A stretch of DNA of 64,000 bases. It comes from Hydrogenophaga sp. GTDB lineage: Bacteria > Pseudomonadota > Gammaproteobacteria > Burkholderiales > Burkholderiaceae_C. The stretch spans positions 6,549 through 70,548 of the forward strand of contig NZ_JBFWNX010000019.1 in assembly GCF_050250835.1 (NCBI RefSeq). The letters run 5' to 3'. Of this stretch, positions 1-64,000 are shown piece after piece. How positions within the stretch are numbered: the stretch's first letter is position 1; each line of letters opens with the position of its first letter. The notes beneath the pieces are model-generated. The model was given only the letters and a program-made list of their open reading frames with translations. It was not told the DNA's origin and did not search any database. A program made the position numbers and the translations under genes.

Positions 1-167
1 GCGGCAAAGCCGAGCCACGGTAGGTCACCGTGGGGCGTTGAAGGGCTGGGTGGAAATGCTGCATCGCCGCATTTTAGATGATCAACGCGGCATCAAGGAC
101 CATGCATCCAAGATGCACCAGTGGAAACGGCGAACGACCTTTGTCAATATTCGGGATCAACCACCCA

Positions 168-1139
168 TCAGGCACGCTCGGGCGCCTTCATCAGTTTCAC
201 CACCACATAGATCCCCGTCAGCATGGCCGCAAAACTGGCCAGCGCCTGCAACGACAGCGTGGGCATCAACACCAGCAACACGGTGTCGTTGCCTCCCGGC
301 ACCAGTGCGCCACCGATGCCCATGAGTCCGCCGCCCAGCATGTTGCGCCACCCGAACATGGTCTGCGCGCCGCGCCATTGAAACTGGCCGCGCTGCACCG
401 ACGAGACCACCATGCCCACGAACAGGCAGGAGACCAGCGTCAGGCGATACCATCCTGGCGGCTTCGTTCCGGATATCCAAGAAACACCCAGCTCGCGCAG
501 GTAGTTGGTGTAGGTCCAGGCGCCTTCCAGCAGGAACAGCAGGCCGCTGCAAAGACCCAGCACCATCGCGGCCATTGAAAGTCGATACCTGGGCGCCAGA
601 AGCCACTTGTCTGGGCGCTGGTGGTGGACTCTGCAGCGCCAGAGCACCACGAGCTGCCACACCGCCCACGCCAGCAGCAGCAACATCAGCGCTTTGCGAA
701 AGCCCGCGCCCACCGCACTCCACCAGAGTGCTTCCGCATGGGGCCAGGGCAGTGTGCCGACCGATTGCAGCCACGTCACCACGAGGCTGCCCAGCACAAA
801 GAACGCCAGCGTGGTGAGCAGACGGGTTTCGCCGTCCGCCAGCCGCTGCAAGGTGGACAAGGAACAGCCGCCATTCACCGCTGCCCCCATGCCGAACAGC
901 AGACCGCCGACCACGCTGAACAGCCAGCTGCTGGCCAGCACGGGGCGCCCGGCGATGGGCGCTCCCACCCAGACAAACAACCCCGTGACCAGGCTGGCCC
1001 AGAGCGAGGCGTAAAAAAAACTGACCAGCAAGCTGGCCTTGCGCTGCTCCATCCACTGCATCACCGCGCGCACCGTGCACAAGCTGGCACGGTGGGCCGC
1101 GAAGCCGATCAGAAAAACCAACACAAAACTGAGCCACAT
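168..1139 (-). CDS. YeeE/YedE-family thiosulfate/sulfur(selenium) transporter
   Basis: 323 aa, multiple TM helices, RASLCTV, GLLFGMGAAVNGGCS and GGGLMGIGGALVPGGND repeats. Confidence 0.8.
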   Translation of the reverse strand: MWLSFVLVFLIGFAAHRASLCTVRAVMQWMEQRKASLLVSFFYASLWASLVTGLFVWVGAPIAGRPVLASSWLFSVVGGLLFGMGAAVNGGCSLSTLQRLADGETRLLTTLAFFVLGSLVVTWLQSVGTLPWPHAEALWWSAVGAGFRKALMLLLLAWAVWQLVVLWRCRVHHQRPDKWLLAPRYRLSMAAMVLGLCSGLLFLLEGAWTYTNYLRELGVSWISGTKPPGWYRLTLVSCLFVGMVVSSVQRGQFQWRGAQTMFGWRNMLGGGLMGIGGALVPGGNDTVLLVLMPTLSLQALASFAAMLTGIYVVVKLMKAPERA

Positions 1140-1146
1140 GGCGCTT

Positions 1147-1174
1147 GGTCGGTGATCGCCGCATCCGGATTACA
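1147..1174 (-). promoter_or_regulatory. ECF promoter variant B (TGTAAT-N17-CGACC) for yeeE; probably leaderless transcript
   Basis: Plus strand GGTCG 1147-1151 and ATTACA 1169-1174, 17-bp spacer; the ATG starts 8 nt after CGACC. Confidence 0.75.
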
Positions 1175-1182
1175 CCGATCGC

Positions 1183-1210
1183 TGTAATGATCCGGCTCCA
1201 GGTGACGACC
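1183..1210 (+). promoter_or_regulatory. ECF promoter variant B (TGTAAT-N17-CGACC) for the Cys-rich peptide operon
   Basis: TGTAAT 1183-1188, CGACC 1206-1210, 17-bp spacer. Confidence 0.75.
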
Positions 1211-1288
1211 AAGCCCCACCAAGGACTGTTCGTGGGCATCCGGCCTCGCGCATGTCACTGGTTTCTGTCACTTCACCGGAGAACCCCC

Positions 1289-1468
1289 ATGTCATCACTT
1301 TCTTCCCGCCTGTCCCTGAGCCTGGCTGCGGCCGTTGTCACCACCGCCGCCCTGGGTGGCTGCGCCATGGCCTGCCGCGCTTGCGGCGCCAAATGCGGCA
1401 CGTCCAAGACCATGCCTAAGTGCAGCGCCTGCAAGGCCAAATGCGGCGCCTGCGCACCCAAAAAGTAA
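1289..1468 (+). CDS. 59-aa secreted Cys-rich peptide (candidate RiPP precursor or metallothionein-like)
   Basis: GGAGA SD; hydrophobic N-terminal signal-like segment; core CRACGAKCG...CSACKAKCGAC; 8 Cys in total. Confidence 0.75.
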   Translation: MSSLSSRLSLSLAAAVVTTAALGGCAMACRACGAKCGTSKTMPKCSACKAKCGACAPKK

Positions 1469-1481
1469 TCAACCCGTGCCC

Positions 1482-1517
1482 CACGTCCCCTGAACGGCAC
1501 CCCGCTCTGGGGACGTG
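1482..1517 (+). other. Intergenic stem-loop after the peptide gene
   Basis: Perfect 9-bp inverted repeat CACGTCCCC (1482-1490) / GGGGACGTG (1509-1517), no U-tract. Confidence 0.5.
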
Positions 1518-1533
1518 TCATCGACCTGCATCC

Positions 1534-2241
1534 ATGCCTGCATCCGCCCTGCTGCGCCGACACTGGCGCTCGGCCCCATTCACCGAACTGGGCGCCGCCC
1601 TGCACCACGGCCAGGCCAGCGTAGAAGCCTTCGCCACCGCCACGGAAGCAGCGGGCTCCCTGCTCCAAAGCTGGGTGCAAGGCGCCGAGGTGGTGGCGTA
1701 CGAACACTACCCGCCATCCGACGTCATTGATCTGGCCAGCGGGACCCAGTTCTACTACCACGCCCACCGCACCCACGGCGACGAACACGGGCATCTGCAC
1801 GTGTTCTGGCACGCCACCGCGTCAGGCCGCCGCAGCCGCCCCACACAAGGCCGCAAGGTCTGGAAACGCAGCGCACCGACGCACATGTTGGCCATCGCGC
1901 TCGACGCCCGTGGCTTGCCGGTCAAGCTCTTCACCACCAACCAGTGGGTCACCGAAGGCCACTGGTTCGACACTGCGCTCACCCTGGCCTGCCTCGACCG
2001 CTGCCGACCCGGCCCGGTGCCCGGCCACGAAAACGCCTGCGCCTGGCTGGGCCATTTTCTGGCGCTGTACCGCCCCCTGATCGCCGACCTGCTGCAGCGC
2101 CGGGACGCCCGCCTCGCGAAGCACGGCGCCCTGGCGGATGCATTGAGCAACCACCGCCTGGAGGTGCTCAGCCAGTCGCGCATCGACTGGGCCGCCGATC
2201 TCGATGCCCTACAAGCCGAGGCGACCCGGCGCGGGCTCTGA
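1534..2241 (+). CDS. His-motif hypothetical protein (DUF6969-like from memory; start uncertain)
   Basis: Motifs QFYYHAHR, EHGHLHVF, THMLAIALD, LFTTNQWVT. Confidence 0.6.
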   Translation: MPASALLRRHWRSAPFTELGAALHHGQASVEAFATATEAAGSLLQSWVQGAEVVAYEHYPPSDVIDLASGTQFYYHAHRTHGDEHGHLHVFWHATASGRRSRPTQGRKVWKRSAPTHMLAIALDARGLPVKLFTTNQWVTEGHWFDTALTLACLDRCRPGPVPGHENACAWLGHFLALYRPLIADLLQRRDARLAKHGALADALSNHRLEVLSQSRIDWAADLDALQAEATRRGL

Positions 2242-2263
2242 GGCTGGGCACCGCCCCGGTGAA

Positions 2264-3340
2264 TCAGCGGGCCTCGACCGTGAACTGGTGGCTGTTGCCC
2301 TTGAGTACTTCGACCGTGGGCCGGTACAGGCCCGGCAGGCTGCCCGCGCGGAACTGGATCGCGAGCAGACCCGGGTTGGGCTTGCCGCCTCCGGCCGCAG
2401 GCGGAAAGCGGTCGCTGCGCAGCACCTGCCCCGAAAGCACCGGATTGCCATCGGCACCCAGCGGGCTGGTGGCCGCCTGGCCCGTGGCGCCTTTCGGTGC
2501 CGCACCGATGATGCCGCCGACCACCGTGTCGACCGCCGGGTCCAGGCGCTTGTCGCCGTTGCTGTCCTGCACCAGCAGACCACCGGTGTAGCGCGGAAAG
2601 CGGTTGATGTCGCGCGGCGCCACGCCCACACCGTTGAGCGGTGCACCGTTGGCGCCCCAGAGCAGCAGCCCCAGGTGCATGGGGGCGACCTGCCCGGTCG
2701 CTACCGTCTGGAAGTCGGTGTTCGCGCCCGGTGGCACATGGAAATTGGTGGGCGCCAGCCGTGCCTCCAGCATTTCTTCCTGCACCCGCATGCCTCCTTG
2801 CCAGACCGCCTGCACCTGGCCCTGGGCGGACCGGCGCGTGACCGTCACCGGGTAACCGCCGGTGGCCGGGTTGGTGAAGCTGCGACCGCGCAGATGAATC
2901 ACCTTGATGCCCGGTGCGTTGCCGCCTTCTGCCGCCATGTCCTTGAGCGCGGTGACGGTGATGACGTGGTCTTTCTCGACATAGTCTATGCGGTACTGCC
3001 CGGCCAGCGGCACGGCACCCTGCGGCCAGCCCTTGGTCAGCACGAGATTGGTGTCCCGGTCGGCCACGATGGGCACCGAGGCGTTGCGCTTGAACGCCGG
3101 AGACAGCGCCAGCTGCAGCGACTCGCCCGCCTTCAGGGCCAGGCCCGGTGTGGCCGGGTTGGCGTCGGGCACCAGCACAAACACATAGTCGGTCGCTTCG
3201 CCCGCCACATGCCCGTCGTATGACACCGGAGCCGGAGCGGTGAGGAGCGCCTGCGGTTTCTGCGGTTCGACGGTGCCGCACGCGGCCAGCAGCAGCACCG
3301 AAGCGCCGATCAGCGGAAGGGTTTGGGTCATGGCATGCAT
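2264..3340 (-). CDS. Lipoprotein of unknown function
   Basis: AGGAGA SD before ATG 3340, lipobox LLAAC, DSNGDKRLD Ca-binding-like motif. Confidence 0.7.
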   Translation of the reverse strand: MHAMTQTLPLIGASVLLLAACGTVEPQKPQALLTAPAPVSYDGHVAGEATDYVFVLVPDANPATPGLALKAGESLQLALSPAFKRNASVPIVADRDTNLVLTKGWPQGAVPLAGQYRIDYVEKDHVITVTALKDMAAEGGNAPGIKVIHLRGRSFTNPATGGYPVTVTRRSAQGQVQAVWQGGMRVQEEMLEARLAPTNFHVPPGANTDFQTVATGQVAPMHLGLLLWGANGAPLNGVGVAPRDINRFPRYTGGLLVQDSNGDKRLDPAVDTVVGGIIGAAPKGATGQAATSPLGADGNPVLSGQVLRSDRFPPAAGGGKPNPGLLAIQFRAGSLPGLYRPTVEVLKGNSHQFTVEAR

Positions 3341-3396
3341 GGGAAGGTCTCCTTGAAATGAGCGGTTCACCGAAGAACCCGTGGTTGAAGAATCGG

Positions 3397-4131
3397 TCAG
3401 ATGCCCACCGTGAGGTTGACCCAGGCGTCGGGCATCCACTGCACGAACAAAGCTTCGAGCCGTTTGTCCCAGCCCATCAGGATGGCCACACCCAGCAGGC
3501 CCAGCAACACGGCAAAAGCGTGGCGCACGCGATCGATGCGCGCCATCACCCAGTCGCGCACACGGTTGAAGCCGCTGCGCGAGGCGTACGCCACGGCCAC
3601 CAGGGGAATGGCCGCCCCCAGGCCAAAAACACCCAGGATCAAGCCGCCCCGCGCCAGGCCACCCTCGCTCGCCACAAGGGTGAGCGCCGAGCCGAGCAAA
3701 GGACCTGAGCAGGGGCTCCAGACCAGGCCCAGCACACCGCCGAGCAGAAACGCACCAGTGAGCGAACCGCCCTGCAGCCCCGACGATGCGGCATGGGCCG
3801 AATTGGCCAGCGGCAACATCCAGCGCGTGAAGCGTTCGCCCAGCGCGGGCACCAGCATCACCACCGCAAAGGCGATCAACATGGCGGCACCCGCAAAGCG
3901 CACGGTGTCGCCATCCACCCCCAGCGCCGGCCCGAGGGCGCCGAGCACCACGCCGATGCCGGCGAACGAGGCAACCATGCCCAGGCCCATGGCCACCGGC
4001 CCCAGCCGGTTGCCCTGCAGCGCACCACCGACCACCAGGGGGAGCATGGGGAAAACGCAGGGTGAGAGCGTCGTCAGGCCTCCGGCGGCCAGGCTGAAAC
4101 CGAGTTGTGGCAGAGAGACCAGATCAGACAT
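3397..4131 (-). CDS. ccdA: CcdA/DsbD-type transmembrane electron transporter
   Basis: LSPCVFPMLP and WSPCSGPLL Cys motifs, about 6 TM helices. Confidence 0.85.
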   Translation of the reverse strand: MSDLVSLPQLGFSLAAGGLTTLSPCVFPMLPLVVGGALQGNRLGPVAMGLGMVASFAGIGVVLGALGPALGVDGDTVRFAGAAMLIAFAVVMLVPALGERFTRWMLPLANSAHAASSGLQGGSLTGAFLLGGVLGLVWSPCSGPLLGSALTLVASEGGLARGGLILGVFGLGAAIPLVAVAYASRSGFNRVRDWVMARIDRVRHAFAVLLGLLGVAILMGWDKRLEALFVQWMPDAWVNLTVGI

Positions 4132-4144
4132 GCGTGTGTTGCGC

Positions 4145-4525
4145 TCAGAGCGCGGACTTGAATGCGGTGCGAATGGCGGCTGGGTCGGTGTCACCCACCA
4201 GGCGCGCCCACTCCTGTTGCCCGCGCAGCACCACGAAGGTGGACTGGGCGCGCACGTTGAACCGCTTCTTGATGTCCTTCTCGGTGTCGTAGTTGACGAC
4301 CATCACCGTCAGGTCCAGACCCGACTCGCTCTTGAGGGACTGCAAGACCTTGTCCTGCGCGCGGCAGGTCGGGCACCAGTCGGCATGGAAGTGCAGCGCC
4401 ACCGGCTGGTTGCTGGCCTGGGCCTGCGCCAGCAGCGCGGCAGAAAAGGGTTTGATCTCCAGCGCGTGCGAGGCAGCACTGGCGAGCAACAGAACAGAGG
4501 CAAAAAAGACGCGGCGAAGAACCAT
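4145..4525 (-). CDS. Periplasmic thioredoxin-family protein
   Basis: Signal peptide, FHADWCPTC, AQST cis-Pro loop equivalent. Confidence 0.85.
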   Translation of the reverse strand: MVLRRVFFASVLLLASAASHALEIKPFSAALLAQAQASNQPVALHFHADWCPTCRAQDKVLQSLKSESGLDLTVMVVNYDTEKDIKKRFNVRAQSTFVVLRGQQEWARLVGDTDPAAIRTAFKSAL

Positions 4526-4560
4526 GTTGACTCCTTGAATGGGACCTGGGTGATGAGTTC

Positions 4561-4588
4561 AGTCGCCCCCACGCGTGCATTCCTTACA
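4561..4588 (-). promoter_or_regulatory. ECF promoter variant A (TGTAAG-N17-CGACT) for trx-ccdA-lipoprotein
   Basis: Plus strand AGTCG 4561-4565, CTTACA 4583-4588, 17-bp spacer. Confidence 0.8.
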
Positions 4589-4603
4589 GGCGTCAATGAA
4601 CAA

Positions 4604-5827
4604 TCAGGCCAGGTCGGCCGGCGCCGCAACCGCTGCGTCCAGGTGAAGCCTGTGCAGACACACCCCTTCGAGCGGATCGTGTGGCGCTTCCCAAGGCTTT
4701 TCCGCCAGCGCCTGGCGCCCCAGCTTCAGCCCGGCGTCCGAACGCATGCCCACTCCGCGGGGCGTGAAGTCAATGTCCTTGCTCTGGTCCGCACCCGGCA
4801 GGTGCGGCGCCATCAGGCTGACGACGTGCATCACCGTGTTGCAACCCCAGGCGCCCAGCTCGCGCGCGTGGGCGCTGTCGGGCACTTGCCGGGCCAGGTC
4901 GCGGATGATGTGGCGCAGCCGGTGCAACTGGCGCTGGCGCTCGATGTGCGATTCGGCCCGGCTGGCGAACTGGATGTCTTTCAAACGGCCCTGCACGTCC
5001 CAGAGGCTTTGCGGTTCATCCCCGTGCGGCTCCCACAGGCGGCAGGCAAAGATCAGCGAGTCGCAGCGCGGCTTGTCGTCCAGCACGACCTCGATCGGCG
5101 TGTTCGAGTACAGCCCGCCGTCCCAGTACGGGTCGCCGTCGATGCGCACGGCACCGAAAGCCGGCGCCAGCGCCCCTGAGGCCATGATGTGGTCGACGCC
5201 GAGGCGTTCGTGCCGACTGTCGAAATACCGCATCTGCCCGGTGCGCGCGTTGACCGCGCCCACCGTGATGCGCATGGGCGAGCGCGCGAGGTATTCAAAA
5301 TCCACCAGCTCACCGAGTGTGTCGCGCAGCGGCTGCGTGTCGTAGTACGCCGCCTGTTCGATGCCGAGCGCCTGGCGCGGGTTGAACCAGGCGGGCAGGT
5401 TGGGCTTGAAGAAATCGGGAATGCCCTGCCCCACCACACCCAGGTTGTGCTGCCACTGCGCCAACCCGGCCAGCGAGGGCCACAGTGCAAAGACGCCTTG
5501 CCCCGCCTGCCGCGACTGCATGCGCGCCCAGAACTCACGCAAGCGCGCCAGCCGGTGCTGGGGATGGTTGCCAGCGATCAATGCGGCGTTGATCGCACCG
5601 ATGGAGGTGCCGATGACCCAGTCCGGCTCCTTGCCGCCTTCGTGCAGGGCCTGGTAGACACCGAGGTGAAACGCCCCTACCGCGCCACCGCCCTGCATGA
5701 CCATCACGGTCTGCTGGGGCGGGCAGTTCGTGTTCGGCATTTCCATCCTGGTACGCGCCACCTTCGCGGCCACCGTTTGGGCGGAATCGCGGGGTTGGCG
5801 GGATGGGGTTTTTGCGCGTGTGGCCAT
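4604..5827 (-). CDS. Patatin-like phospholipase/esterase with DUF3734-like C-terminus (start uncertain)
   Basis: QGGGAVG, GTSIG nucleophile elbow, WDGG. Confidence 0.85.
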   Translation of the reverse strand: MATRAKTPSRQPRDSAQTVAAKVARTRMEMPNTNCPPQQTVMVMQGGGAVGAFHLGVYQALHEGGKEPDWVIGTSIGAINAALIAGNHPQHRLARLREFWARMQSRQAGQGVFALWPSLAGLAQWQHNLGVVGQGIPDFFKPNLPAWFNPRQALGIEQAAYYDTQPLRDTLGELVDFEYLARSPMRITVGAVNARTGQMRYFDSRHERLGVDHIMASGALAPAFGAVRIDGDPYWDGGLYSNTPIEVVLDDKPRCDSLIFACRLWEPHGDEPQSLWDVQGRLKDIQFASRAESHIERQRQLHRLRHIIRDLARQVPDSAHARELGAWGCNTVMHVVSLMAPHLPGADQSKDIDFTPRGVGMRSDAGLKLGRQALAEKPWEAPHDPLEGVCLHRLHLDAAVAAPADLA

Positions 5828-5843
5828 ATCGATCCGCCTTTCG

Positions 5844-6644
5844 TTATTGCGCCGTCCAGCCGCCGTCGATGGGCATCACCGCGCCGGTGATGCTGGCGCC
5901 GGCGTCGGAACACAGGAAAGCCGCGTAGGCCGCCACCTGCTCGATGGTGACGAAGCGCTTGGTGGGCTGTGCGTGCAGCAGCACATCGTCGATCACCTGC
6001 TGTTCGGTCAGGCCGCGCGCCCTGGCCGTGTCGGGGATCTGCTTTTCCACCAGCGGTGTCCACACATAGCCCGGGCACAGCGCGTTGGCGGTGATGCCCT
6101 GGGTGGCCACTTCCAGCGCCACCGTTTTGGTGAACCCGGCGATGCCGTGTTTGGCCGCCACGTAGGCGGACTTGAACGGCGATGCCACCAGCGCGTGCGC
6201 AGAGGCCACGTTGATCACCCGGCCCCACCCCTTCGTCTTCATGCCGGGCAAGGCCAGCCGCGTGGTGTGGAACGCGGCCGACAGGTTGATCGCGATGATC
6301 GCGTTCCACTTGTCCACCGGAAACTCGTCCACCGGCGCCACGTATTGAATGCCCGCGTTGTTCACCAGGATGTCGATAGCGCCGCGGGTGCCGATGGCTT
6401 CTTCCATCATGGCCTGCGTGGCCGCCGGATCGGACAGGTCGGCGCCGCTGTGGTGCACGTTCACCCCGTGCAGCTGCGACAGCTCGCTGCGCAGTTGTTC
6501 GATGGCTTCGATTTCGCCGAAACCGTTGAGCACGATGTCGCACCCCGCCGCGGCCAGCGCCGTCGCGATACCGAGACCGATACCGCTGGTGGACCCTGTG
6601 ACGAGGGCGGTTTTTCTCTTGGCGCGGGTGGTCGGGTGGGACAT
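5844..6644 (-). CDS. bdhA: 3-hydroxybutyrate dehydrogenase (SDR)
   Basis: TGSTSGIG, NNAGIQ, YVAAKHG, CPGYVWTPLV. Confidence 0.9.
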   Translation of the reverse strand: MSHPTTRAKRKTALVTGSTSGIGLGIATALAAAGCDIVLNGFGEIEAIEQLRSELSQLHGVNVHHSGADLSDPAATQAMMEEAIGTRGAIDILVNNAGIQYVAPVDEFPVDKWNAIIAINLSAAFHTTRLALPGMKTKGWGRVINVASAHALVASPFKSAYVAAKHGIAGFTKTVALEVATQGITANALCPGYVWTPLVEKQIPDTARARGLTEQQVIDDVLLHAQPTKRFVTIEQVAAYAAFLCSDAGASITGAVMPIDGGWTAQ

Positions 6645-6695
6645 GGGCAATTCCTGAAAAGCGGTCGATGGCAAGCCAGACGGCTTGTGCCCTTC

Positions 6696-6723
6696 AGTCG
6701 CTGCCCATCACGGCATCCTTACA
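6696..6723 (-). promoter_or_regulatory. ECF promoter variant A (TGTAAG-N17-CGACT) for bdhA-patatin
   Basis: Plus strand AGTCG 6696-6700, CTTACA 6718-6723, 17-bp spacer. Confidence 0.8.
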
Positions 6724-6763
6724 GCGCGCCCATCGCGATGACGTTGTGCGTTGGCAAGCACGC

Positions 6764-7048
6764 TCAGTCAGGCGCCAGCGTCACACCCCGCCAGAAGGCC
6801 ACACGATCGCGTATGGCAGTGGCACGCGCGGTCGGGTGGGTATAGGTCCAGATGGCGTCCCTGTTGACCTGCCCGGCCACCACGATGTCGTAGTAGCTGG
6901 CCATGCCTTTGTAGGGGCACACGGTGTTTGTCGAGCTGCTGCGCACGTGCGCCTTGACCAGCGAGCCGAGCGGAAAGTAGCTGACCCCCTCGTGCTCCAC
7001 GATGTCATCGCTCTGCGCAATCACGGTGTGGTTCCAGATGGCCTTCAT
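6764..7048 (-). CDS. DUF427 domain protein
   Basis: MKAIWN..VIAQSD, YFP, CPYKG.ASYY, DAIWTY. Confidence 0.85.
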   Translation of the reverse strand: MKAIWNHTVIAQSDDIVEHEGVSYFPLGSLVKAHVRSSSTNTVCPYKGMASYYDIVVAGQVNRDAIWTYTHPTARATAIRDRVAFWRGVTLAPD

Positions 7049-7059
7049 CACACAGTCCC

Positions 7060-7755
7060 TCAAACACCCAGCCGCTGTGCGAGCGCGGGGAAGTCATCGA
7101 CCACGAAACTGCAGTCGGGGTGGGGATGCGGATCGGGCGGCCCAGCCGGTCCCCACTCCAGTGGCCGGCGGACGAAAGCGGTCTGGTAGCCGCAGCCTCG
7201 TGCCGCATTCAGGTCGAAGTTGTGGCAAGCCACCATCAGGATCTGCGCCGGCTCCAGGCCCAGCCAGGTGGCGACCTGCGCATAGGCCTCGGGTTGTGGC
7301 TTGTACACGCCGATCATCTCGCACGACACCACGGCATCCCAGTCGATGTCGTTGCGGCGCGAGACGGCCACCACCATGGCCAGCGGCAACATGGTGAACG
7401 AGACCACCGGGTAGCGGCGCTTCAGGCGGTTCAACGCGGCGGGAAAGTCGGGCCAGGTGTTCAGCGCGTGCCACGCCCGGTGTATCTGCCAGCGGTCCTG
7501 CGCGGTGAATGCCTGAAGACCGTGATGTGCCAACACGCCATCGAGCGTCGTGCGGTGCACGTCGTCCATGTTGAAGGCGGGTCGCACCTGCCCGACGATG
7601 GCTTTCATGGCCGCGCGCCGGTAGTCGTTGGTCACGGCATGCCAGTCGCGCGTCAGGTCATGCACATGACCCACGCGCGTGAATGCGTCCACGAGACCAG
7701 AATGCCAGTCGAACACCGTGCCGCCGGTGTCAAACGCCAGTGCCTGGATGTCCAT
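7060..7755 (-). CDS. Haloacid dehalogenase type II
   Basis: AFDTGGTVFDW, YKPQPEAY, MVACHNFDL. Confidence 0.85.
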   Translation of the reverse strand: MDIQALAFDTGGTVFDWHSGLVDAFTRVGHVHDLTRDWHAVTNDYRRAAMKAIVGQVRPAFNMDDVHRTTLDGVLAHHGLQAFTAQDRWQIHRAWHALNTWPDFPAALNRLKRRYPVVSFTMLPLAMVVAVSRRNDIDWDAVVSCEMIGVYKPQPEAYAQVATWLGLEPAQILMVACHNFDLNAARGCGYQTAFVRRPLEWGPAGPPDPHPHPDCSFVVDDFPALAQRLGV

Positions 7756-7785
7756 GGTGTGGGCTCCCGAGATGGTGACCTGCCA

Positions 7786-8094
7786 TCAACCGCCGCCGCG
7801 GTGCGTCTGCAGGTCAAAGCGTTTCTGGACCCGGTAGCGTTCAGCATCGCTCAGGTCCTCGTAGGTGAAGCGCACCGCCAGCTGCGGGATGACCAGCAGC
7901 GCTATGCGGCGCGGCGGCAGGGTCTGCCAGCTCAGCGTCAGGCGCCCCTGTGGCCAGCTCGCCAGATTGCTCTGCCCCGCCGCGTCGGTCTGCAACCGGG
8001 CCTCGGGCAAGGCCCGGGGCAGCCACGCCAACAATTCGTCGGCGGTGCAGCCCATGACCCGCTCGAAGGTTTCTGGAACGAAAGAAGGGGTCAT
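7786..8094 (-). CDS. Hypothetical protein
   Basis: 102-aa ORF tightly packed in the CMD-HAD operon. Confidence 0.65.
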   Translation of the reverse strand: MTPSFVPETFERVMGCTADELLAWLPRALPEARLQTDAAGQSNLASWPQGRLTLSWQTLPPRRIALLVIPQLAVRFTYEDLSDAERYRVQKRFDLQTHRGGG

Positions 8095-8107
8095 GGGCTT
8101 GCCGGTC

Positions 8108-8677
8108 TCAATCGACCTTGTAGGCCGCGAAGCGCTCGTCCACGGCCGTGCCGAACGCGTGGTTGGAATAGTTGCTCAGCACCTTCACCGACACCGCCAG
8201 CACGATGTAGAGCAGATCGCGCTCCTGGTAGCCAGCATCGAGAAACGCTTTGACCGCTGCAGGGCTGGGCTGGCCCAGGCCTTTGACCATTTCGGTGGTG
8301 ACTTCAAACAGTGCGGCCAGCTTCGGATCGGGAATGGGCTGGTGGCTGCGGATCGCTTGCAGCACAGGCGCCGGCACACCGGACATCTTGTCGGCAATCA
8401 TGCTGTGCGCCGCCGTGCAGTATTTGCAGCCATTGGTCCGGCTGACCGCCAGGAACACGACCTCCTGCTCGGTCGGCGTGAGGCCGGACTCCTTGCGAAA
8501 CAAGCCATAGCCGTGCAGGTAGGTGCTCAAGACGGCCGGTGCGTTGACCATGTTGGCGTACATGTTGGGGATGAACCCCACCTGCTTGAGCGCGGTGTCG
8601 AGGATCTCTTTCTGAGCGCCCTGGGCATCGGCGTGGGCCACGGGCTTGAGTTGCTGGATATAGGGTGCTGCTGACAT
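8108..8677 (-). CDS. Carboxymuconolactone decarboxylase/AhpD-like peroxidase
   Basis: GFIPNMY, EVVFLAVSRTNGCKYCTAAH. Confidence 0.85.
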   Translation of the reverse strand: MSAAPYIQQLKPVAHADAQGAQKEILDTALKQVGFIPNMYANMVNAPAVLSTYLHGYGLFRKESGLTPTEQEVVFLAVSRTNGCKYCTAAHSMIADKMSGVPAPVLQAIRSHQPIPDPKLAALFEVTTEMVKGLGQPSPAAVKAFLDAGYQERDLLYIVLAVSVKVLSNYSNHAFGTAVDERFAAYKVD

Positions 8678-8862
8678 GTGTGGGGCTCCTGGGGATGAGG
8701 TGAAACAAGCCGCGGTCGGTGAATCCGGATCGGTTCGACGGTGACTGAGCACCATGCTATGAGCCGTCCAAGCGCGGCGAATCACTGAACGTCTCAGCTT
8801 TGCTACCCATCGTTCTCCTGCCGTGCTGGTCGCGGTGAACGCAAAGATGGTGAAAAAATCCT

Positions 8863-8890
8863 TGTCACGTTTTTTCAGGTTGTTCCGACC
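8863..8890 (+). promoter_or_regulatory. Degenerate ECF promoter (TGTCAC-N17-CGACC) for the DUF4148 gene
   Basis: TGTCAC 8863-8868, CGACC 8886-8890. Confidence 0.5.
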
Positions 8891-8943
8891 AAGGTCATGA
8901 CGGCACTGCAGATCGCAGCGCTGCAAACCCGAAAGGAAACACC

Positions 8944-9423
8944 ATGAAAACCGTACTCTCTGCCGTGGTCATTGCCCTGTCCACACTGGCCGCCGGCCAG
9001 GCCCTCGCTGCCGACCCTGCAGCGCCCAAAACCCGCGCCGAAGTGCAGGCCGAGCTGGCTGAGGCCATTCGCAATGGCGACATGATGGCGAACGGCGAGT
9101 CTGGCGCCACTTACAGGCAGCTCTACCCCAGTCGCTACCCGCAACAGACTGCCACGATCGGCAAGACCCGGTCCGAGGTGCAGGCTGAACTGGTCGAAGC
9201 CATTCGCAATGGCGACATCATGGCGAACACCGAAAGCGGCGCCACCCTGCGGCAGCTCTATCCGAGCCGATATCCCCAGCAGCCTGCATCGCTCGGCAAG
9301 ACCCGCGCTGAAGTGAAGGCCGAACTGGCCGAGGCCGTCCGCAACGGTCACACGATCGCCGACGGCGAAAACGGTTCCAGCTTCAACCAGATCTATTCGG
9401 GTCGCTACGGACGGCGTTCCTGA
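8944..9423 (+). CDS. Secreted DUF4148-repeat protein (3 repeats)
   Basis: Signal peptide; KTRAEVQAELAEAIRNG-type repeats. Confidence 0.8.
   Translation: MKTVLSAVVIALSTLAAGQALAADPAAPKTRAEVQAELAEAIRNGDMMANGESGATYRQLYPSRYPQQTATIGKTRSEVQAELVEAIRNGDIMANTESGATLRQLYPSRYPQQPASLGKTRAEVKAELAEAVRNGHTIADGENGSSFNQIYSGRYGRRS
9028..9411 (+). repeat. Intragenic tandem repeat, 135-bp (45-aa) period
   Basis: Units begin at 9028, 9163 and 9298. Confidence 0.8.
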
Positions 9424-9606
9424 CTCAGGCCTTCGCCGTGAATCCATGCTCGTCACGCGGGTCAAGTCATGACAGCTCTGCACCCGCCCACGATAGCGGC
9501 CATGCATTGAACGGTGCGCCGTGCACCCGTGGCAGGGTCGCCCTGCATCACAGCGCTTCCGGCCGCGGTTGGAAGCGTTTTTTTCTGGATAGGGTCCGGG
9601 GGGAAC

Positions 9607-9634
9607 TGTAAGACGCGAGACTGCTAGAGCGACT
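9607..9634 (+). promoter_or_regulatory. ECF promoter variant A (TGTAAG-N17-CGACT), putative autoregulatory promoter of ECF sigma 1
   Basis: TGTAAG 9607-9612, CGACT 9630-9634. Confidence 0.8.
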
Positions 9635-9696
9635 GTGTGGGACCACCACCTGCCTTGTTCCAGCGACGGCGTACTTCAACCCAGGAGACCAAGACC

Positions 9697-10308
9697 ATGG
9701 ACACCGCTACGGGCCTTCATGCAAACCAACCCAGCACCCCCTCCACACCGCCGGGCGATCCGTGGACACCGCTGCGCCAGCGTCTGGTCCGGCACGCGCG
9801 CCTGCTGGTGCACGAGCCAGCGCTGGCCGAAGACCTGGCGCAGGAGACCCTGATGAGCGTGCTGGAGAGTCCGCAAGCCCACCGCGGCGATGCCTCGCTC
9901 ACCACCTGGGCCACCGCCATCCTGAAGAACAAAATTGCCGACTGGTACCGCTCGCCCCACCAGCGCCGCCGGGTCTACAACGCCAGCGACGAAGAGGAAG
10001 CCGACCCCGCCGAAGGACAGTTCAACGAACAGGGCGGGTACCTGGAGCCGGTTCCCGCCTGGCAACAGCCCGAAGGCCGGGAGGCGCAGCGTCAGATCAT
10101 GTCCAGCCTGGAGGCCTGCTTGCGCCATCTGCCACCGCAGACCGGACGCGTGTTCATGATGCGCGAATGGCTGGGATTCGAAACCTCCGAAATCTGCGAA
10201 CGGCTGGGGCTGACTGCTGACAACTGCCGCATGGTGCTGCACCGCGCACGCATGGGCCTGCGCCAATGCATGACATCCCATGGCCACACTGTCCGGAGCG
10301 CCACATGA
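9697..10308 (+). CDS. ECF sigma factor 1 (TIGR02943-like)
   Basis: AEDLAQETL, TWATAILKNKIAD, VFMMREWLG.ETSEIC..L.....N..M.LHRAR. Confidence 0.9.
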   Translation: MDTATGLHANQPSTPSTPPGDPWTPLRQRLVRHARLLVHEPALAEDLAQETLMSVLESPQAHRGDASLTTWATAILKNKIADWYRSPHQRRRVYNASDEEEADPAEGQFNEQGGYLEPVPAWQQPEGREAQRQIMSSLEACLRHLPPQTGRVFMMREWLGFETSEICERLGLTADNCRMVLHRARMGLRQCMTSHGHTVRSAT

Positions 10309-10535
10309 ACATTTTTCACTCCTGTGAGCGGGCGGCAGAACTCATGTCCCAGGCACTGGACGAACCCCTGGACCTGGCCGACCAGATGCGGCTGCGCATC
10401 CACCTCAAGATGTGCGGCAACTGCCAGGAGGTGGAGAAGCAGATGGCCACGCTTCACGCGCTGGCACCTCAGCTGGGGCTGCTCGATCTGGACATGAGCG
10501 ACGAACGCGAGCCGCCCGTGTCGAACACACCTTGA
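10305..10535 (+). CDS. zf-HC2 (ZAS) anti-sigma factor 1
   Basis: ATGA overlap with the sigma stop; C...HLKMCGNC. Confidence 0.85.
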   Translation: MNIFHSCERAAELMSQALDEPLDLADQMRLRIHLKMCGNCQEVEKQMATLHALAPQLGLLDLDMSDEREPPVSNTP

Positions 10536-10536
10536 G

Positions 10537-11358
10537 TCAGACTGGCTGCGCCGTCCACGCACCCGGCGCCATGCCGATCTTGCGCACGAAGGCGCGAGAG
10601 AGTGCGCTGGCACTGCCGTACCCCACTTCCAACGCCACCTGCTTGATGGCCACCCCGCGCGCCAAAAGCCGCTGCGCCGTCAGCACACGCCAGGAGGCCA
10701 GGTAGTCGGCCGGGGTCTGCCCCGTCACTTCGCGAAAGCGCTCGGCAAACCGGGCGCGCGACATGCCAGCGCGGTGCGCCATGCCGGGCAGATCCCACTG
10801 CAGTTGCGGCGATTCGTGCAGGGCCGCGAGCACCGGACCGATCCGTGCGTCCGCCAGCCCCGCCAGCGTGCCGCCCTGCGTCAGACCCTGGGCCATGCAG
10901 TGGCGCAGCAGACGGACCATCAGCACCTCGCACAGTCGGTCCAGCACCCCTTGGCGACCGGGGTGTTCGTGGAACGCCTCGTCGAACATCAGGTCCAGCA
11001 AAGCGTCCACCCCGGGCAACTGGCTCAGAGACACCATGACCAGATCCGGCAAGGAGGCGGTGATCGGGTTGATGCCAGAGCCACCGAACTGCACCGTGGC
11101 ACACACCACGTCCGCTCCGGCCCCGTCGTCGGCCACCAGGCGGTGCTGGTCGGGTCGCGGCAGGAACATCAGCGTGGGCTCGGTCACCGCAAACCGACGT
11201 CGTGTCACGCCCCGCACCTGCACGTCGCCGCTGCGGATCAGGTGCAGGTGCCCGCGCTGGGTGTCGCGCTCGAAATCGTGAATGCCACAGATGTTGCCGG
11301 TGTAGAAAACACCCGCGTGCAGGGAAAAGCTTTGGAGCAGGCTGGCCAGAGGATCCAT
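10537..11358 (-). CDS. AraC-family regulator with N-terminal cupin
   Basis: MDPLASLL, GHLHLI cupin, C-terminal double HTH GMSRARFA...VGYGSASALSRAF. Confidence 0.9.
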   Translation of the reverse strand: MDPLASLLQSFSLHAGVFYTGNICGIHDFERDTQRGHLHLIRSGDVQVRGVTRRRFAVTEPTLMFLPRPDQHRLVADDGAGADVVCATVQFGGSGINPITASLPDLVMVSLSQLPGVDALLDLMFDEAFHEHPGRQGVLDRLCEVLMVRLLRHCMAQGLTQGGTLAGLADARIGPVLAALHESPQLQWDLPGMAHRAGMSRARFAERFREVTGQTPADYLASWRVLTAQRLLARGVAIKQVALEVGYGSASALSRAFVRKIGMAPGAWTAQPV

Positions 11359-11426
11359 GTTCAGATGGTACGTCCGGTCAATCAACCATCAACATCAGGC
11401 ACCATTCGTATCCATTGCGGGTCAAG

Positions 11427-11996
11427 TCAAGTGCCATCTGGCGCCTGGGATGCTGCATCCAGGAAGGCCAACAAGGGCGCATAGCCCGTGTCCTTGAGGC
11501 CCTGCCCGCGGGCGACAAACACCTCGGGCGAACCCTTCACCCCATGCCCTTCCAGCAGCCGGTTCATGAAGTTGAACAGGCACACTGTGAGCACGGCATC
11601 GTGCAGGGCGGCTTCGCTCCAACCGGCGGCAAACACTGCCTGCGCATCGGCTTCGGTCATGCGCGAGGGCTCCAGCGTGAGCTTGCGCGCGTAGCGCAGC
11701 AGCGGCTTGAGCCGCTCGTCCACGTCGGCGCTGTCAATGTCGGTCAGCAGACGCTCCAGCACCCCGGCTTCCAGCCCGAACGCCCTGGCCGTCTCGGCGT
11801 GCACGCCAAAACAGTACTGGCAGGCATTGAGTCCGGAGACGTAAGCGGCGATCAGTTCTTTGTGGCGCGGCTCCAGCAGCCCCTCGTTGCGCAACGCGGC
11901 GGTGTGGAACTCGACCAGGGCCCGGCCCGCTCTCGGATTGAGCGTCAGGATGTGGCGAACGCCCGCGTCCTCGGGCAGTGATTTGAAGAAGCTCAT
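11427..11996 (-). CDS. Second CMD/AhpD-like peroxidase-related protein
   Basis: ELIAAYVSGLNACQYCFGVH, FNFMNRL. Confidence 0.85.
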   Translation of the reverse strand: MSFFKSLPEDAGVRHILTLNPRAGRALVEFHTAALRNEGLLEPRHKELIAAYVSGLNACQYCFGVHAETARAFGLEAGVLERLLTDIDSADVDERLKPLLRYARKLTLEPSRMTEADAQAVFAAGWSEAALHDAVLTVCLFNFMNRLLEGHGVKGSPEVFVARGQGLKDTGYAPLLAFLDAASQAPDGT

Positions 11997-12229
11997 GGGT
12001 GCTTGCTTTCGTGGTTCTGGGTGTTTGCGGTGCCAGGTTCTTCGATCACCTCGTCCAGGCGCTCTGAATAGGCCTTCATGGCCTTGCGTAGAAAAGGCAC
12101 CTGCAAGCTGAAGTTCTTGCAGCCGTCGCACATCATCAGGTGCAGGTTGAGCGACATCTTCTCGACAACCGAGAGCTTGCGCTCCTGGGATTCGGACACC
12201 AGGCGGGTCACTTCGCGGCAATTCAGCAT
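11993..12229 (-). CDS. zf-HC2 anti-sigma factor 2
   Basis: MLNCREVT...HLMMCDGC. Confidence 0.85.
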   Translation of the reverse strand: MLNCREVTRLVSESQERKLSVVEKMSLNLHLMMCDGCKNFSLQVPFLRKAMKAYSERLDEVIEEPGTANTQNHESKHP

Positions 12230-12861
12230 GTTGCACCTCCCCGGGCAAACCAGCGGTCTTCCAGACACTCCCGCAGACGCAGGCGCGCACGGTGCAGCAT
12301 CACATTGAGGTTGGTCGGGGTGATGCCCACCTCGCTGCAGATCTCGCGCGACTCCAGGCCCACGTATTCACGCATCATGAACACCTTGGCTTGTTGGCCT
12401 GGCAGCCCCTCCAGGCACAGCTCGAACACCTTCCAGAACTGCTTGTCGTGCAGGGTTTCGGTCGGATTGCCCCAGGTCGCGGGGCGCTCGTCTGCCTCCC
12501 ACATGCCCCGGCCATTGAACAGCTCGGAGAGGTCGGCCTCTTCGTCGGCATCGCCCACCGGCTGGTGGATCGAAACCTCGCGCTGCCGCTGGCGCAGCCG
12601 CAGGATGTCGGTGATCTTGTTCTTCAGGATAGCGAAAACCCAGGTCTTGAGACTGGCCTTGCCAGCGTAGGCCGCGGTGTTCCTGAAAGCACCCATCAGG
12701 GCCTCCTGCACCGCGTCTTCGGCCAGTTGCGGGTCCCCCAGCTGAAGAGAAGCGAACTTGACCATCTTGCCCCGCAGCGCGCTCAGCTCGGCCGGATCAA
12801 TCTCCTGAGCCTGAGACGCGCCGTCCTGCACATCGGCTGCCTTTGTCTTGCTGGCGCTCAT
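12223..12861 (-). CDS. ECF sigma factor 2 (TIGR02943-like)
   Basis: AEDAVQEAL, TWVFAILKNKITD, VFMMREYVGLESREIC, LHRARLRLRECL. Confidence 0.9.
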   Translation of the reverse strand: MSASKTKAADVQDGASQAQEIDPAELSALRGKMVKFASLQLGDPQLAEDAVQEALMGAFRNTAAYAGKASLKTWVFAILKNKITDILRLRQRQREVSIHQPVGDADEEADLSELFNGRGMWEADERPATWGNPTETLHDKQFWKVFELCLEGLPGQQAKVFMMREYVGLESREICSEVGITPTNLNVMLHRARLRLRECLEDRWFARGGATC

Positions 12862-13094
12862 GGTGCAGCCTTGTTCGACAGTTGATTGCGCGCTGCGCTG
12901 TAACTGGACACCGCGTAGGGCACCAGGAAATTCAGTAACACGTGTCCCCAGGCGATGGGTCCGCCCGAGAAAAACGCCTCGCCCTGGTTGATCAGGTTGA
13001 GCACACAGCCCACGACCAGCGAAACACGCAGCGCGCCCACCACGATGGGCCGTGAAAACACCGTGCCTAAAAACCTTTGCATCAACGGCTCCAT
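12858..13094 (-). CDS. NrtS-like small membrane protein (start 13094 or 13082)
   Basis: ALRVSLVVGCVLNLINQG and NFLVPYAVSSY motifs; stop overlaps the sigma 2 start. Confidence 0.7.
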   Translation of the reverse strand: MEPLMQRFLGTVFSRPIVVGALRVSLVVGCVLNLINQGEAFFSGGPIAWGHVLLNFLVPYAVSSYSAARNQLSNKAAP

Positions 13095-13244
13095 ATGTAG
13101 GGTGGTGTCTGACGCCCTGTACAGGCGCGCAGACGCTGGCCGCGATTCTCGTACAGAACGCCCGGCGTCCGGGCGCAGCGCACAGCGGCGTCCACCGAAA
13201 TAGCTTGCAACCCATACCCGAACTCCATGTGTGTTGACAGACTT

Positions 13245-13272
13245 GGTCGCCGAGCGCGCGTTATTCATTACA
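13245..13272 (-). promoter_or_regulatory. ECF promoter variant B (TGTAAT-N17-CGACC) for nrtS-sigma2-antisigma2-CMD
   Basis: Plus strand GGTCG 13245-13249, ATTACA 13267-13272. Confidence 0.75.
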
Positions 13273-13341
13273 CGGTTCAGCCGTCTCCCATCACCAAGTC
13301 TCATCACCCGTGTGCGCTGAAAGAAAACTTCGGCGACTCGG

Positions 13342-13369
13342 TGTAAGGATCGCCCAAACGGAGGCGACT
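13342..13369 (+). promoter_or_regulatory. ECF promoter variant A (TGTAAG-N17-CGACT) for bufABCD
   Basis: TGTAAG 13342-13347, CGACT 13365-13369. Confidence 0.8.
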
Positions 13370-13434
13370 ACATCCCTGCAAGCTCATCTTGTGGGCGAGC
13401 ACCTTCCAACCTCAATCCCTTTCAGGAGAACACC

Positions 13435-13755
13435 ATGAGCTACAGCATCACCCGCCGCAACGCCGCCCAGATCGCCTCGGGCGCAGCCCTTGCCCTCGCC
13501 ATGGGCGCCGCCCTCACGCTGGCCGCCAGCCCGGCCGTCGCCCAGAGCGCCGACAAGGAGAAGTGCTTCGGCGTCGCCCTCAAAGGCAAGAACGACTGCG
13601 CTGCCGGCCCCGGCACCACCTGCGCCGGAACATCCAAGGTGGACTACCAGGGCAACGCCTGGTCGCTGGTGCCCAAGGGCAGCTGCGAGAAGACCGCATC
13701 GCCCAAGTCGCCCACCGGGTTCGGCCAGCTCAAGGAATTCAAAGAGAAGGCCTGA
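13435..13755 (+). CDS. bufA: Bufferin precursor (DUF2282/BufA1)
   Basis: Sec signal; [19 protein letters not shown]...W...GSC four-Cys pattern. Confidence 0.9.
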
Positions 13756-13799
13756 TCGCTTCGCGTGAACGACGGACACCAGAACCAGGAGCCGACGCC

Positions 13800-14774
13800 A
13801 TGAGCCACCGCGCTGCCTCGACCACCGCCTGCGTTCCGCCGATCACGCTGACGGACCACAGCCCACCCGATCGCTGGCCCCTGCCGCATCGGGCGGGGCT
13901 GGGCCTCAAGCCCGAACATTTCACGCACATTCACGAGCACCAGCCCGATGTCGGCTTCTTCGAGGTGCATGCGGAAAACTACCTCGTGGCCGGTGGCCCG
14001 CTGCTGCAACACCTCACCCGCATTCGTGAAAGCTATCCACTGAGCATCCACGGCGTGGGCCTGTCCATCGGCGGCGAAGACCCGCTCGATACCACCCACC
14101 TGGACGCCGTGGCCTGCCTGCTGGAGCGCTTCCAGCCCGCCGTTTTCTCCGAACACCTTGCTTGGTCCAGCCACGGCGGCGTGTTCTTCAACGACCTGCT
14201 GCCCCTGCCCTACAACCTGCCCACGCTGCAACGCGTGTGCGAACACATCGACCAGGTGCAAAGCCGCCTCGGGCGCGCCCTGCTGCTGGAGAACCCGTCC
14301 ACCTACGTCGAGTTCATCAGCTCGACCTGGAGCGAAGGCGACTTCCTGCGCGAAGTGATCCACCGCACCGGCTGCGGCCTGCTGCTCGATGTCAACAACG
14401 TGTATGTCTCCAGCGTCAACCACGGGCGCGACCCCCGACGCAGCCTGTGCGAACTGCCCTGCCATGCCGCGGGCGAAATCCACCTCGCGGGGTTTGCCGA
14501 AGACCTCGACGCCGCCGGCGACCGCCTGCTGATTGACACCCACGGCACGCCGGTGGCCGAGGCGGTCTGGGCCCTGTACGACGCCGCGCTGGCGATCACT
14601 GGACCGTTGCCGACATTGATCGAGCGAGACAACGATCTCCCTTCCTTCGAGGTGCTGCGTCAGGAGGCTCGCTTGGCCGACATGCACTTGTCGGCCATCG
14701 CCCCCGCCACCGGCCGCGCCAAACCTTGCCCCCGGACCAAAACCCGCTACGCGGCGGCACAGGAGGTTGCATGA
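13800..14774 (+). CDS. bufB: DUF692 multinuclear non-heme iron oxidase (MNIO)
   Basis: [60 protein letters not shown]. Confidence 0.92.
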
Positions 14775-15541
14775 GCGTGCAACACACCTGGGCGCAGTCC
14801 CTGCTGGATCCCTCGCAATCACCACCCGCAGGCCTCACCACCTGGAACCACAGCGATCCCTCCAAGCGCTTGGCGGTGTACCGCAACAACGTGCTGGTCT
14901 CGCTGGTGGACGCGCTGGCCCACACCTTCCCGGTGACGCAAGAACTGGTGGGAGAAGACTTCTTCCGCGCCATGGCCCAGGTCTTTGTGCGCGCCCACCC
15001 GCCCCGCACCCGCGTGCTCGCGCACTACGGCCAGGCGCTGCCGGGGTTCATCGCCCAGTTTCCGCCCGCCACCGGTCTGCCCTACCTGGCCGATGTGGCA
15101 CAACTCGAATGGCAACGCCTGCAGGCCCTGCATGCGGCCGACGCCAGCGCCATGGAGCCCGCCGCCATCGCCATGCTGCTGGGTGACGCCGCGAGCTTGC
15201 CTCAGGTGCATTGGCAACCGCATCCGAGCCTGCACCTGCTGCGCTCGCCTCATGCGGCCGTCTCGCTCTGGGCTGCCCACCAGGCCGACAGCGGCCTGGC
15301 GCTGGAACACATTGACACCACACGGGCCGAATCGGCCCTGGTGTTTCGCAGCGTGCTGAACGTGATGGTGCTGCAGGCCGATGCCGGCTTGGCCGCCCTG
15401 ACAGCCGGCCTGCTTGACAACGCCCCCTTCGGCGCAGCCATCGCCCAGGCCTTGAGCGCCGACCCCGCTTTCGACCCCGCGCAGGCCATGGCCGTGCTGA
15501 TCCGCCACGGGTTGCTGGTCGGCGCCCGGCACCCGCACTGA
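14771..15541 (+). CDS. bufC: DUF2063 (HvfC/BufC) MNIO partner protein
   Basis: [11 protein letters not shown]...[15 protein letters not shown]. Confidence 0.88.
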
Positions 15542-15607
15542 ACACCGGCACAGACCCCGTTTCGCCACTCACAACCTCTTTCAGCCACAACAACCCAGGA
15601 GACCGCC

Positions 15608-16138
15608 ATGAACACCCTCACCACTTCCCAAGGTACCGACACCAACGGCCTGATGTCGCGCCTGAGCGCGCTGCTGCGCACCGTGCACGGCATGATGGGC
15701 CACCTGCCCAACACGCTGCTGGCCTTCATCGCCCGCTTCTCCATCGCCGCCGTGTTCTGGAAATCGGGCCAGACCAAGATCGAAGGCCTGGCCATCGACA
15801 TCGTCAGCGGCGAGTTCACGCTGGGCATGCCCCGACTGTCCGACAACGCCGTGTTCCTGTTCAAGGAAGAATACAAATTGCCCATCCTGTCGCCAGAACT
15901 GGGCGCGACGATGGCCGCGCTGGGCGAACACATCCTGCCCATCTTCATCCTGCTCGGCCTGGCCACCCGCCTGTCGGCGCTGGGCCTGCTGGGCATGACG
16001 ATGGTGATCCAGCTCTTCGTCTACCCCGACGCCTACGCCACCCACGGCACCTGGGCCGCCGTGTTGCTCTACCTCATGGTCCACGGCCCGGGCAAGCTGT
16101 CGATCGACGCCTGGATTGCCAAGCGCTGCGCCGGCTGA
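15608..16138 (+). CDS. bufD: DoxX-family membrane protein
   Basis: FWKSGQTK, LFKEEY, GLATRLSAL, HGPGKLSID. Confidence 0.88.
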   Translation: MNTLTTSQGTDTNGLMSRLSALLRTVHGMMGHLPNTLLAFIARFSIAAVFWKSGQTKIEGLAIDIVSGEFTLGMPRLSDNAVFLFKEEYKLPILSPELGATMAALGEHILPIFILLGLATRLSALGLLGMTMVIQLFVYPDAYATHGTWAAVLLYLMVHGPGKLSIDAWIAKRCAG

Positions 16139-16163
16139 CCCGACCAACAAGCCGGAGCCGATC

Positions 16164-16964
16164 ATGGGCACGGTGTCTGGCTGGTTCGGCTCGCAACTGG
16201 CCCGTTACCTCTCCGCCGAGGTGCACCAGCATGGCAGCGCGCCGCCCACCCGGGCGGACCGGCTGCTGGCGACCCTGCAACCGGGCGATGTGCTGCTGGT
16301 GGAGGGCCACAGCCGCTTCAGCACCGCCATCAAATACCTCACACAATCGACCTGGTCGCACGCGGCCTTGTACGTGGGCAGCGAGGCACTGGTCGGCACC
16401 GGCGCCCCACCCGGACATTGTTTCGTGGAAGCCGATGTGAGTGACGGGGTGCGCACGGTGGGGGCCGCGCTGTTTGAGGCCTATCACACCCGCATCTGCC
16501 GACCGGTCGAACTGCGGGCCGAAGAGATCACACAGGTCGTGGGCTACGTGATTGCGCGTCTGGGCCACCAGTACGACCTGCGCAACGTGTGGGACCTCGC
16601 CCGCTACCTGTTGCCCACGCCACCCGTGCCACAGCGCTTTCGCCGACGCATGCTGTCGCTGGGCAGCGGCGACCCGACCCGCGCCATCTGCTCGACCCTG
16701 ATCGCCCAGGCCTTCCAGTCGATCCGCTACCCCATCCTGCCGCTGGTCAGCACCACCAGCCGCGACAGCCCGGACTGCCCCGCCTGCGTGGAAGAGATCC
16801 TGCAGCTGCGCCACCACAGCCTGTTTGCGCCCCGGGACTTCGACGTGTCACCCTACTTCGCCGTGGTCAAGCCGACGCTGGCGCAGGGCTTTGACTTTCA
16901 CAGTCTTCAATGGCAACCCGGTGCCGACGAGGTTGGTCCGGTCAGCACGCTGGCCAGTCGGTAA
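16164..16964 (+). CDS. YiiX/YebB-like permuted NlpC/P60 cysteine hydrolase
   Basis: LQPGDVLLVEG, WSHAALYVG (His), LGHQYD, AICSTLIAQAF (Cys). Confidence 0.8.
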   Translation: MGTVSGWFGSQLARYLSAEVHQHGSAPPTRADRLLATLQPGDVLLVEGHSRFSTAIKYLTQSTWSHAALYVGSEALVGTGAPPGHCFVEADVSDGVRTVGAALFEAYHTRICRPVELRAEEITQVVGYVIARLGHQYDLRNVWDLARYLLPTPPVPQRFRRRMLSLGSGDPTRAICSTLIAQAFQSIRYPILPLVSTTSRDSPDCPACVEEILQLRHHSLFAPRDFDVSPYFAVVKPTLAQGFDFHSLQWQPGADEVGPVSTLASR

Positions 16965-16994
16965 ATGTCAACAGCACAAACTGCGTTTCGCTGT

Positions 16995-17408
16995 TCAGGC
17001 CTGCCCGTCCCGGATCGATGCGATCAACGGGCAACGCACACGCCCACGCGTCGATCCGCAGCGCGCCACCAGATCGGCCAGCACCTGCTCGATGCGCTGC
17101 AGGTCTGCGAGACGGGCGCGCACATCGGCCAGCTTGCGCTCGCCCTGTTCGCGTGCCTCGCCACAATGCGATCCATCTTCCAGCTTGAGCAGTTCCGCCA
17201 CCTCGTCCAGGCTGAAACCCAGGCGTTGCGCGGATTTGATGAAGCGCACCCGCGCCAGATCAGCATCGCCGTAGCGCCGAACTCCACCCTGAGGCCGCGC
17301 AGGTTCGGGCATCAGACCTTTGCGTTGGTAGAAGCGGATGGTCTCCAGGTTGACCCCGGCCGCCTCCGCCAGGACGCCGATGGTGAAGACCGGGGAAACA
17401 GCTCGCAT
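16995..17408 (-). CDS. merR: Hg(II)-responsive regulator MerR
   Basis: [23 protein letters not shown]; three Hg-binding Cys (SHC, ARC, RCP). Confidence 0.9.
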
Positions 17409-17413
17409 GGCAC

Positions 17414-17444
17414 TTGACTCCGTACTTGAGTACAGCCTTAAGCT
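17414..17444 (+). promoter_or_regulatory. mer operator/promoter
   Basis: TTGACT (17414-19), 19-bp spacer with CCGTAC-TTGA-GTAC dyad, TAAGCT (17439-44). Confidence 0.9.
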
Positions 17445-17450
17445 TACGCC

Positions 17451-17822
17451 ATGAATACCGATCACCCCAGCACATCACAAGAAAAGTCCGGCCTGTGGGC
17501 TCTGCTGACCGGAGGCCTCGCGGCCTTGTTCGCATCGGCCTGCTGTCTCGGCCCCTTGGTGCTGATCACCCTCGGCGTCTCCGGTGCCTGGATCAGCCGG
17601 TTGAGCCAGCTCGGGCCGATGCAGCCGGTGTTTCTGGCCGCCGCAGTGGTGGCGCTCGTGCTCGCATGGCGTCGCATCTGGCGCCCTGCCGCGGTTTGCT
17701 TGCCAGGCCAGGTGTGTGCCCGTCCAGCCGTCAAGCGCGTTTACAGGCTGTTGTTTGCCGCGGTGGTCGCCCTGCTCACCATCGCGTTGGTATTCCCGTT
17801 CATCGCCCACTGGTTTTACTGA
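17451..17822 (+). CDS. merT: Mercuric transport protein MerT
   Basis: SACCLGPL, second Cys pair C....VC, 3 TM helices. Confidence 0.88.
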
Positions 17823-17834
17823 AAGGCCCCTCCA

Positions 17835-18119
17835 ATGACCAAGATTGGGATCACGCTGGTACTGTGCCTGGCGGCAGGACCGGGTATCGCAGCGCCACAA
17901 ACCGTCACCCTGTCCATTCCCACCATGGACTGCCCGGTCTGCCCCATCACCATCAAGAAGGCGCTGACACAGGTCACAGGTGTGAGCCAGGCCCTGGTGA
18001 GCTACGAGCGGCGCGAAGCCACGGTGACGTATGACAACGCACGCACCACGGTTGAAGCGCTGACGCGAGCGACCGCGCAAGCGGGATACCCCTCCACCTT
18101 GTCCGGGCGCCAACCATGA
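17835..18119 (+). CDS. merP: Periplasmic Hg-binding protein MerP
   Basis: Signal peptide; HMA motif MDCPVCPITIKKAL. Confidence 0.85.
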   Translation: MTKIGITLVLCLAAGPGIAAPQTVTLSIPTMDCPVCPITIKKALTQVTGVSQALVSYERREATVTYDNARTTVEALTRATAQAGYPSTLSGRQP

Positions 18120-18337
18120 GCGCGGTCGAACTGATCTCGATGCTCACCTGTCCCCATTGCGGACACGGCAAAACCGAAACCATGCCCATCGATGCCTGCC
18201 AATGGTTCTACGAATGCGAACAGTGTCATGAGGTGCTCAAGCCCCTGCCCGGCGACTGCTGCGTGTACTGCTCCTATGGTTCGGTTCCCTGCCCGCCGAT
18301 ACAGGCCAATACCGATGGTTGCTGCAACGGCGCTTGA
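18116..18337 (+). CDS. GDCCVxC domain Cys-rich protein
   Basis: CPHC, C..FYEC..C, GDCCVYCSYGSVPCPP. Confidence 0.85.
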   Translation: MSAVELISMLTCPHCGHGKTETMPIDACQWFYECEQCHEVLKPLPGDCCVYCSYGSVPCPPIQANTDGCCNGA

Positions 18338-18393
18338 TCGGCATCAACAACCGATTGCCACAGAGCCGGTGTCACCCGCCTAGAATCCCGAAC

Positions 18394-18750
18394 ATGCGTT
18401 TCCTTCTCGCCCTGCTGCTGTGCCTGGCCATTCCCTTGCAGGGATGGGCTGCAGGCCGGGGTGAGCCAGCACCGTGCCCGATGGCGGCCACGATGGCGAT
18501 GCATGCGTCAGCAGGCCATGGCGACATGCCTGTTGCATCCGGCGACTGTTGCAACGACGCCGCCACCGCCGCCTTGACCGGCAAGCTCTGCAAGACCGGG
18601 CAAGAATGCCAAACGCCCACCGGTGGGTTCGTGGCCCCGGCCCAGGCCGCCGTGTACCCCTTGCCAGCGGCCGCTGTTCCAGCGTTCTTCACCTCTGCTC
18701 CTTCATTGGGCGCCTCCGCCAGCGTCTGGCGCCCTCCCACCCTTCTCTGA
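18394..18750 (+). CDS. Exported Cys/Met/His-rich protein (CopL/DUF2946-like) ending in WRPP
   Basis: Signal-like N-terminus, PCPM, CCND, CKTGQEC, C-terminal VWRPPTLL. Confidence 0.65.
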   Translation: MRFLLALLLCLAIPLQGWAAGRGEPAPCPMAATMAMHASAGHGDMPVASGDCCNDAATAALTGKLCKTGQECQTPTGGFVAPAQAAVYPLPAAAVPAFFTSAPSLGASASVWRPPTLL

Positions 18751-18852
18751 CTCCGTTGATCCGGACCGTGCGCCGCCATGCGGCGCCGTCTGCGTCGTGG
18801 CCGCGTGCATGTTGCTGCAGGCGGCCGGGTTCATTCCTCATGGAGCAGAGAC

Positions 18853-20220
18853 ATGCCATCCCCTTTTGCGGCCGCAGGCCGCACCGTGTATCCGGTCGTT
18901 CGCGGTCGGCGCTCGAAATCACCCTTCATCCCGCTGGCCGTTGCGCTCTGCCTGGCCGCACCCGGCTGGGCATCGGGCGCTGAACCCCTGAGCCTGCAGG
19001 CCGCCGTGCACGCGGCACAGGTGCGCTCCCAGGCACTGAGCGCGCAGGACGCTGCGGCCCGCTCGGCACGCGAAGCCGCCGTGGCAGCGGGTCAGCGCCC
19101 GGACCCGGTGCTGCGGTTCTCGATCAACAGCTTGCCCATCGAAGGCGACAACCGCTTCAGCACATCGGCCGAGCCCATGACCAGCAAGGCCGTCTCTTTG
19201 ATGCAAGCGTTCCCCGCCGAGAGCAAGCGCCAGGCTCGTTCGCAGCGCCTGGAGCGCGAAGCCGAGGTAGCCCTGGCCACGCGGGCGGTGCGCGCGGCCA
19301 ACCTGCGGCGAGACACGGCCATCGCCTGGTTTGAACGGCAAGCGCAGGAGAAGCGCGTCGCCCTGCTGCGGGCGCAGCTGAACGAAAACCGCCTGCAGCT
19401 CCAGGCCGCCGAAGCGGCCACCCGCGGCGCTCTGCCCGCTGGCGCCAACAGCGCCTCGGTGGACTGGCTGAATGCGCGCGACGCGGTCGCCCAGGCGCAG
19501 CAAGCCCTGCTGGGCGCTGAGGCCAGCCTGGTCAACGCACGCCAGGCGCTGGCCCGCTGGACGGGTGAGACGCCCGACCGGCCCTTGGGTGATGCGCCCG
19601 CGCTGGCGCCCTTGGCACTGTCGGCCACGGGCTTCGCGCCCCACCTGCAGCAACACCCGGACCTGGCCTTGGCGAGCGCGCGCCTGGCCGCCGCCGAGGC
19701 CGACGCCGAGCTGGCCCGACAGGATCGCCAGCCCGACTGGAGCGGCGAGCTGATGTTCAGCCACCGCCGCCCGCGCTTCGACAACATGGTTTCGCTCGCG
19801 GTGTCGGTGCCGCTGCAATGGGACCGTGCGCAGCGCCAGGACCGTGTGCTGGCCGCGCGCCTGGCGCGCGTGGACGAACTGCAGGCCGAGCGCGAAGAGC
19901 GCTCGCGCGGGGCGCTCGCCGAGACCGAGCGCTGGCTGGCGGCCTTGCAGGCCGGTCTGGAGCAATCGGCACTGATCGACAGCGCGCGTTTGCCATTGGC
20001 GCGCCAGCGCGTGGACCTGGCGCAGGCGGCCTACCGCGGCGGCAACGCCCGGCTGGGCGATGTACTCGCGGCGCGCCGCATGGCCCTGGCCCTGGAGATG
20101 GAGCGCGTCGACTTGCAGCTCTCGACCGCGCGCCTGTGGGCCCGGCTCGAATACCTCCTGCCTGTCGCTTCACCCCCAGGTGCTGCACCCGTCGACCCGA
20201 CCGCCACCACAAAGGAATGA
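18853..20220 (+). CDS. cusC: Outer-membrane factor of heavy-metal RND efflux (CusC/TolC)
   Basis: GGAG SD, PDP.LRF, helical OMF repeats, first gene of the C-B-A cluster. Confidence 0.85.
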   Translation: MPSPFAAAGRTVYPVVRGRRSKSPFIPLAVALCLAAPGWASGAEPLSLQAAVHAAQVRSQALSAQDAAARSAREAAVAAGQRPDPVLRFSINSLPIEGDNRFSTSAEPMTSKAVSLMQAFPAESKRQARSQRLEREAEVALATRAVRAANLRRDTAIAWFERQAQEKRVALLRAQLNENRLQLQAAEAATRGALPAGANSASVDWLNARDAVAQAQQALLGAEASLVNARQALARWTGETPDRPLGDAPALAPLALSATGFAPHLQQHPDLALASARLAAAEADAELARQDRQPDWSGELMFSHRRPRFDNMVSLAVSVPLQWDRAQRQDRVLAARLARVDELQAEREERSRGALAETERWLAALQAGLEQSALIDSARLPLARQRVDLAQAAYRGGNARLGDVLAARRMALALEMERVDLQLSTARLWARLEYLLPVASPPGAAPVDPTATTKE

Positions 20221-20224
20221 CACC

Positions 20225-21892
20225 ATGAAAACATCCACCTGGATCGGGCTGACGGCTGTCGCCCTGGCCACCTTGACCGCCGTCGGCTACGGCGCCTGGA
20301 CCGTTGGCATGAATGCCGGCATGTCCATGGCAACACCCCAGGGAGCACCCGCCGACGCCGGCGCGGCCACCCCTTCCACACAAGACCCCAGCGGCTGGAC
20401 GATCACGCAAGGCTTCGAGGCCACCGAACGCCACATGCGCGAGGGCCTCAAGGCCGGGGATGTGGACCCGATGACGGGGCTGAAAATCCTGAATTACCAC
20501 GACCCCATGGTCCCAGGCAAGAACTTCGACGCGCCGGGCAAATCACCCTTCATGGACATGCTGCTGGTGCCCCGCTACGCCGGCGGCGGTGCTGCCGACA
20601 CCGGTGGCGTCAGCGTGAGTGCCCGCGTGCAACAAAACCTCGGGCTGCGCACGGTGGCAGTGACCGAAGGCCAGCTCGACAGCGCGGTGTCGGTGGTCGG
20701 CAACGTGGCCTGGAACGAACGCGACCAGGTGCTGGTCAGCGCTCGGGCGCTGGGTTTTGTCGAACGCCTGCACGTGCGCGCCGCGCAGGACCGGGTTGCA
20801 AAGGGTGCACCATTGGCCGACATCTACGTGCCCAGCTGGGTGGCGGCGCAGGAAGAGTATCTGGCCGTGGCCCGCATGGCCGAACAAGACCCCCAGTTGG
20901 TGTCCCTGCGCGATGCCGCTGCACAGCGCATGCGCCAGGCGGGCATGAGCCCGGTGCAGATTGATCGTGTGGTGAACAGCGGCAGCCTGCAGCCCCGTTT
21001 CACGCTGACCGCACCCCTGGATGGCGTCGTCACGGAACTGATGGTGAGCGAAGGCGCAACCGTGATGCCAGGCATGGCCCTGCTGCGGCTGCAGGGCACG
21101 GGCACCGTCTGGGCCGAAGGCCAGGTGCCCGAGAGCCAGGCCGCCCAGCTCACCACCGGCGCATCCGTCAGCGCCACCAGCCCGGCCGCCCCAGGCCAGA
21201 CCTTCACCGGGCGCCTGCAGGCGCTGCTGCCCTCGGTCGACCCGGCCACACGCACGATCAAGGCACGGCTGGAACTCGCCAATCCCCAGGGCCGGCTGGT
21301 GCCGGGCATGTTTGTGCAGATGCGCTTCGCCAACCCCGATGCGAGGCAGGTTTTGCTGCTGCCCAGCGACGCGGTGATCCACACCGGACAGCGCAGCGTG
21401 GTGATGCTGGCTGAAGGTGACGGCCGTTTCTCGCCGGTCGAAGTGCGCACCGGTCGCGAAGCGGGCGATCAGACCGAGATTCTGCAAGGTCTGCAGTTGG
21501 GGCAAAAGGTGGTGCGTTCGGGCCAGTTCCTGATCGACTCCGAAGCCAGCCTCAACGGCTTTCTGGCGCGGCTGAGCCCTCCGACAGAAGCTGCGATGGA
21601 CAAAGCGGCAGCGATGCCCGAGAAGGCTGGCGCCGTATCGCCAACCGCGCACCAGACGCCCGCCAAAGTCAAGGCGGTCGATGGCGACACCGTCACGCTG
21701 AATCACCCGGCCATACCGGCGCTCAAATGGCCGGCCATGACCATGGATTTCCGGTTGCCACCAGCAGACCAGCGGCCGAAGCATCTGTCGGCAGGCCAGT
21801 CGGTCCAGATCGAATTTGAGATGCGCGACGGTGACGTGCCGCAGATCACGCGCATCGAACCCCGCACCGCAGCCACCGGAGCGAAACGATGA
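20225..21892 (+). CDS. cusB: Membrane fusion protein CusB with C-terminal CusF-like domain
   Basis: YHDPM..KSPFMDM motif, MFP core, C-terminal VTLNH...[10 protein letters not shown]. Confidence 0.88.
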
Positions 21893-24800
21893 TCGCGCGC
21901 CTGATCCACTGGAGCATCGCCAACCGCTTCCTGGTTCTGATGGCCACGGTGATGATCACCGCCTGGGGCGTGGTGTCGATGCTGCGCACGCCTCTGGATG
22001 CGCTGCCCGACCTGTCGGACACCCAGGTCATCATCCGCACCAGTTGGCCCGGGCAGGCGCCGCAGCTGGTGGAAAACCAGGTCACCTACCCACTGACCAC
22101 CACCATGCTCTCGGTGCCCGGCGCCAAGGCGGTGCGCGGGTTCTCGATGTTTGGGGACAGCTTTGTCTACGTGCTGTTCGACGACGGCGTGGACCTGTAC
22201 TGGGCGCGCTCGCGGGTGCTCGAATACCTGAACCAGGTGCAGTCCCGGCTGCCGGCCACGGCCAAATCGTCACTCGGCCCCGACGCCACAGGCGTGGGCT
22301 GGATCTACCAGTACGCGCTGATCGACCGCAGCGGGCGGCAGGACCTGGCCCAGCTGCGCTCGCTGCAGGACTGGTTCCTGCGCTTCGAACTCAAGACGGT
22401 GCCCGACGTGGCCGAGGTCGCCAGCATCGGCGGCATGGTGCGCCAGCACCAGATCGTGCTCGACCCAGACAAACTGGCGACCTACGGCATCACGCAGCAG
22501 ATGGTGGGTGATGCCGTGGCGCGCGGCAACCAGGAGGCCGGCGGCTCGGTGCTGGAGCTTGGCGAGGCCGAATACGCGGTGCGTGCCAACGGCTACCTGA
22601 AAACCCTGGACGACTTCCGGGCGCTGCCGCTGAAGACCACCGACGCCGGTGTGTCGGTGCGGCTGGGCGACGTGGCGCGCGTGCAGATCGGGCCCGAAAT
22701 GCGGCGCGGCATCGGTGAGCTCAATGGCGAAGGCGAAGCGGTCGGCGGGGTGGTGGTCATGCGTTCGGGCAAGAACGCTTTGCAGACCATTGAAGCGGTC
22801 AAGGTTCGGCTGGCCGAATTGCAGCGTGGCCTGCCCGAGGGGGTGGAAATCGTGCCCGTGTATGACCGCTCTGGCCTGATTCAGCGCGCTGCCAACAACC
22901 TGGGCATCAAGCTGCTGGAGGAGTTTGGTGTGGTCGCCCTGGTGTGCGCGCTGTTCCTGTTTCACCTGCGCAGCGCCCTGGTGGCCATCGTTTCGCTGCC
23001 GCTGGGCATTCTGGTGGCCTTCATCGTGATGCAGCAGCAGGGCGTGAACGCCAACATCATGTCGCTCGGCGGCATCGCCATCGCCATTGGCGCCATGGTG
23101 GACGCGGCGGTGGTGATGATCGAAAACGCCCACAAGCACCTGGAGCGCTGGGCGCACGAACACCCGGGCGAGACGCTCGAAGGCGAGCCGCGCTGGCAAG
23201 TGATCGGCCACGCGGCGGCGGAGGTCGGCCCCGCCTTGTTCTTCTCGCTGCTGATCATCACCCTGAGCTTCATCCCGGTGTTCACCCTGCAGGCGCAAGA
23301 GGGGCGGCTGTTTGCGCCACTGGCCTACACCAAGACCTACGCCATGGCGGCGGCCGCCGGTCTGGCGGTCACCTTGATTCCGGTGCTGATGGGTTACCTG
23401 GTGCGCGGCCGCATTCCCGAAGAGACCGCCAACCCGCTCAACCGCGGACTCATCGCGCTGTACCGGCCGGTGCTGGATGCCGTTCTCAAGGGGCCGAAGC
23501 GCACTCTGCTGGTGGCCGCCGTGCTGCTGGGTTTGAGCGTCTGGCCGCTACAGCACATCGGCGCCGAGTTCATGCCGCCGATGGACGAGGGCGACCTGCT
23601 CTACATGCCGACCGCGCTGCCCGGTCTGTCGGCAGCCAAGGCCACCGAACTGCTGCAACTGACCGACCGCCTGATCAAGACCGTGCCCGAGGTGGCCAGC
23701 GTGTACGGCAAGGCGGGCCGCGCCGACAGCGCCACCGACCCGGCACCGCTGGAGATGTTCGAGACCACGATCCAGTTCAAGCCGCGCGAGCAATGGCGCG
23801 CGGGCATGACACCAGACAAACTGGTGGACGAACTCGACCGCACCGTGCGCGTGCCCGGCCTGGCCAACATCTGGGTGCCACCGATCCGCAACCGCATCGA
23901 CATGCTCGCCACCGGGATCAAGAGCCCGGTGGGGGTGAAGGTGGCCGGCGCCGACCTCGCCACCATCAACCGCCTCACGCAGCAGATTGAAACGGTGGTC
24001 AAGGGCGTGCCCGGTGTCACCAGCGCGCTGGCCGAGCGCCTGAGCGGTGGGCGCTACATCGACGTCGACATCCGCCGCGACGAAGCGGCGCGTTACGGTC
24101 TGAACATCGCCGACGTGCAGGACGTGATCTCGGGTGCGGTGGGCGGCATGAACATCGGCGAGACCGTGGAAGGGCTGCAGCGTTATCCGATCAACCTGCG
24201 TTACCCGCGCGACGCGCGCGACTCGCTCGCAGCACTGCGCGAGCTGCCCATCGTCACACCGCGCGGCCAGCGTCTGGTGCTGGCCGACGTGGCGCGCCTG
24301 AGCATCGCCGACGGTCCACCCATGCTGCGCAGCGAAAACGCACGCCTGGCCGGGTTCGTCTATGTGGACATCCGCGACCGCGACCTGCGCGGCGCCGTGC
24401 TGGACATGCAAAAGGCAGTGGCTGAGCAGGTGAATTTGCCGGCTGGCTATTCGGTGTCGTGGTCGGGCCAGTTCGAGTTCCTGGAGCGCGCCAGCGCCCA
24501 GCTCAAGCTGGTGGTGCCGTTCACGCTGCTGGTGATCTTCCTGCTGCTCTACCTGACCTTCCGCCGCCTCGACGAAGCCCTGCTCATCATGGCCACGCTG
24601 CCCTTCGCCCTCATTGGCGGCATCTGGCTGCTCTGGACCCTGGGGCACAACCTGTCGGTGGCCAGCGTGGTCGGCTTCATCGCGCTGGCCGGCGTGGCGG
24701 CCGAGTTCGGCGTGATCATGCTGCTGTACCTGAAGCAGGCCTGGGCCGCGCGGCTGGCCAAAGGGCTGGACACCGACACCGACCTGCTCGACGCGATCCG

Positions 24801-25059
24801 CGAAGGCGCGGTATTGCGCGTGCGGCCCAAGGCGATGACGGTGGCGGTGATCGTGGCCGGCCTGCTGCCCCTGTTCTGGGGCGCGGGGGCGGGCAGCGAG
24901 GTGATGCAGCGCATCGCCGCACCGATGGTGGGCGGCATGCTCAGCGCACCGCTGCTGTCCATGCTGGTGGTGCCGGTGGTTTATCGTCTGATGCGCAGAC
25001 CCAAGCGACAAGTCCAGCTGGGTTTGACGACCCAGGGCACCCCAACGCCATCCAACTGA
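21889..25059 (+). CDS. cusA: Cu(I)/Ag(I) RND efflux pump CusA
   Basis: 1056 aa HME-RND; [19 protein letters not shown] Met positions; [12 protein letters not shown]. Confidence 0.93.
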
Positions 25060-25065
25060 CCCTTC

Positions 25066-27348
25066 ATGCAAGCCTCCGAACAACCCATCCTGCGCGACCT
25101 GGTCCTGGTCGGCGGTGGCCACAGCCACGTGGTCGTCTTGCGCATGCTGGCCATGCAGCCCGAGCCCGGCCTGCGCATCACGCTGATCTGCACCGACATC
25201 GACACGCCCTACTCCGGCATGCTGCCGGGCTATATCTCGGGCCACTACCGCTTTGACGATGTGCACATCGACCTGGGCCGCCTGGCGGCCTTCGCCGGGG
25301 CGCGCTTCATCCACGGCGAGGTGACAGGTCTGGACCGCGCCAACCAGCGCGTGCAGCTGCGTGACCGGCCTGCCGTGCCCTACGACCTGCTCTCCATCAA
25401 CACCGGCTCCACGCCCAACATGCGCCAGATCAAGGGCGCACAGGCGCACGCGGTGCCGGTCAAGCCCATCGCCCAGTTCAACCAGCGCTGGCTGCACCTG
25501 CTGGCGCGCGTGCGCGAGTTGCACCGCCGTTTCACGATCGCGGTCGTGGGCGGCGGTGCGGGCGGGGTGGAGCTGGTGCTGTCCATGCAGTACCGGCTGC
25601 GCAACGAGCTGCAGAAACTCGGCCGCAACCCCGACCTGCTGCACTTTGTGCTGCTCACGGCGGGCGACACCCTGCTGCCGACACACAACCCCGGGGTCCG
25701 TGCCCGATTTGTGCGCGTGCTCAAGGAGCGCCATGTGGCCGTGCACACCCGTGCGGAAGTGAATCAGGTCTCGCCCGGCTGCCTGCACACACAGGACGGC
25801 CGCACCTTCGACGCCGATGAAACGATGTGGGTCACCCAGGCCGGCGGACCGGCCTGGCTGCAAAGTACCGGCCTGGCGCTGGACGAACACGGCTTCATCC
25901 AGGTCAACGACCGGCTCCAGACGCTGGACGACCCGAAGATCTTCGCCGCGGGCGACGTGGCCTCGTTCAGCCGCCGTCCGCTGGAAAAGGCCGGTGTGTT
26001 CGCGGTGCGCATGGGCCCGCCGCTGGTGAAAAACCTGCGCCTGGCCTTGCGTGGCCAGCCGCTGGTGGTCTACCACCCTCAACGCAGCTGGCTGGCGCTG
26101 ATCTCCACCGGCGACCGCTACGCCGTGGCCTCGCGCGGCTGGCTCGGCTTTGCTGGCGCCTGGGTCTGGACCTGGAAGGACAGCATCGACCGCCGCTTCA
26201 TGCGCAAATTCACCGAGCTGCCCGCCATGGCGCCCGGTACCGCGGCATCGGCCGCACCGGCCAGCCTCGCGCTCAGCGCCGAAGAATCGCGCCAGGCCAT
26301 CTCGGCCATCGCCATGCGCTGCGGCGGCTGCGGCGCCAAGGTGGGTGCCAGCATCCTGAGCCGCGCGCTGGGCAGCCTGCAGCCGGTCGAGCGCGACGAC
26401 GTGCTGATCGGTCTGCACGCCCCCGACGACGCCGCCGTGGTGCGCGTGCCGCCGGGCAAGGCGATGGTGCACACGGTGGACTTCTTCCGCAGCTTCATCG
26501 ACGACCCCTACCTGTTCGGCAAGGTCGCGGCCAACCACGCCCTGGGCGACATCTTCGCCATGGGCGCCGAGCCCCAGTCCGCCACCGCCGTCGCCAACGT
26601 GCCGCCGGGCCTGGAAGCCAAGGTCGAAGACCTGCTGTTGCAGATGATGACCGGCGCGGTCGAGGTGCTCAACGCCGCCGGTTGCGCCCTGGTCGGCGGC
26701 CACACCGGCGAAGGCCGCGAGCTGGCACTGGGCTTCGCCATCAACGGCCTGATCGACGACAGCATGGAAGGCGTCCTGCGCAAGGGTGGCATGTTGCCCG
26801 GTGACGTGCTGCTGCTGACCAAACCCATCGGCACCGGCACCCTGTTCGCCGCCCACGCGCGGCATTTCCCCAAAGGCCGCTGGATCGATGCGGCGCTGAC
26901 ATCGATGGTCGTGTCCAACCAGGCCGGCGCTCAGATTCTGCGGGCGCACGGCGCCACCGCCTGCACCGACCTGACCGGCTTCGGCTTGCTCGGGCATCTG
27001 GTGGAAATGACGCGCCCCTCGGGCGTGGACGCCGAACTGCAGCTGAGCGCCCTGCCCTTGCTGGACGGCGCCGTGGAATGTGTGCAGGCCGGCATCGTCA
27101 GCTCGCTGCAGCCGGCCAATGTGCGGCTGCGCCGCGCCTTGCGCAACGCCGACGCCTTTGTGAACGACCCGCGCTACCCGCTGCTGTTCGACCCGCAGAC
27201 GGCCGGTGGACTGCTGGCCAGCGTGCCGGCCGACCGGGCGGCCGACTGCATCCGGGCCCTCAAGGCCGCGGGCTACCCGCAGACCGCCGCCATCGGCCGC
27301 ATCAGCGGTGCGTCGGACGCGCTGGAGCCCGTGGTGCTGACGCCCTGA
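25066..27348 (+). CDS. selD: FAD-dependent oxidoreductase-selenophosphate synthetase fusion
   Basis: N-terminal GGGHSH, YSGMLPG, GGGAGG; C-terminal RCGGCGAK, DDAAV, HTVDFF, ACTDLTGFGLLGH, DPQTAGGLL. Confidence 0.9.
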   Translation: MQASEQPILRDLVLVGGGHSHVVVLRMLAMQPEPGLRITLICTDIDTPYSGMLPGYISGHYRFDDVHIDLGRLAAFAGARFIHGEVTGLDRANQRVQLRDRPAVPYDLLSINTGSTPNMRQIKGAQAHAVPVKPIAQFNQRWLHLLARVRELHRRFTIAVVGGGAGGVELVLSMQYRLRNELQKLGRNPDLLHFVLLTAGDTLLPTHNPGVRARFVRVLKERHVAVHTRAEVNQVSPGCLHTQDGRTFDADETMWVTQAGGPAWLQSTGLALDEHGFIQVNDRLQTLDDPKIFAAGDVASFSRRPLEKAGVFAVRMGPPLVKNLRLALRGQPLVVYHPQRSWLALISTGDRYAVASRGWLGFAGAWVWTWKDSIDRRFMRKFTELPAMAPGTAASAAPASLALSAEESRQAISAIAMRCGGCGAKVGASILSRALGSLQPVERDDVLIGLHAPDDAAVVRVPPGKAMVHTVDFFRSFIDDPYLFGKVAANHALGDIFAMGAEPQSATAVANVPPGLEAKVEDLLLQMMTGAVEVLNAAGCALVGGHTGEGRELALGFAINGLIDDSMEGVLRKGGMLPGDVLLLTKPIGTGTLFAAHARHFPKGRWIDAALTSMVVSNQAGAQILRAHGATACTDLTGFGLLGHLVEMTRPSGVDAELQLSALPLLDGAVECVQAGIVSSLQPANVRLRRALRNADAFVNDPRYPLLFDPQTAGGLLASVPADRAADCIRALKAAGYPQTAAIGRISGASDALEPVVLTP

Positions 27349-27383
27349 CGCGCCGGCCCAGCGCCACGGTGATTGCAAGCAAC

Positions 27384-27411
27384 TGTAAGGACCCGGGACA
27401 TCGCAGCGACT
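27384..27411 (+). promoter_or_regulatory. ECF promoter variant A (TGTAAG-N17-CGACT) for the TVP38-reductase operon
   Basis: TGTAAG 27384-27389, CGACT 27407-27411. Confidence 0.8.
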
Positions 27412-27468
27412 GAGGTTCAAGTCGGCAGCACATCGTTGCCAGATTTCGCCCCCAAGAACCACGTCCCC

Positions 27469-29619
27469 ATGAAACGAATCCTGATCCTTGCCACCGTCGT
27501 GCTGCTGGTGGCCGCCTATTTCGGGCTGGGGCTGAACCGGTACCTGACCCTCGCCGCCGTGCAGGAGCGCCTGGGGGAATTTGAAGCCATGCGTCAGGCG
27601 GCCCCTGTCGCCACGGCGCTGGGCTTCTTTGGCCTGTATGTGCTGGCCACCGCCTTGTCCCTGCCCGGCGCGGTCATCCTCACGCTGGCGGCGGGCGCCC
27701 TGTTCGGCTTGGTGGCCGGCACGCTGATCGTCTCGTTCGCCTCCAGCGTGGGCGCCACGCTGGCGTTTCTGGCCTCGCGCCACCTGCTGCGCGACGGCGT
27801 GCAGGCGCGCTTTGGCAACCGGCTCAAGGCCATCAACGACGGCATGGCCCAAGACGGCGCGCTGTACCTGTTCACGCTGCGCCTGATTCCGGTGTTCCCG
27901 TTTTTCCTGGTCAACCTGCTCATGGGCCTGACCCCGATCCGCACCGGCACCTATTACGCGGTCAGCCAGCTGGGCATGCTCGCGGGCACCCTGGTCTACG
28001 TCAACGCCGGCACGCAGCTCGGCCAACTCAACAGCCTCTCGGGCATCCTCTCGCCCGGCGTCCTGCTTTCTTTTGTCCTGCTCGGAGTGTTTCCCATGAT
28101 CGCCAAGTCCGCCCTCGGTTTTCTGCAACGTCGCCGGGTGTATGCCAAGTGGCAGCGCCCCAAGACCTTTGACCGCAACCTGGTGGTCATCGGTGGCGGC
28201 GCGGCGGGTCTGGTCACTTCTTACATCGCGGCGGCCGTCAAAGCCAAGGTCACGCTGGTCGAGGCGCACAAGATGGGCGGCGACTGCCTGAACTACGGCT
28301 GCGTGCCCAGCAAGGCGCTGATCAAGTCGGCCAAGCTGGCCACCCAGATGCGCCGCGCCGACCACTACGGCCTGGAGGCCGCCACCCCCGCCTTCAGCTT
28401 CAGGCAGGTGATGGCGCGGGTGCACAAGGTCATCAGCGAGGTGGCGCCACACGACAGCGTGGAGCGCTACACCGGGCTGGGCGTGGAGGTATTGCAGGGC
28501 CGCGCCCGCATCGTCGATCCCTGGACGGTCGAGATCGCGCTCAACGGCGGCGGCACCCAGCGCCTGACCACGCGCAGCATCGTCATCGCCGCCGGTGCCC
28601 GCCCCTTCGTGCCGCCGCTGCCCGGCCTGGACGATGTGGGCTACGTCACCAGCGACACGCTGTGGGACGAGTTCGCCCAACTTGACGCGCCCCCGGCCCG
28701 CCTGGTGGTGCTGGGCGGTGGACCGATCGGCTGCGAGCTGGCGCAGAGCTTTGCGCGCCTGGGCTCGCAGGTGACCCAGGTGGAAATGGCGCCGCGCATC
28801 ATGATCCGGGAAGACGAAGAGGTCTCGGAACTGGCGCGTGACTCGCTGGTGCGCGACGGTGTGGATGTGCTCACCGGCCACAAGGCGCTGCGCTGCGAGC
28901 GCGAGGGCGAACGCAAATTCATCGTGGTGGAGCACCAGGGCCAGGAAAAGCGCATCGAGTTCGACGCGCTGCTGTGCGCGGTCGGCCGCGTGGCGCGGCT
29001 GCAGGGCTACGGTCTGGAAGAGCTGGGCATCCCCACGCAGCGCACGGTGGTGGTCAACGAATACCTCGAAACGCTGTACCCCAACATTTTTGCCGCGGGC
29101 GACGTGGCCGGGCCGTTCCAGTTCACCCACACGGCCGGGCACCAGGCCTGGTACGCCGCCGTCAACGCCCTGTTCGGCAGCTTCAAGAAATTCAAGGTCG
29201 ATTATTCGGTGATCCCCTGGGCCACGTTCATCGAGCCCGAGGTGGCGCGTGTGGGCCTGAACGAACAGGACGCGAAGGAAAAGAAGATCCTTTACGAGGT
29301 CACGAAATACGGCATCGACGACCTGGACCGCGCCATCGCCGACGGCTCTGCGCACGGCTTCGTCAAGGTGCTGACCGTACCGGGCAAAGACCGCATTCTG
29401 GGCGTGACCATCGTGGGCGAACATGCCGGCGACCTGCTGGCCGAGTTCGTGCTGGCCATGAAACACAGCCTGGGATTGAACAAGATCCTGGGCACCATCC
29501 ACACCTACCCCACGCTGGCCGAGGCCAACAAATACGCCGCTGGGGAATGGAAACGCGCCCACGCGCCCCAGGGCGTGCTGGCCTGGCTGGGCCGCTACCA
29601 CGCCTGGCGCCGAGGCTGA
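27469..29619 (+). CDS. TVP38/SNARE-associated membrane domain fused to a pyridine nucleotide-disulfide oxidoreductase (MerA/LpdA-like)
   Basis: LFTLRLIPVFPF DedA/TVP38 motif; GGDCLNYGCVPSK; GGGPIG; no C-terminal CC. Confidence 0.9.
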   Translation: MKRILILATVVLLVAAYFGLGLNRYLTLAAVQERLGEFEAMRQAAPVATALGFFGLYVLATALSLPGAVILTLAAGALFGLVAGTLIVSFASSVGATLAFLASRHLLRDGVQARFGNRLKAINDGMAQDGALYLFTLRLIPVFPFFLVNLLMGLTPIRTGTYYAVSQLGMLAGTLVYVNAGTQLGQLNSLSGILSPGVLLSFVLLGVFPMIAKSALGFLQRRRVYAKWQRPKTFDRNLVVIGGGAAGLVTSYIAAAVKAKVTLVEAHKMGGDCLNYGCVPSKALIKSAKLATQMRRADHYGLEAATPAFSFRQVMARVHKVISEVAPHDSVERYTGLGVEVLQGRARIVDPWTVEIALNGGGTQRLTTRSIVIAAGARPFVPPLPGLDDVGYVTSDTLWDEFAQLDAPPARLVVLGGGPIGCELAQSFARLGSQVTQVEMAPRIMIREDEEVSELARDSLVRDGVDVLTGHKALRCEREGERKFIVVEHQGQEKRIEFDALLCAVGRVARLQGYGLEELGIPTQRTVVVNEYLETLYPNIFAAGDVAGPFQFTHTAGHQAWYAAVNALFGSFKKFKVDYSVIPWATFIEPEVARVGLNEQDAKEKKILYEVTKYGIDDLDRAIADGSAHGFVKVLTVPGKDRILGVTIVGEHAGDLLAEFVLAMKHSLGLNKILGTIHTYPTLAEANKYAAGEWKRAHAPQGVLAWLGRYHAWRRG

Positions 29620-29632
29620 AAGGAAAACCACC

Positions 29633-30679
29633 ATGGCCAAGACACCCGCCCCGCAGGTCCATCTGCAACTGCCCGACGGCCCTGAACGCGACGCCCTGCG
29701 CGCCGGTCTGCTGGCCCTGCAATGCATCCCGGTGAACCTGCCGCCGCCGGGTGCAGCGCTCACAGAGCAGCTGGAACACCTGGCGCAGGACCCCAGGGCG
29801 GTGGTGTTCCTGGACATCTCCAATGCCCTGCCCAGGGTCACTCACCGGTTCGACCGCATCCTCAAGACCTGGCCCCAGGCCCTGAAGGCCCGAACGGTGC
29901 TGACCCGGCTGGCCGCCGGGCACGTGAGCCCCGCCGACCGCACCTGGGTGCAGTCGCTGGGGTTTGCCGACCTGATCGCTTCGTTCGAAGACCACGCGCC
30001 TGCATCGCCCTTGCGGCGATCGCTGGACATGGTCGCGGCCACCGTGGGCTTGCCTGCGCTGGCGGCCGGGGACCTTGACCGCTACCTGCGCGCCGTCCCC
30101 ACCGCGCCGTCCAGCCTGTCGCCCCGCGCGCTCATCCGCGCTCGCACAGGACTTGAAGCCGAGGCGCTGGCGGACCTGCTGCAGTTCAAGCTCGACATCC
30201 GCGACCGCAGCTACCACCTCAAGAAGTACCCCGCCTGTTTTCTCGCGACCGAGGCGGTGGCCTGGATGGGCTCGCATTTCAAACTGGGGCGCGCGGAGGT
30301 GATCGAAGTTGGCGTGGCCTTGCAGACCCTGGGCCTGCTCTACCACGTAGCCCACGAACAGGCTTTTGCCGACGAGGACCTGTTCTTCCGGCTGCGCGCA
30401 CCGGCCCAGTTGCCCAACGTGAACCTGGGGCTGGTCCTGCAGACCCTGCGCGATCGATTGGTGGTGGTGGACCGCAGCTACCTCGGCAAGGACTACCCGA
30501 GCTGCTGGATCGGCCAAGAGGCGGTCGATGCGCTCTGCGCCAAACGCAACATCACGCGCCATGAGAGCCAGCTGATCCTGCACCGGCTGATGCAGTTCGG
30601 GTGCTTTGAACACGTTGTCGGCGAACATGGTTTCATCGACGGCAACTTCTTCTACCGGTTCAACGAAGGCCTGGCCTGA
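29633..30679 (+). CDS. Protein with two DEP domains and a degenerate receiver-like N-terminus
   Basis: IRDRSYHLKKYPACFLATEAVAW...LYHV..EQAF.DEDLFFRL and VVDRSYLGKDYPSCWIGQEAVD...FEHV..EHGFIDGNFFYRF. Confidence 0.8.
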   Translation: MAKTPAPQVHLQLPDGPERDALRAGLLALQCIPVNLPPPGAALTEQLEHLAQDPRAVVFLDISNALPRVTHRFDRILKTWPQALKARTVLTRLAAGHVSPADRTWVQSLGFADLIASFEDHAPASPLRRSLDMVAATVGLPALAAGDLDRYLRAVPTAPSSLSPRALIRARTGLEAEALADLLQFKLDIRDRSYHLKKYPACFLATEAVAWMGSHFKLGRAEVIEVGVALQTLGLLYHVAHEQAFADEDLFFRLRAPAQLPNVNLGLVLQTLRDRLVVVDRSYLGKDYPSCWIGQEAVDALCAKRNITRHESQLILHRLMQFGCFEHVVGEHGFIDGNFFYRFNEGLA

Positions 30680-30696
30680 ACCGACATCACGCACCG

Positions 30697-31371
30697 ATGC
30701 GCTGTTCCATCATCGTTCCCATGCTCAACGAAGCGCAGGGCTTGCCTCGCCTGCTGGCGCGGCTGCGCGCGCTAGAGCGCCAGGGATGCGAGGTGCTGAT
30801 CGTGGACGGCGGCAGCGACGACGGCGGTGCTGAGCGGGCTGCGCAGGCTGGGTTTCGGGTGCTGTCGTCGCCGCGGGGGCGCGCCCGGCAAATGAACCAG
30901 GGCGCCGCACACGCCACAGGCGACGTGCTGCTGTTCCTGCACGCCGACACTCAACTGCCTGACGGCGCCCTTGTCACCCTCCGCCGAGCACTGCAGCGGT
31001 CCGGCGCGCCCTGGGGCCGGTTCGACGTGGTCATCGAGGGCCGCCACCCCATGCTGCGCGTGGTGGCCTGGCTGATGAACCTGCGCTCGCGCTGGACCGG
31101 CATCGCCACCGGCGACCAGGCGATCTTCGTCACACGCGAGGCCTTCGACACCGTGGGCGGCTACCCCGACCAGCCCCTGATGGAGGACATCGAACTGTCC
31201 AGCCGCCTGCTCCATCGCGCCCGCCCGGTGTGCATTCGCGACCGTGTGCAGACCTCGGGGCGCCGCTGGGAAAGCAGGGGCGTCTGGCGCACCGTGCTGC
31301 TGATGTGGCAACTGCGCTGGGCCTACTGGCGTGGCGCACCGGCCGTGCAGCTGGCACAACGTTACCGGTGA
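30697..31371 (+). CDS. GT2 glycosyltransferase (TIGR04283-like)
   Basis: IIVPMLNEA, VDGGS.D, GRARQMN.GA, FLHADT, TGDQAIFV, LMEDIE, TSGRRW. Confidence 0.9.
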   Translation: MRCSIIVPMLNEAQGLPRLLARLRALERQGCEVLIVDGGSDDGGAERAAQAGFRVLSSPRGRARQMNQGAAHATGDVLLFLHADTQLPDGALVTLRRALQRSGAPWGRFDVVIEGRHPMLRVVAWLMNLRSRWTGIATGDQAIFVTREAFDTVGGYPDQPLMEDIELSSRLLHRARPVCIRDRVQTSGRRWESRGVWRTVLLMWQLRWAYWRGAPAVQLAQRYR

Positions 31372-31378
31372 CCGCCTC

Positions 31379-32008
31379 ATGGCCGATGAACCCCGCATCG
31401 TCATCTTCGCCAAGGCACCCGTGGCGGGCCTGGCAAAGACCCGGCTGATCCCGGCGCTGGGTGCACAGCGGGCGGCCCGACTCGCTGCCAAGATGCTGAA
31501 CCACGCGGTGGAACAGGCCCTGGCCAGCGAGGTCGGTCCGGTGGAGCTGTGCGTGACGCCAGCGCCGCAAGACCCGATGTGGGCCGGGCGGTTGCCCAGG
31601 CATGCAGCGTTGACCTTCAGTGACCAGGGCGATGGCGATCTGGGCGAGCGCATGGCGCGGGCCGCACGGCGCACGCTGGAGGCCGGTCGGCCGGTGCTGC
31701 TGATGGGAACCGACTGCCCCGCCCTCACCGCAGAGCGCCTGCGCTCCGCCAGCGAGGCCCTGATGACGAGCGATGCCGTCATGATCCCGGCAACCGATGG
31801 CGGCTATGTGCTGCTGGGACTGCGACGTTTTGCCGTCAGCCTGTTCCATGACATCGCATGGAGCACCGAGCACGTGGCAGCAGCCACGCGAGATCGGCTT
31901 TGCGCCCTGGGTTGGCCCTTGAACGAAAAGGCACCGCTACACGACATCGACGAGCCCGATGACCTGCGTTGGCTCCCGACCGACTGGGACGGCGTTAGTC
32001 GGGTCTGA
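31379..32008 (+). CDS. TIGR04282/DUF2064 CofC-like nucleotidyltransferase-fold protein
   Basis: IFAKAP..G.AKTRL, QGDGDLGERM, GTDCP, PATDGGYVLLG, WST, DIDEPDD. Confidence 0.88.
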   Translation: MADEPRIVIFAKAPVAGLAKTRLIPALGAQRAARLAAKMLNHAVEQALASEVGPVELCVTPAPQDPMWAGRLPRHAALTFSDQGDGDLGERMARAARRTLEAGRPVLLMGTDCPALTAERLRSASEALMTSDAVMIPATDGGYVLLGLRRFAVSLFHDIAWSTEHVAAATRDRLCALGWPLNEKAPLHDIDEPDDLRWLPTDWDGVSRV

Positions 32009-32606
32009 ACACCTGCATGCCCGTGGCGATGCGCGTGAGGATCGTGAGCGCGCACAAGGCGGAAAACCCATAGGCCAACACACTGAACGCTTCAGGCCAC
32101 AGGCACATCAGCACGAACACCGTGATGGTTTCTGTGCTCTCGGAGAGCCCCCCCAGGTAGTAGATGCCCTTGCCAGCGTACGCGACGCTTGACAGCCCTC
32201 TTTGAGCGGCCAGCACCGCAAAAGCCAGAAAACTGCTGCCCGTACCGACGAACGAAAACAGCAACACAGTGGAAGCGAGGGCATGCTGCTCTGGCTTGGC
32301 GAGCGCGAACGCCATCGGAATGGACGCATAGAAAAGAAAATCCAGGGCGATGTCGAGGAACGCGCCTCGGTCCGTGGGCTGTGTCAATCGGGCCATGGTG
32401 CCGTCCAGCCCATCGGCAAGGCGATTCAGAAAGATCGTGATCAAGGCCCACTGAGACATCCCCAGAGCGATCAACGGCACTGAAAGCAGCCCGATCACAA
32501 AGCCCACCCAAGTGAGGTGATCGGCCTTCAATCCCCAGTTCAACAGCCGCAAGGCAACGGCTTGCAGCGGGGATTTGAGTCGCTGGTTGAGCGTTGCGTC
32601 AAACAT
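31995..32606 (-). CDS. ynjF: CDP-alcohol phosphatidyltransferase family (YnjF-like)
   Basis: DGLDGTMAR...GAFLDIALD signature. Confidence 0.88.
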   Translation of the reverse strand: MFDATLNQRLKSPLQAVALRLLNWGLKADHLTWVGFVIGLLSVPLIALGMSQWALITIFLNRLADGLDGTMARLTQPTDRGAFLDIALDFLFYASIPMAFALAKPEQHALASTVLLFSFVGTGSSFLAFAVLAAQRGLSSVAYAGKGIYYLGGLSESTETITVFVLMCLWPEAFSVLAYGFSALCALTILTRIATGMQVFRPD

Positions 32607-33246
32607 GCTGGGCCTGCCACTGGTGAATGTCCATGACCCGCCCACCCTGAGGCACATCGCCTGGGTCGTGGGTGACCAACAGGGTAGGAATGCCTTGACG
32701 CGCGATTTGCTCGAACACCAGCTCGCGGAACTGCACACGCAAACTGGCGTCGAGCTTGGAAAATGGTTCGTCCAGCAGCAGCGCACAAGGCTCGGCCAGC
32801 AGCGCCCGCATCAAACTCACACGGGCGCGCTGCCCGCCCGACAATGTGGCGGGGTCGCGGTCGTGGAATCCGGCCAGACCGATGTCCTGCAACGTCTGCT
32901 CCACCCGGGCGCGCCGCGCGGCAGCGCTACCCACCGCGCCCGGCAAGGCAAAGGCCAGGTTCTGCCCCACGCTCAGGTGCGGAAACAGCAGGTCGTCCTG
33001 GAACAGGATGCCGATGCCCCGCGATTCCACCGGCAGGCCATCGCGCCGCTGGCCGTCCAGCCACAGCTCGCCACTGGCCTGGAAAGCGGGGTCGAGATCG
33101 CCCACCAGCCAGTTCAGCAAGGTGGATTTGCCCGAGCCCGAGGCGCCGGTGATGGTCGCCACGGCACCAGCCTCCACCCGCAGGTTCAGGTTCGTGACCA
33201 GCGCCAGGCGGCCCTGCGCAATGGTGAGGTTCTTGATGTCCAGCAT
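32599..33246 (-). CDS. ynjD: ABC transporter ATPase (YnjD-like)
   Basis: GASGSGKS, LSGGQ, LLDEPF. Confidence 0.88.
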   Translation of the reverse strand: MLDIKNLTIAQGRLALVTNLNLRVEAGAVATITGASGSGKSTLLNWLVGDLDPAFQASGELWLDGQRRDGLPVESRGIGILFQDDLLFPHLSVGQNLAFALPGAVGSAAARRARVEQTLQDIGLAGFHDRDPATLSGGQRARVSLMRALLAEPCALLLDEPFSKLDASLRVQFRELVFEQIARQGIPTLLVTHDPGDVPQGGRVMDIHQWQAQHV

Positions 33247-33247
33247 G

Positions 33248-34915
33248 TCAGCGAAGTCCTTTGCGGCAACGACCCGCCCATTGGGCCATCAGCGCAGCGA
33301 GCCCGAAACCCAGCAGCGGCAAGGCGATCTGCAGCAGCGCCTGCACCGCCAGCACGCGGCGGTTGCCGCCGGCGCTCAGGCCCACCGCCTCGGTCGTGAC
33401 CGTCACAAACCGACCACCGCCCGCAAACAGCGTGGGCAGGTACTGCGCCACGCTGACGGCAAAGCCGACCGCCAGCGCGGCCAGGATGGGCTTGATCAGC
33501 ATCGGCCACTTCACGCGCAGACAGGCCCCCAGGGGGGACTGCCCGAGCGCGCGCGCGGTGGTCATGAGGCGGCGGTCAAAGGCGCGGTAGGGGCCGACCA
33601 GCGTGAGCACCATGTACGGCAGCACCCACAGCAGGTGGCTCCAGACCAGGCCGGCGGCGGTGCCGTCGCCCTGCAGGCGCAGCAGCGCGGCGTACTGCGC
33701 CGCCACCAGAGGCAGCGCGGGAATGATCAGCGGCACATACAGCACGGCGTTGAAGCGCTGCGGCCCCCACTCCAGCCAGACCAGGGTGGCCGGCAGGCAC
33801 AGCAGCGTGGCGGCAGCCGCCAGCCACAGCGTGGTCCAGAACGGTGCCCAGTCGGCCTGCATCCAGGTGCGCAGCGACAAGGCGTCGGGCCACAGTGCCG
33901 GGAAGAACCAGGTGTCGGCCAGCGACCACAGCACCAGCACCGCCACCACCGCATAGCCCACCAGATACAGGGGCTGGTGCAGGCCCAGCCGCGACGCTGT
34001 TGCCGCTGGCTTTCGTTCGCCCGCCGGGTAGGCCGCGCGCCGCGCGATCTGCCGCCAGGCCCACCGCGCACCACCGGCGATCAGCAGGAACAGCCCCAGC
34101 AGCACCAGCGAAGCCGCCGCCCCTTTGGCCTGCGTGGCCGCATCGGGGTCGGTCAGCCACTGCCAGACCAGCACGGCCAGTGTGGGTGGCGTGCTCGGCC
34201 CCAGGATCACCGCCATGTCCACCACCGACAGGCCATAGGCGAGCACCGCCGCCAGCGGCCAGCCCAGGCGCGGCAGCAGCTGGGGCCACAGCACATGACG
34301 CCAAGTCTGTGCGCGGTTGTAGCCCAGGGATCGGGCCACCACCATGTGCCGCTGCACCGTCTGCTCGCCCAGCACCGCCACCAGCACCCAGAGCAGGAAC
34401 CAGCTTTCTTTCAAGCCCAGCGCCAAGGCCAGACTCAGCGCAAAGGGGTCCTGCACCGTGGTCCATGGCGGCGGCTCCAGCCAGCCCAGCAACGGCGCCA
34501 CCGCCCGCACCAGCCAGCCGGACGGCGAGAGAAGGAAAAAAAGCCCGACGGCAAACGCCGCGTGGGGCACCGACAGCAGCAAGGGCAGCCGCCGCTGCAG
34601 CGCCAGCCAGCGCGGCCCCGGATACAGCGCGGTGGCCAGCCCGGCCGCCAGTCCCACCCCCAGCGCAGTGCCCAGCCCGGCAGACAGCAGGGTCGCGCGC
34701 AAGGCCTGTGGCCACTGGGTGTCGGCCCACAGCGACTGCCAGACCGCCAGGTCCAGGGCCGGCACGAGCGCCCAGTACAGGCCCGGCAGCATGGGGCCGA
34801 GGATCAGCGCCACCGGCAGCGCCGCCAGCCAGACCGGCGACAAACGCCGTCGGGCTCCCGAAGAGCCGGGTGGCGAGCTGCGCCGGATCAGCGGGAACCG
34901 TAGCGCTTGAGCCAC
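33248..34915 (-). CDS. ynjC: ABC transporter permease (YnjC-like; start uncertain)
   Basis: Two permease repeats, PHAAFAVG, AVSVAQYLPTLFAGGGR. Confidence 0.85.
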   Translation of the reverse strand: MAQALRFPLIRRSSPPGSSGARRRLSPVWLAALPVALILGPMLPGLYWALVPALDLAVWQSLWADTQWPQALRATLLSAGLGTALGVGLAAGLATALYPGPRWLALQRRLPLLLSVPHAAFAVGLFFLLSPSGWLVRAVAPLLGWLEPPPWTTVQDPFALSLALALGLKESWFLLWVLVAVLGEQTVQRHMVVARSLGYNRAQTWRHVLWPQLLPRLGWPLAAVLAYGLSVVDMAVILGPSTPPTLAVLVWQWLTDPDAATQAKGAAASLVLLGLFLLIAGGARWAWRQIARRAAYPAGERKPAATASRLGLHQPLYLVGYAVVAVLVLWSLADTWFFPALWPDALSLRTWMQADWAPFWTTLWLAAAATLLCLPATLVWLEWGPQRFNAVLYVPLIIPALPLVAAQYAALLRLQGDGTAAGLVWSHLLWVLPYMVLTLVGPYRAFDRRLMTTARALGQSPLGACLRVKWPMLIKPILAALAVGFAVSVAQYLPTLFAGGGRFVTVTTEAVGLSAGGNRRVLAVQALLQIALPLLGFGLAALMAQWAGRCRKGLR

Positions 34916-36063
34916 TCGGTCTCCAGCGCCTCCACCCAGCTGGCGTGGGGCTCGGCCAGCGTGGGCACGGCCTCGGCCAGTGCACCGGGCGCGGTCTTGC
35001 GCATGGCGGCCTGGGTGGCGGACGGCAGCTTGTTCACGTCCAGCACGCTGCCATCACCCCAGACGGTGATGTCGGCCTTGCGGGCCTGGGCCTCGGGCGA
35101 CAGCAGGAAATTGGCCACCACCTGAGCGCCCGCCGCCGCCTTGGCGTTGACGGGGATGCCGACGAAGTGCACGTTGCCAATGGTGCCGCCGGTGAAGCCG
35201 AAGCTGTAGGCGGTGGCGGGCAGCTGGCGCGTGGCAATCAGGTTGGCGGCCTCGTTGGGGTTGAAGGTCAGCGAGAGCTTGAGCTCGCCGTCGGCCAGCA
35301 TGCGGTGCATCTCGGCCGCACTGGCGGGAAAGGCCTTGCCACCGCGCCAGAGCTGCGGGTGCAACTGGTCCAGGTACGCCCACAGCGGCGCGGTCGAGGT
35401 GTTGAAGCTGGCGGGTGTGACAGGCACCTGCAGCACCTTGCGATCCGGGGCCAGCTCGATCAGCGCCTGTTTGACGAAGGTGGTGCCGTGAAAGTCGGTC
35501 GGCTTGGGGTAGCTCACCCGACCCGCGTTGGCCTTGGCAAAGGCCAGCAAGTCTGCGGCCGAACGGGGCGGCACGGGTGTCTTGGCCTTGTCGGCGATGA
35601 AGGTCAGCTGCGCGGTGCCCCAGGGCGCCTCATAGCCGTCGGTGGGCACCGAGAAATCGCTGCGCACCGGCTTGTTCAGGTCGACCGCGCCCCAGTTGGG
35701 CAATGCTTCGGCCCAGGGACCGAACAGCAAGCCGCCTTGCTTGAGGTTGCGGAAGTTCTCGCCGTTGATCCACATCAGGTCGATCGAACCATCGGTGCGG
35801 CGCCCGGCTGCCACCTCGGTCTGCACCCGCTTGACCACCTCGGCCGTGTCCGTCACCTTGACGTGACGAAGCTCCACGCCATAGCGGCTCTTGACCTGCT
35901 GCGCCACCCAGCCGATGTAGGCATTGGTTGCCTCACTACCGCCCCAGGCGTTGAAAAACACAGTCTGGCCTTTGGCATCGGCCTCGGTCTTGGCCCAGTC
36001 GGCGCTCGCGGCCAAAGGGAACGACAGGCTGAGGGCCAGGGTGGTCAGGGGAAACCATTTCAT
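34888..36063 (-). CDS. ynjB: ABC transporter substrate-binding protein (YnjB-like)
   Basis: Signal peptide; GQTVFFNAWGG, DLMWINGENF, EAPWG, GNVHFVGIP. Confidence 0.88.
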   Translation of the reverse strand: MKWFPLTTLALSLSFPLAASADWAKTEADAKGQTVFFNAWGGSEATNAYIGWVAQQVKSRYGVELRHVKVTDTAEVVKRVQTEVAAGRRTDGSIDLMWINGENFRNLKQGGLLFGPWAEALPNWGAVDLNKPVRSDFSVPTDGYEAPWGTAQLTFIADKAKTPVPPRSAADLLAFAKANAGRVSYPKPTDFHGTTFVKQALIELAPDRKVLQVPVTPASFNTSTAPLWAYLDQLHPQLWRGGKAFPASAAEMHRMLADGELKLSLTFNPNEAANLIATRQLPATAYSFGFTGGTIGNVHFVGIPVNAKAAAGAQVVANFLLSPEAQARKADITVWGDGSVLDVNKLPSATQAAMRKTAPGALAEAVPTLAEPHASWVEALETEWLKRYGSR

Positions 36064-36100
36064 GCGTGAACGCTCCGTATAAGAGGATGGGAAAGCCCAT

Positions 36101-36128
36101 AGTCGGATGAGCACCCCAAATGCTTACA
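36101..36128 (-). promoter_or_regulatory. ECF promoter variant A (TGTAAG-N17-CGACT) for ynjBCDF
   Basis: Plus strand AGTCG 36101-36105, CTTACA 36123-36128. Confidence 0.8.
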
Positions 36129-36142
36129 GGCAAGGGCACGCT

Positions 36143-37207
36143 TTAGCCGGCCAGCGCTCCCTGCAGCGCATGAAATTCGGTCAGCATGCGTTCGATGGTT
36201 CGCGGTTTGAGGTAGTCGTTCACCCTGCCCCGCACATGAACGATCAGCGCATCCTCGCTGTGCTGCGTGGACCAGTCTTCGCCATCGCCACCGCGGCCCT
36301 GGTGGTTGGCCGACTCGGCCAGCCATTTGGCACACCAGGTCACCGACCACAACCACATCAACTCACGCAGCGGCACCAGCGCGCCCCGGCAAGGCCCCGC
36401 GATGCCCTCCCCGACCGCCTGCGCCCAGGTTACGTACGCTCGCGCCACAGCGTCGATGGACAGCTCAAAAGCGGCCTCACGGTCCCAGGTCGTTGACGTG
36501 TACAGACTGGCGTGCGCCAGGTCGAGCGGTGGGTAGCTGTAGCGCAGCTTCTCCAGATCCACCAGCACCGCCTTGCCCGTCGATGTGATCAGAAAATTGC
36601 CCGGGTGGGCGTCGAAGGTGATCAGCCGCTGCGGACAAAGCTGTACCAGAGGCGCCATGCGCGGCGTCACATCCTGCAACCGCGCCTTCAAGACCCGAGC
36701 CGATTCGGCGGGAACGGCCGAATGGTCCAGATACCGGGCCTGGGCTTCGATCAACGCGACGAGACCTGCCAGCGGGTCCGACTCATCCAGCAGGGGCGCG
36801 CGGTCTGGTGGTGGCGGCACTGGCAACGCATGGATCGCAGCAAGGGCCTGCATGATGGACCCCAGATGCTCCGGTTGGCTGGCGGGAGTGCCGATGATTT
36901 CTTCGACCAGCAAGGCACCCCGCGGCAGATGCTCAGACGGGCCCAGCACCGCTTCCAGCTGCGGCACGTGCCCGGAGGGCTCTGCACGCCGAAAGCAGGT
37001 GCTCTGGTACAGCAGGTTGTCCTGGGCGACCAGCGCCATCTGGCTCTGTTTGGGGATTCGGGCCAGCAGACCCGTGCCTTTCAAACGCACATGCCAGTGG
37101 GCCAGACCTTTGTCCGGCAGGGCCTCCAGAACGACAGGCCTGGGAAACCGACCCGACAGCTGCTTGTCCAGCAGGGTCAGTATTGAGTCAAATTGCATGA
37201 AGCTCAT
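36143..37207 (-). CDS. APH/choline-kinase-like phosphotransferase
   Basis: LLARIPK (ATP Lys), ITFDAHPGNFL (Brenner-like), VLVDLEK. Confidence 0.8.
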   Translation of the reverse strand: MSFMQFDSILTLLDKQLSGRFPRPVVLEALPDKGLAHWHVRLKGTGLLARIPKQSQMALVAQDNLLYQSTCFRRAEPSGHVPQLEAVLGPSEHLPRGALLVEEIIGTPASQPEHLGSIMQALAAIHALPVPPPPDRAPLLDESDPLAGLVALIEAQARYLDHSAVPAESARVLKARLQDVTPRMAPLVQLCPQRLITFDAHPGNFLITSTGKAVLVDLEKLRYSYPPLDLAHASLYTSTTWDREAAFELSIDAVARAYVTWAQAVGEGIAGPCRGALVPLRELMWLWSVTWCAKWLAESANHQGRGGDGEDWSTQHSEDALIVHVRGRVNDYLKPRTIERMLTEFHALQGALAG

Positions 37208-37280
37208 CGTACAACCGCGCGATGGTTCAACGCAGCGACGTGGGAGCCCAACGGCGGGCTACAGCGGGTGCTCCATCAGC

Positions 37281-38687
37281 CTACAAGTTCATGCCTTCTG
37301 CATCGTGCGCCGCTGCATCGATTTTCGCCTTGCCCAATACGATGACCTCCCTCGCGGATTCGCCGCGCATCCAACTGTCCAGCATGTCCGCCCACACTTG
37401 CATTAGGGCCCGCCGAGGCCCGGATAAGCGCGCATGGTTGTAGGCCGCAGCGACTTGGTCCTTCTTCTGGTGGGCCAGGCAGGCTTCGACCAGGGCTTCC
37501 GGGAAGAGCGCGTCGTTGAGCCGAGACGAGAATGTTCTGCGCAGGTCGTGCACTGACACTGGCAAGAACAGCTCCTGACTGGGTGTTCGATCCTTGTTGA
37601 TTCGATCCACCGAAGCGGCGATCGTTCGGTTCAGTGTGGCCTGGCTGATTGGCTCGGCGGAGTCATATCGGCCTGGGTGGACGAAGTTGCTTGAAGGAAA
37701 GCAGGTCCGAAGCGTTGTCAGGATGTCCAGGGCCTGTTCTGCCAGATACACCGTGTGCGGCTTGCCAGCCTTCATCCTCTCGGCGGGGATCACCCACTGT
37801 GCCCGCTCCCAGTCCACTTCCGCCCAGGTGGCTCCGATGAACTCTCCTTTGCGAACACCCGTCAGCAGCAAGAACCTGACCGCCAGTCGAAGTGTCGGCG
37901 CGGTGCCTGTCCTCTCCAGCGCGTCGAGCAAGGTCTTGATTTCGTGGCGGCTCAGATTGCGTTCGCGAGGGACAAAGGTCGCGTAGGCCTTCCGGGCGAG
38001 CGCTTCAGCCGGATTTGCGACATCGACGCCTTTGCCATTCGCGAACCGGTAAACCTGCAACACGAGTTCCCTGGCGTGCACAGCCGGGCCAGGGCCTCGC
38101 TCAGTTTTGACGCGGTCGAGCAACTCACCCAGCGCGACTGGCTTGATTTCATCCAGGTTCAGTTTTCCAAACGGGCCAGCCAGGATGCGGTCGTAGATCG
38201 AACGCCGTAACGCCAGCGTGCTGTCAGCGAGACGTTCGGCCCCGCTCTTGGCGTCGGACTTGAACTCGAAGTACCGTGTCGCCCAGCGCCCGAAGCTCAT
38301 GGCGTCCGCGACTTCGCTGCGCTGCTCGACCTTGGCCCGTGCGGGCGACCGCCCGGAACTGACATCGACACGCGCCCGAGCCAGCAGGAAGCGGGCTTCC
38401 TCCAGCGTCACATCCATGCCGTAGGCCAGATGAGACCGCTGGGCGTGACGGGCAACCGGTTCATGGCGACCAATGGTCAGCGTCTCGCGGCGGCCGCTCA
38501 ATCGATAGTCATAGCGGAAGGACCTGCTGCCACTGGGCGAGACGACGACGTAGAGACCGTTGCCTCCGTCGCTGACCTTGTAGGCCCGCTCGCCCGGCTT
38601 TAGTTCTCGCAGCTTGGCTTCCGTCAACCCGTGGCGTGTTTTCGCGCTCGCCAGCCCAACCCGCGCCCGTTCCATCAAGGTGTCCAT
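37281..38687 (-). CDS. P4-type tyrosine integrase with arm-binding domain (alternative start 38732)
   Basis: KVSDGGNGLYV.V...G.RSF arm domain; catalytic TGVR, HDLRR, LAH, AAY intact. Confidence 0.93.
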   Translation of the reverse strand: MDTLMERARVGLASAKTRHGLTEAKLRELKPGERAYKVSDGGNGLYVVVSPSGSRSFRYDYRLSGRRETLTIGRHEPVARHAQRSHLAYGMDVTLEEARFLLARARVDVSSGRSPARAKVEQRSEVADAMSFGRWATRYFEFKSDAKSGAERLADSTLALRRSIYDRILAGPFGKLNLDEIKPVALGELLDRVKTERGPGPAVHARELVLQVYRFANGKGVDVANPAEALARKAYATFVPRERNLSRHEIKTLLDALERTGTAPTLRLAVRFLLLTGVRKGEFIGATWAEVDWERAQWVIPAERMKAGKPHTVYLAEQALDILTTLRTCFPSSNFVHPGRYDSAEPISQATLNRTIAASVDRINKDRTPSQELFLPVSVHDLRRTFSSRLNDALFPEALVEACLAHQKKDQVAAAYNHARLSGPRRALMQVWADMLDSWMRGESAREVIVLGKAKIDAAAHDAEGMNL

Positions 38688-38722
38688 GAGATCTCCGATC
38701 CGTTGCTTGTCGCAGGACCGAA

Positions 38723-38798
38723 ATACCGTCATGGGGTCTGACGGTATCGCTGCAGGCCTGCAAGCTTAGGTGGCCGGATACCGTCAGGTCAACCGTCA
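38723..38798. repeat. Putative integrase arm-type sites (ATACCGTCA three times, one inverted, plus AACCGTCA)
   Basis: 38723-31 direct, 38739-47 inverted, 38778-86 direct, 38791-98 AACCGTCA. Confidence 0.6.
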
Positions 38799-38805
38799 GA
38801 ACGCC

Positions 38806-38903
38806 TGGGACGCCCTGGGATGAGATGGGACGCCGTTGGACGCTAAGTCCTTGTCCCTACAGGGAAATCGGGTTTTCCTGGGATGTACCGAAACACCTTG
38901 GGA
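38806..38903 (+). repeat. 10-bp-phased TGGGA array (putative excisionase/RDF sites)
   Basis: TGGGA at 38806, 38816 and 38826, TTGGA at 38836; two more at 38879 and 38899. Confidence 0.55.
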
Positions 38904-38913
38904 CAATCTTGAC

Positions 38914-40530
38914 TCATTCCCACTCGATCGTCGCCGGCGGTTTGGAGCTCACGTCGTAGGTCACCCGATTGATGCCGCGCACCTCGTTGATGATGCGGCT
39001 GGACACCTTCTTGAGCAGCGCATACGGCAGCTCTGCCCAGTCGGCGGTCATGAAATCGCTGGTCTGCACCGCTCGCAGGGCCACCACGTAGTCGTAGGTG
39101 CGGCCGTCGCCCATCACGCCCACACTCTTGACCGGCAGGAATACGGTGAAGGCCTGGCTGGTGAGCTCGTACCAGGTCTTGCCGCTGTTCGGCTCCAGTG
39201 TGGAGCGCAGTTCCTCGATGAAGATGGCGTCGGCCCGGCGCAGCAGGTCGGCGTATTCCTTCTTCACTTCGCCCAGGATGCGCACGCCCAGCCCAGGCCC
39301 GGGGAAGGGGTGGCGGTAGACCATGTCGTGCGGCAAGCCCAGGGCCACGCCGAGTTCACGCACCTCGTCCTTGAAAAGATCGCGCAGGGGTTCCAGCAGT
39401 TTCAGGCCGAGCTGTTCGGGAAGGCCGCCCACGTTGTGGTGGCTCTTGATCGTCACGGCCTTCTTGCTCTTGGCACCGCCCGATTCGATCACATCCGGAT
39501 AAATTGTGCCTTGCGCCAACCATTTAGCGCCTTTTATTGATGTTCCACTTGAAGTCAGTTTGGCGGCTTCGGCTTTGAAGACCTCCACAAATTCGCGGCC
39601 AATGATCTTGCGTTTGGCTTCCGGATCGCTCACGCCCGCCAGGTGACCCAGGAACTGGTCGGCTGCGTCCACCCGGATCACTTTGGCGTGCAACTGGCCG
39701 ACGAACATGTCCATCACCATGTCGCCCTCGTTCAGGCGAAGCAGGCCGTGGTCGACGAAGACACAGGTGAGCTGGTCGCCGATGGCGCGGTGGATGAGCG
39801 CGGCGGCCACAGACGAGTCCACCCCGCCCGAGAGGCCGAGGATGACTTCTTCGTCGCCCACCTGCTGACGGATTTTTTCGACCGCCTCGGCGATGTGGTC
39901 GCGCATCACCCAGTCGGGCCGCGTGCCGCAGATGCCGAGCACGAATCGCTCCAGCAAGGCTCGTCCCTGAACGGTGTGCGTCACTTCCGGATGGAACTGA
40001 ACGGCATAAAAATGACGCGTTTCGTCGGCCATGCCGGCGATGGGGCAGGAATCGGTGCTGGCCATGAGCTTGAAGCCCGGCGGCAATTCGGTGACCTTGT
40101 CGCCGTGGCTCATCCAGACCTTGAGCATCCCGTGGCCTTCGGGAGTGTGGAAGTCGGCAATGTCCTTGAGCAGCGCCGTGTGACCCCGGGCGCGCACTTC
40201 GGCGTAGCCAAACTCGCGGGTGTGCGAGCCTTCCACCTTTCCACCGAGCTGCTGCGCCATGGTCTGCATGCCGTAGCAGATGCCCAGCACCGGAATGCCG
40301 AGCTGGTAGACCACGTCGGGCGCCTTGTCGTCCACCTCGTACACGCTGGCGTGGCTCCCGGACAGGATGACGCCCTTCAACTGCCCGTCGGCGGCGAATT
40401 CACGCACCCACTCCTCGCTCACATCGCAGGGATGGACTTCGCAGTACACATGCGCCTCGCGCACTCGGCGGGCGATGAGCTGGGTGACCTGGGAACCGAA
40501 ATCGAGGATGAGGATTTTCTGGTGCTGCAT
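38914..40530 (-). CDS. guaA: GMP synthase
   Basis: [31 protein letters not shown]. Confidence 0.97.
38918..38925 (-). other. att core candidate GAGTGGGA in the guaA 3' end
   Basis: Matches the core reported for guaA-targeting islands; partner copy not in window. Confidence 0.6.
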
Positions 40531-40601
40531 GGGGTGTGGTGGGGTGCGGCGAGAAAAATGAAAAAGGCCGTCGCGCTGGACGGCCTGCTGGGCGGTGGCG
40601 G

Positions 40602-42071
40602 TCACTCCGCCCTGTAGTTGGGTGCTTCTTTCGTGATCTGCACGTCGTGGACGTGGCTCTCGCGGATGCCGGCCGAGGTGATTTCGACGAACTCCGCCTT
40701 GTGGCGCATGTGCTCGATGCTGGGGCAGCCGCAGTAGCCCATGGCCGCCCGCAGGCCGCCGGCCATCTGGAAAATGATGGAGACCACCGATCCCTTGTAG
40801 GGCACGCGGCCTTCGATGCCCTCGGGCACCAGCTTGTCCGCGTTGGGGTTGCCGGTGCTGCTTTCCTGGAAATAGCGATCGGCACTGCCCTGTTGCATGG
40901 CACCAATGGAGCCCATGCCACGGTAGCTCTTGTAGCTGCGTCCCTGGTACAGCACGATTTCGCCCGGCGCTTCTTCAGTGCCGGCGAACATGCCGCCCAT
41001 CATCACGGTGTTGGCTCCCGCCGCAATGGCCTTGGCGATGTCGCCGCTGTACCGGATGCCACCGTCGGCGATCATGGGCACGCCCGTGCCTTGCAGGGCG
41101 CTGGCCACGTTGTCGATGGCCATGATCTGCGGCACGCCCACGCCGGCCACGATCCGGGTGGTGCAGATCGAGCCCGGGCCGATGCCGACCTTGACCGCAT
41201 CGGCGCCCGCCTCCACCAGTGCCATGGCCGCGCCCCCGGTGGCGATGTTGCCGCCGATCACGTCGATCTGGGGGTACTGTTGCTTGACCCAGCGCACGCG
41301 CTCGATCACGCCCTTGCTGTGGCCGTGCGCGGTGTCCACCACGATGGCGTCCACCCCGGCTTTCACCAGCGCTTCCACGCGTTCCTCGGTGCCTTCGCCC
41401 ACACCCACCGCCGCGCCCACGCGAAGGCGGCCAGCGGCGTCGCGCGCGGCGTTCGGAAAGTTCAGCTGCTTGGTGATGTCCTTGACCGTGATCAGGCCCT
41501 TGAGCTCGAACGCGTCGTTGACCAGCAGCAGGCGTTCGAGCTTGTGCTTGTTCAACAGCGTCTTGGCCTCGGCCGGCGTGGTGCCGTCGGGCATGGTGAT
41601 GAGGCGCTCGCGCGGCGTCATGATCTCGCTCACCGGCAGGTCGTAGCGGGTCTCGAAGCGCAGATCGCGACCGGTGACGATGCCGACCACCTTGCCTGCC
41701 TCGACCACCGGGAAGCCGGAGACGCCCAGCTCGTCGGACAGCTTCATGACCTGGCGGATCGTGGTCTGCGGGGTGATGACCACAGGGTCGCGCAGCACAC
41801 CCGATTCGTAGCGCTTGACCTTGGCCACATGCGCGGCCTGTTCCTGTGGCGTGAGGTTTTTGTGGATGATGCCGATGCCGCCCTCCTGGGCGATGGCGAT
41901 CGCCAGGCGAGCCTCGGTGACGGTGTCCATGGCCGCCGAGACCAGGGGAAGATTGAGCTTGATGTTGCGGGAGAACTGGGTGGCAAGCGAGGTGTCCTTG
42001 GGCAGGACCTGGGAGTACGCTGGCACCAGCAACACGTCGTCGAAGGTGAGCGCTTTGCCGAGGAGGCGCAT
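40602..42071 (-). CDS. guaB: IMP dehydrogenase
   Basis: [25 protein letters not shown] pair. Confidence 0.97.
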
Positions 42072-42243
42072 GGGTAAAGCTCCAAAAGCGACGATTGTAG
42101 CCGCCCGACCTCCGTGCAAACCCGCACATCGGGCAGCGCAGGGCCTACCGCTCAGCCACGAAAATCGACCGCTGCGACGGCTGGTGCGGCACCCGAGCCC
42201 TGGTGCGCTGCGCATCGCCATGGGCGAGGGCTAAACTTGCGCC

Positions 42244-42795
42244 ATGCCTCAACACCTCCCCCACGTCCGGCGCTGGCGCGCCGCCTGCCTGACGGCGATT
42301 TTGCTGGCGTCCAGCCCATGGGCACTGGCGCAATGGCAGTGGATCGACGGCACCGGTCGCAAGGTGTTCAGCGACACCGCGCCACCTTCGGGCATCCCGG
42401 AAAAGAACATCCTCAAAAGCCCGGCGACTTCGCGGGCGCCTGTGCAGGCTGCGGCCACACCCGCCTCCGCGCCGGCTGCATCCCAGCCGGGCGCCGTACC
42501 TCAGCTGCCCGCGAGAGACGAAGAACTCGAAGCCCGCAAGAAGCAGGCCGACGAGGCCGAACAGGCTCGCCGCAAGGCCGAAGAACAGCGCGTGGCCAAG
42601 GGCCGGGCCGAGAGTTGTGAACGCGCTCGCAAGGCCAAAAGTGTGATGGAGTCGGGCACACGCCTGGCCACCACCAACGCCAAGGGTGAGCGCGAGATCA
42701 TGGACGACAAGGCCCGGGCAGCTGAAGCCCGTCGCATGGACGACATCATCCGCGCCGATTGCGGCCCCATGCCCAAGACCGCCAACGCTCAGTAA
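42244..42795 (+). CDS. DUF4124 domain secreted protein
   Basis: Signal peptide, WQWID..G.KVFSD..PP. Confidence 0.8.
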   Translation: MPQHLPHVRRWRAACLTAILLASSPWALAQWQWIDGTGRKVFSDTAPPSGIPEKNILKSPATSRAPVQAAATPASAPAASQPGAVPQLPARDEELEARKKQADEAEQARRKAEEQRVAKGRAESCERARKAKSVMESGTRLATTNAKGEREIMDDKARAAEARRMDDIIRADCGPMPKTANAQ

Positions 42796-43118
42796 CCCGC
42801 CTTGGAGCCGGGCCTTCGCTTGGCAAACAGGCCGGTGGCTCGCGCACCCTGGCCCACGAAGCGCTCGCGCCGGGCCACTTTCGGGTCCACCCGCAGCGCC
42901 CTCACCACCTCGACACGGTCGCCTTCGCGCAGGGCATGCTCGGGGCCAGCCTTGCGGCCCCACACACAGGTCGTGAGCGATTCGGCCTCGATTTCCGGAA
43001 AGCGCTCTGGCCAGCCTGCCTGAACCAGCGCCTGCCACAACGTGCAACCGGACGGCACCTCCAGCGGTAGCTCGACGACCGAGCGCGGTGCTTGGGCGTA
43101 CATCAGGACAACCTGCAT
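42789..43118 (-). CDS. rnfH: RnfH/RatB ubiquitin-like protein
   Basis: LREGDRVEVVR.L.VDPK.ARR. Confidence 0.85.
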   Translation of the reverse strand: MQVVLMYAQAPRSVVELPLEVPSGCTLWQALVQAGWPERFPEIEAESLTTCVWGRKAGPEHALREGDRVEVVRALRVDPKVARRERFVGQGARATGLFAKRRPGSKAGY

Positions 43119-43381
43119 CTCAGTGCTCCATGGCGCCGAGCGCCTTCCACGACGGATGAAACAGCGCTGCAGGGGTACCGTGGGGACGGCTTTGCCGGAC
43201 CACGGGGGCCGCCCCCCTCCCGCCCAAGGCGAGAGAGGGGGGAGACGCGAAGCGGCGCGGGGGGTGTTTCATGCCAGGGCCTGTTCACACCATTCGGGGG
43301 GCAACCCCGGCTGCGTTCCGCGCCTTGCGCATGGCCATTTTTGATCCGCAACGCATCTTGGAAAAACAGTGTGAACAGACG

Positions 43382-43828
43382 CTAGTCCGCGCCATAGACC
43401 TGATCGGCACGCTTGACGAAGGCGTCGACCAGGTTGCCGGCGATCTTGTCGAACACCGGCCCGACCAGCGCGGCCAGCGCGCTGCTGGCAAAGCCGTAGC
43501 TCAGCTGGAAATCCACCTTGCAGGCGCGCTGGGTACCGTCGCCCAGTGGGGTGAATTCCCAGACGCCGTCGAGCCGTGAAAAAGGTCCGTCGACCAGTTC
43601 CATGAGCACCTTGCGGTCGGCCTCGTGTGTGTTGCGGGTGGTAAAGCTCTGGCGCAGGCCGCTGATGGCCATGCCCACTCGGGCCACCATGCCGTCCTCG
43701 GTTTGCTCCAGCACCTCACCGTGATCGCACCAGGGCAGGAACCTCGGGTAGTGCTCGATGTCGGTGACCAGCGCGAACATTTCATGAGCGCTGTGCCACA
43801 GCAAGACGGACTTGTGAATCGTTTTCAT
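43382..43828 (-). CDS. ratA: RatA/Coq10 START-domain protein
   Basis: MF.LV.DIE.YP.FLPWC, GPFSRL.G.W.F. Confidence 0.9.
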   Translation of the reverse strand: MKTIHKSVLLWHSAHEMFALVTDIEHYPRFLPWCDHGEVLEQTEDGMVARVGMAISGLRQSFTTRNTHEADRKVLMELVDGPFSRLDGVWEFTPLGDGTQRACKVDFQLSYGFASSALAALVGPVFDKIAGNLVDAFVKRADQVYGAD

Positions 43829-43876
43829 ACAATCGAACTCATTGTATTGGCCTGAAATGGCCGCACCTCGCGCTTC

Positions 43877-44371
43877 ATGGCCACCAAAAACAGCAAAGAC
43901 ACCAGCTCCAAAGGCACCGAAAGCCGCATCGCCGACAACCGAAAAGCGTTCTTCAACTACGCGATCGAAGAGCGTTTCGAAGCCGGTGTGGTGCTCGAGG
44001 GGTGGGAAGTCAAGGCGCTGCGCGAAGGCAAGGTTCAACTCACCGATGGCTATGTGGTCATTCGCGAAGGTGAGATGTTCCTCATTGGTTGCCAGGTCAA
44101 CCCCCTGCACACCGCCTCTTCCCACGTGAGCCCGGACTCGGTGCGCACCAAGAAGCTGCTGCTTCACAAGGAACAGATCCGCCGCCTGATCGGCAAGGTC
44201 GAGCAGAAGGGCTACACCCTGGTGCCTCTGAACCTGCACTGGAAGAACGGCAAGGTGAAGTGCGAAATTGCGCTGGCCAAAGGCAAGGCTGAACATGACA
44301 AGCGCGACACCATCAAGGACCGCGAAGGCAGACGCGAGGTGGAACGGGCGATGAAGTCGCGCAATCGCTGA
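43877..44371 (+). CDS. smpB: SsrA-binding protein
   Basis: [35 protein letters not shown]. Confidence 0.97.
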
Positions 44372-44384
44372 GGACTTTTTTTTT
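44354..44384 (+). terminator. Possible intrinsic terminator overlapping the smpB stop
   Basis: Bulged AAGTC-GCG/CGC-GACTT hairpin followed by a T run. Confidence 0.4.
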
Positions 44385-44390
44385 GGCGAT

Positions 44391-44420
44391 GGAATAAATC
44401 TCCATGGCCTGGCGTTCGTT
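44391..44420 (+). promoter_or_regulatory. Candidate ECF promoter GGAATAAA...CGTT for the lipoprotein-sigma-antisigma operon
   Basis: GGAATAAA 44391-98; CGTT at 44413-16 and 44417-20. Confidence 0.45.
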
Positions 44421-44465
44421 CCCATGCAGAGACCTTCTTCTGCCCCACCCACCGGAGAACGCGCC

Positions 44466-44840
44466 ATGAAACGACTGATGTCCCTCGCCTTTGCTGCAGC
44501 CCTGCTGGGCGGCTGCGCCTCGATGCCCGCATCCACGCCTGCCCAAGTGGCCGACGGCGTGCTTGTTGGCCCGACCAAGATGACGCTCTACACCTTCGAC
44601 CGCGATGCCTCGGGCAGCGGCAAGTCGGTCTGCAACGGCCCCTGTGCGGCCAACTGGCCGCCGCTCATGGCAAGCGCCACCGACAAGCCGGCGGGCGACT
44701 ACACCGTGATCACCCGCGACGATGGACAGAAGCAATGGGCGATCAAGGGCAAGCCGCTGTACTACTGGGTCAAGGATGCGAAGCCCGGCGACAAGACCGG
44801 TGACGGCTTCAATGGAGTCTGGCGCGTGGCCAGGCCCTGA
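44466..44840 (+). CDS. COG4315-type secreted-repeat lipoprotein
   Basis: Lipobox LGGC; MTLYTFD, CAANWPP, GKPLYYW. Confidence 0.85.
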   Translation: MKRLMSLAFAAALLGGCASMPASTPAQVADGVLVGPTKMTLYTFDRDASGSGKSVCNGPCAANWPPLMASATDKPAGDYTVITRDDGQKQWAIKGKPLYYWVKDAKPGDKTGDGFNGVWRVARP

Positions 44841-44876
44841 GCCCATCGCATCGACCCTGGCTGACGTCGGCGTGGC

Positions 44877-45419
44877 ATGAATCCATCCGATCTCGTGGCC
44901 CAGATTCCCGGCTTGCGCCGCTACGCTCGCGCACTGACCGGGGACAGCTGGGCCGCCGACGACCTGGTGCAGGACACACTGGAGCGCGCATGCCAGAAAT
45001 GGCGCCTGTGGGCCATCGGCTCAGACCTGCGTGCCTGGCTGTTCACCCTGATGCACCACCTTCACGCTGGTGGCGTGCGCCAGACCATGCGCCGATCCGC
45101 CTCGCTCAGGCAGGTCGACATTGACGACGTGGCGGCCGAACTTGTCGCGCCCGAAACCGCGCAGGATCTGGCGCTGGACCTGCAGCGCTGCCTGCTGCGC
45201 TTGCCGGAAGAACAGCGCGCCGTGCTGCTGCTGGTGAGTCTGGAGGACATGAGCTACGAACAGGTGGCCCGAATCACCGACACCCCCATCGGCACGGTGA
45301 TGTCGCGGCTCTCACGAGCCCGCACACGCCTGCAGGCCCTGATGGATGCACCTGCCGTCGACCAGGCGCCCCAGCACCTGGATGTACAGCCCCCTGCGCA
45401 CCTGAAGCGGCTGAAATAG
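44877..45419 (+). CDS. ECF sigma factor (ECF26-like context)
   Basis: LRRYARALTG, DDLVQDTLE, GTVMSRLSRAR. Confidence 0.9.
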   Translation: MNPSDLVAQIPGLRRYARALTGDSWAADDLVQDTLERACQKWRLWAIGSDLRAWLFTLMHHLHAGGVRQTMRRSASLRQVDIDDVAAELVAPETAQDLALDLQRCLLRLPEEQRAVLLLVSLEDMSYEQVARITDTPIGTVMSRLSRARTRLQALMDAPAVDQAPQHLDVQPPAHLKRLK

Positions 45420-45433
45420 CGCCGCCCCACACC

Positions 45434-46228
45434 ATGGACAAGTCCACACTGCCACCGCCGCTGACCGACGCCGAGATCCACGCACTCCTCGATGATCAGG
45501 TGCAAGGGCCCGCACGCGCCGCACTGCTGGCACGCCTTCAACACGACGAGGCGGGCCGCCGGCGCCTCGACGCTTGGCAAGCCCAGCGCGACGCCTTGCG
45601 CGAGCTGCACCGGAATCTGCTGGACGAACCCGTCCCACCCGCGCTGCGCGATGCCGCGCAAGGCATCTACTTTTCGCGCCAACAACGCGCTCGCTGGCAG
45701 CGCTGGGGGGGTCTGGCCGCAACCATCGTGCTGGCCTTTGGCGCGGGGTGGCTGGGCCGAAGCTCATGGCCGCGCTACCCCACCGCGCTGCCCCTGGCGG
45801 CCCTGCCCGCCTTCGCACGCGATGCATCGGTGGCCCACGCCGTCTTCACCCCTGAAAAGCGGCACCCGGTGGAGGTGACCGCTGCCGAACAGGAGCACCT
45901 TGTGCAGTGGCTTTCGCGCCGTACCGGCAAGGCCTTGAAGGTACCCAACCTGCAAGCGCAGGGTTACGAACTGGTTGGCGGCCGGCTGCTGCCAGGCGGC
46001 GACGGCGCCCGCGCCCAGTTCATGTTCCAGAACACCCAAGGCGTCCGGTTGACGCTGTACCTGGGCGCGCTGGCGGCTTCATCGCCAGAGATCACCTTTC
46101 GCTTCACTCACGAGGGTCCGGTGCCGGGCTTTTACTGGGTGGATCAGGGCTTCGGCTATGCCGTGAGTGGTCCGTTGACGCGGGAAGCCCTGATGGCGCT
46201 GGCCGAGGCGGTGTACCGGCAGCTTTGA
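45434..46228 (+). CDS. Transmembrane anti-sigma factor (COG5662-like)
   Basis: IHALLDD, TM helix, HPVEV, HLVQWLS, GGRLLP. Confidence 0.88.
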   Translation: MDKSTLPPPLTDAEIHALLDDQVQGPARAALLARLQHDEAGRRRLDAWQAQRDALRELHRNLLDEPVPPALRDAAQGIYFSRQQRARWQRWGGLAATIVLAFGAGWLGRSSWPRYPTALPLAALPAFARDASVAHAVFTPEKRHPVEVTAAEQEHLVQWLSRRTGKALKVPNLQAQGYELVGGRLLPGGDGARAQFMFQNTQGVRLTLYLGALAASSPEITFRFTHEGPVPGFYWVDQGFGYAVSGPLTREALMALAEAVYRQL

Positions 46229-46233
46229 GGCCG

Positions 46234-47229
46234 TCAGCCCGTCGCCGCGTCGCTCACCAAGCTTTCTGCGCGCACGTCACCCGTCCACGCGAGCCCGGTG
46301 ACAAACCGCTGCAGCGCGCTTTCCTTGCCCAGCCCCACCCGGTGCTGGTCGCTGAGAAGCGAGTCGATCAGGTCGCTGCTGCCATCCTCACGGCCGATCA
46401 GCAGCGCCACGAGATCGGGCGATTCCTGGCACAGCCGCGACATGCGCGGGTCGTACAGCATGGCGGCATGCAACTTCATGTCGTGCAGGGTGATCGCCCT
46501 TTCCAGGGTGAGCGGCTGAATACCGATGTCGATCACATGCTCCGTGCCGCGGATCGCGGTAGCGGGAGAACGCAGCAGGCCATAGATCTCTCCCCGGATG
46601 TACAGGTGCGCCACCCTCAGCCGTTCTCGCTGGGCCAGCACTTCGCCGGGGTGCCGGATGAACGCCTTCAACGCCTTGACCGCCCCATCTGAACTGCCCA
46701 GCAGCGATTCGATGTCGTTCAGGGCGCGAGCAAAGTCGCCGGGTGCAAGGGCCACCGCACGCAACGGCACCTGCGCGAAAACGGTGCTGGGCTGGTCGAA
46801 CCACACGCTCATGACCGAAGCCAGGCCACCGCCCAGGCCATGGCCGGTGAAGATGATGCGGCTCGGATCACGGCCTCTCTGGAGCACCAGCTGACGCAGC
46901 AGGCCGTAAGTGTGGGTGGCCATCAGCATCGCCTCGGTGAACGAGGCCAGGCCCACGTCCAGCGCCAGGTTGGTCACGAATTCTTCGGCGTCGTCCGATG
47001 CGGTCAGGACGTCGGCTGTGAAGTCCCGCCCGGCAAAGGCAAGTACCGCGTCGCCCTGGACGTTCATGAAGGCTCTGGCATGGAAGCCAGGGGGATCGGG
47101 TTCGAGGGTCAGGTCTGACAGCAAGGACCAGCCTGCCGGCGGCGCAAGGCCATGGGGACCGTCATCATTGATGCAATAGGGATTGCAAACCATCGCCGAC
47201 ATCGCGGCGCATTCCTTTTCCATGGCCAT
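46234..47229 (-). CDS. Lipase-class-3-like alpha/beta hydrolase with GHGLG replacing GHSLG
   Basis: AGGAGG SD; VLAFAG.D, FTGHGLGGGLAS. Confidence 0.65.
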   Translation of the reverse strand: MAMEKECAAMSAMVCNPYCINDDGPHGLAPPAGWSLLSDLTLEPDPPGFHARAFMNVQGDAVLAFAGRDFTADVLTASDDAEEFVTNLALDVGLASFTEAMLMATHTYGLLRQLVLQRGRDPSRIIFTGHGLGGGLASVMSVWFDQPSTVFAQVPLRAVALAPGDFARALNDIESLLGSSDGAVKALKAFIRHPGEVLAQRERLRVAHLYIRGEIYGLLRSPATAIRGTEHVIDIGIQPLTLERAITLHDMKLHAAMLYDPRMSRLCQESPDLVALLIGREDGSSDLIDSLLSDQHRVGLGKESALQRFVTGLAWTGDVRAESLVSDAATG

Positions 47230-47424
47230 GTTTCCTCCTGATCCAGGTCGCCTCAATGGCGGTCTTTTGGGATCGGAGTTTTAGTACAAAAGTGAAAACA
47301 TGTCCATGAAAATTTGTGGGAAAAAGAGGTCATTACGCCTCAAATTCAGACCAATTGGCGTCAGTTGCAGATACGGGGATCAAGCTGCAAATCCCTGGGC
47401 ACCAATTGCATTGGCCAACGCAGG

Positions 47425-48525
47425 TCAACCCAGTGTGCGCAGTGGATGATTTTCAGCCGACCATGGGCTTTCGAAAAATGCAGCGACTTGCGCGGGCGTC
47501 ACATCTTCCAGGCGCGCGGGGTTCCATCGGGGCGCGTGGTCCTTGTCCACCGCCAGGGCGCGAATGCCCTCCACTGTCTCGCTGAGGGCACCGGGGCGCA
47601 GGTGGAAGCAGCGGTGAACCATGTCGCGCTCCATGCGCAGGTCGTCCGCCAGACCCATGCCACGAGCGCGCCGAAGCTGTTCGAGCACCACATGCAGCAT
47701 CAAAGGCGAACGCTCGCGCAGTGTGGCGGCCGTGGTGCGCGCCCAGTCGCTGTCCGTGGTTTCGAGGGCCAGGATGATCTGCACCACATCGGGCAGGCCA
47801 AACACGCGATCCACTTCTTTCACCGGCCAGGTCGCCGGGAGCACGGTGGTGCTGAGGTGGCTGGCGCACCAGCGTTCCACCGAGGCACCGTTTTCGAACG
47901 GCGTCTGCGCGAACGAGGCCCACAGACCCGGCAGGCGACCGGAGTCGATGTAGCCGTCGGCCAGGCCGGCGGTGATCGCTTCCTTGCCGTTGAGCACCCG
48001 CCCGGTGAGCGCCAGGTACTCGCCCAGGCGGCCGGTACAGCGGCTGAGGAAGTACCCCCCACCCACGTCGGGAAACAGGCCGATGTGGGTCTCGGGCATG
48101 GCCAGTTTGCTGCGCTCGGTGACGATGCGCAGGCTCGCTCCCTGGCTGATGCCCATGCCACCACCCATGACGATGCCGTCCATGAAGGCGATGTAGGGCT
48201 TGGGATAGGTGTGGATGAGGTAGTTGAGCGCGTACTCTTCCGTGAAGAAAGCTTCGAGTGCACTGTCACCGGCCAGGGCAGCCTGGTGGAAGAAGCGGAT
48301 GTCGCCACCTGCACAGAAAGCGCCGAAGGGGCCTTCCTTGCTGACGCCGCGCACGGCCACGGCCAGAACCAGGGGATCTTCGCGCCAAGCCTGCAGCGCG
48401 TTCGTGATGGCCCGGATCATCTCGAGCGACAAGGCGTTGAGCGCCTTGGGCCGATGGAGTGTGATGCAGCCGACGCGGCCCTGGATTTCAGCGACGACGA
48501 GGCTTTCGGTGGCGGGGGAATTCAT
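47425..48525 (-). CDS. 3-hydroxyisobutyryl-CoA hydrolase-like enoyl-CoA hydratase family
   Basis: AFCAGGDI, GIVMGGGMG, AMPE..IG.FPDVG. Confidence 0.9.
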   Translation of the reverse strand: MNSPATESLVVAEIQGRVGCITLHRPKALNALSLEMIRAITNALQAWREDPLVLAVAVRGVSKEGPFGAFCAGGDIRFFHQAALAGDSALEAFFTEEYALNYLIHTYPKPYIAFMDGIVMGGGMGISQGASLRIVTERSKLAMPETHIGLFPDVGGGYFLSRCTGRLGEYLALTGRVLNGKEAITAGLADGYIDSGRLPGLWASFAQTPFENGASVERWCASHLSTTVLPATWPVKEVDRVFGLPDVVQIILALETTDSDWARTTAATLRERSPLMLHVVLEQLRRARGMGLADDLRMERDMVHRCFHLRPGALSETVEGIRALAVDKDHAPRWNPARLEDVTPAQVAAFFESPWSAENHPLRTLG

Positions 48526-48554
48526 AAGGGGGTCCGGTTCGGTCGTCGATCAGG

Positions 48555-49562
48555 TCATTGTGTCTGTTTGTCCACCGTCTGGATACGCGGTGTGCCCGTG
48601 CGAGATCGCCAACCCAGCAGCTCATTGAGCATCAGAGCACCAATCACCAGGGCGCCGCCGGTCAGCACTTCGGTGCCAGGCGCCTCACCCGCGCCTACCC
48701 AGGCCAGCAGAATGCCGAAGATGACTTCAAGCAAGGCGAGCAACGAGACCTCGGGCGCTTTCAGCGAACGGGCGCAGACCACCGCCAGCGCACAGGGAAT
48801 GGCCAGTTGCACCAACCCGAGCAGACCGAGCCAGGCCAGGTCCGAACCTGTGGCCGCGAAGGGCAGCGCCAGTGGCAAGGTCATCAGTGAGGACAGCACG
48901 CCACCCAGCAGAACCGAAGGCACCAGGTCGATTTTTTCTCCGTGGGTCTGGCCCCGCTGCACCACCGTCCAGTTGATGGCTCCCGCCACGGGCACACAGA
49001 GTGCGACGAGCGACCCCGCCACCAGCCCACTGGTGTTCACCGAAGGATCGCCGAAGGCGTTCAGGAACTGGCTGCCGTACATGTAAACGATGCCCGCGCC
49101 AGCGGCAAGAATCGCCAGCCAGGTGCGCAGTGCCAACCGCTGGCCCAGGGTCACACGCGCCACCAGCGCGGTGAAGAGCGGCCCCACCGACATGATGATG
49201 AGAACGTTGGCCACGGTGGTGAAGCTCAGCGCCAACATGAACGCGGTGAACATCACGCTCCAGCAGACGCCCGAAATCCAGAACGCTCTGGAACGGGCCA
49301 GCACACCCCAGTGCCGCTCGAGAATGTCCTGTTCGCGGTCGTCAGGAATGAAGCCGGCGGAGCGATCGGCCGCACGCCACCAGGGCAGGATGATCAGCAG
49401 CGACAGCGTGGTGAAGGCGCTGCGCCAGAACGTCACCTCGAAACGCGCCGCTGATTCGAGCTGGCGCGACACCACCCCGGCGATGGACCACATCAGGGTC
49501 ACCGCGACCATCAGGAACACGGCCTGGGTGTGGGTCAGGCGGCTGAGCGAGCGAAACGGCAT
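48555..49562 (-). CDS. DMT/EamA transporter
   Basis: About 10 TM helices, two EamA repeats. Confidence 0.85.
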   Translation of the reverse strand: MPFRSLSRLTHTQAVFLMVAVTLMWSIAGVVSRQLESAARFEVTFWRSAFTTLSLLIILPWWRAADRSAGFIPDDREQDILERHWGVLARSRAFWISGVCWSVMFTAFMLALSFTTVANVLIIMSVGPLFTALVARVTLGQRLALRTWLAILAAGAGIVYMYGSQFLNAFGDPSVNTSGLVAGSLVALCVPVAGAINWTVVQRGQTHGEKIDLVPSVLLGGVLSSLMTLPLALPFAATGSDLAWLGLLGLVQLAIPCALAVVCARSLKAPEVSLLALLEVIFGILLAWVGAGEAPGTEVLTGGALVIGALMLNELLGWRSRTGTPRIQTVDKQTQ

Positions 49563-49659
49563 GGTTCGGAATGAGAAAAAGGGCCGCGGCGCAGGACCGC
49601 CCCGAGCAAGGCCGCGCCCTCAGGGGGCAGCGACCCGCGCAGCGGCGGAGCGTGGGGGC

Positions 49660-51486
49660 TCAAGCCTCGCGGCTGGCGCGCTTGCGGTCGTGTTCCTTCA
49701 AATAACGCTTGCGCAGGCGAATGCTCTTGGGCGTGATCTCCACCAGTTCGTCGTCCTCGATGAACTCCACCCCGTATTCCAGCGTGCACTCGATCGGCGG
49801 CGTGATCTTGATCGCGTCTTCCTTGCCGCTGACGCGAAAGTTGGTGAGCTGCTTGGTACGGGTGGCATTGACCACGAGGTCGTTGTCACGGTTGTGGATG
49901 CCAACGATCATGCCTTCGTACACCGGATCACCGGCGCGCACGAACATGCGACCGCGGTCGTCGAGCTTGCCCAGTGCATAGGTGAAGATTTCACCGTCGT
50001 CCATGGAAATCAGCACGCCGTTCTTGCGGCTGCCGATCTCACCTTTGTGAGGCTCGTAGCCATCGAAGATGTTGGCGATCAGGCCAGAGCCGCGCGTCAG
50101 GTTCAGGAATTCGTTGGTGAAACCGATCAGGCCACGCGCCGGAATGCGGTACTCCAGGCGCACGCGGCCACGGCCATCGGGCTCCATGTTGACCAACTCG
50201 CCCTTGCGCTCGCCCAGTGCCTGCATCACGCCCCCCTGGTGCTGCTCCTCGATGTCGGCCGTCACCAGCTCGATCGGCTCGTGGCGCTCACCGTCGACGT
50301 CGCGGAACACCACGCGCGGCTTGGACACCGCCAGTTCATAGCCCTCCCGACGCATGTTTTCCAGCAGGATGGTCAGGTGAAGTTCACCGCGACCCATCAC
50401 CTCGAAGATGCCGTCCTCGCTGGTTTCCTTGACACGCAGCGCCACGTTGCTCTGAAGTTCCTTCTGCAACCGGTCCCACACCTGGCGGCTGGTCACGTAC
50501 TTGCCCTCGCGGCCTGCCAGCGGACTGGTGTTCACGCAGAAGTTCATGGTCAGTGTCGGCTCGTCGATCTTGAGCATGGGCAGCGGCGTGGGGTTCAATG
50601 GGTCTGTCACGGTCACGCCAATCCCGATGTCGGCGATGCCGTTGATCAGCACGATGTCTCCCGGGCCTGCTTCGGTGACCTGCACACGGTCCAGGCCACG
50701 GAACGTGAGCACCTGGTTGACGCGCCCTTTGACGGACTTGCCGTCCGGACCTTCCATCACCACGACGTCCATCATGGGCTTGATGGTGCCAGCGCTGATG
50801 CGGCCCACGCCGATGCGCCCCACGAAGGTGGAGAAATCGAGCGCGGAGATCTGGAGTTGAAGCGGAGCCGCCGGATCGCCCTTCTGCGCCGGCACGTGCT
50901 TGAGCACGGTGTCAAAAAGGGCCGACATGTCGGGTCCCCACTGTTCACCCGGAGCACCCTCCTCCAGCGAGGTCCAGCCGTTGATGCCAGAGGCGTAGAC
51001 CACGGGGAAGTCCAGCTGTTCGTCGGTGGCGCCCAGTTTGTCAAACAGGTCGAACGCGGCGTTCACCACATGCTGCGGGCGGGCGCCTGGCTTGTCGACC
51101 TTGTTCACCACCACGATGGGCTTCAGACCCAGGGCCAACGCCTTCTTGGTCACGAAACGCGTCTGGGGCATGGGGCCTTCCTGCGCGTCGATCAACAACA
51201 CCACACCGTCCACCATGGACAGGGCGCGCTCCACTTCGCCGCCGAAATCCGCGTGCCCGGGTGTGTCGACGATGTTGATGTGCGTGCCTTCCCAGCTCAC
51301 AGCGCAGTTCTTGGCCAGGATGGTGATGCCACGCTCGCGTTCGATGGCGTTGTTGTCCATCACGGTGTCGACGACCTTCTCGTGCTCGGCAAACGTGCCG
51401 GACTGGCGCAGAAGCTGATCGACCATGGTGGTCTTGCCATGGTCCACGTGGGCAATGATGGCGATGTTGCGGATTTGTTTGCTCAT
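49660..51486 (-). CDS. typA: Translational GTPase TypA/BipA
   Basis: [30 protein letters not shown]. Confidence 0.97.
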
Positions 51487-52466
51487 GTTGCGGTTTCCGG
51501 TGAGGTTTCCTGGATTTGTCGAATGTCGGTGGGGCTCAAGAGACGCCCCGCAATGAGTTCGCCCGCGCGGACGTGGGCTGTGCCCAGCAGCGCGGGGGGC
51601 AAGCCGTCGTCGGGACACGGGCCGAAGACGGCGATTTGATCGCTATCGGGCCAGTCGCCACGTCGGCGAAGGCCACTGAGGAAGCGCCCCGCATCTTCGG
51701 CACCGAGCGCGATGACGGTATGGTTTTCGAGCAGGGTGTGCACCGGTCGCAGCAGCGCCAGACGATCCGTCTCGTCCATCGCCTCCAAGGCCTGCAGCGT
51801 GGTGCATTGCGATTCATGGAAGGCGCCGGTCGCGGTACGCCGCAGGCGCGTGAGGTGGCCTCCGCAGCCCAGGGCTTCACCAATGTCTTCGCCCAGCGTC
51901 CGGATGTAGGTGCCCTTGCTGCAACGCACGCGCAGGCTGATCTCTGGCTCATCGCCTTGCAGCCTCAGGTCCAGCAGCTCCAGATCGTGGATCACCACCT
52001 GCCGTGGCTCTCGCTCCAAGACTTCGCCCTCGCGTGCGTATTCATAGAGCGCTTTGCCATCCCTCTTGAGGGCGCTGTGCATCGGCGGCACCTGGCTGAT
52101 CGGACCCATGAAACGATCCAGCACCTCCACCACCTCGCCGGCCGTACAGGTGACTTCGCGCGTCTGCACCAAGTCGCCCTCGGCATCGCCGGTGCTGGTC
52201 TTCTGCCCTAGGCGCACCGTGGTTTCATAGGTTTTGTCAGCGTCCAGGTGAATCTGGCTGAACTTGGTGGCCGCGCCAAAGCACAGCGGCAGCACGCCAC
52301 TGGCCAATGGATCGAGCGTGCCGGTGTGGCCAGCCTTCTCGGCGCGCAACAGCCATTTGGCTTTTTGCAAAGCCTGGTTGCTGGAGAGTCCCAGCGGTTT
52401 GTCCAGCAGCAGCACCCCATGCACAGGGCGCCGTTGCACCCTGGTGCGTGGCGCGTCCATGCTCAT
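51483..52466 (-). CDS. truB: tRNA pseudouridine(55) synthase
   Basis: [24 protein letters not shown]. Confidence 0.96.
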
Positions 52467-52834
52467 TCTTCCTTTGAACGGGAGGAAACGGCCTTGGAAA
52501 TCAAGGCGTTCATGTCGGCCGCACGCTCGGTCGTGCGATCAAAGACAAAGTGCAGCGTGGGCACAGTGTGAATGTGCAGGCGCTTGAAGAGACCACTGCG
52601 CAGGAATCCCGCCGCCGCATTGAGGCCCAGCTGGGTCTCCTCTGCGTCGCCGGTGAGCAGGCTGAAGAACACCTTGGCATGCGCGTAGTCGGGCGTCACC
52701 TCCACCGCATTGATGGTCACCATGCCCACCCGTGGGTCTTTGAGCTCGCGCGCAATCAGCTCGGCCAGATCGCGCTGGATCTGGTCGGCCACGCGGAATC
52801 CGCGGTTGGGGGTGGATGAAGCCTTGCGGGGCAT
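52463..52834 (-). CDS. rbfA: Ribosome-binding factor A
   Basis: [21 protein letters not shown]. Confidence 0.95.
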
Positions 52835-52852
52835 GATGGATCGGCCTCGCGC

Positions 52853-55717
52853 TTACAGCGTGCGGGCCACTTCCTTGACCTCGAAGAACTCCAGCTGATC
52901 ACCTTCCTTGATGTCGTTGTAGTTCTTGAGCTTGATACCGCACTCGAAGCCTTCCTTGACTTCGCGCACGTCGTCCTTGAGGCGCTTGAGTGTGTCGATC
53001 TCGCCGGTGTAGACCACCACGTTCTCACGCAACAGACGGAAATGCGCATTGCGTGTGACCATGCCGGAAGTGACCATGCAGCCGGCCACCGTGCCGATCT
53101 TGGAGGCCACGAAAACCGTTCGGATCTCGGCCGAACCAATGACCTCTTCGCGCTTCTCGGGCGCCAGCATGCCGGACATGGCGGCCTTCAGCTCGTCCAC
53201 CGCGTCGTAGATGATGTTGTAGTAGCGCAGGTCGACGTCGTTGCCTTCGGCCAGCTTGCGCGCACCCACGTCAGCCCGAACGTTGAAACCGATGACGACC
53301 GCTTTGGAGGCGATCGCCAGGTTGACATCGGACTCGCTGATGCCGCCGACGCCGGCAAACACGAGCTGCACCTTGACCTCTTCGGTCGAGAGCTTGAGCA
53401 GCGAAGCAGACAGGGCTTCCTGGGAACCTTGCACATCGGCCTTGACGATGATGGGCAACACCTTGACTTCGCCAGCGCTCATGTCGGAGAACATGTTCTC
53501 CAGCTTGGCTGCCTGCTGCTTGGCCAGCTTGGTGTTGCGGAACTTGCCTGCCCGGTAGGTGGCAATCTCGCGCGCACGGCGCTCGTCCGTCATCACCATG
53601 AAGTCGTCACCAGCTTGCGGCACTTCCGACAGGCCCTGGATCTCCACGGGAATCGACGGCCCGGCGGTCTTGATGGGTTTGCCGTTTTCATCCAGCATCG
53701 CGCGCACGCGGCCGGAGGTCTGTCCCACCAGGATCACGTCGCCGGTCTTGAGCGTGCCGCTTTGAACCAGCACGGTGGCCACGGCACCGCGACCCTTGTC
53801 CAGGCGCGCTTCGATCACCAGGCCTTTGGCCATGGCATCGACAGGCGCCTTGAGTTCGAGCACCTCGGCCTGCAGCAGCACCTGTTCGAGCAAGGCATCC
53901 ACGCCCTCACCGGTCTTGGCGGAAACGCCGACGAAGGGCGTATCTCCACCGAATTCTTCAGGCACGACCTCTTCGGCGATCAGCTCGGAGCGCACGCGCT
54001 CCAGGTTGATGCCAGGCTTGTCGATCTTGGTCAGTGCGACCACGATGGGCACACCCGCCGCCTTCGCGTGCTTGATGGCTTCCCTGGTCTGGGGCATGAC
54101 ACCGTCGTCGGCCGCGCAAACCAGAATGACAATGTCGGTCGCCTGCGCACCCCGCGCACGCATGGCGGTGAACGCCTCGTGACCGGGCGTGTCCAGGAAC
54201 GAAATCATGCCGCGCTCGGTCTCGACGTGGTAGGCCCCGATGTGCTGCGTGATGCCACCCGCCTCGCCAGCAGCCACTTTGGCGCGGCGAATGTAGTCCA
54301 GCAGCGAGGTCTTGCCGTGGTCCACGTGGCCCATGACGGTGACCACGGGTGCGCGCGGCATCGACTCCACCTGGTCGTGCGAGGCTTCCTCGTCGGTAAA
54401 GGCTTCCGGGTCGTCCAGTGCGGCCACGATGGCCTTGTGGCCCAGCTCTTCCACCACGATCATGGCGGTGTCCTGGTCCAGCGGCTGGTTGATGGTGACC
54501 ATCTGCCCCAGCTTCATCAACTGCTTGATCACCTCGGACGATTTCAGACTCATCTTGTGCGCCAGTTCGGCCACGGTGATGGTCTCGGGCACGTGCACCT
54601 CAATGGCCTTGAACTCGGTGGGTGCCACAAAGCCGCTCTGGCCTGCGTCGCGCGAATCGCGATCGTTGCGGCGACCGCGCGGACCGCCACGCCAGTTGGA
54701 ACGCCCGGCGCTCGTGTCGCCACGGGTCTTGATTTCCTTCTTCTTGGCCGCGTCGTCCTTCCAGGTGGAAGAGAGGTTCTCGGATTTGACTTCCTTCTTG
54801 CCAGCCGCGCCTGCGGCAGCGGCGGCCGTGGTTGCGGCGCCGGGGGCCTTGACAGGCGTGCCTGCTGGCTTGTGCAGCGTACCCTTGATGCCCGCCTTGG
54901 GATCGGGCGTGGGCTCGGGCTTCTTGGCCACCAGGGTGCGGGCCGGAGCGGACATCATGGCGCGGATGTTGGCCGCTTCCGATTCGGCCTTGCGACGGCG
55001 CGCTTCGAGGTCCTGCGCACGCAGATCGTCGGCACGCTTGGTCTCGGCGTTGCGGTCGGCAATCACACGGGCGGCCGACTCGCGTTCGAGCGAAGCGGTC
55101 TTGGCTTTGGCGTCGTTGCTGACGCGTTCGGCGATGGCTTCTGCAGCGGTCTCCGCGGGAGAAACCTTGGCGGCCTCGCGGGCAGCGCTCTCAGCCGCCT
55201 CCGCAGCGGCACGCTCCTGGTCGGCCTGCGCTTGCGCATCGCGAGCTTCCTGAGCTTCACGGGCCTGGCGCTTCTGGTTGAACTCTTCTTCCTGACGGCG
55301 CAGGAGCTCGGCCTGGCGCTGAGCATCCGCCTCGCGGCGCGCGAGCTCTTCCTTGTCGACGACGGGCGCAGCGGCCACGGGCTCGGCCACCGCTGGCTCA
55401 GGCACGGCTACCTCGTCATCGCGCTTGATGAAGGTGCGCTTCTTGCGGACCTCCACCTGAATGGTGCGCGCACGCCCCGTCGCGTCGGCCTGCTTGATTT
55501 CAGAGGTCGATTTCTTGACGAGGGTGATCTTCTTGCGCTCGCCGCCGGCCGTGCCGTGGCTGGCCTTGAGGTGGCCCAGCAGCGACTGTTTGTCAGATTC
55601 GGTGACCGAATCGGTCCCGGTGGTCTTGGGCACTCCGGCTGCTGCGAGTTGCTCCAGCAGGACGGAAGTGGGCTTGTTCAGCTCGGCAGCCAATTCGGCG
55701 ACGGTGGTACTGGTCAT
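52853..55717 (-). CDS. infB: Translation initiation factor IF-2
   Basis: [24 protein letters not shown]. Confidence 0.97.
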
Positions 55718-55748
55718 GGGTTCTTTTCTCCGCTGGGGCCTCCGCTGG

Positions 55749-57248
55749 TCAGGTCGTGGATTGCGCTTCGTCACCGGTGAACCAGTGCGCGCGTGCCAGC
55801 ATGATCAGCGCCGTGGCCTCTTCAGGCGTCAGTGCGGTGATATCGGTGAGTTCGTCGGTGGCCAGATCGGCCAGCTCGTCGCGGGTGTGGATGCCTGCAT
55901 CGGCCAGCTTGGCGATGAGTTCGGGCGTCACGCCTTCGAGATCGCGCAGATTCTGCGAGACTTCCTCGACGCTCTCCTCCCGGGCGATTTCCATGGTGAG
56001 CAAGGCGTCCTTGGCACGGGTGCGCAGCTCGTTGACCGTGTCTTCGTCAAAGGATTCGATCTCCAGCATCTCTTGCAGCGGCACATAGGCCACTTCTTCG
56101 AGGCTGGTGAAGCCTTCTTCGATCAGGATGTCGGCGATTTCCTGGTCCACGTCCAGCTTGGCCATGAACACCTTGCGAATCCCGTCAGCCTCTTCGGCCT
56201 GCTTCTGAGCCGACTCGTCGGCCGTCATGATGTTGATTCGCCAGCCGGTCAGCTCGGAGGCGAGGCGCACATTCTGGCCCCCACGCCCAATGGCGATGGC
56301 CAGGTTTTCCTCGTCGACCACCACATCCATGGCGTGACGCTCTTCATCCACCACGATGGAGACCACGTTGGCGGGTGCCAGGGCGCCAATGACGAACTGC
56401 GCCGGATCTTCTGACCACAGCACGATGTCCACCCGTTCACCGGCGAGCTCGTTGGTCACGCCGTTGACGCGCGAACCGCGCACGCCGACACAAGTGCCGA
56501 TGGGGTCGATGCGGCGGTCGTTGCTGTGCACTGCGATCTTGGCACGTGAACCAGGGTCGCGGGCGCAAGTCTTGATCTCCAGCAGGCCCTGCTCGATCTC
56601 GGGCACTTCCTGGCGGAAGAGTTCGATCATGAAAGCCGGGGCCGAGCGCGACAGCAGGATGGGCGCGCCGCGCAGCGTGAGGTCAACGTCCATGATCATG
56701 GCTCGAACGCGATCGCCGGTGCGGAAGTTTTCCTTCGGGATCATCTCGCTGCGCTTCAAGCGCCCTTCGACGCGGCCGCTCTCGACGATCAGGTCGCCCT
56801 TGTCCATGCGCTTGACGGTGCCGACGAAGATCTTGTCGCCACGGGACATGAAGTCGTTGAGCAGCATCTCACGCTCGGCGTCGCGGATCTTCTGCAGGAT
56901 CACCTGCTTGGCCGCCATGGCGCCAATGCGGCCGATCGGCACGCTCTCGACCGGCTTCTCGATGTAGTCGCCTTCTTCGATGTCGGCGAGTTCATCGCGC
57001 GCATCGGTCAGCAGCTCTTCGGCGTCCGGATTCTGCAGGCCCGCTTCGTCGGGCACCACCAGCCAGCGCCGGAAGGTTTCATAGGCGCCGGTGTCCGGGT
57101 CCATGGCAACGCGGATGTCCACATCACCCTTGTAGAGTTTCTTGGTGGCCGAGGCCAAAGCCAGCTCCACTGCGCCGAGTACCACGTCGCGCTCGACGTT
57201 TTTCTCGCGCGAGATGGCATCAATCAGCATCAACATTTCGCGGTTCAT
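55749..57248 (-). CDS. nusA: Transcription factor NusA
   Basis: S1/KH domains, [22 protein letters not shown], acidic repeats. Confidence 0.97.
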
Positions 57249-57283
57249 TTCACTCGCCCACCTTTCCAATTAGCAAGTCCTGT

Positions 57284-57904
57284 TCAGGACGCTTGAGTTC
57301 CATCATTTGCATCTGTCTGCGGCGCCAAGGCCGCACCCGGAGACCTTCGTCCCTTGAAATCCACGATCGGCGCCAATCGCGCCTGCTGGACGTCGTCCAG
57401 CGAAAACTGCATGGCCTGCATCGGCACAGGTGCGCGTTTCTTGCTTACCCGCTGCCCCGGCCTGGGTTCCGGCGCATCGCTCCAGACCACCTGCCACTGC
57501 GCACCATCGACACGCTCGAGCGTGCCTCTAAATTTCTTGCGATTGGCCGCCACATCGGTACCGGTCACGCCAATCGGCGCTTTCAGCGTCAGGTCCACCA
57601 CGTGGCCCTCGAACCGCACGTAGTCGATTTCGCGCTTGAGCGGGCGGTCGATGCCGGGTGAGCCGACTTCCAGGCGCCGGTATTCCAGACCCTCGACCTC
57701 CAGCAGGTAGTGCAACTGGCGCGTGACCTTCTCGCAATCCTCGACCGTGACGAATCGCTCCACCGGGGCCGGCCGGCCTTCTTCGGGCTGCTCCCATGGG
57801 TAGTCGATGGTGACCCGCAGCAAACCACCGGCGGAGCGTTCGAGCTCCACCAGGTCCAATCCCAGTCCGGTGACGGTTTGCTCTACGGTTTCTTGCCAGG
57901 CCAT
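57284..57904 (-). CDS. rimP: Ribosome maturation factor RimP
   Basis: VEDCEKV, LEVGSPGIDRPL. Confidence 0.93.
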   Translation of the reverse strand: MAWQETVEQTVTGLGLDLVELERSAGGLLRVTIDYPWEQPEEGRPAPVERFVTVEDCEKVTRQLHYLLEVEGLEYRRLEVGSPGIDRPLKREIDYVRFEGHVVDLTLKAPIGVTGTDVAANRKKFRGTLERVDGAQWQVVWSDAPEPRPGQRVSKKRAPVPMQAMQFSLDDVQQARLAPIVDFKGRRSPGAALAPQTDANDGTQAS

Positions 57905-57937
57905 TGTTGTGGTGTCGGTCCTAAAAAGCGTTCGGCC

Positions 57938-57970
57938 AAAAAAAATGGGCCGGTAGTTACCCGCCCATTT
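57938..57970 (-). terminator. Intrinsic terminator in the rimP 5' leader
   Basis: Minus strand AAATGGGC-GGGTAACTACCG-GCCCATTT continuing into a T8 run. Confidence 0.7.
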
Positions 57971-57985
57971 GGTCGTGAAGCTCGC

Positions 57986-58014
57986 ATTGTAACGCTGATA
58001 CCCCCCTCTTGCAA
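57986..58014 (-). promoter_or_regulatory. Sigma70 promoter TTGCAA-N17-TACAAT for rimP-nusA-infB
   Basis: Plus strand ATTGTA 57986-91, TTGCAA 58009-14. Confidence 0.65.
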
Positions 58015-58032
58015 CCAGACTGCCAGCGTATT

Positions 58033-58254
58033 TCACATGCCCAGAATCCACTGGATCACGCTCTTGGCAAGAAATCCGAGCATGCCGAAAGACAGCACCA
58101 GGAAGAGCACGAAGGTGCCGAATTTCCCGGCCTTGGACTCACGGGCCAGATTGAAGACGATGAACAACATGTAGAGGATGAACGCCCCGACGCCGAACGT
58201 GAGGCCGAACTGGGCGATCTGGCCCTCCGTGAAGCCGAAGACGGTGGGCTCCAT
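58033..58254 (-). CDS. DUF2788 small membrane protein
   Basis: FIVFNLARESKAGKFGT motif. Confidence 0.8.
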   Translation of the reverse strand: MEPTVFGFTEGQIAQFGLTFGVGAFILYMLFIVFNLARESKAGKFGTFVLFLVLSFGMLGFLAKSVIQWILGM

Positions 58255-58257
58255 GGC

Positions 58258-59022
58258 TCAACCGCCCACCCGCCGACCGGTGCTGGCATTCAGGTCGCGG
58301 TAGGCGTGCCAGCTCGCGTGTCCGACGAGCGGTATGGCAACCACCAGCCCCAGGAGCGCGGTGAGCATGCCCAGGCCAATCAGGGCCACGATGACCACCG
58401 CCCACAAAGCCGTGGGTCCAGGGTGACTGGCCACGGCACGCCAGCTCTGCGCCACGGCATTGCCCACGGGCATTGCCGTGTCCACCAGCAGGGGCAGGGC
58501 CACCACGGTAGAGGCGTACACCGGCGCCGCCAGCAGGGCGCCGAGCAGCAGCCAGGCCTCGAACAGGCCCAGCCGGGGCTCCAGCACCACATGGCGCAGA
58601 AAATCCAGCGGCTTCTGAATGGGCACGGGCGACCACAGGGTGATGAGCCCGGCCGAGGTGAGCACCCAGCCGGTGCCGGCCAGTCCCAGCAGCAGGCCGA
58701 AACGGACCAGCCGGCCATCGCCCGAGCGCCACAGCGCCAGCACCTCGGCCAGCCCCACGTGCCTGCCGCTCTGGCGGGCCTGGCTCACGGTGTACAGACC
58801 CGTGGCCAGGATGGGGGCGACGATCAGGAAACCCGAAAACGCGCCAGCCAGCAGCCAGAACCGATCGCGGGCAGCCGAGAGCAGCAGGCCGCCGAAGGCG
58901 GTGAGCAGCAGCCCGTGTACCAGGCCAGGCACCGGGTTGTATCGAAGGTCGGCCCAGCCGAGGGTGAGCCAGCGCAAGGGCGATCTCAATGTGACGGCTT
59001 GTGGCGGGCTCATGGGGGCCAT
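58258..59022 (-). CDS. DUF2189 membrane protein
   Basis: WL.LGW.DL, GF.IVAP.LA.GLY..S, P.VGHASWHAYRDL. Confidence 0.85.
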   Translation of the reverse strand: MAPMSPPQAVTLRSPLRWLTLGWADLRYNPVPGLVHGLLLTAFGGLLLSAARDRFWLLAGAFSGFLIVAPILATGLYTVSQARQSGRHVGLAEVLALWRSGDGRLVRFGLLLGLAGTGWVLTSAGLITLWSPVPIQKPLDFLRHVVLEPRLGLFEAWLLLGALLAAPVYASTVVALPLLVDTAMPVGNAVAQSWRAVASHPGPTALWAVVIVALIGLGMLTALLGLVVAIPLVGHASWHAYRDLNASTGRRVGG

Positions 59023-59078
59023 TTATAGATCAGCCCCCGGGCCGCATGGCTGACCCAGATCAAACGAAAAAGAGTCGG

Positions 59079-60686
59079 TCAGGCCGCCGCCTGCACCAGC
59101 GTTTGCGTGTAGGGGTGCACCGGGTGGTGAAGCACCTGCATCACGCCACCGCTCTCCACCACCGCCCCATCCTTCATCACCACCACCTGATGGGCCATGG
59201 CGCGGATCACTTCGACGTCGTGCGTGATCAGCAGGTAGCTCAGGCCCCGCTCGCGCTGGAGGCGTTGCAACAGCGCCAGCACCTGCTTCTGCACCGTGAC
59301 GTCCAGCGCGCTGGTGGGCTCGTCGAGCACCAGCAGACGCGGTTCGACGATGAGCGCGCGGGCAATCGCCAGGCGCTGGCGCTGCCCACCCGAGAACTCG
59401 TGTGGATAGCGCTGCAACCAGTCGCCACCTCGGGCGGGATCGTCCACCAGCCCCACCTCAGCCAACGCGCGCACCACCCGGTCGCGTCGCTCGGCCACCG
59501 AAAGGCCGGGCTGGTGCACCAGCAGACCTTCACCAACGATCTGTTCGATGGTCATGCGCGGAGAGAGCGAGGAAAACGGGTCCTGAAACACCACCTGGAT
59601 GCGCTGACGCAGCGCGCGCGTCTGGCCGTTTTGCTTCGCCTGCTGCCAGTCGGCACCGGTCACGCTCAGTTTGCCCTGATGCGGCAACAGACCCAGAGCG
59701 GCCAGCGCCAAAGTGGATTTGCCCGAGCCGGACTCGCCGATCACCCCCAGCGTCTGTCCAGGCGGGATGTCCAGATCGGCACCCTGCACGGCCACAAACT
59801 CGCCTTTCCTGAACCAGCCACGCAGGCCAGGCAAGGGCACCGGATAGATCACACGCAGCCCGCGCGCCCGCAGCACCACTTCGCCACCGGTTGCCGGCGC
59901 TGTCTCGACCACTTGGCGCTCGGGCTTGCTGGCCAGCAGCATTCGGGTGTAGCGGTGCCGGGGCGCATCGAACACCTCGGACACCGCGCCCTGCTCCACC
60001 AGATGCCCGTGCTCCATCACCGCCACGCGGTCGGCAAAGCGGCGCACCAGGTTCAGGTCGTGTGTGATCAGGAGCACGGCCATGCCGTGCTGGCGCTGGA
60101 GATCGGCCAGCAGCTCCAGAATCTGCCCGCGCAGGCTCACGTCCAGCGCGGTGGTGGGCTCGTCGGCCAGCAGCAGCTTGGGCGCGCTGGCCAGCGCCAT
60201 CGCAATCATGGCGCGCTGGCGCTGGCCACCGCTGAGCTGGTGCGGGAAGGCACCGGCCCGGCGCGCGGGCTCCGGGATGCCGGTGGACGCGAGCAGCTCG
60301 AGGGTGGCCGCCAGGGCCTGGCGCGGCGTGAGGCCTTTCTTGAGCTGGAGCACCTCGGCAATCTGGTCGCCCACGGTGTAGAGCGGATTGAGCGCGCTCA
60401 TGGGCTCCTGGAAGATGATGGCCACGTCGTCGCCACGCACACCGCGCAACTGGTGCTCGGTCATGGCCAGCAGGTCGCGCCCATTCAGCAGGGCCGAGCC
60501 GGCCACGTCGGCGTTGTGCACCAGGCGCAGCAAGGAAAGCGCGGACACGGTCTTGCCCGAACCGGATTCGCCGACCAACGCCAGCTTTTCGCCGGCCTTG
60601 ATGGAAAAGTCGATGCCATGAACGACTTCCTGGCCGCCGAATGAGACCCTCAGATTTTTCACATCCAGCAGGACCTGGTCTTTCAT
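59079..60686 (-). CDS. yejF: Peptide ABC transporter dual ATPase (YejF-like)
   Basis: Two Walker A motifs GESGSGK, two LSGGQ/FSGGQ. Confidence 0.88.
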   Translation of the reverse strand: MKDQVLLDVKNLRVSFGGQEVVHGIDFSIKAGEKLALVGESGSGKTVSALSLLRLVHNADVAGSALLNGRDLLAMTEHQLRGVRGDDVAIIFQEPMSALNPLYTVGDQIAEVLQLKKGLTPRQALAATLELLASTGIPEPARRAGAFPHQLSGGQRQRAMIAMALASAPKLLLADEPTTALDVSLRGQILELLADLQRQHGMAVLLITHDLNLVRRFADRVAVMEHGHLVEQGAVSEVFDAPRHRYTRMLLASKPERQVVETAPATGGEVVLRARGLRVIYPVPLPGLRGWFRKGEFVAVQGADLDIPPGQTLGVIGESGSGKSTLALAALGLLPHQGKLSVTGADWQQAKQNGQTRALRQRIQVVFQDPFSSLSPRMTIEQIVGEGLLVHQPGLSVAERRDRVVRALAEVGLVDDPARGGDWLQRYPHEFSGGQRQRLAIARALIVEPRLLVLDEPTSALDVTVQKQVLALLQRLQRERGLSYLLITHDVEVIRAMAHQVVVMKDGAVVESGGVMQVLHHPVHPYTQTLVQAAA

Positions 60687-61735
60687 TGGTCGGCTTTCCT
60701 GGGGTCCAGCGCGTCCCGCAGCGCATCGCCCATGAAGGTGAGCAGCAGCAGCGTCATCACCAGCACGGCAAAGGTGGACAGGGATATCCACCACGCATCA
60801 ATGTTGTTTTTGCCCTGGCTGAGGAGCTCGCCCAGCGAGGGGGTGCCCGGCGGCACACCCAGGCCAAGGAAATCGAGCGATGTCAGGGCCAGGATGGCCG
60901 CGCTCATGCGAAACGGCAGGAAGGTGACCACCGGGGTGAGGCTGTTGGGCAGCACGTGGCGCCAGATGATCTGCCAGTTCGACAAACCCAGCGCACGCGC
61001 CGCGCGCACGTAGTCAAGCTGGCGGTTGCGCAGAAACTCGGCGCGCACGTAGTCCGACAAACCCATCCAGCCGAACAGGCTGAGCAGGATCAACAGCAGG
61101 CTGATGCTCGGCGCAAACACTGCAGAGAAGATGATGAGCAGGTAGAGCTCGGGCATGGAGCCCCAGATCTCGATGAAGCGCTGGAAAGCCAGGTCGGTCT
61201 TGCCGCCGAAAAATCCCTGTATGGCGCCGGTGATCACGCCCAGCACCACACCGATGAACGTGAGCGCCAGTGCAAACAGCACACTTACCCGGAAACCATA
61301 GATGAGCTGGGCGAGCAAGTCGCGGCCCCGATCGTCGGTTCCCAACAGGTTGTCGCGCGTGGGCGGCGAAGGGTTGGGCAGCCTGGCGAAATAGTTCAGC
61401 GTCTGCGGGCCATAGGGGTTGGGCGCGTAGATCGCCCAATTGCCATCTTTGGAGAGCTGCTCACGAATGAAGGGATCGAGGTAGTCCGTGGGCGTATCGA
61501 AGTCGCCACCGAACACCGTTTCGGCATAGTCGTTCACGATCGGGAAGTAGGTCTTGCTTTCGTACCGCACGACCAGCGGTCGATCGTTGGACAGCACCTC
61601 GGCCAGCAAGCTGCCCACCACGAGCACGCAGAAGACGATCAGGCTCCAGTAGCCCACGCGGTTGCGCCGAAAGCGACGCCAGGCGCGTGCGCTGGGTGAC
61701 GAAGCGAGGACGGTGGCTTCAGTCGAACTTGACAC
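60683..61735 (-). CDS. yejE: Peptide ABC permease (YejE-like; GTG start inferred)
   Basis: LLGTDDRGRD, VRAEFLR, SLDFLG.G.P. Confidence 0.88.
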   Translation of the reverse strand: MSSSTEATVLASSPSARAWRRFRRNRVGYWSLIVFCVLVVGSLLAEVLSNDRPLVVRYESKTYFPIVNDYAETVFGGDFDTPTDYLDPFIREQLSKDGNWAIYAPNPYGPQTLNYFARLPNPSPPTRDNLLGTDDRGRDLLAQLIYGFRVSVLFALALTFIGVVLGVITGAIQGFFGGKTDLAFQRFIEIWGSMPELYLLIIFSAVFAPSISLLLILLSLFGWMGLSDYVRAEFLRNRQLDYVRAARALGLSNWQIIWRHVLPNSLTPVVTFLPFRMSAAILALTSLDFLGLGVPPGTPSLGELLSQGKNNIDAWWISLSTFAVLVMTLLLLTFMGDALRDALDPRKADQ

Positions 61736-62747
61736 GCGGATCCACCCACACATAGCAGAGATCGGAAATCAGCTTGGTCACCAGGCCGATCAGCGTGAAA
61801 AAGAACAGGGTGCCCAGCACCACCGGGTAGTCGCGTCGAATCACGCTCTCGTAGCTCAGCAGGCCCAGGCCGTCGAGAGAGAACAGCGTCTCGATCAGCA
61901 GCGACCCGGCAAAGAACGCCCCAATGAAGGCGGACGGGAACCCTGTCACGATGGGAATCAGCGCGTTGCGGAAGATGTGCTTCCAGAGCACCTGACGTTC
62001 TGACAATCCCTTGGCGCGTGCGGTCATCACATATTGCTTGCGAATCTCTTCCAGGAAGGCGTTCTTGGTGAGCATGGCGGTCACGGCAAAACTGCCCAGC
62101 ACCATGGCCGTGACGGGCAGCGTGATGTGCCAGAGGTAGTCGACGATGCGAGCGCCCCAACTCAATTCCTCCCAGTTGGACGATGTGAGTCCGCGCAGCG
62201 GGAACCACTGCAGTTGCCCGCCAAAGATGACGAGCAGGGCCACCCCGAGCACGAAGCCCGGGATGGCGTAGCCAATGAGCACGAGCAAAGTGGTCACCAG
62301 ATCGAAACGGGAACCTGCCCGCACGGCCTTGGCCACGCCCAGCGGTACGGCCACGCCATAGCTGATGAGGAACGTCCACAGACCCAGGGTGATGGAAACC
62401 GGCAGTTTTTCCATGATCAACTCGGACACCGCCTTGTTCTGGAAGAAGCTGGTGCCCAGATCGAAGCGGGCGAACTGCCCGAGCATCTGGACGAAGCGCT
62501 CATGCGCGGGTTTGTCAAAGCCGTAGAGCGCCTTGATCTGTTCGATGCGCTTGGGGTCTACCCCCTGCGCGCCGCGGTAGACCGAGCCGCCTTCGGCACC
62601 CGCACCACCGGCCCCTGCCCGCGCCTCGGCCAGGTATTGATCGACAGGCCCCCCTGGCACGAACTGGATCACCACGAAGGTCAACAACAAGACCCCGAAC
62701 AGCGTTGGGATCATGAGCAGCAGGCGCTTGAGGATGTAGACCCACAT
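61719..62747 (-). CDS. yejB: Peptide ABC permease (YejB-like)
   Basis: KRLLLMIPTL, YGFDKP, FAGSLLIE.LFSLDGLG. Confidence 0.9.
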   Translation of the reverse strand: MWVYILKRLLLMIPTLFGVLLLTFVVIQFVPGGPVDQYLAEARAGAGGAGAEGGSVYRGAQGVDPKRIEQIKALYGFDKPAHERFVQMLGQFARFDLGTSFFQNKAVSELIMEKLPVSITLGLWTFLISYGVAVPLGVAKAVRAGSRFDLVTTLLVLIGYAIPGFVLGVALLVIFGGQLQWFPLRGLTSSNWEELSWGARIVDYLWHITLPVTAMVLGSFAVTAMLTKNAFLEEIRKQYVMTARAKGLSERQVLWKHIFRNALIPIVTGFPSAFIGAFFAGSLLIETLFSLDGLGLLSYESVIRRDYPVVLGTLFFFTLIGLVTKLISDLCYVWVDPRVKFD

Positions 62748-62750
62748 GGT

Positions 62751-64000
62751 TCAGGGTGCCTTCTGGTCGGGGGTTCGAGCCCACCACGTGTCCACCGCCC
62801 AGGTTTCTCCTGCGGCGAAAGGCGGCATTTCTTTGGGGCGACCCAGGCGCCAGGCGTTGTAGGCCATGCGGTGCGTGGTCGCGGTCCATTGCGGAATGAG
62901 GTAGTGGCTGTGGCTGATGACGCGATCGAGCGCTCGGCAGGCGGCCAGAAAAGCAGGTTGCGTGCGAGCGGCGGTCATGCTTGTGATGATGGCATCGACC
63001 GCCGGGCTGGCCACGCCGGCGAAGTTGCCCGAATCTTCTGTCCTGGCGGCCTGGCTGCCGAACAGATCCGCGTACTCGGAGCCCGGGTTGCTGGTGCCCT
63101 GAAAGTTGATGGAGATGATGTCGAAATCGAAGCTGCGCAGACGCTGCTGGTAGAGCGCAAAGTCCACCGGACGAAAACGCAGTTCGACGCCGAGTTTCTT
63201 CAGGTTGCGCATCCAGGGCGACACCACACGAGCACCGGTTTCATTGCTGTCGAGGAACTCGAGCACCATCGGCTTGCCTTGCGCATTGAAGAGCTGGCCG
63301 CCCTGCACTGTCCAGCCGGCCTCGCGCAACATCGCTTGCGCGCGGCGCAGATTGGCGCGCAGGGAATTCTCGCCATCGGTGCGGGGTGGCCGGTACATCG
63401 GCCCGAACACGGCGGACGGCAGCTGTTTGCGCCAGGGTTCCAGCAGTGCCAGTTCTTCGGGCGCCGGTGCGCCCTGCGGCGCGCAATCGGTGTTGCCAAA
63501 CAGGCCCTGCACGCGCTGGTAGGCGTTGTAGAACATCTGCCGGTTCATCCATTCGTAGTCCATCGCCAGGCCCAAAGCCTCGCGCACTCGAATGTCGTCC
63601 AGCGGCGGGCGGCGCGTGTTGAGCACGTAGCTCTGGAAGCCCATCGGCAGGCGGTGTGTGAACTCACCCCTGACCAGTTCTCCGGTGTCGAAACGCTTGC
63701 CATTGACACGCCGCGCCCAGTCGCCTGCTGAGAAAAAACGCATCAGGTCGAATTCACCGGCCTTGAGCGCTTCAAGTCGCGCTGTGTTGTCCTTGTAGAT
63801 CTTGACGGTGATGCGATCAAAGTTGGCCGTGCCGCGCCGCACCGGCAGATCGCGCGCCCAGTAAGCAGGGTCGCGCACATAGGTGATGTCTTTGCCGAAC
63901 TGGACCGGACCAATCTTGTACGGCCCGCTGCCGATGGGAATGTCCATCACCACCTGGTCAAAAGTCTTGCGCTGCCCGGTTTTGGGATCCATCGCATTGC
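62751..64000 (-). CDS. yejA: Peptide ABC substrate-binding protein (YejA-like), 5' end outside window
   Basis: PIGSGPY, YWARDLPV..G..NFD, VREAL.LAMD. Confidence 0.88.
   Translation of the reverse strand, partial: NAMDPKTGQRKTFDQVVMDIPIGSGPYKIGPVQFGKDITYVRDPAYWARDLPVRRGTANFDRITVKIYKDNTARLEALKAGEFDLMRFFSAGDWARRVNGKRFDTGELVRGEFTHRLPMGFQSYVLNTRRPPLDDIRVREALGLAMDYEWMNRQMFYNAYQRVQGLFGNTDCAPQGAPAPEELALLEPWRKQLPSAVFGPMYRPPRTDGENSLRANLRRAQAMLREAGWTVQGGQLFNAQGKPMVLEFLDSNETGARVVSPWMRNLKKLGVELRFRPVDFALYQQRLRSFDFDIISINFQGTSNPGSEYADLFGSQAARTEDSGNFAGVASPAVDAIITSMTAARTQPAFLAACRALDRVISHSHYLIPQWTATTHRMAYNAWRLGRPKEMPPFAAGETWAVDTWWARTPDQKAP

Follow-up and report, generated by a model that had tools for sequence, protein, structure and literature searches.

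Candidate promoters of an ECF sigma factor regulon on an integrase-bearing island of Hydrogenophaga sp.

Genes and candidate promoters of the island

The window analyzed here, a 64,000 nt stretch of the genome of Hydrogenophaga sp., carries an island whose right end is formed by a tyrosine integrase gene (37281..38732, minus strand) abutting the 3′ end of guaA (38914-40605). Scanning both strands with the pattern TGTAAK-N17-CGACY yielded nine exact matches, the same nine that a preliminary description of the sequence had reported. As it had claimed, all are intergenic and oriented toward a downstream gene. The distance between the last motif base and the start codon was found to be 7–150 nt. 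The leftmost candidate promoter (1147..1174, minus strand; TGTAAT-N17-CGACC AAG, exact match) precedes the gene of a YeeE/YedE-type sulfur/selenium transporter (168..1139, minus strand) by only 7 nt, so that the yeeE mRNA is probably leaderless. Back to back with it, a plus-strand site (1183..1210; TGTAAT...CGACC AAG) lies 78 nt upstream of an operon (1289..2241) for a Cys-rich lipobox peptide of 59 aa (1289-1468) and a DUF6969 protein (1534-2241); orthologues of the peptide in loci L010, L011 and L013 are likewise preceded by the motif. On the minus strand, the candidate promoter at 4561..4588 (TGTAAG...CGACT; footprint with L004 and L008) is followed after 35 nt by trx (4145-4525), ccdA (3397-4194) and the gene of an orphan lipoprotein of 358 aa (2264-3340; unit 2264..4525), and that at 6696..6723 (TGTAAG...CGACT; footprint with L003, L004 and L086) after 51 nt by the genes of an SDR (5844-6644) and a patatin-like phospholipase (4604-5827; unit 4604..6644).

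Three further sites of the type TGTAAG...CGACT belong to larger operons. At 13342..13369 (plus strand), 65 nt before bufA, lies the candidate promoter of the bufferin operon, which encodes BufA (DUF2282), MNIO/DUF692, DUF2063, DoxX and a C92-like peptidase (13435..16964, plus strand); bufA is preceded by the motif in more than 20 other loci. The site at 27384..27411 (plus strand) is located 57 nt before genes for a VTT/DedA-fused FAD disulfide reductase, a DEP protein and the TIGR04283 and TIGR04282 “arsenosugar” transferases (27469..32008, plus strand). Orthologues of this promoter were found in 15–19 loci, where the first gene is usually ArsS. The rightmost site (36101..36128, minus strand) precedes by 37 nt an operon for a YnjB-like SBP, a permease, an ABC ATPase and a CDP-alcohol phosphatidyltransferase (31995..36063, minus strand). 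Further, the degenerate copy noted earlier at 8863..8890 (plus strand; TGTCAC-N17-CGACCAAG) is indeed present upstream of a gene for a DUF4148 repeat protein (8944..9423, plus strand). Two congeneric genomes have this TGTCAC variant in front of their DUF4148 orthologues as well (G009, L087:9146; G008, L088:11012); the copy is therefore probably functional and makes a tenth candidate promoter.

Chance hardly accounts for these matches: the preliminary estimate of approximately 0.03 expected occurrences agrees with 100 dinucleotide-preserving shuffles of the window (mean 0.03, maximum 1). In the whole genome (4,263,384 bp), the pattern occurs at the nine window sites only, i.e., there is no similar genome-wide density. 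Relaxed to TGTAA-N18-CGAC, it gives 10 matches genome-wide, every one on the island contig, and neighboring spacings give 2–9 scattered matches. The extra copy, TGTAA-N18-CGAC(A), is located in a group II intron, 4.35 kb beyond the left edge of the window, and probably arose by chance. The region from 39 to 64 kb, described before as devoid of the motif, contains no site even if one mismatch is allowed. Several island operons also lack it (DUF427-HAD-CMD1; merR-merTP-cusCBA-SelD fusion; AraC; APH), and the term “island-wide” used in the preliminary description thus applies to approximately 60% of the island genes.

Two sigma/anti-sigma pairs and a resident third pair

The remaining two exact sites precede sigma factor operons. 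A plus-strand site (9607..9634; TGTAAG...CGACT; footprint with L003) lies 62 nt upstream of the gene for ECF sigma 1 (203 aa; 9697..10308, plus strand), which matches TIGR02943 with 170.8 bits (cut-off 162.2). It is followed by the gene of anti-sigma 1 (76 aa; 10305..10535, plus strand), an NF052368 member with the ZAS pattern C7...H33xxxC37xxC40; no Pfam family other than zf-HC2 was found for it, and its match to the RsrA profile is sub-threshold (22 bits, cut-off 62.5). The minus-strand site at 13245..13272 (TGTAAT...CGACC AAG; footprint with L003, L004, L005 and L086) lies 150 nt before an operon that begins with an nrtS-like gene for a small membrane protein (12858..13094), continues with ECF sigma 2 (212 aa; 12223..12861; TIGR02943, 233 bits) and anti-sigma 2 (78 aa; 11993..12229), and ends with a gene of the CMD/AhpD family (11427..11996), all on the minus strand. 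An AraC-family gene (10537-11385) is situated between the two sigma operons. Sigma 2 is 42% identical to sigma 1 and 39% to gonococcal Ecf (E 3e-36). Anti-sigma 2 has Cys4/His30/Cys34/Cys37, a pattern identical to that of Neisseria MseR, whose cysteines are required for anti-sigma activity (PMC2893595). Judged by their sequences, both anti-sigmas are small cytoplasmic MseR-type ZAS proteins. The presence of the motif upstream of both sigma operons is consistent with autoregulation, by analogy with Neisseria, where it has been demonstrated.

In the whole genome, TIGR02943 sigmas and NF052368 anti-sigmas number three each; they always occur as neighbors, and two of the pairs are located on the island. 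The third, resident sigma (C4:311.8-312.3 kb; 229.7 bits on TIGR02943) is 45–48% identical to sigma 2, and contig C4 holds a paralogous gene set behind the same boxes, comprising bufA-MNIO, the VTT-reductase (71% identical), SBP and GT2/DUF2064. A sigma-2 orthologue is found in just one of 24 congeners, and the guaA site next to the integrase, a hot spot, is variable among the genomes compared; on this comparison, the two island sigmas belong to the accessory genes of the genus. Related modules with the motif are also present on mobile DNA elsewhere, namely a conjugative Klebsiella plasmid, a Tn7-like element and an Acinetobacter plasmid.

Conservation of the motif and known related systems

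The surroundings of sigma homologues were compared in 79 loci from beta- and gammaproteobacteria. TGTAA-Nx-CGAC occurs there 3, 4, 3, 43, 121, 6, 0, 3 and 5 times for x = 14 to 22, an approximately 35-fold enrichment at the island spacing. With CGTC permitted as well, the 130 N18 matches from L001 and the 80 fetched loci all carry CGAC. Genes behind the sites include the sigma operon, bufA-MNIO, SelD-like, VTT-reductase, trx-ccdA and CMD homologues as well as homologues of Cys-peptide/DUF6969, SDR, C92, DUF2064 and yeeE, and sites also precede ArsS (21 sites), MTAP (16) and ArsM-like genes (7). In the footprints, the −35 and −10 boxes are kept, while spacers and flanks diverge. As the motif is enriched and fronts the same gene families around 79 homologues, the regulon is old and widespread and has been packaged by the island; the idea that it was built up on the island was rejected for this reason and because of the resident third copy.

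The closest characterized system is Neisseria sigma-E (Ecf, NMB2144/NGO1944) with MseR (NMB2145), a parallel drawn in the preliminary description and borne out here: besides the homologous sigma, it has a ZAS anti-sigma directly downstream (Cys4/His30-x3-Cys34-x2-Cys37) and an autoregulated operon linked to DoxX, a Cys-rich peptide, DUF692 and DUF2063. Its promoter, (T)GTMAG...N...CG(T/A)CTAA, shares the geometry of the island sites (published consensus GTMAGBWTT-N12/13-CGTCTAAH, with mapped TSS; PMC2893595), and so does that of the gonococcal Ecf operon, TGTCAG-N16-CGTCTAA, in the same operon context. By this analogy, transcription would start approximately 9–10 nt after the C of CGAC rather than 6–7 nt downstream, as expected before. 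However, the −10 core is CGTC in the characterized Neisseria promoters and CGAC here, so that we infer recognition by the sigma family from co-occurrence. Neisseria further differs in having two known promoters (own operon and msrAB) compared with ten candidates, whereas the island has two sigma/anti-sigma pairs beside an integrase plus the resident third pair, and its cargo adds Trx-CcdA, the VTT-flavoprotein reductase, “arsenosugar-type” transferases, YeeE, SDR-patatin and the ABC importer.

Caulobacter SigF, the other parallel drawn earlier, belongs to a different family. The ECF16 systems (Caulobacter SigF-NrsF, Sinorhizobium RpoE7-EcfR7, Cupriavidus RpoQ-RsqA) likewise control bufferin operons (DUF2282-DUF692-DUF2063-DoxX) under metal stress, and their promoter, (T)GTAAC(C)-N16/17-CGAA, is very similar in −35 box and spacing (PMC3511200, PMC6180224, PMC11626156). 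Nevertheless, these promoters have CGAA as −10 box, NrsF (DUF1109), a membrane protein of six helices, takes the place of the soluble ZAS anti-sigma, the regulons known so far comprise just two or three promoters, and a profile search of Caulobacter found no TIGR02943 match above cut-off. Streptomyces SigR-RsrA (ECF12) resembles the island in its soluble ZAS anti-sigma, the abundance of thioredoxin-type functions in the regulon and positive autoregulation; the zinc ligands Cys11/Cys41/Cys44 of RsrA align with MseR Cys4/34/37 and consequently with the cysteines of anti-sigma 2. In contrast, sigma family and promoter are different, and MseR in Neisseria does not respond to H2O2, diamide or singlet oxygen (PMC2893595). 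The modules of Klebsiella quasipneumoniae pKAM645_4 (Tn7-like element) and Acinetobacter ursingii pAURM-2 share the sigma family (43–50% identity), a zf-HC2 anti-sigma, DUF2282-DUF692-DUF2063-DoxX(-CMD) with the motif upstream of the bufferin genes, and mobile DNA, but have one sigma, one or two motif sites, and MsrPQ in place of the large cargo.

Interpretation of the sites as a sigma factor regulon

Sigma and anti-sigma family membership, motif uniqueness, placement and orientation, conservation before orthologues and the accessory distribution make it very probable that all ten sites serve as promoters for RNA polymerase carrying one or both sigma factors of the island itself, two ECF paralogues from the TIGR02943/Neisseria sigma-E family. 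The earlier proposal that they join unrelated operons in one mobile regulon is supported by family, geometry, enrichment and mobility. That the motif is instead an operator of a conventional transcription factor, e.g., the AraC-family protein encoded between the sigma operons, or a mobile-element repeat, is hardly credible. The tie between motif and sigma in the Hydrogenophaga host is predicted from sequence, but motif and sigma gene co-occur across dozens of genera, mostly without an AraC homologue downstream of the site. Besides, the motif is asymmetric, points strictly at the downstream gene at a promoter-like distance from the start codon, and has a fixed spacing (17/18) whose layout fits the −35/−10 elements of the characterized homologous sigma; unrelated spacers and flanks show that no repeat has been copied to these places.

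More weight, if still on the unlikely side, falls to a split into two insulated sub-regulons with separate sensors, each sigma with its own class of sites. Sigma 2 would read only TGTAAT...CGACCAAG sites (own operon, yeeE, Cys-peptide, perhaps DUF4148), and sigma 1 only TGTAAG...CGACT sites (own operon, trx, SDR, bufA, VTT-reductase, SBP). The two variable positions co-vary perfectly among the nine window sites (three T..C, six G..T; chance approximately 1/84 with fixed margins), each sigma operon is preceded by its own variant, and the predicted −35 recognition helices differ (ADNCRM in sigma 1, PTNLNV in sigma 2). The pattern is also retained in L003, L004 and L086, which are close relatives and therefore provide no independent support. 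Against a split, 121 sites elsewhere, nearly all from single-sigma loci, show no co-variation (Fisher p = 0.26), both mixed combinations being common, and G008, having the sigma-1 module without sigma 2, still has an adjacent CGACCAAG-type site. It is decidedly improbable that the resident C4 sigma mainly drives the island promoters, or that the three paralogues cross-talk freely, the island sigmas being redundant. The C4 sigma does run its paralogous set through the same boxes, and genomes with a single sigma use both N17 and N18 spacings; yet core-type loci of the genus have the shorter N17 only (0 N18 sites in approximately 14 loci) and the island N18 only, and both island sigma genes are intact, each paired with its anti-sigma and preceded by the motif, as active autoregulated regulators should be.

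If the sites are promoters of the island sigmas, each sigma would be kept inactive by the small cytoplasmic zinc-binding (ZAS) MseR-type anti-sigma encoded directly downstream, and modification of the anti-sigma cysteines would set it free. The likeliest trigger, we infer, is an agent that reacts with thiols, for example a soft metal, a metalloid, an oxidant or an electrophile. The free sigma would then activate its own operon in a positive feedback plus approximately eight other operons, approximately 28 genes in total. These would supply a bufferin copper metallophore, Trx-CcdA, the membrane-fused flavoprotein disulfide reductase with “arsenosugar-type” transferases, the YeeE transporter, the Cys-rich lipopeptide and DUF6969, SDR-patatin, CMD/AhpD proteins, and the ABC importer with the CDP-alcohol transferase. 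The island would represent a horizontally acquired, self-contained copy of the regulon, joining a genome that already had a resident one. The system is a larger mobile relative of Neisseria sigma-E/MseR, and its mechanism is not new. If this reading is true, a copper-binding peptide, thiol repair and sulfur/selenium/arsenic-type chemistry would share one switch.

Motif sites in the window and the genes behind them

The preliminary description had read nine putative ECF promoters of the form TGTAAK-N17-CGACY, and a pattern search of the window returned all nine with identical coordinates and strands and, again in agreement with it, no site between 39 and 64 kb. Its chance expectation of about 0.03 was reproduced by 100 dinucleotide-preserving shuffles (mean 0.03, maximum one match). 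A genome-wide scan, proposed there as a check, was performed on the whole assembly (4.26 Mb, 27 contigs), in which the nine island sites are the only TGTAAK-N17-CGACY matches. The core form TGTAA-N18-CGAC matches ten times across the genome, each time on C19, the contig of the window (C19:6549-70548), while the spacings x = 16, 17, 19 and 20 of TGTAA-Nx-CGAC give 2, 8, 9 and 4 scattered matches. The tenth core match, at C19:2197, was rejected as a site and treated as chance; it lies within a group II intron (RF02012 to the RT ORF), has the lowest score and ends in CGACA. Position-weight scanning gave the sites 21–31 bits versus 17 bits for the best other match, which is a circular comparison, the matrix having been built from the same sites.

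When one mismatch was allowed, three further matches appeared in the window versus 4.8 expected; two are within coding sequence and the third is the site at 8863-8890, TGTCAC-N17-CGACCAAG, upstream of the DUF4148 gene. This copy had been described as degenerate. It does exist, but the same variant recurs upstream of DUF4148 orthologues adjoining sigma-1 orthologues in two congeners, and it is therefore a conserved rather than a decayed site. The -10 core is CGAC in 10 of 10 window sites, and the sixth -35 base is G or T, never C.

On a gene map based on Pfam, NCBIfam and the gene calls of an identical record, every site is intergenic and oriented to a start codon. On the minus strand, the site at 1147 lies 7 nt from the start codon of yeeE, 4561 is 35 nt from trx-ccdA, followed by an orphan lipoprotein gene, 6696 is 51 nt from SDR-patatin, 13245 is 150 nt from the operon nrtS-sigma 2-anti-sigma 2-CMD, and 36101 is 37 nt from SBP-permease-ATPase-CDP-alcohol transferase. 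The plus-strand sites precede the gene for a 59-aa Cys-rich lipobox peptide and then DUF6969 (1183, 78 nt), the DUF4148 gene, in the variant form (8863, 53 nt), sigma 1/anti-sigma 1 (9607, 62 nt), bufA-MNIO-DUF2063-DoxX-C92 (13342, 65 nt), and a VTT-fused FAD disulfide reductase-DEP-TIGR04283-TIGR04282 operon (27384, 57 nt). The putative regulon, earlier called island-wide, covers about 28 of the roughly 45 island genes in the window, but not the operons DUF427-HAD-CMD1 and merR/merTP-cusCBA-(Pyr_redox-SelD fusion) or the AraC, APH and integrase genes, none of which carries the motif.

Several details of this map are recorded here. At 1139-1174 the yeeE ATG stands 7 nt past CGACC; the Neisseria TSS rule would put the transcription start at or adjoining the A of this ATG, so that the yeeE mRNA is probably leaderless. 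The -35 boxes of the divergent yeeE and Cys-peptide promoters are separated by 8 bp and flank a GATC-centred palindrome. The gene at 2264-3340 (-), apparently the third of the trx-ccdA operon, encodes a lipoprotein of 358 aa (lipobox LLAAC) that matches nothing in Pfam or NCBIfam and lacks homologues in all of the fetched loci; the ORFs 2204-3223 (+) and 1755-3281 (-) were dismissed as shadow frames of it. At 16995-18750, merR-merT-merP and two small ORFs run straight into cusCBA; merA is absent from this cluster and the ECF motif stands before none of its genes. The Pyr_redox-SelD fusion (25066-27348; TIGR03169 N-terminal domain plus SelD) begins 6 bp past cusA, also without a motif. Its homologues elsewhere, by contrast, directly follow the motif in many genomes, as the first gene of a SelD-like-nrtS-sigma operon.

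Family membership of the sigma/anti-sigma pairs

Both island sigma factors exceed the curated TIGR02943 cut-off of 162.2 bits, sigma 1 (9697-10308, +) with 170.8 and sigma 2 (12223-12861, -) with 233.2 bits; a six-frame search of the genome gave 170.5 and 232.9 bits. They share 42% identity, and each overlaps its anti-sigma gene at the stop/start junction. The anti-sigmas, of 76 and 78 residues, are zf-HC2 proteins matching NF052368 above cut-off, zf-HC2 being the sole Pfam family detected in anti-sigma 1. Cys4, His30, Cys34 and Cys37 of anti-sigma 2 occupy exactly the MseR positions; the corresponding residues of anti-sigma 1 are C7, H33, C37 and C40. The genome holds exactly three such pairs, and the motif stands upstream of both island sigma operons and of about 30 orthologues. 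Judged by sequence, the ECF system carried by this island is of the Neisseria sigma-E/MseR (TIGR02943) type, a family that we take to be the old ECF13 and new ECF293. ECF16 and ECF18 were considered as the group of the island sigmas and excluded.

To our knowledge, Neisseria sigma-E/MseR is the only studied relative, with two known promoters and without a known inducer. Sigma 2 is 39% identical to N. gonorrhoeae Ecf/sigma-E over residues 20-205 (tblastn, E 3e-36). The gonococcal gene lies inside a DoxX-Cys-peptide-DUF692-DUF2063-sigma-MseR operon with TGTCAGTTTTTCCGACAAAATCCGTCTAAC upstream, which fits the published sigma-E consensus (-35 GTMAGBWTT, -10 CGTCTAAH, 12-13 nt between, TSS six nt past the -10 box; PMC2893595). 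Cys4, Cys34 and Cys37 are required for the anti-sigma activity of MseR, and H2O2, diamide and singlet oxygen gave no induction in Neisseria (PMC2893595). The island motif (consensus TGTAAG GAW ... CGAC TAA) shares the -35 box and the geometry of the Neisseria promoter, whereas its -10 core has A in third place (CGAC) and that of Neisseria T (CGTC); a 34-kb Acinetobacter plasmid with a related module and motif sites has both forms side by side. Besides the CGAC core, the island system goes beyond that of Neisseria in its duplicated regulators, its carriage on an island and a putative regulon about five times the size of the two known promoters.

The preliminary description had also drawn a parallel to Caulobacter SigF. 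This holds for the control of bufferins, but not for the family, since Caulobacter vibrioides, used as a control genome, has no TIGR02943 match over cut-off. The ECF16 systems, which regulate bufferins in alphaproteobacteria and Cupriavidus, have NrsF, a membrane protein, as their anti-sigma and promoters of the form (T)GTAAC(C)-N16/17-CGAA (PMC3511200, PMC6180224, PMC13492112). In contrast to this membrane DUF1109/NrsF protein, the neighbours of the island sigmas are 76- and 78-aa zf-HC2 proteins, and a profile search of these neighbours found no DUF1109 match. The promoters differ as well, GTAACC-N16-CGAA in ECF16 versus a CGAC -10 and G/T at the sixth -35 base on the island.

Conservation of motif-gene pairs and mobility of the island

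The comparison covered 80 beta- and gammaproteobacterial loci that encode relatives of sigma 2 (51-92% identity), of which 79 are non-duplicate (1.3 Mb). L001 was discarded as an independent copy, being 100% identical over 22,283 bp and thus from the same or a near-identical strain. In the 79 loci, TGTAA-Nx-CGAC with x = 14 to 22 occurs 3, 4, 3, 43, 121, 6, 0, 3 and 5 times. Across the 80 loci plus L001, 130 of 130 N18 matches have CGAC, though CG[AT]C was permitted. Motif-anchored alignments from GC-rich Comamonadaceae to AT-rich gammaproteobacteria show the -35 and -10 boxes kept and the spacers and flanks diverged, with the family consensus TGTAAGAAW-N14-CGACTAA. Whole-genome motif counts in 40 relatives were tried as a test for sigma presence and abandoned: background prevailed, with 3-47 matches per genome and still more in the reversed control, and genomes having the sigma did not stand out from those lacking it.

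The sites lie upstream of homologues of the same genes that carry the motif on the island. By first downstream ORF, they precede the sigma operon (about 30), a Pyr_redox/SelD-like gene (14), bufA-MNIO (14), CMD (5), trx-ccdA (4), C92 (3), DUF6969 with the Cys-peptide (2; tblastn gives 5-6), and SDR and DUF2064 with 2 each; in tblastn searches, the VTT-reductase is downstream of 15-19 sites and yeeE of one. Further sites stand before families missing from this genome, namely ArsS (TIGR04167; 21 sites, normally as the first gene before the VTT-reductase), MTAP (16) and an ArsM-like methyltransferase (7). Since ArsS, MTAP and ArsM are absent here despite two copies of TIGR04283/TIGR04282 (one in the window operon at 27469-32008), the ‘arsenosugar-type’ set of this genome is partial. 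Motif-driven operons with the radical SAM gene arsS ahead of the VTT-reductase gene are seen in L008, L020, L024, L025, L028, L032 and other loci, and ArsM-like and MTAP genes are likewise found behind the motif in genomes other than this one.

The island ends on the right with a tyrosine integrase gene (37281-38732; Phage_integrase and Arm-DNA-bind_3 domains); 181 bp lie between it and the 3′ end of guaA. In G002, a congener without the island, guaA is directly abutted by DNA syntenic to 31.8-42.4 kb of contig C13. G009 has a homologous integrase there (84% nucleotide identity; locus L109, G009:C1:1208940-1222561) with unrelated cargo, and G013 has still different neighbours. Within the genus, the 3′ end of guaA is a variable hot spot for integration (L106-L109). 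Left of the window, the 6.5 kb to the contig start are island-like, with SulP and Usp genes, a group II intron at C19:1756-3893 (RF02012 and RF00029, RT/maturase ORF; 2.7-4.8 kb left of the window) and, further left, a ParB-like gene. A search of the assembly for direct repeats of the att region, of at least 14 bp, found none, and the GC content of the island is no different from that of the genome.

A sigma of the TIGR02943 type is present in 18 of 24 genomes of the genus. In 16 it is the sole copy, about 47% identical to sigma 2 and of the same type as the contig C4 paralogue. A sigma-2 orthologue was found in one of 24 congeners (G009, 80%), 1.9 Mb from its guaA, and sigma-1 modules occur in G008 and G009 at other locations. 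The third pair of the present genome, a TIGR02943 sigma with a ZAS anti-sigma (C4:293000-312500), has its own gene set of bufA-MNIO-DUF2063-DoxX, SBP, TIGR04283/TIGR04282, VTT-reductase (71% identical) and SelD-like genes, with three motif sites (C4:300839 -, 311722 - and 312229 +), in all of which the spacer is one base shorter. From the genus distribution and this gene set of C4 we infer that the island pair was acquired and the C4 system is resident.

The last of these sites, TGTAAGGAA-N14-CGACCAA, falls inside the resident sigma gene, in its 3′ end and some 100 nt ahead of the anti-sigma gene, and is also present at orthologous positions in L083-L096, L098 and L101. It is encoded as Cys-Lys-Glu...Pro-Thr, with the rare TGT codon kept in all congeners examined, a retention suggestive of a sigma-dependent promoter within the gene that would serve the anti-sigma.

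Related modules also occur in 69 PLSDB plasmid records, a number that includes two misfiled gonococcal chromosomes. The conjugative IncFII plasmid pKAM645_4 of Klebsiella quasipneumoniae carries one inside a Tn7-like element (23.1-29.3 kb), with sigma-zf-HC2 opposite DUF2282-DUF692-DUF2063-DoxX-CMD-MsrP-MsrQ and TGTAATGAT-N14-CGACTGAT upstream of DUF2282. The two misfiled records, NZ_CP119142.1 and NZ_CP119140.1, are 2.17-Mb, nearly unannotated Neisseria gonorrhoeae entries and evidently chromosomes. The claim of a mobile regulon is supported by the integrase at a variable guaA site, the sigma-2 orthologue in a single congener and the plasmid-borne modules.

Division between the sigmas and biological meaning

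With two sigmas on one island, the regulon might be split, TGTAAT...CGACC sites belonging to sigma 2 and TGTAAG...CGACT sites to sigma 1, a reading that we consider unlikely. Of the window sites, the three with TGTAAT, the promoter of sigma 2 itself among them, all have CGACC(AAG), and the six with TGTAAG, among them that of sigma 1, all have CGACT; the pairing is kept in the close relatives L003, L004 and L086, and the predicted -35 recognition helices of the two sigmas are unlike. However, at 121 sites of other loci, nearly all with only one sigma within reach, the two positions vary independently of each other (Fisher p = 0.26) and mixed forms are frequent, and in G008, which lacks sigma 2, a CGACCAAG-type site stands beside sigma 1. 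Spacing tells a similar story. The island uses N18 only and the resident system N17 only, and about 14 core-type loci have no N18 site at all, but insulation by spacer is weakened as an explanation, as orthologous targets in single-sigma loci may have either spacing; the bufA promoter has N17 in L003-L006 and N18 on the island. Given the missing co-variation elsewhere and both spacings in single-sigma genomes, partitioning between the sigmas is possible, but without support beyond this clade.

Somewhat less probable is a joint reading in which small promoter differences (-35 position 6 and -10 position 5 within the island, spacer 18 versus 17 between island and resident system) would keep the three co-resident pairs separate, the island sensors would answer different thiol-reactive stimuli, and the motif within the resident sigma gene would add an internal negative-feedback promoter. 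If the separation were true, an acquired ECF regulon could join a host running an ancestral one without cross-activation.

For the regulon as a whole, the precedents of Neisseria and RsrA suggest that the anti-sigma would hold its sigma via a Zn-Cys site, that cysteine modification would free the sigma, and that the freed sigma would transcribe the target operons along with its own. The cargo makes three kinds of stimulus candidates: copper, from the bufferins (PMC11626156); thiol/disulfide damage, from Trx-CcdA, CMD/AhpD and the flavoprotein reductase; and metalloids of the arsenic or selenium type, from ArsS, ArsM-like, TIGR04282/3, SelD-like and YeeE. The mechanism would be conventional ECF regulation, and regulons are routinely read from ECF promoter motifs, so the novelty is modest. 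No published description of the extended regulon was found in the literature searched.

The value lies in an unusually clean and testable result. In this genome, as in dozens more from the beta- and gammaproteobacteria, the same promoter type ties many functions to one putative thiol-based switch: bufferin copper metallophores, Trx-CcdA, the membrane-fused flavoprotein disulfide reductase, MTAP, SelD-like proteins and YeeE, the ‘arsenosugar-type’ genes ArsS, ArsM-like, TIGR04282 and TIGR04283, and the orphan families DUF6969 with the Cys-rich lipopeptide, DEP and DUF4148. The outcome is a concrete list of putatively co-regulated genes, which makes thiol damage and soft metals or metalloids (Cu, As, Se) possible signals. 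As a complete sensor-regulator-target package found on an island and on plasmids, the system bears on the spread of stress regulons.

Follow-up and report, generated by a model that had tools for sequence, protein, structure and literature searches.

A conserved gene pair of an exported cysteine-repeat peptide and a DUF6969 protein in Hydrogenophaga sp., a candidate envelope thiol system

Results

The peptide-DUF6969 operon

The window analyzed here is a 64,000-nucleotide stretch of Hydrogenophaga sp. DNA, in which positions 1183-2241 constitute, as judged from the sequence, a two-gene operon encoding an exported 35-residue peptide rich in Cys and Lys and a protein of the DUF6969 family (Table 1). 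The peptide contains eight cysteines (residues 25, 29, 32, 36, 45, 48, 52 and 55), distributed in the units CRACGAKCG and CSACKAKCG and with GAC at the C-terminal end, and the DNA repeat GCCAAATGCGGC is found in its ORF at 1388-1399 and 1436-1447. The original prediction had described this 59-aa ORF with its Shine-Dalgarno sequence, two CxACxAKCG units, final AC, eight Cys and 12-bp DNA repeat, all of which were found at the positions it gave, and its suggested LGGC lipobox lies at residues 22-25.

Table 1. Features of the window around the peptide-DUF6969 operon and the bufferin cluster
Feature	Position	Strand	Basis or remark
YeeE/YedE-family (Sulf_transp) membrane protein	168-1139	-	PF04143, E 3e-27; divergent from the paired promoter
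Divergent copy of the TGTAAT-N17-CGAC motif, toward yeeE	1148-1174	-	motif search and congener comparison
Candidate ECF-type promoter of the peptide-DUF6969 operon, TGTAAT-N17-CGAC	1183-1209	+	motif; conserved in loci L002-L005
Shine-Dalgarno sequence GGAG	1278-1281	+	7 nt 5' of the peptide ATG; kept in a 5-sequence alignment
59-aa peptide ORF	1289-1468	+	ATG at 1289, stop 1466-1468
Signal peptide, residues 1-24, ending at lipobox L-G-G-C	1289-1360	+	sequence and homologue comparison
Core peptide CAMACRACGAKCGTSKTMPKCSACKAKCGACAPKK and stop codon	1361-1468	+	8 Cys, 6 Lys, 1 Arg; 35 residues, low complexity
Intergenic stem-loop, 9-bp stem 1482-1490/1509-1517, no T-run	1482-1517	+	folding
DUF6969 protein, 235 aa, His cluster	1534-2241	+	PF22308
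Conserved lipoprotein (~358 aa), encoded last in the trx-dsbD operon	2264-3340	-	no family match
CcdA/DsbD-type transmembrane thiol reductant conduit	3397-4194	-	PF02683, E 8.5e-20
Exported thioredoxin, encoded first in the trx-dsbD-lipoprotein operon	4145-4525	-	profile match
TGTAAT-N17-CGAC motif before the trx-dsbD-lipoprotein operon	4562-4588	-	motif search
Bufferin cluster with ECF promoter	13342-16138	+	profile and motif searches
TGTAAT-N17-CGAC motif before the bufferin cluster	13342-13368	+	motif search
bufA1 (DUF2282)	13435-13755	+	PF10048, E 1.3e-24
MNIO/DUF692	about 13893-14681	+	12.4 kb from the pair; own DUF2282 precursor
DUF2063	to 15541	+	bufferin cluster
DoxX	15608-16138	+	bufferin cluster

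Residues 21-25 of the peptide, A-L-G-G-C, are preceded by an n-region with Arg and an h-region rich in A/V/T, in agreement with the sequence pattern for signal peptidase II processing ([LVI][ASTVIG][GAS]-C after an n-h signal region), so that lipidation is predicted. The A-L-(G/S)-G-C segment is retained in 36 of the 37 clusters of peptide homologues, and signal peptidase I sites (AFA/A, MAA/T) replace the lipobox in some relatives. The signal region shows 57-71% identity across genera, where DUF6969 shows just 45-61%, and the signal peptide of the neighboring lipoprotein, used as a control, is hardly conserved. Such conservation resembles that of a leader and is unusually high among relatives.

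Spurious ORFs are common in high-GC DNA, with dozens listed in this region, and the 59-codon ORF might be regarded as a chance frame with meaningless Cys repeats. This reading, to which we assign a negligible probability, is refuted by the homologue clusters, the congener alignment and the codon differences. These are 17 synonymous and 2 non-synonymous between the window and its congener L005, and 24 and 0 between L003 and L005; the one 3-nt indel among the congener peptide genes is in frame, and both the Shine-Dalgarno sequence and the promoter are conserved. Moreover, the 37 clusters comprise peptides with different numbers of KCGAC repeats, and synteny with DUF6969 is kept across classes. 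Given the synonymous excess and these homologues, the ORF is a real gene under purifying selection. It matched no Pfam or NCBIfam family at E<=0.1.

The DUF6969 partner

The partner protein matched PF22308 along model positions 4-201 of 201 (187.9 bits, E 2.1e-55; gathering score 27 bits), as did all 16 aligned relatives. Thus, the co-oriented protein with YYHAH and EHGHLH clusters, likened to DUF6969 in the original prediction, indeed belongs to this family. Its His cluster is formed by H58, H76, H78, E84, H87, H89 and H117, and among 143 DUF6969 representatives with a median of 29% identity to it, conservation is 90% or more at H58, H76, H78, H87, H89, H117, E84, D63, D66 and D191. Neither a conserved Cys nor a signal peptide was found in these 143 proteins. 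DUF6969 is predicted to be cytoplasmic and, with six near-invariant His plus Asp/Glu, looks like a metalloprotein.

The segment G71-TQFYY-H76-A-H78...E84 resembles motif 1 of the cupin superfamily, for which the pattern G-x5-H-x-H-x(3-6)-E on a double-stranded beta-helix barrel was considered. Sequence and profile searches gave no PDB relative below E 0.7, a Foldseek search of the AF2 model (pLDDT 86, pTM 0.87) against the PDB gave none either (best E 0.99, TM below 0.2), and a search of 16 members for a second Pfam family (E<=10) returned only DUF6969 itself. Since none of these searches retrieved a cupin fold or family, this idea was dropped. Fusions among 150 DUF6969 representatives were limited to P0162, in which DUF6969 is duplicated in tandem, and P0288, in which it is joined to a coiled-coil, a TM segment and an SH3-like domain; the remaining long matches seem to result from gene callers reading through an upstream frame. 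We found no mention of DUF6969 in the literature.

Promoter motif and stem-loop

The window has nine occurrences of the TGTAAT-N17-CGAC motif, where 0.23 are expected, and none of 100 shuffles reached this number; the ECF promoter in the original prediction is one of them. The motif is common to the peptide-DUF6969 pair, yeeE, the trx-dsbD(ccdA)-lipoprotein operon and the complete bufferin (bufABCD) cluster. The lipoprotein ending the trx-dsbD operon is 65-92% identical across genera, its PDB profile search was empty and its AF2 model was unusable (pLDDT 40). In other genera the exact motif also precedes trx (L010, L014 and L018), and neither exact-motif nor relaxed searches found it before the peptide gene; in these genera the pair may be cotranscribed with bufABCD.

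The predicted 9-bp intergenic stem-loop was recovered with a dG of -25.7 kcal/mol (z -3.4), and four congeners have a stem of other sequence (10-bp) at the equivalent place. It is probably an mRNA stabilizer or a partial terminator setting the ratio of peptide to partner.

Conservation of the pair across genomes

The original prediction had taken rare adjacency of partner homologues and such peptides as evidence against itself. The neighborhoods of the partner family revealed instead an exported Cys-repeat protein beside DUF6969 in approximately 41 of 44 assessable loci of Pseudomonadota. A Cys-repeat exported ORF adjoins DUF6969 in 18/18 readable contig loci and in 15/15 sampled loci of the window's GTDB family, nearly always directly 5' and on the same strand, and most loci from other classes also have one nearby; in the reverse direction, both peptide homologues examined adjoin DUF6969. 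No such ORF was found within ~7 kb of DUF6969 in loci L051 and L054. As DUF6969 homologues almost always adjoin Cys-rich exported ORFs, the pair can be considered a genuine conserved module, and the one in the window appears to be a single case of a widespread arrangement. The constant unit consists of peptide and DUF6969, with YeeE, trx/dsbD, cytochrome c and MNIO varying between loci. It corresponds to the generic layout of a RiPP pair, a precursor gene adjoining a candidate enzyme gene, which concerns adjacency alone and not enzyme function.

The partners are of several flavors, with KCGAC, NPCAP or acidic EGCC repeats, or with NPCAAK repeats on both sides of a cytochrome c. Some partners are large and multi-domain, such as the NPCAAK-flanked cytochrome c. 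Mapping flavor on the DUF6969 clades required six label changes (minimum five), as compared to a mean of 21.2 in shuffled data and with none of 200 shuffles as low. There seems to be one DUF6969 clade per peptide flavor, a match equally expected from plain operon co-inheritance. Where a single genome holds DUF6969 paralogues, every paralogue has a Cys-repeat partner of its own (L022 and L026 in genome G063; also L048).

Discussion

Relation to the bufferin system

The original prediction had likened the peptide to KCG-type HvfA/oxazolin precursors and had proposed, as an alternative, that it is a trans substrate of a DUF692 enzyme about 12 kb away, which is indeed encoded there (Table 1). The oxazolin/HvfA (Buf_EGKCG) family has EGKCG in 17-residue repeats with a predicted beta-helix and always occurs with MNIO and DUF2063 (PMC12452194). 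Like the oxazolins of Haemophilus and others, the peptide is exported, presumably copper-related and built on short repeated Cys motifs containing K-C-G (PMC12452194). Unlike them, its motif is AKCGAC or CxACxAKCG: AKCG occurs twice, neither copy is preceded by EG and there is no 17-residue period, so that it does not qualify as a precursor of the HvfA/oxazolin type. The peptide was likewise rejected as a Buf1 (DUF2282) bufferin, which is defined by PF10048 and a small folded domain with four Cys, as it has no PF10048 match.

In sister genera, one or more peptide genes and DUF6969 directly follow bufA1-MNIO-HvfC_N-DoxX in the same orientation in at least eight distinct loci (L007, L009, L010/L014, L011, L018, L026, L057/L058 and L059), and the single spacer between bufABCD and the pair that was read, in L057, showed no promoter motif of its own. 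Together with the promoter motif that the two operons have in common in the window and the K-C-G triplet within the EGKCG of MNIO-modified oxazolins (PMC12452194), this suggests that the KCG peptide could be a second substrate of the bufferin BufB/BufC (MNIO/DUF2063), modified in cis in sister genera but in trans in the present genome. It would then acquire oxazolin-like thiooxazole or oxazolone-thioamide Cu(I) sites, and DUF6969 would have a different, accessory task. However, MNIO is missing from 10 of 24 DUF6969-carrying genomes, seven of these ten being at least 99% complete, and a general requirement of the module for MNIO was therefore rejected. Moreover, the genome studied here has two MNIOs, each with its own DUF2282 precursor, the peptide lacks the features of oxazolins named above as well as any NCBIfam/Pfam match, and the universal pairing with DUF6969 is left unaccounted for. 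The synteny in sister genera keeps the trans-substrate proposal in play for this clade, and we consider it quite improbable as a whole.

A possible unmodified thiol peptide

It should also be considered that the peptide may remain unmodified, as a metallothionein-like or sacrificial thiol buffer of the periplasm or tethered to the outer membrane, or as a SoxY-like carrier of sulfane sulfur or soft metals that the thioredoxin/CcdA pair keeps reduced. DUF6969 would then not touch the peptide and would process, in the cytoplasm, the cargo that YeeE imports from it, in a relay likened to MerP-MerT-MerA or SoxY-SoxS-SoxT. We regard this reading, which takes in the unmodified periplasmic metallothionein named as an alternative in the original prediction, as a serious competitor, although rather unlikely.

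This reading agrees with several aspects of the neighborhoods. A YeeE-like gene lies directly 5' on the same strand in 13/13 loci of small NPC peptides, and the window's own yeeE is transcribed divergently from the paired promoter. The trx-dsbD genes are linked to the pair in at least eight KCG loci, the trx-dsbD-lipoprotein operon lying 3' of DUF6969 on the same strand in sister genera, and rhodanese, SoxA/TsdA-type cytochrome c and cytochrome c are neighbors in other DUF6969 clades. The published model has sulfur bound to SoxY passing to the YeeE-like SoxT, aided by the thioredoxin SoxS (PMC11582611), and the diversity of the repeats (KCGAC, NPCAP, EGCC) suits a role needing exposed thiols alone. 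On the other hand, DUF6969 has no conserved Cys, unlike known cytoplasmic sulfur acceptors (TusA/YeeD, rhodanese). YeeE is missing from most KCG-clade loci outside the genus, where the peptide is never missing, and the constant unit is the peptide-DUF6969 pair and not YeeE. Nor does this reading account for a signal peptide that is conserved like a leader.

With the SoxYZ system and its partners SoxS/SoxV (thioredoxin/CcdA) and YeeE-like SoxT (PMC11582611), the present system shares exposed Cys on a flexible periplasmic arm of small residues, a dedicated periplasmic thioredoxin with a CcdA-type conduit and a YeeE-family channel gene alongside. It differs in its many Cys instead of one and lacks a SoxY/SoxZ fold as well as a C-terminal GGCGG; nothing in Sox corresponds to DUF6969, and the regulon in the window is tied to metal stress, with bufferin, mer and cus genes nearby. 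A SoxY-type carrier was rejected for the peptide, whose 35 residues are of low complexity and gave no SoxY match in Pfam or NCBIfam, and no soxZ-like gene was seen within window positions 1-6000.

A proposed RiPP-like role for DUF6969

We tentatively favor a RiPP-like reading, in which DUF6969 acts on the precursor cysteines before Sec export and the product buffers metals. An ECF sigma factor would turn on the operon under envelope metal or thiol stress, and the intergenic hairpin would hold peptide mRNA above partner mRNA. DUF6969, with a metal center presumably formed by the six invariant His and Asp/Glu, would recognize the precursor by its conserved signal/leader region and act in the cytoplasm on its cysteines, as MNIO/BufC do with bufferin precursors ahead of export. 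The resulting peptide would be exported via Sec, lipidated at Cys25 and tethered to the envelope, where its Cys sites, modified or not, could serve as a buffer for Cu(I) and other soft metals, with the exported thioredoxin/CcdA pair holding leftover thiols reduced.

This RiPP-like reading is supported by the evidence for a real gene, the constant pairing, the clade matching, the conserved His/Asp/Glu, the leader-like signal and the bufferin regulon and synteny. For bufferins (Buf1/DUF2282 and Buf2, with BufB MNIO and BufC DUF2063), modification takes place in the cytoplasm and precedes Sec export (PMC11626156). The pair resembles them in its small Cys-containing precursor with a Sec signal in place of a classical leader, in the adjoining gene for a cytoplasmic metalloprotein partner and in ECF sigma control, here recognized by motif (PMC11626156); genuine bufABCD genes belong to the window's regulon and, in sister genera, directly adjoin the pair. 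Unlike bufferins, the partner is DUF6969 and not MNIO/DUF2063, has no TIM-barrel tri-iron signature and no PDB relative, and the peptide is of low complexity, bears a lipobox and has neither the fold nor the motif of DUF2282, its modification being putative. Lipobox-bearing RiPP precursors have been reported for the ChrH-type MNIO subfamily (PMC13056109); there as here, a ribosomal peptide would be both modified and processed as a lipoprotein, with another enzyme family and another peptide class.

Other observations speak against the RiPP-like reading. The enzyme role of DUF6969 is putative, and the family has no PDB relative by sequence or fold and no second Pfam family. The large multi-domain partners, such as the NPCAAK-flanked cytochrome c, are unusual RiPP substrates, and L051 and L054, where no Cys-repeat ORF was found, also count against it. 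From the dedicated periplasmic trx/ccdA pair, one would expect some cysteines at least to remain free thiols, and the frequent YeeE, rhodanese and SoxA-type cytochrome neighbors point to sulfur over metal chemistry in other clades. Thus, from the original proposal of a metal-dependent peptide-modifying enzyme, the conserved module and the metalloprotein-like partner have been sustained; evidence of peptide modification and a solved or annotated relative were not found.

The peptide-DUF6969 pair is a widely conserved and undescribed gene pair, and as it shares its ECF motif with the copper-buffering bufferin system, it probably represents a new route to thiol-based metal buffers of the envelope. 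In a broader and more doubtful proposal, DUF6969 would be the founder of new-fold, metal-dependent cytoplasmic enzymes modifying peptide cysteines, unrelated to MNIO, radical SAM and YcaO. With its Cys-repeat partners, it would form a large family of metallophores of the RiPP type or of thiol cofactors (~1,100 clusters at 50% identity), exported by the Sec or lipoprotein pathway and missed because the precursors are of low complexity and usually unannotated. As gene callers routinely miss such short precursors, the system is not seen in standard annotation.

If DUF6969 modifies peptides, a new enzyme family and chemistry would join the few Sec-exported ribosomal metallophores, bufferins and oxazolins, and a role would be explained for a family of this size. 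Even if the peptide is unmodified, the Cys-repeat peptide, the His-cluster protein, YeeE and thioredoxin/CcdA would make up an undescribed envelope thiol system deployed with bufferins under metal stress, with relevance to the copper, mercury and cadmium tolerance of groundwater and wastewater Burkholderiales.

The peptide gene and its homologues

When the sequence was read directly, every element that the original prediction had listed around the 59-aa Cys-repeat peptide (the KCG peptide) was found in its place (see table). Searches of Pfam and NCBIfam gave no match to the peptide. A protein search gathered homologues in 37 clusters, in which the signal region is alike and the number of KCGAC-type repeats varies; the lipobox A-L-(G/S)-G-C is retained in 36 of them. 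In an alignment of the window with four congeneric loci, whose partner protein is about 90% identical, the promoter, Shine-Dalgarno sequence and start codon are conserved and a 3-nt indel in the peptide gene is in-frame. Codon differences number 17 synonymous and 2 non-synonymous between the window and L005, and 24 and 0 between L003 and L005 (L numbers denote loci carrying DUF6969 in other genomes). The homologue clusters, the conserved promoter, Shine-Dalgarno sequence and start, and the mostly synonymous differences refute a chance ORF, and on this comparative basis the small ORF is a gene.

The intergenic hairpin keeps its position in the congeners but not its sequence (congener stem CCCGGAGCAG/CTGCTCCGGG). 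Since no T-run is present 3' of it, it may be an mRNA stabiliser or a leaky terminator.

From genus to genus, residues 1-24 of the KCG peptides share 57-71% identity, compared with 45-61% for the DUF6969 proteins of the same genera. In the co-located 358-aa lipoprotein, used as control, the signal peptide is barely alignable whereas the mature part is 65-70% identical. Since the signal is conserved in the peptide and not in the control, it might be read by something besides Sec and Lsp. The gene for the control lipoprotein (2264-3340, minus strand) comes after trx-dsbD in every case, and the protein shares 65-92% identity among genera; it lacks clusters of Cys or His and has no relative in Pfam, NCBIfam or the PDB.

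Coordinates of features in the window and, where a locus is named, in other genomes
Feature	Position	Strand	Remarks
Peptide ORF	ATG 1289, stop 1466-1468	+	product MSSLSSRLSLSLAAAVVTTAALGGCAMACRACGAKCGTSKTMPKCSACKAKCGACAPKK, 8 Cys
GGAG (Shine-Dalgarno)	7 nt 5' of peptide ATG	+	direct sequence reading
12-nt repeat GCCAAATGCGGC	1388-1399 and 1436-1447	+	direct sequence reading
Stem-loop, 9-bp stem	1482-1490/1509-1517	+	-25.7 kcal/mol, z -3.4 vs shuffles
TGTAA-N17-CGAC	1183	+	before peptide
TGTAA-N17-CGAC	1174	-	before yeeE
TGTAA-N17-CGAC	4588	-	before trx-dsbD-lipoprotein operon
TGTAA-N17-CGAC	6723	-	before SDR-patatin pair
TGTAA-N17-CGAC	9607	+	before ECF sigma gene
TGTAA-N17-CGAC	13246-13272	-	before divergent ECF sigma gene 12226-12801 (-)
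TGTAA-N17-CGAC	13342	+	before complete bufferin cluster
TGTAA-N17-CGAC	27384	+	before operon
TGTAA-N17-CGAC	36128	-	before operon
Bufferin (Buf1) cluster	13342-16138	+	ECF motif, DUF2282 BufA1 13435-13755 (E 1.3e-24), MNIO, DUF2063, DoxX
Twin peptide genes before DUF6969	L057 4718-5192; L010, L011 ~3590-3990		SPase I-type (..GGNAFAG/TC..) + lipobox (..ALGGC..)
Secreted Cys-repeat + CxxCH cytochrome c protein	L022 1932-2669		NPCAAK/NPCAP repeats flank domain
Secreted Cys-repeat + CxxCH cytochrome c protein	L040 500-1360		NPCAAK/NPCAP repeats flank domain
Secreted Cys-repeat + CxxCH cytochrome c protein	L038 2249-3394		NPCAAK/NPCAP repeats flank domain
Secreted Cys-repeat + cytochrome c protein	L048 904-1365		Pfam SoxA-TsdA_cyt-c

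The DUF6969 partner

The adjacent protein with YYHAH and EHGHLH clusters had been described as DUF6969-like, and its ORF (1534-2241) indeed matches Pfam DUF6969 (E 2.1e-55). It has no signal peptide. The family comprises 1,129 clusters at 50% identity (E<=1e-3), and a literature search by the name DUF6969 found no mention of it. Among 143 representatives, with a median identity of 29% to the window protein, at least 90% conservation is seen at H58, P60, D63, D66, H76, H78, E84, G86, H87, H89, F91, H117, N136, W138, V139, T140, W171, R190 and D191, and no Cys is conserved. The six invariant His, together with the carboxylates, would point to a metal centre, which may be binuclear. The AF2 model is confident (pLDDT 86, pTM 0.87) and shows helices at both termini and, between them, long hairpins that form a sheet bearing the His residues. 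Foldseek with this model gave no PDB relative (best E 0.99, TM below 0.2), nor did a profile search, and the G-x5-HxH-E string is therefore no evidence for a cupin, an identity that was rejected. Among the family representatives, P0288 reads as DUF6969 at the N-terminus, then a long coiled coil and a hydrophobic segment, with an SH3-like tail at the end, and the 497-aa P0162 is a tandem duplication.

Pairing of Cys-repeat peptides with DUF6969

The original prediction stood to fall if homologues of the partner seldom lay beside such peptides, and across the sampled loci the opposite was found. A KCG-repeat ORF is located just upstream of DUF6969, on the same strand, in 14 of the 18 loci retrieved from genome contigs with the DUF6969 protein as query; an NPCxP-repeat peptide takes this site in three (L015-L017), and one locus is only a fragment. 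Within the GTDB family of the window DUF6969 was found in 15 of 151 genera. All 15 loci from this family have a Cys-repeat ORF with a signal peptide upstream of DUF6969, ending within tens of nucleotides of its start in 14; the exception, L022, has a 246-aa Cys-repeat protein that ends ~250 nt upstream. A phylum-wide sample contained DUF6969 in 12 of 401 genomes. The neighbour is an acidic lipoprotein with AAEGCC or ACEGACC repeats in L043 and L044, and an NPCGP peptide in L046 and L047. Larger secreted neighbours (L022, L038, L040) carry a CxxCH cytochrome c domain between NPCAAK repeats, and in L048 the cytochrome-associated DUF6969 gene comes after a SoxA-TsdA_cyt-c gene; these four cytochrome c-type proteins adjoin a separate DUF6969 clade. 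With longer flanks, the seemingly empty L052 revealed an NPCAA-repeat ORF 1.2 kb from DUF6969, and L051 and L054 had no Cys-repeat ORF within about 7 kb; one further locus without a visible partner is at a contig edge. In the reverse look-up, both peptide homologues (2/2) adjoin DUF6969.

The maximum-likelihood tree built from 41 DUF6969 proteins has one clade per peptide flavour, the flavour label changing 6 times as against a minimum of 5 and a shuffled mean of 21.2 (0 of 200 shuffles as low). Moreover, genomes with two paralogues have a separate Cys-repeat partner for each (L022 and L026 in genome G063; L048). Both observations fit direct cooperation, and operon co-inheritance predicts the same.

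Association with bufferin clusters

The motif TGTAA-N17-CGAC occurs nine times in the window between 1148 and 36128, against 0.23 expected, and these sites most probably define an ECF regulon. Both MNIO enzymes of the genome have their own cognate precursor, including the DUF692 protein 12 kb from the peptide, since its cluster includes a DUF2282 BufA1. Immediately after this cluster (16995-17822), ORF translations read as a MerR-like gene (minus strand) and a MerT-like gene (plus strand).

In sister genera, the KCG peptide and DUF6969 lie directly 3' of bufA1-MNIO-HvfC_N-DoxX on the same strand (L007, L009, L010/L014, L011, L018, L026, L057/L058, L059). L007, L010/L014 and L057 have a convergent nrsF-ECF sigma pair after DUF6969, only nrsF being detected in L011, and trx-dsbD-lipoprotein is found downstream in L007, L010/L014, L011, L018 and L057. 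From this position and these sigma-factor neighbours, the peptide-DUF6969 module behaves as an appendage of bufferin clusters and their sigma regulon. In Caulobacter, buf operons are under SigF/NrsF regulation and bufferins improve growth under copper stress (PMC11626156). The sister-genus peptide is often twin; one copy has an SPase I-type site and the other a lipobox, which suggests that these may be soluble and tethered forms of the same peptide. In L048, from a Burkholderiales MAG, YHS, PagL, DUF302 and a second Sulf_transp gene lie downstream of trx-dsbD-lipoprotein (11042-13892); PagL recurs in L059 beside a second DUF6969.

The contiguity with bufABCD would agree with the KCG peptide being a second MNIO substrate. 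However, PF05114 is absent from 10 of 24 DUF6969 genomes, seven of these at least 99% complete, many genomes with small NPC peptides have no MNIO, and the peptide fell outside the family in the EGKCG membership test, so we consider this explanation improbable.

Proposed function

As a tentative proposal, the peptide would be an ECF-induced, exported, lipid-anchored and Cys-rich product serving as an envelope buffer of soft metals, and DUF6969 a cytoplasmic metalloprotein acting on the precursor cysteines ahead of Sec export, in parallel to the action of BufB/BufC on BufA1. It is somewhat less likely that the thiols of the peptide stay free and that it works as a sacrificial buffer or SoxY-like carrier recycled by trx/CcdA, with DUF6969 handling YeeE imports. 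YeeE, trx-dsbD, a SoxA-type cytochrome and rhodanese among the neighbours point in that direction, the published SoxY-SoxS-SoxT model (PMC11582611) lends further support, and a YeeE-like gene of ~200 codons precedes the small NPC-peptide clade in 13 of 13 loci; however, YeeE is missing from most KCG loci, and DUF6969 offers no conserved Cys.

In its proposed metal-buffering function the module is closest to the bufferin/oxazolin systems, yet it falls outside them: partner protein and peptide both belong to other families, and the chemistry possibly differs as well. We doubt that it represents a categorically new class of RiPP enzyme, and rate it as a variant belonging with the Sec-exported Cys-peptide stress systems.

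Follow-up and report, generated by a model that had tools for sequence, protein, structure and literature searches.

Two paralogous ECF sigma/ZAS pairs are encoded in the Hydrogenophaga island covered by the window (the whole 64,000-nt stretch of DNA analysed here), and we propose, with somewhat less than even confidence, that their regulons are overlapping and asymmetric rather than orthogonal, sigma 2 acting as a generalist and sigma 1 being limited to one of two promoter classes. We infer this pairing of sigma factors with promoters from the motifs, their restriction to the island, the paralogy of the proteins, their DNA-contact residues and the patterns found among relatives.

The sigma/ZAS modules of the island

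Sigma 1 (9697..10308, + strand) is a divergent and sigma 2 (12223..12861, - strand) a canonical ECF sigma factor of the TIGR02943 type, scoring 170.8 and 233.2 bits, respectively, against a cut-off of 162.2. They share 42% identity, and the only sigma regions detected with Pfam in both of them, as well as in a third sigma factor of the genome (sigma 3), are Sigma70_r2 and r4_2. After each comes the gene of a small zinc anti-sigma, cytoplasmic in type: ZAS1 (10305..10535, + strand; 76 aa, HLKMCGNC; NF052368, 53 bits vs cut-off 50) and ZAS2 (11993..12232, - strand; 79 aa, HLMMCDGC; NF052368, 77 bits). Sigma and ZAS genes overlap by 4-10 nt. HxxxCxxC is present in both, and both match zf-HC2 (6e-8 for ZAS1). 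The two paralogous pairs described in an earlier note made from the letters of this DNA are thus borne out by domains, identity and zf-HC2 partners.

The sigma-2 operon begins with a gene for an NrtS-like small membrane protein (12858..13094, - strand; NF038050, 33.8 bits vs cut-off 25), which is kept upstream of sigma-2 orthologues, and ends with a CMD/AhpD-like peroxidase-related gene (11427..11996, - strand). Between both sigma operons lies a gene for an AraC/cupin_6 regulator (10537..11385, - strand), upstream of which the motif search found no ECF promoter. Rfam gave no match over window positions 1-40000, and the conserved 150-nt nrtS leader folded no better than its shuffles (z = -1.26).

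Two promoter classes

Searching the window for TGTAAK-N(15-19)-CGACY returned nine matches, every one with a spacer of 17 nt; shuffled sequence gave 0.16 on average and never more than 2. Across the whole 4.26 Mb genome, TGTAAK-N17-CGACY likewise gave nine matches, all inside the window and thus in this island, and a plausible start codon follows each site at a distance of 8-150 nt. The nine sites are best read, from these sequence features, as genuine promoters of one ECF family. They fall into six TGTAAG..CGACT sites (G/T, class 1) and three TGTAAT..CGACCAAG sites (T/C, class 2), a covariation without exception in this genome (Fisher exact p = 1/84 = 0.012); CGACCAAG is read at 3/3 T/C sites and at 0/6 G/T sites, and no fourth exact T/C site was found by motif search in the window or the genome.

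Class-1 promoters precede the sigma1-ZAS1 operon (9607..9634, + strand, TGTAAG-N17-CGACTGTG), bufABCD (13342..13369, + strand, TGTAAG-N17-CGACTACA), the thioredoxin-CcdA/DsbD_TM genes (4561..4588, - strand), the SDR-patatin genes (6696..6723, - strand), the operon of a VTT(TVP38)-pyridine nucleotide disulfide oxidoreductase fusion (27384..27411, + strand) and a ynjBCD-like ABC transporter (36101..36128, - strand). Class-2 promoters precede nrtS-sigma2-ZAS2-CMD (13245..13272, - strand, TGTAAT-N17-CGACCAAG), the sulfur transport gene yeeE (1147..1174, - strand), whose ATG lies 7 nt past the -10 element, and the gene of a Cys-rich lipoprotein peptide (1289-1468) with DUF6969 (1183..1210, + strand). 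Each sigma operon accordingly carries its own promoter class, G/T for sigma 1 and T/C for sigma 2, as the earlier note had stated. DUF4148, in that note a possible sigma-2 target, is not the gene after the promoter at 13342; this gene is DUF2282 (BufA), the first of a bufferin operon (13435..16138, + strand) that continues with MNIO (BufB), DUF2063 (BufC) and DoxX (BufD).

DNA-contact residues

In E. coli sigma-E, the last -35 base (-31) is read by R171 (PMC1540707). Alignment with E. coli RpoE places Arg at the equivalent position in sigma 1 (recognition helix DNCRMVLHRAR), Asn in sigma 2 (TNLNVMLHRAR) and Tyr in sigma 3, while the S172 equivalent is Met in sigma 1 vs Val in sigma 2 and the specificity-loop region reads HRGDAS vs YAGKAS. 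The paralogues therefore do differ at base-contact positions (R/N, M/V) and in the specificity-loop region, a comparison of region 2 loop and region 4 residues having been suggested in the earlier note. The own promoters of S1-core sigma factors carry G at -31 in 14/16 cases, C in 2/16 and T in 0/16, and those of NV-helix sigma factors, clade-wide, carry Y in 22/23 with CGAC[C/A/T], kinship being ignored in both counts.

The fifth base of the -10 element showed no correlation with the specificity-loop sequence across the sigma clades, and both this base and the last -35 base vary within each clade. Few contacts to the base after the master nucleotide are seen in sigma-H open complexes (PMC6411747). 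Own promoters of the S1 clade in Rhodoferax also carry CGACC or CGACA, so that the -10 base does not bar S1 in general.

Sister islands and single-sigma relatives

The island sigma factors, promoters and targets are co-inherited in sister Hydrogenophaga genomes. The coupling of the two discriminating bases, expected from the earlier note to hold in homologous islands, is broken in all three sister islands, where orthologous promoters include hybrids of the forms G/C, C/C, C/A and T/A; the G/C hybrids of G083 are the yeeE and ynjB promoters. The two bases therefore form no strict code, and the two regulons probably overlap. Conservation of the last -35 base (0.58) is no higher than at spacer positions (0.49-0.62), the spacers themselves being just 49-62% identical, and only the -10 split, CGACT vs CGAC[C/A]AA, is conserved among sister-island promoters (21/22 and 12/12 in four sister islands). 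The assignment of genes to classes made previously is thus upheld on the -10 side in the three closest islands and fails for the last -35 base.

Within each genome, class-1 promoters share the same base at -31 throughout. Orthologues of the sigma1-ZAS1 promoter in G081, G082, G083, L011 and L012 keep TGTAA[G/C]..CGACT[G/T] with diverged spacers, and a concerted change from G to C has affected 4/4 class-1 promoters in G082 and both in its sister L011 (1/7315 under random placement). A search for a sigma-1 residue change behind this switch yielded no clear cause and a single candidate, T to S at the N-terminal end of the helix; in Rhodoferax, Ser at this position is found alongside G promoters.

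Nine to ten genomes contain only a sigma-2-clade sigma factor (G086, G087, G088, G097, G099-G103 and G105), with the recognition helix NLNV..HRAR (NLHV in G087). Had the promoter variant been set by the sigma factor, these relatives should carry just the variant of their own sigma, as orthogonality of the kind claimed in the earlier note would predict; instead, G/T bufA promoters are found in them. TGTAAG..CGACTAC is kept at bufA even in these genomes (the G088 locus is without bufA), and adjacent bufA promoters are G/T in 14/15 cases. In G086, G087 and G101 a TGTAAY/G..CGAC[C/T] site is also present at the sigma gene itself. Because these single-sigma relatives combine a G/T bufA promoter with a Y/C or G/C site of their own, a single sigma-2-type protein evidently uses both promoter forms, as judged from the genome comparison.

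A third sigma/ZAS pair

Outside the island, on contig C4, a third TIGR02943 pair was found (sigma 3/ZAS3; 229.7 bits for sigma 3), with two neighbours that carry TGTAAK..CGAC sites, another bufferin operon and a paralogue of the VTT-oxidoreductase (71% identity). Its candidate regulon comprises msrP, msrB and bufferin-2; msrB and msrP carry N16 sites away from the island, which are probably sigma-3 targets. Among the five sigma-3-linked candidate promoters, the -35 base is either G or T and the -10 base C, G or T, and their spacer is 16 nt in 5/5 cases vs 17 nt at 9/9 island sites. Island promoters could also be read by sigma 3, in which Tyr takes the R171 position. Because this pair shares the promoter grammar of the island, a chromosomal sigma factor outside the island as driver, which the earlier note named as a refuting case, is conceivable.

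A genus-wide scan of 81 genomes with TGTAAN-N16/17-CGACY was discarded as too noisy, since reversed-pattern control counts were no lower than the real ones; the most recurrent sequence among the matches listed, TGTAAGGAACTG..CTGAC..CGACC, is no promoter but encodes part of region 4 of sigma 3 (ICKELSLTPTN).

Overlapping regulons and their alternatives

Under the overlapping, asymmetric arrangement, sigma 2 would represent the ancestral form, in which Asn reads the last -35 base. It would accept G, C or T there and any of T, C and A behind CGAC; such tolerance would allow it to fire both classes, bufA included. Sigma 1 would be a derived paralogue confined to Burkholderiales, in which Arg-Met occupies these contact positions; it would need a G:C pair at the last -35 base together with CGACT and is probably shut out of the TGTAAT..CGACCAAG promoters of yeeE, the Cys-peptide and the sigma-2 operon. 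The Arg/Asn difference and the joint class-1 switch from G to C favour such a partial specialisation of the two sigma factors. With a different ZAS sensor for each sigma, there might be two inputs: one would turn on the redox/bufferin set only, the other the sulfur/Cys-peptide set and, in part at least, the redox/bufferin set as well. Autoregulation of the sigma operons is an assumption here; it is weak for H. influenzae RpoE2 (PMC7907618).

It is also possible, if unlikely in our judgement, that there is no partition at the sigma level and that all nine promoters are read in much the same way by both island sigma factors and perhaps by sigma 3, the classes reflecting ancestry and tuning. An 'own-operon type' and a 'target type' might then be told apart, for instance by their strength or by where transcription starts. 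One-sigma genomes also set TGTAAG..CGACTAC at bufA against TGTAAY..CGACM at the sigma operon, so the dichotomy predates sigma 1, and the hybrids at orthologous promoters, the variation of both bases inside each sigma clade and the mixed bases of sigma 3's five candidate promoters point the same way. However, the paralogues differ consistently at 2/4 canonical -35 contacts (R/N, M/V) and in the specificity-loop region, T at -31 is never used in the own promoters of RM-type sigma factors, and the joint change from G to C would be difficult to account for unless these promoters had a selective trans factor in common. A recently diverged, near-orthogonal pair, in which Arg-to-Asn at the R171 equivalent would set the -31 preference (G:C vs T) and the extended -10 (CGACT vs CGACCAAG) would reinforce it, seems decidedly unlikely to us; if true, the class-1 switch would be co-evolution of a sigma factor with its regulon, caught in the act, and single-residue and single-base swaps would reprogram specificity.

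Strict orthogonality as proposed in the earlier note, with sigma 1 serving G/T only and sigma 2 T/C only by virtue of two bases, is less probable again. It would account for the flawless 6/3 covariation, the different class at each sigma operon, the Arg/Asn difference at the -31-reading residue and the T of all class-2 sites here, a base unused in own promoters of RM-type sigma factors, but covariation is lost in all three sister islands, single-sigma relatives sharing the sigma-2 helix have G/T bufA promoters, and the fifth -10 base is free in both clades and weakly contacted in a solved ECF open complex (PMC6411747). Of the split regulon, the paralogues, the promoter classes and the residue differences stand, whereas orthogonality set by two bases is unsupported in view of the sister hybrids and single-sigma relatives. 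We consider it very improbable that sigma 3/ZAS3 mainly drives some or all island promoters, the island sigma factors adding little: its TIGR02943 score, its bufferin and VTT-oxidoreductase neighbours and the shared promoter grammar of its TGTAAK..CGAC sites would fit, but its 16-nt spacers do not match the 17 nt of the island, whose sigma factors, promoters and targets stay together as a set across sister genomes. A 'character displacement', by which the sigma-2 promoter would change to T only beside sigma 1, seemed appealing in 11 genomes (p about 0.055) but was rejected as unsupported, because sigma-2-clade promoters often have T even in taxa that lack sigma 1, for example Microbulbifer.

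Relation to known systems and significance

Insulation of related ECF paralogues is known in outline from sigma-X, sigma-W and sigma-M of Bacillus subtilis and from synthetic orthogonal ECF sets; to our knowledge, natural cases within one ECF subgroup are few. The overlapping sigma-X, sigma-W and sigma-M regulons were reportedly described by Qiu and Helmann in 2001. This overlap is also treated in PMC3817407. As in B. subtilis, paralogous ECFs with a common -35 core, biased but not fully separated by one or two -10 bases, would govern partly overlapping regulons under separate anti-sigma inputs; B. subtilis differs in its ECF groups, membrane anti-sigmas and Gram-positive host, and the best candidate discriminator in the island would be the -31 base, read by Arg vs Asn.

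By its gene features, the island system is best read as one of the kind of sigma-E (NMB2144, 'Ecf') with the ZAS anti-sigma MseR in Neisseria meningitidis/gonorrhoeae (PMC2893595, PMC3240639) and RpoE2/HrsE in Haemophilus influenzae (PMC7907618), in which an ECF sigma is followed by a cytoplasmic ZAS of about 70 aa. ZAS1 and ZAS2 fit the small co-transcribed ZAS proteins of that family (C/H-x23-26-H-x3-C-x2-C), the island -35 TGTAAG and spacing match its GTAAG-N16/17-CG(A/T)C promoter, and a small local regulon would again be arranged around a bufferin-type operon and thiol and methionine-sulfoxide repair. Neisseria sigma-E, with the consensus GTAAGGTT..CGTCTAA, controls a DUF2282-MNIO-DUF2063-DoxX operon (PMC2893595); its -10 has CGTC where the island has CGAC[T/C], and its regulon includes msrAB, whereas the Hydrogenophaga msr genes belong to the candidate regulon of the third paralogue. 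Unlike these systems, one Hydrogenophaga genome holds three paralogous pairs, two of them in an island that looks mobile and has nine promoters of two classes. Caulobacter SigF/NrsF (ECF16) controls the buf1/buf2 bufferin operons (PMC3511200, PMC11626156) and resembles the island system in placing bufferin operons under an ECF sigma in metal/oxidative stress and in a GTAAC-like -35. SigF belongs, however, to another family than the TIGR02943 sigmas, its promoter is GTAACC-N16-CGAA vs the -10 CGAC of the island, and NrsF is a DUF1109 membrane protein, whereas the island anti-sigmas are soluble zf-HC2 proteins. An ECF18 assignment, suggested by TIGR02943 and RpoT, was rejected, as the published ECF18 consensus GCATCC/CGTAT does not fit.

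A covariation that is flawless at all nine sites of a single genome can fall apart once its sister genomes are read. With three sigma/ZAS pairs, fourteen candidate promoters and natural sister-genome hybrids, the locus offers a compact test bed, in which the residue that reads -31 (Arg, Asn or Tyr) is the one to mutate. It also ties thioredoxin/CcdA, the VTT-flavoreductase, YeeE and the Cys-rich lipopeptide to bufferin production in Hydrogenophaga.

Promoter classes and sigma/anti-sigma pairs of the island

The pattern TGTAAK-N15-19-CGACY was found nine times in the window, where shuffling predicts 0.16 matches, with a spacer of 17 nt in 9/9 cases; all nine matches of the N17 pattern in the entire 4.26 Mb assembly lie within the window, and a gene starts a short way downstream of each. 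Six sites are of the G/T form TGTAAG..CGACT (class 1; 4561-, 6696-, 9607+, 13342+, 27384+, and 36101-) and stand upstream of thioredoxin-CcdA, SDR-patatin, sigma1-ZAS1, bufABCD (DUF2282, MNIO, DUF2063, and DoxX, in this order), a VTT-flavoprotein disulfide reductase fusion, and ynjBCD. The three sites of the T/C form TGTAAT..CGACC (class 2; 1147-, 1183+, and 13245-) precede yeeE, a 59-aa Cys-rich lipoprotein-like peptide with DUF6969, and nrtS-sigma2-ZAS2-CMD. An earlier note had described a covariation of the last -35 base with the base after CGAC, and within the window it holds without exception (Fisher p = 1/84). CGACCAAG, read at all three T/C sites, extends the coupling past these two bases.

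Sigma 1 (9697-10308) and sigma 2 (12223-12861, minus strand) consist of sigma regions 2 and 4 only, are 42% identical, and both exceed the TIGR02943 cut-off. Directly after each sigma gene, with overlapping stop and start, follows a zf-HC2 protein of 76-79 aa with HxxxCxxC; these anti-sigmas, ZAS1 and ZAS2, are both above the NF052368 'antisigmaE' cut-off and share only 29% identity over 45 residues. The organism is a Hydrogenophaga, and the nearest named relative, which is cultivable and carries the same island, is H. aromaticivorans D2P1, whose sigma proteins are 88-92% identical.

The yeeE and Cys-peptide promoters (1147-1210) stand back to back as an imperfect palindrome, with their -35 boxes 8 bp apart. 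The yeeE mRNA is probably leaderless, because the ATG lies only 7 nt past the CGACC of its class-2 site. The 59-aa peptide (1289-1468, +) is exported, with a lipobox-like LGGC and CxxC/KCG motifs that recur along it, and the DUF6969 gene (1420-2241, +) comes next; the pair is kept in sister islands at 95% identity, and in Rhodoferax relatives one operon with a G/T-type promoter holds both the pair and trx-ccdA. A leader of ~150 nt (13095-13244, -) separates nrtS from its class-2 promoter and opens with aagYctgtcaaMacacaYggag..cgggta, a block conserved across four sister genomes as well as L011 (MAG Prado208); this leader had no Rfam match and folded no better than shuffles.

Relation to known systems

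Experimental work exists for the relatives Neisseria sigma-E/MseR and H. influenzae RpoE2/HrsE, whose anti-sigma is a small cytoplasmic ZAS protein, as in the island pairs, and which both control a DoxX-DUF2063-DUF692-DUF2282 operon together with msrAB. For Neisseria the consensus was deduced as -35 GTAAGGTT and -10 CGTCTAA, which shares the geometry of TGTAAG-N16/17-CGAC here. ECF18, with its published consensus GCATCC/CGTAT, does not match, and neither does Caulobacter SigF/NrsF, because the island anti-sigma is not NrsF. Control of bufferin-type operons by ECF sigma/ZAS pairs has already been published, as has the idea that paralogous ECF sigmas share or split promoters via few bases, specificity combining -35 and -10 elements (PMC3817407).

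A third sigma/ZAS pair outside the island

Exactly three proteins in the assembly pass the TIGR02943 cut-off, the third being sigma 3 (contig C4:311758-312339), with the ZAS3 gene behind it. Divergently oriented to this pair (region C4:308500-312540) lie a redoxin gene and a further complete bufferin operon (bufA2B2C2D2). Outside the window, candidate TGTAAK-N16-CGACN sites were found upstream of five genes or operons, namely the redoxin-buf2 operon beside sigma 3 on C4, a second VTT-reductase 71% identical to the island copy (C4:300864), msrP (C1:471051), msrB (C11:40599), and a DUF1223 gene (C15:32528). Their last -35 base is mixed (G or T), as is the base after CGAC (C, G, or T). The match TGTAAGGAACTG..CTCAC..CGACC (C4:312229, +), present in nearly every Hydrogenophaga genome, was rejected as a motif false positive, because it is conserved sigma 3 coding sequence (region 4, ICKELSLTPTN). 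A TGTAAT-N17-CGACA match at C19:2197 (+), 4.3 kb upstream of the window and before a group II intron-type reverse transcriptase ORF, is probably due to chance.

Promoter types in relatives

Whole-genome searches of relatives with sigma 1 as query showed that genomes G086 (H. taeniospiralis), G087, G088, G097 (Aromatoleum diolicum), G099-G103, and G105 have one TIGR02943-like sigma only, which belongs to the sigma-2 clade; a sigma-1 orthologue was absent from all of them in this search (identity at most 46%). At the positions of base contact, all their recognition helices but that of G087 (NLHV) share the NLNV..HRAR of sigma 2. The bufA promoter adjoining the sigma gene reads TGTAAG-N16/17-CGACTA in 14/15 sigma-2-clade loci, the G088 locus being without bufA, and the sigma gene's own promoter reads TGTAA[C/T]..CGAC[C/A/T]. 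Both types meet in one genome in G086 (own C/C, bufA G/T), G101 (own C/T, bufA G/T), and G087 (own G/C, bufA G/T). The split into a 'target type' and an 'own-operon type' is therefore older than sigma 1, and evidently one sigma-2-type protein reads both. In one-sigma genomes (for example L093:5484-5580, L109, and L094:5914-5964) the bufA promoters retain G at -31, the last -35 base, together with CGACTAC; at the sigma's own promoter, G086 and G101 keep Y at -31, and G086 and G087 keep an extended -10 of the CGACC type. These look like conserved promoter-specific variants.

Orthologous promoters were aligned across the islands of three two-sigma genomes (G081, H. aromaticivorans; G082; G083). 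Spacer identity is only 49-62%, yet TGTAA and CGAC do not vary, so selection acts on the motifs. The base after CGAC stays true to its class, being T in 21/22 class-1 sites and C in 10/12 or A in 2/12 class-2 sites, with AA next. The last -35 base does not (class 2: T in 7, C in 4, G in 1), and its pairwise identity of 0.58 is not above spacer level. Natural hybrids occur in G083 (yeeE G/C, ynjB G/C, sigma-2 T/A), G081 (Cys-peptide C/C), and G082 (yeeE C/C, Cys-peptide C/A); the two-base covariation thus breaks down in homologous islands, and in its perfect form is confined to this genome. Orthologous sigma-1 and bufA promoters have a 16-nt spacer in most sister genomes versus 17 nt at all window sites, so one-base spacer indels are tolerated.

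DNA-contact residues

The sigmas were aligned to E. coli RpoE (translated from MG1655), the register being set by the F/H-R-A-R motif. In sigma-E, R171 is a hydrogen-bond donor to the G paired with C-31 of GGAAC (PMC1540707), a position corresponding to the last base of TGTAAN. The R171 equivalent is Arg in sigma 1, Asn in sigma 2, and Tyr in sigma 3; the S172 equivalent is Met in sigma 1 and Val in sigma 2. Among 162 homologues, with counts uncorrected for phylogeny, this residue pair goes along with the -31 base in the presumed own promoter: NV goes with Y in 22 and G in 1, HV with G in 4/4 (at least three lineages), and RM with G in 14, C in 2, and never T. The NV rule is broken at bufA, whose promoter is of the G type in these same genomes; Asn is thus a permissive residue and not a selective one, while Arg-Met may select for a G:C pair at -31. 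As for the -10 element, the C of GAC is expected to be the ECF 'master' nucleotide. The base after the master nucleotide is little contacted in the open complex of sigma-H, where a G lying four bases downstream flips into a pocket (PMC6411747); class 2 carries G at this position (CGAC-CAAG).

Readings of the regulons

The best fit, a tentative one, is a pair of overlapping, asymmetric regulons, with sigma 2 reading both classes and sigma 1 class 1 only; we infer each sigma-to-promoter assignment. Sigma 2 would be the permissive ancestral sigma and sigma 1 a derived specialist for G:C(-31)/CGACT promoters, kept off TGTAAT/CGACCAAG promoters, while ZAS1 and ZAS2 would supply separate inputs. It is less likely, though still to be reckoned with, that the sigmas do not partition the promoters and that the classes reflect ancestry or tuning. 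The class-1 last -35 base is uniform per genome: G throughout in the window, G081, and G083, and C at 4/4 sites in G082 and 2/2 in its sister L011 (chance of placement 1/7315). This concerted placement argues for a shared, selective trans factor on class 1.

Strictly orthogonal regulons set by two promoter bases, as the earlier note proposed, agree with the nine window sites but appear improbable, the main counter-evidence being both promoter types alongside a lone sigma-2-type sigma. Dominance of sigma 3 over the island promoters seems very unlikely; its spacers are 16 nt in 5/5 linked sites, whereas those of the island are 17 nt in 9/9.

New locally are the uncharacterised sigma-1 clade, the three co-resident paralogues, the nine island-confined promoters, and the natural hybrids of sister genomes; the locus is a ready-made test bed of moderate interest. 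Sigma 2 is deleted from L012:6812-7419, where araC/CMD remnants are left, and from L011:6737-7576 (MAG Prado208), with a 147-nt remnant. The orphan nrtS promoter of L011 reads TGTAAC..CGACCAAA and has the same -35 base as that genome's class-1 promoters.

Follow-up and report, generated by a model that had tools for sequence, protein, structure and literature searches.

A flavoprotein-fused SelD behind cusA in Hydrogenophaga, probably an accessory SelD next to a recently inserted metal-resistance block

The 64,000-nucleotide stretch of Hydrogenophaga DNA analysed here (hereafter the window) carries, directly behind a cusCBA efflux operon, a gene for a flavoprotein fused to selenophosphate synthetase (Table 1). 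It is likely that this gene encodes a functional Ndh-SelD serving as an accessory second SelD, and that it lies behind cusA through a recent, lineage-restricted insertion of a mobile block rather than through a conserved partnership. The protein itself is a member of the known Ndh-SelD family and adds nothing to that family. Ndh-SelD is the commonest SelD fusion (Mariotti et al. 2015, PMC4561486), and such fusions, all with a CxxC motif, made up about 40% of the Cys-type SelDs in ocean metagenomes (Zhang et al. 2008, PMC2398784). The window's protein shares with them the order of a COG1252 domain and SelD, scores above the cut-offs of both models, the CxxC loop and an origin in an aquatic bacterium; only its context differs, as the second SelD of its genome and behind cusA.

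Table 1 Features around the fused selD gene (window positions, or residues of the fusion where stated)
Feature	Position	Strand	Basis or remark
hvf-like operon behind ECF-type promoter copy (13342-13369)	13342..16964	+	
mer module without merA	16995..18750	mixed	
merR	16995-17408	minus	
merT	17451-17822		
merP	17835-18119		
GDCCVxC protein gene	18116-18337		
Small Cys-rich exported ORF	18394-18750		
cusC-like outer-membrane efflux protein	18778..20220	+	OEP domain
cusB with C-terminal CusF domain fused	20060..21892	+	True start may be downstream of 20060
cusA, CusA/CzcA-family RND pump, 1056 aa	21889..25059	+	TIGR00914, 1341 bits
cusA TGA stop, 6-nt spacer CCCTTC, selD ATG	25057..25068	+	Single reading frame
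Ndh-SelD fusion ORF, 760 aa	25066..27348	+	ORF calls, profile matches
N-terminal NDH-2-like FAD/NAD(P)H flavoprotein (TIGR03169)	Residues ~10-385		
Ala/Pro-rich linker	Residues ~386-415		
Cys-type selenophosphate synthetase part	Residues ~416-760		Loop C419-G-G-C422-G-A-K425
ECF-type promoter motif TGTAAG-N17-CGACT	27384..27411	+	Between selD and next gene
VTT/DedA membrane domain + glutathione-reductase-like disulfide reductase (VTT-PNDR)	27469..29619	+	
Tandem DEP-domain protein	29633..30679	+	
TIGR04283 GT2 transferase	30697-31371	+	
TIGR04282 CofC-like nucleotidyltransferase	31331-32008	+	
Convergent run of genes	31995..37207	-	
ECF-type motif in convergent run	36101-36128		

The fusion architecture given in the initial annotation was borne out by two curated models, TIGR03169 'Nterm_to_SelD' (503.9 bits, cut-off 310, residues 11-382) and TIGR00476 selD (285.6 bits, cut-off 125), and the score with TIGR04369 'oxidoreductase/SelD-related fusion, not SelD' (462.7 bits) stayed under the 700-bit cut-off of that model. 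The domain search placed Pyr_redox_2 at residues 11-303 and AIRS plus AIRS_C at 454-748, and the N-domain has two dinucleotide-binding motifs. The protein homologue search gave >8000 matches, those listed being 79-100% identical, and close relatives are named 'selenide, water dikinase SelD' by NCBI; distant contexts were drawn from the loci of the genome search. Structural relatives were identified through sequence-level matches. Over their whole length, the C-terminal 340 residues can be aligned with the SelDs of E. coli (3U0O) and Aquifex aeolicus (2YYE/2ZOD) at E = 1.7e-45. In the alignment to 3U0O, the active-site loop MRCGGCGAKVG places C422 at Cys17, A424 at Cys19 and K425 at Lys20, so that the catalytic Cys and Lys are retained, as had been noted before, together with the equivalents of the Asp/Asn ATP-Mg ligands and the DDAAV, TxDFF, DIFAMG, GGH and TDxTGFG motifs. 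The fusion differs from the E. coli enzyme in the change of Cys19 to Ala, in an extra Cys three residues before Cys17, which completes the CxxC typical of Ndh-SelD fusions (C419-G-G-C422), and in its 415-residue N-terminal extension. About 370 residues of this extension align with type II NADH dehydrogenases (Caldalkalibacillus NDH-2, 4NWZ; YjlD, 9PXK) at E = 1e-16 to 1e-18, although the sequence similarity is low and the domain is here fused to SelD. An AlphaFold2 model built on a 22-sequence alignment gave a pLDDT of about 85 for the N-domain and poor values for the linker and the SelD half (mean pLDDT 62.3, pTM 0.52), the latter being too poor for judging domain contacts. Residues C42, C419, C422, K425, D454, D455, D472 and D495 are invariant across the 22 sequences. 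Purifying selection acts on both halves of the fusion (dN/dS 0.11-0.21).

Phylogenetically, the Hydrogenophaga fusions (8 rows, SH-aLRT 99) nest within a clade of support 100 whose early branches are SenB- or SenA-adjacent. SenB directly followed by the fusion, with overlapping stop and start codons, is found in Limnohabitans, Polaromonas and a gammaproteobacterial family, and SenB also directly precedes the fusion in two small Hydrogenophaga genomes. Compared with the SenB-adjacent fusions from another family, the window's fusion shows 73-74% identity in the SelD half and 60-62% in the Ndh half; its identity to SelU-adjacent fusions is only 40-45%. It thus belongs by placement, but not by adjacency, with the SenC proteins of selenoneine (senABC) clusters (Kayrouz et al., bioRxiv 10.1101/2022.04.13.486033), its genome having neither SenB nor SenA. 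The SelU-linked Ndh-SelDs of Alphaproteobacteria and other groups have the same architecture, and SelU is likewise encoded in the window's genome; they form, however, a separate deep clade that is selU-adjacent in 10 of 14 distant fusion loci, whereas here selU is on another contig and a canonical SelD is available.

The position of selD directly behind cusA, with a 6-bp spacer between the cusA stop (25059) and the selD start (25066), agrees with the initial annotation. A scan of positions 16900-32300 recognised neither a promoter nor a terminator between the two genes; its single promoter-like site was on the wrong strand, and terminator-like sites were no commoner than in shuffles. No Shine-Dalgarno sequence precedes the selD ATG at the junction, and a TATGAT box, found 33-35 nt before the ATG in 13 of 25 other Hydrogenophaga loci, is missing in the window. 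Judged from the spacing, translation of selD is probably stop-start coupled to cusA. Because of the short spacer, the missing signals and the lost TATGAT box, co-transcription with cusCBA in this strain is plausible, and selD very likely depends on the metal-efflux transcript, in agreement with the earlier suggestion that it is the last gene on it.

The arrangement is confined to few genomes. Among 80 related loci, cusA is upstream of the fusion in one (L071), where the spacer is about 58 nt, and the exact 6-bp junction is common to three contigs (L106, L107 and L108) from 96-98% identical strains. Upstream of the fusion in other Hydrogenophaga are the hvf operon (hvfX), mer genes (merA), a tRNA gene or unrelated DNA. 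The hvf-like operon, which in the window comprises a DUF2282 precursor, an MbnB/TglH-like enzyme, HvfC-like and HvfX-like genes and a C92 peptidase-like gene, lies immediately upstream of the fused selD in the relatives L005, L006 and L012. Several lineages carry insertions at this one position, of mer genes alone (L014) or of mer together with cus genes (L071, the window and L106-L108), and the 3' end of the window's cusA runs into sequence that is intergenic in L071. The genes upstream of selD make up a normal cusC, cusB(-cusF), cusA set as in the CusCFBA copper/silver efflux operon, but canonical cus operons stop at cusA, and the extra downstream selD occurs only in this strain clade and L071. 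The genome has a second cusCBA on contig C2 (CusA 84% identical) with no selD behind it, which sits among ParA-like and other mobile-element-like genes, as read from the first residues of their translations. A cus operon that includes selD is not a conserved unit.

We propose that a mobile merR-merTP/cusCBA block entered the site separating the hvf operon from selD and would have replaced the native 5' region of selD. In this small group of strains, selD transcripts would then probably arise by read-through out of the metal-efflux genes, with translation stop-start coupled to cusA. The initial annotation had gone further, coupling selenium chemistry to Cu/Ag (and perhaps Hg) stress; in such a scheme, metal-induced read-through would supply selenide or selenophosphate that sequesters metals or protects otherwise. 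The tight in-frame junction lacking a recognised promoter of its own, the repeated insertion of mer or mer plus cus genes at one spot, the metal-related surroundings with the hvf Cu-binding RiPP-type operon and the GDCCVxC protein, and the persistence of the arrangement across a selD dS of about 0.36 between the window and L071, both with cusA-selD, would all suit such a coupling. However, the arrangement is absent from 79 of the 80 loci, the 5' flank of selD is prone to rearrangement in general, other genomes having a tRNA gene, hvfX, unrelated DNA or SenB there, and the paralogous cusCBA on C2 manages without selD. Selenophosphate, the product of SelD, is a donor for biosynthesis and is not known to us to take part in metal precipitation. 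We therefore regard coupling to metal stress as unlikely: a selenium-copper link is not supported, because the adjacency probably stems from a mobile metal-resistance block inserted in a few close strains, and the proposed coupling is most readily understood as a side effect of the island's insertion. Under that reading, the locus offers a clean natural example of how a gene can lose its own 5' region and be captured by a metal-efflux operon. As a side observation, retention across a dS of this size means that the junction is not brand-new and that it could be selectively kept.

Within the window, none of selA, selU, senA, senB and tRNA-Sec was found, in line with the initial annotation, but its statement that selenouridine machinery is lacking does not extend to the genome, which encodes SelU (TIGR03167, 347 bits, cut-off 219.75) on contig C5 and a canonical SelD (434 bits) on contig C4. 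The selenouridine trait is therefore present. The markers of the selenocysteine trait are missing, since the genome search gave no match for selA and none of the genome's 47 tRNAs is a tRNA-Sec. On the same grounds, the in-frame TGA between cusA and selD was rejected as a selenocysteine codon. For selenoneine, the genome has no match to SenB (TIGR04348), and tblastn with SenB and SenA recovers only the EgtB next to the canonical SelD, which scores 557 bits as EgtB and 364 bits as SenA (NF041186), under the cut-off of 420. Across the genus, SelU is encoded in 60 of 61 genomes, SenB in 41 and the fusion in 19, 15 of which also have SenB; in every sampled member of the family, a canonical SelD is available to SelU. 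Canonical SelD and SelU are thus the genus core, and the fusion is accessory. Nor is the fusion dedicated to SelU, given that selU is on another contig, that the two are distributed so differently (60/61 vs 19/61) and that a canonical SelD is present.

SenA and SenB were either lost from the genome or never present in it, and a Sec system is absent as well, which leaves SelU as the only known selenophosphate consumer encoded; most simply, the fusion acts as a second supplier to SelU. The selenouridine trait alone leaves unexplained why a second, fused SelD is under purifying selection in a genome without SenA and SenB. One might instead regard the fusion as a functionless leftover, a SenC-type SelD orphaned by the loss of SenA and SenB and accidentally expressed behind cusA. 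The absence of both proteins here, set against the frequency of SenB among congeners and fusion carriers, is what such a history would leave behind, as is the lost native 5' region, and the canonical SelD can serve SelU. Yet the ORF is intact with all catalytic residues retained, and the closest comparators, among them L071 with the same cus context, give an omega of 0.11-0.14, so that loss of function is very improbable.

As regards the function of the accessory SelD, the flavin domain would use NAD(P)H to reduce selenium held as selenotrisulfide or perselenide on C419/C422 to selenide, which the SelD domain would then phosphorylate using ATP. Reduction followed by phosphorylation has been a proposal in the literature since 2008, and no report of an experimental test of N-domain reduction or selenophosphate synthetase activity was seen in two papers on SelD fusions (PMC2398784, PMC4561486) and a 2022 review. 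A genome with a canonical and a flavoprotein-fused SelD and no selenoneine or Sec genes is of value here, as knockouts could show what the flavoprotein half contributes, a question posed since 2008.

Downstream of selD, the ECF promoter previously assigned at 27384 was confirmed as a motif that occurs nine times in exact form in the window, where chance would give 0.16 copies. It lies within the 120 bp that separate the stop of selD from the probable start codon of the following gene (ATG at 27469), and an ECF-type motif occupies the same place in L071. The gene behind it encodes the VTT-PNDR protein, which carries a CLNYGC redox pair and a C-terminal H-x4-E dyad and has no MerA-type C-terminal Cys pair. 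This is the fusion's most frequent neighbour: in 33 of 79 related loci it lies no more than 10 kb away, and in G410 it is immediately upstream of the fusion. Its paralog on C4 (71% identical) adjoins a stand-alone flavoprotein, and the order SelD, stand-alone TIGR03169 flavoprotein, VTT-PNDR is seen both on C4 and in the sister genome G027. The VTT-PNDR and the flavoprotein domain plausibly form a route by which selenium is supplied to SelD and reduced, and the repeated pairing of SelD/TIGR03169 flavoprotein with a DedA-disulfide-reductase fusion hints at a route of selenium uptake and reduction.

Besides VTT-PNDR, the recurring neighbours of the fusion are the TIGR04283 and TIGR04282 transferases, a YnjBCD-like ABC transporter and, in sister genera, SenB/SenA. 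In the window the transporter (ATPase, permease and binding protein) belongs to the convergent run, together with a CDP-alcohol phosphatidyltransferase and an APH-family kinase. With VTT-PNDR, the DEP protein and the two transferases, these are the genes of a further candidate reading, in which the fusion would feed a new selenium-metabolite pathway of its ECF-controlled neighbours, for example to a seleno-sugar or seleno-lipid. Supply of a selenium metabolite to the adjacent glycosyltransferase pathway had been suggested in the initial annotation, and a link to these transferases is partly supported, as 17 of 80 loci have TIGR04283/TIGR04282 next to the fusion (in tandem downstream in Hydrogenophaga, divergent upstream in Limnohabitans). 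Every TIGR04283 gene of the genus, moreover, has a fused or stand-alone TIGR03169-family gene within about 2-7 kb, the whole module recurs as a paralogous, non-collinear set on C4 next to the canonical SelD, and SenB offers a precedent for a selenophosphate-using glycosyltransferase (Kayrouz et al., bioRxiv 10.1101/2022.04.13.486033). Nevertheless, TIGR04283 was found in 208 of 401 sampled Pseudomonadota genomes, only about 31 of which have any SelD, so that about 85% of its carriers do without one; stand-alone TIGR03169, VTT-PNDR and TIGR04283/04282 clusters occur far from SelD (G349, G079 and G104), and G220 has one although it gave no SelD match at all. The transferases are also under their own ECF-type promoter, apart from selD, and NCBIfam calls them arsenosugar-pathway enzymes, though the genome has no ArsS-like radical SAM gene. 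A selenium-metabolite pathway fed by the fusion is accordingly improbable. Equally improbable is a broader scheme in which the TIGR03169 flavoprotein (SelD-fused or stand-alone), VTT-PNDR, TIGR04283/TIGR04282, the APH kinase, the CDP-alcohol transferase and the YnjBCD-like importer would constitute one metalloid-processing pathway, with the accessory SelD of Hydrogenophaga, released from its part in selenoneine synthesis, supplying selenophosphate for an undescribed selenium sugar or lipid under Cu/Ag/Hg control in this strain clade.

Two simpler accounts of the neighbourhood were rejected. The paralogous sets on C4 and C19 are not a simple segmental duplication, as their genes are arranged and oriented differently and share only 44-71% identity. 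Nor does the fusion serve as SelD in a radical SAM cluster of the arsenosugar type, as tblastn against the genome found no ArsS-like, TIGR04168-like or linked MTAP-like gene; relatives do have genes of such a cluster beside the fusion.

The 760-aa ORF behind cusA joins an Ndh-type flavoprotein to a selenophosphate synthetase (SelD), and both the ORFs and the domain scores bear out the initial annotation of a flavoprotein-SelD fusion 6 bp behind cusA. Pfam places Pyr_redox_2 at residues 11-303 and AIRS/AIRS_C at 454-748, and the NCBIfam models TIGR03169 ('Nterm_to_SelD') and TIGR00476 (selD) scored 503.9 bits (cut-off 310) and 285.6 bits (cut-off 125), respectively. The look-alike NCBIfam model TIGR04369 ('fusion_not_SelD') was rejected at 462.7 bits, under its cut-off of 700. 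The N-domain matches the type II NADH dehydrogenases 4NWZ and 9PXK (E = 1e-16 to 1e-18). The SelD part aligns with E. coli SelD (3U0O; E = 1.7e-45): its loop GGCGAK lies opposite AGCGCK, with C422, A424 and K425 equivalent to Cys17, Cys19 and Lys20, and the motifs DDAAV, TxDFF, DIFAMG, GGH and TDxTGFG are retained. Ndh-SelD fusions were described in 2008; each has CxxC in the SelD loop, and together they represent ~40% of the Cys-type SelDs in ocean metagenomes (PMC2398784); they are the commonest bacterial SelD fusion and are predicted to retain selenophosphate synthesis (PMC4561486). The same CxxC motif is found in the window protein as C419-G-G-C422, and its close relatives bear the NCBI name 'selenide, water dikinase SelD'; judged from motif and naming, the protein is a routine member of this catalogued family. 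Omega values of 0.11-0.21 on both halves point to purifying selection, which argues that the fused selD is no decaying remnant.

Features at and upstream of the cusA-selD junction in the window
Feature	Position	Strand or context	Basis
cusA	21889-25059	same strand as selD	ORF map and translation
fused selD, 760 aa	25066-27348	same strand as cusA	ORF map and translation
cusC, cusB-cusF, cusA (normal set)	upstream of fused selD		Pfam and NCBIfam
mer module: merR, merT, merP, GDCCVxC protein, small Cys-rich exported ORF	16995-18750	before cus genes	

The initial annotation reported no selenouridine machinery nearby, which does not extend to the genome level: the host, a Hydrogenophaga according to the closest loci, has a SelU gene on contig C5 (347 bits). 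The genome search called for at that time gave no match to selA; no tRNA-Sec was present among its 47 tRNAs, and neither SenB nor SenA was found in it. A canonical E. coli-type SelD is encoded on contig C4 (434 bits; NF002098, 548 bits), and the fusion is therefore the second SelD of this genome. Among 61 Hydrogenophaga genomes, SelU occurs in 60, SenB in 41 and the fusion in 19; canonical and fused SelD were found together only in the window's genome and one other of the 401-genome phylum sample. Selenouridine is a core trait with a SelD of its own; the fusion is accessory. The genome's only known selenophosphate consumer already has the canonical SelD available, yet selection also maintains the accessory SelD fused to a flavoprotein.

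In Limnohabitans, Polaromonas, Ramlibacter and related loci, a SenB-scoring gene (413 bits, cut-off 300) directly precedes the fusion, its stop codon overlapping the fusion's start codon, and SenA (454 bits, cut-off 420) and EgtD are located nearby. In distant genomes of the phylum (20 loci), selU adjoins 10 of the 14 fusions and SenB adjoins two. A maximum-likelihood tree of 33 fusions contained two deep clades, one of them SelU-linked; the early branches of the other (support 100) are SenB- or SenA-adjacent, and Hydrogenophaga is nested inside it (support 99). By this nesting, the window protein is classed as a SenC-type fusion in a genome without SenA or SenB. Contig C4 (290878-294363) carries EgtB-EgtD and then the canonical SelD, and the matching place in a sister Hydrogenophaga, G027 (locus L109, G027:C1:1003000-1022900), is occupied by SenA-SenB-SelD. 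In the window's genome the selenoneine genes were apparently lost or replaced, with both SelDs kept.

The cusA-selD junction reads TGA CCC TTC ATG (25057-25068), placing both genes in one common frame; the junction sequence has no Shine-Dalgarno-like purine run ahead of the selD ATG. Because the genome is without Sec machinery, the shared frame across the in-frame TGA is put down to chance (1 in 3). Behind a second cusCBA on contig C2 (CusA 84% identical) lie ParA-like and other mobile-element-like genes, recognised only by the opening residues of their translations, and no selD. The mer module of the window lacks merA; a MerA-like gene occupies the corresponding place in the related loci L014 and L071. 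The GDCCVxC-domain protein of this module is the Cys form of a family that some organisms have as a selenoprotein.

The window proteins were mapped onto 80 loci with fusion relatives 71-92% identical, and cusCBA was located upstream of the fusion only in L071. Layouts in close Hydrogenophaga relatives include HvfC-HvfX-fusion-ABC (L005), HvfC-HvfX-fusion-TIGR04283-TIGR04282-ABC (L006, L012), fusion-VTT-PNDR-TIGR04283-TIGR04282 (L007, L016-18, L076), and HvfC-HvfX-peptidase-MerT-MerP-MerA-fusion-VTT-PNDR-DEP-transferases (L014), from which the window differs by the addition of cusCBA and the loss of merA. With a single case among 80, the initially proposed coupling of selenium chemistry to Cu/Ag stress is not supported by the comparative evidence. 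The accompanying proposal that selD is the last gene of a metal-efflux transcript is plausible for this strain clade. The exact 6-bp junction is common only to three contigs (L106-L108) of strains 96-98% identical. In L071, the cusA stop lies ~58 nt before the fused selD ATG, and the CusA tail of the window continues through the homologous stretch.

The 70 nt 5' of the fused selD ATG are completely different among the Hydrogenophaga loci: what stands upstream is hvfX, merA, the 3' end of a tRNA or unrelated DNA. A C(C/T)TATGAT box, which may serve as the -10 element of the fused selD itself or as the site of a regulator, lies 33-35 nt before the ATG in 13 of 25 Hydrogenophaga loci and is absent from the window clade in the upstream sequences compared. 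A mobile mer/cus block was probably inserted directly before selD at a rearrangement-prone spot and replaced the native 5' region of selD; read-through transcription together with stop-start translational coupling would then be the likely mode of fused selD expression in the window. Loci with the box read TATGAT (L005, L006, L009, L010, L012, L013, L015, L019, L022, L025, L026) or TGTGAT (L007). In H. pseudoflava and H. flava (L020, L021, positions 9930-10000), an apparent tRNA gene 3' end directly precedes the fused selD, consistent with this 5' flank as an insertion hot spot. One MAG, HGW-Betaproteobacteria-9, contained two fusions, in an hvf context (L012) and a mer/cus context (L071), representing either two real copies or two strains binned together.

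Downstream of selD, at 27384, stands the motif TGTAAG-N17-CGACT, named an ECF promoter in the initial annotation; the window contains nine exact copies (pattern TGTAAK-N(15-19)-CGACY; 0.16 expected), at 1147, 1183, 4561, 6696, 9607, 13245, 13342, 27384 and 36101. The 27384 copy falls in the 120 bp that separate selD from the probable VTT-PNDR start codon (27469), and copies precede genes for a YeeE-type sulfur/selenium transporter and a Cys-rich peptide, an hvf-like operon, the VTT-PNDR operon and a Ynj-like ABC operon, among others. From their placement, the nine look like one ECF-type regulon around selD, with selD itself excluded. An integrase gene stands beside guaA (37281-40605), where the ECF/selD/transferase region ends on the right; it matches a P4-like integrase domain model only weakly (113 bits, cut-off 434), and in L106 the same integrase gene comes after the kinase gene. 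Possibly the region as a whole is an integrated island.

VTT-PNDR, encoded directly after selD, combines a VTT/DedA membrane domain with a glutathione-reductase-like flavoenzyme; its sequence contains the CLNYGC redox pair and an H-x4-E dyad and lacks C-terminal cysteines of the MerA type. In 33 of 79 loci it lies <=10 kb from the fusion. C4:290900-309000 (locus L085, 286000-304000) holds a paralogous, non-collinear second set of the module's gene families. It begins with EgtB, EgtD, the canonical SelD, RidA-like and HAD genes, a stand-alone TIGR03169 flavoprotein (332 bits) and a rhodanese-like ORF (RidA-like, HAD and rhodanese-like being labels read from translations), continues with VTT-PNDR (71% identical), an APH kinase (51%), TIGR04283 (56%) and TIGR04282 (44%), and ends with a YnjBCD-like ABC transporter (46-59%) and an HvfX-like gene (40%). 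On the best-supported reading, the flavoprotein and VTT-PNDR form a reduction and supply pair able to serve SelD.

Every TIGR04283 gene in the 61 Hydrogenophaga genomes lies within ~2-7 kb of a TIGR03169-family gene, fused in 7 genomes and stand-alone in 16, and clusters of the stand-alone flavoprotein with VTT-PNDR and TIGR04283/04282 also occur in three other families. The transferases next to the fusion could alternatively form a selenophosphate-dependent pathway; however, any SelD is found in only ~31 of the 208 genomes with TIGR04283 (among 401 sampled), and G220, a genome that has the stand-alone cluster, gave no SelD match, both of which count against such dependence. Most TIGR04283 genomes across the phylum lack both SelD and a TIGR03169 relative. 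The transferase module is best read as a neighbour under an ECF-type promoter of its own. ArsS-like radical SAM, TIGR04168-like phosphoesterase and MTAP-like genes, for which tblastn found no counterparts in the window's genome, accompany TIGR04283/TIGR04282 beside the fusion in L007, L014, L053, L070 and others, with identities based on reading of the relatives' sequences.
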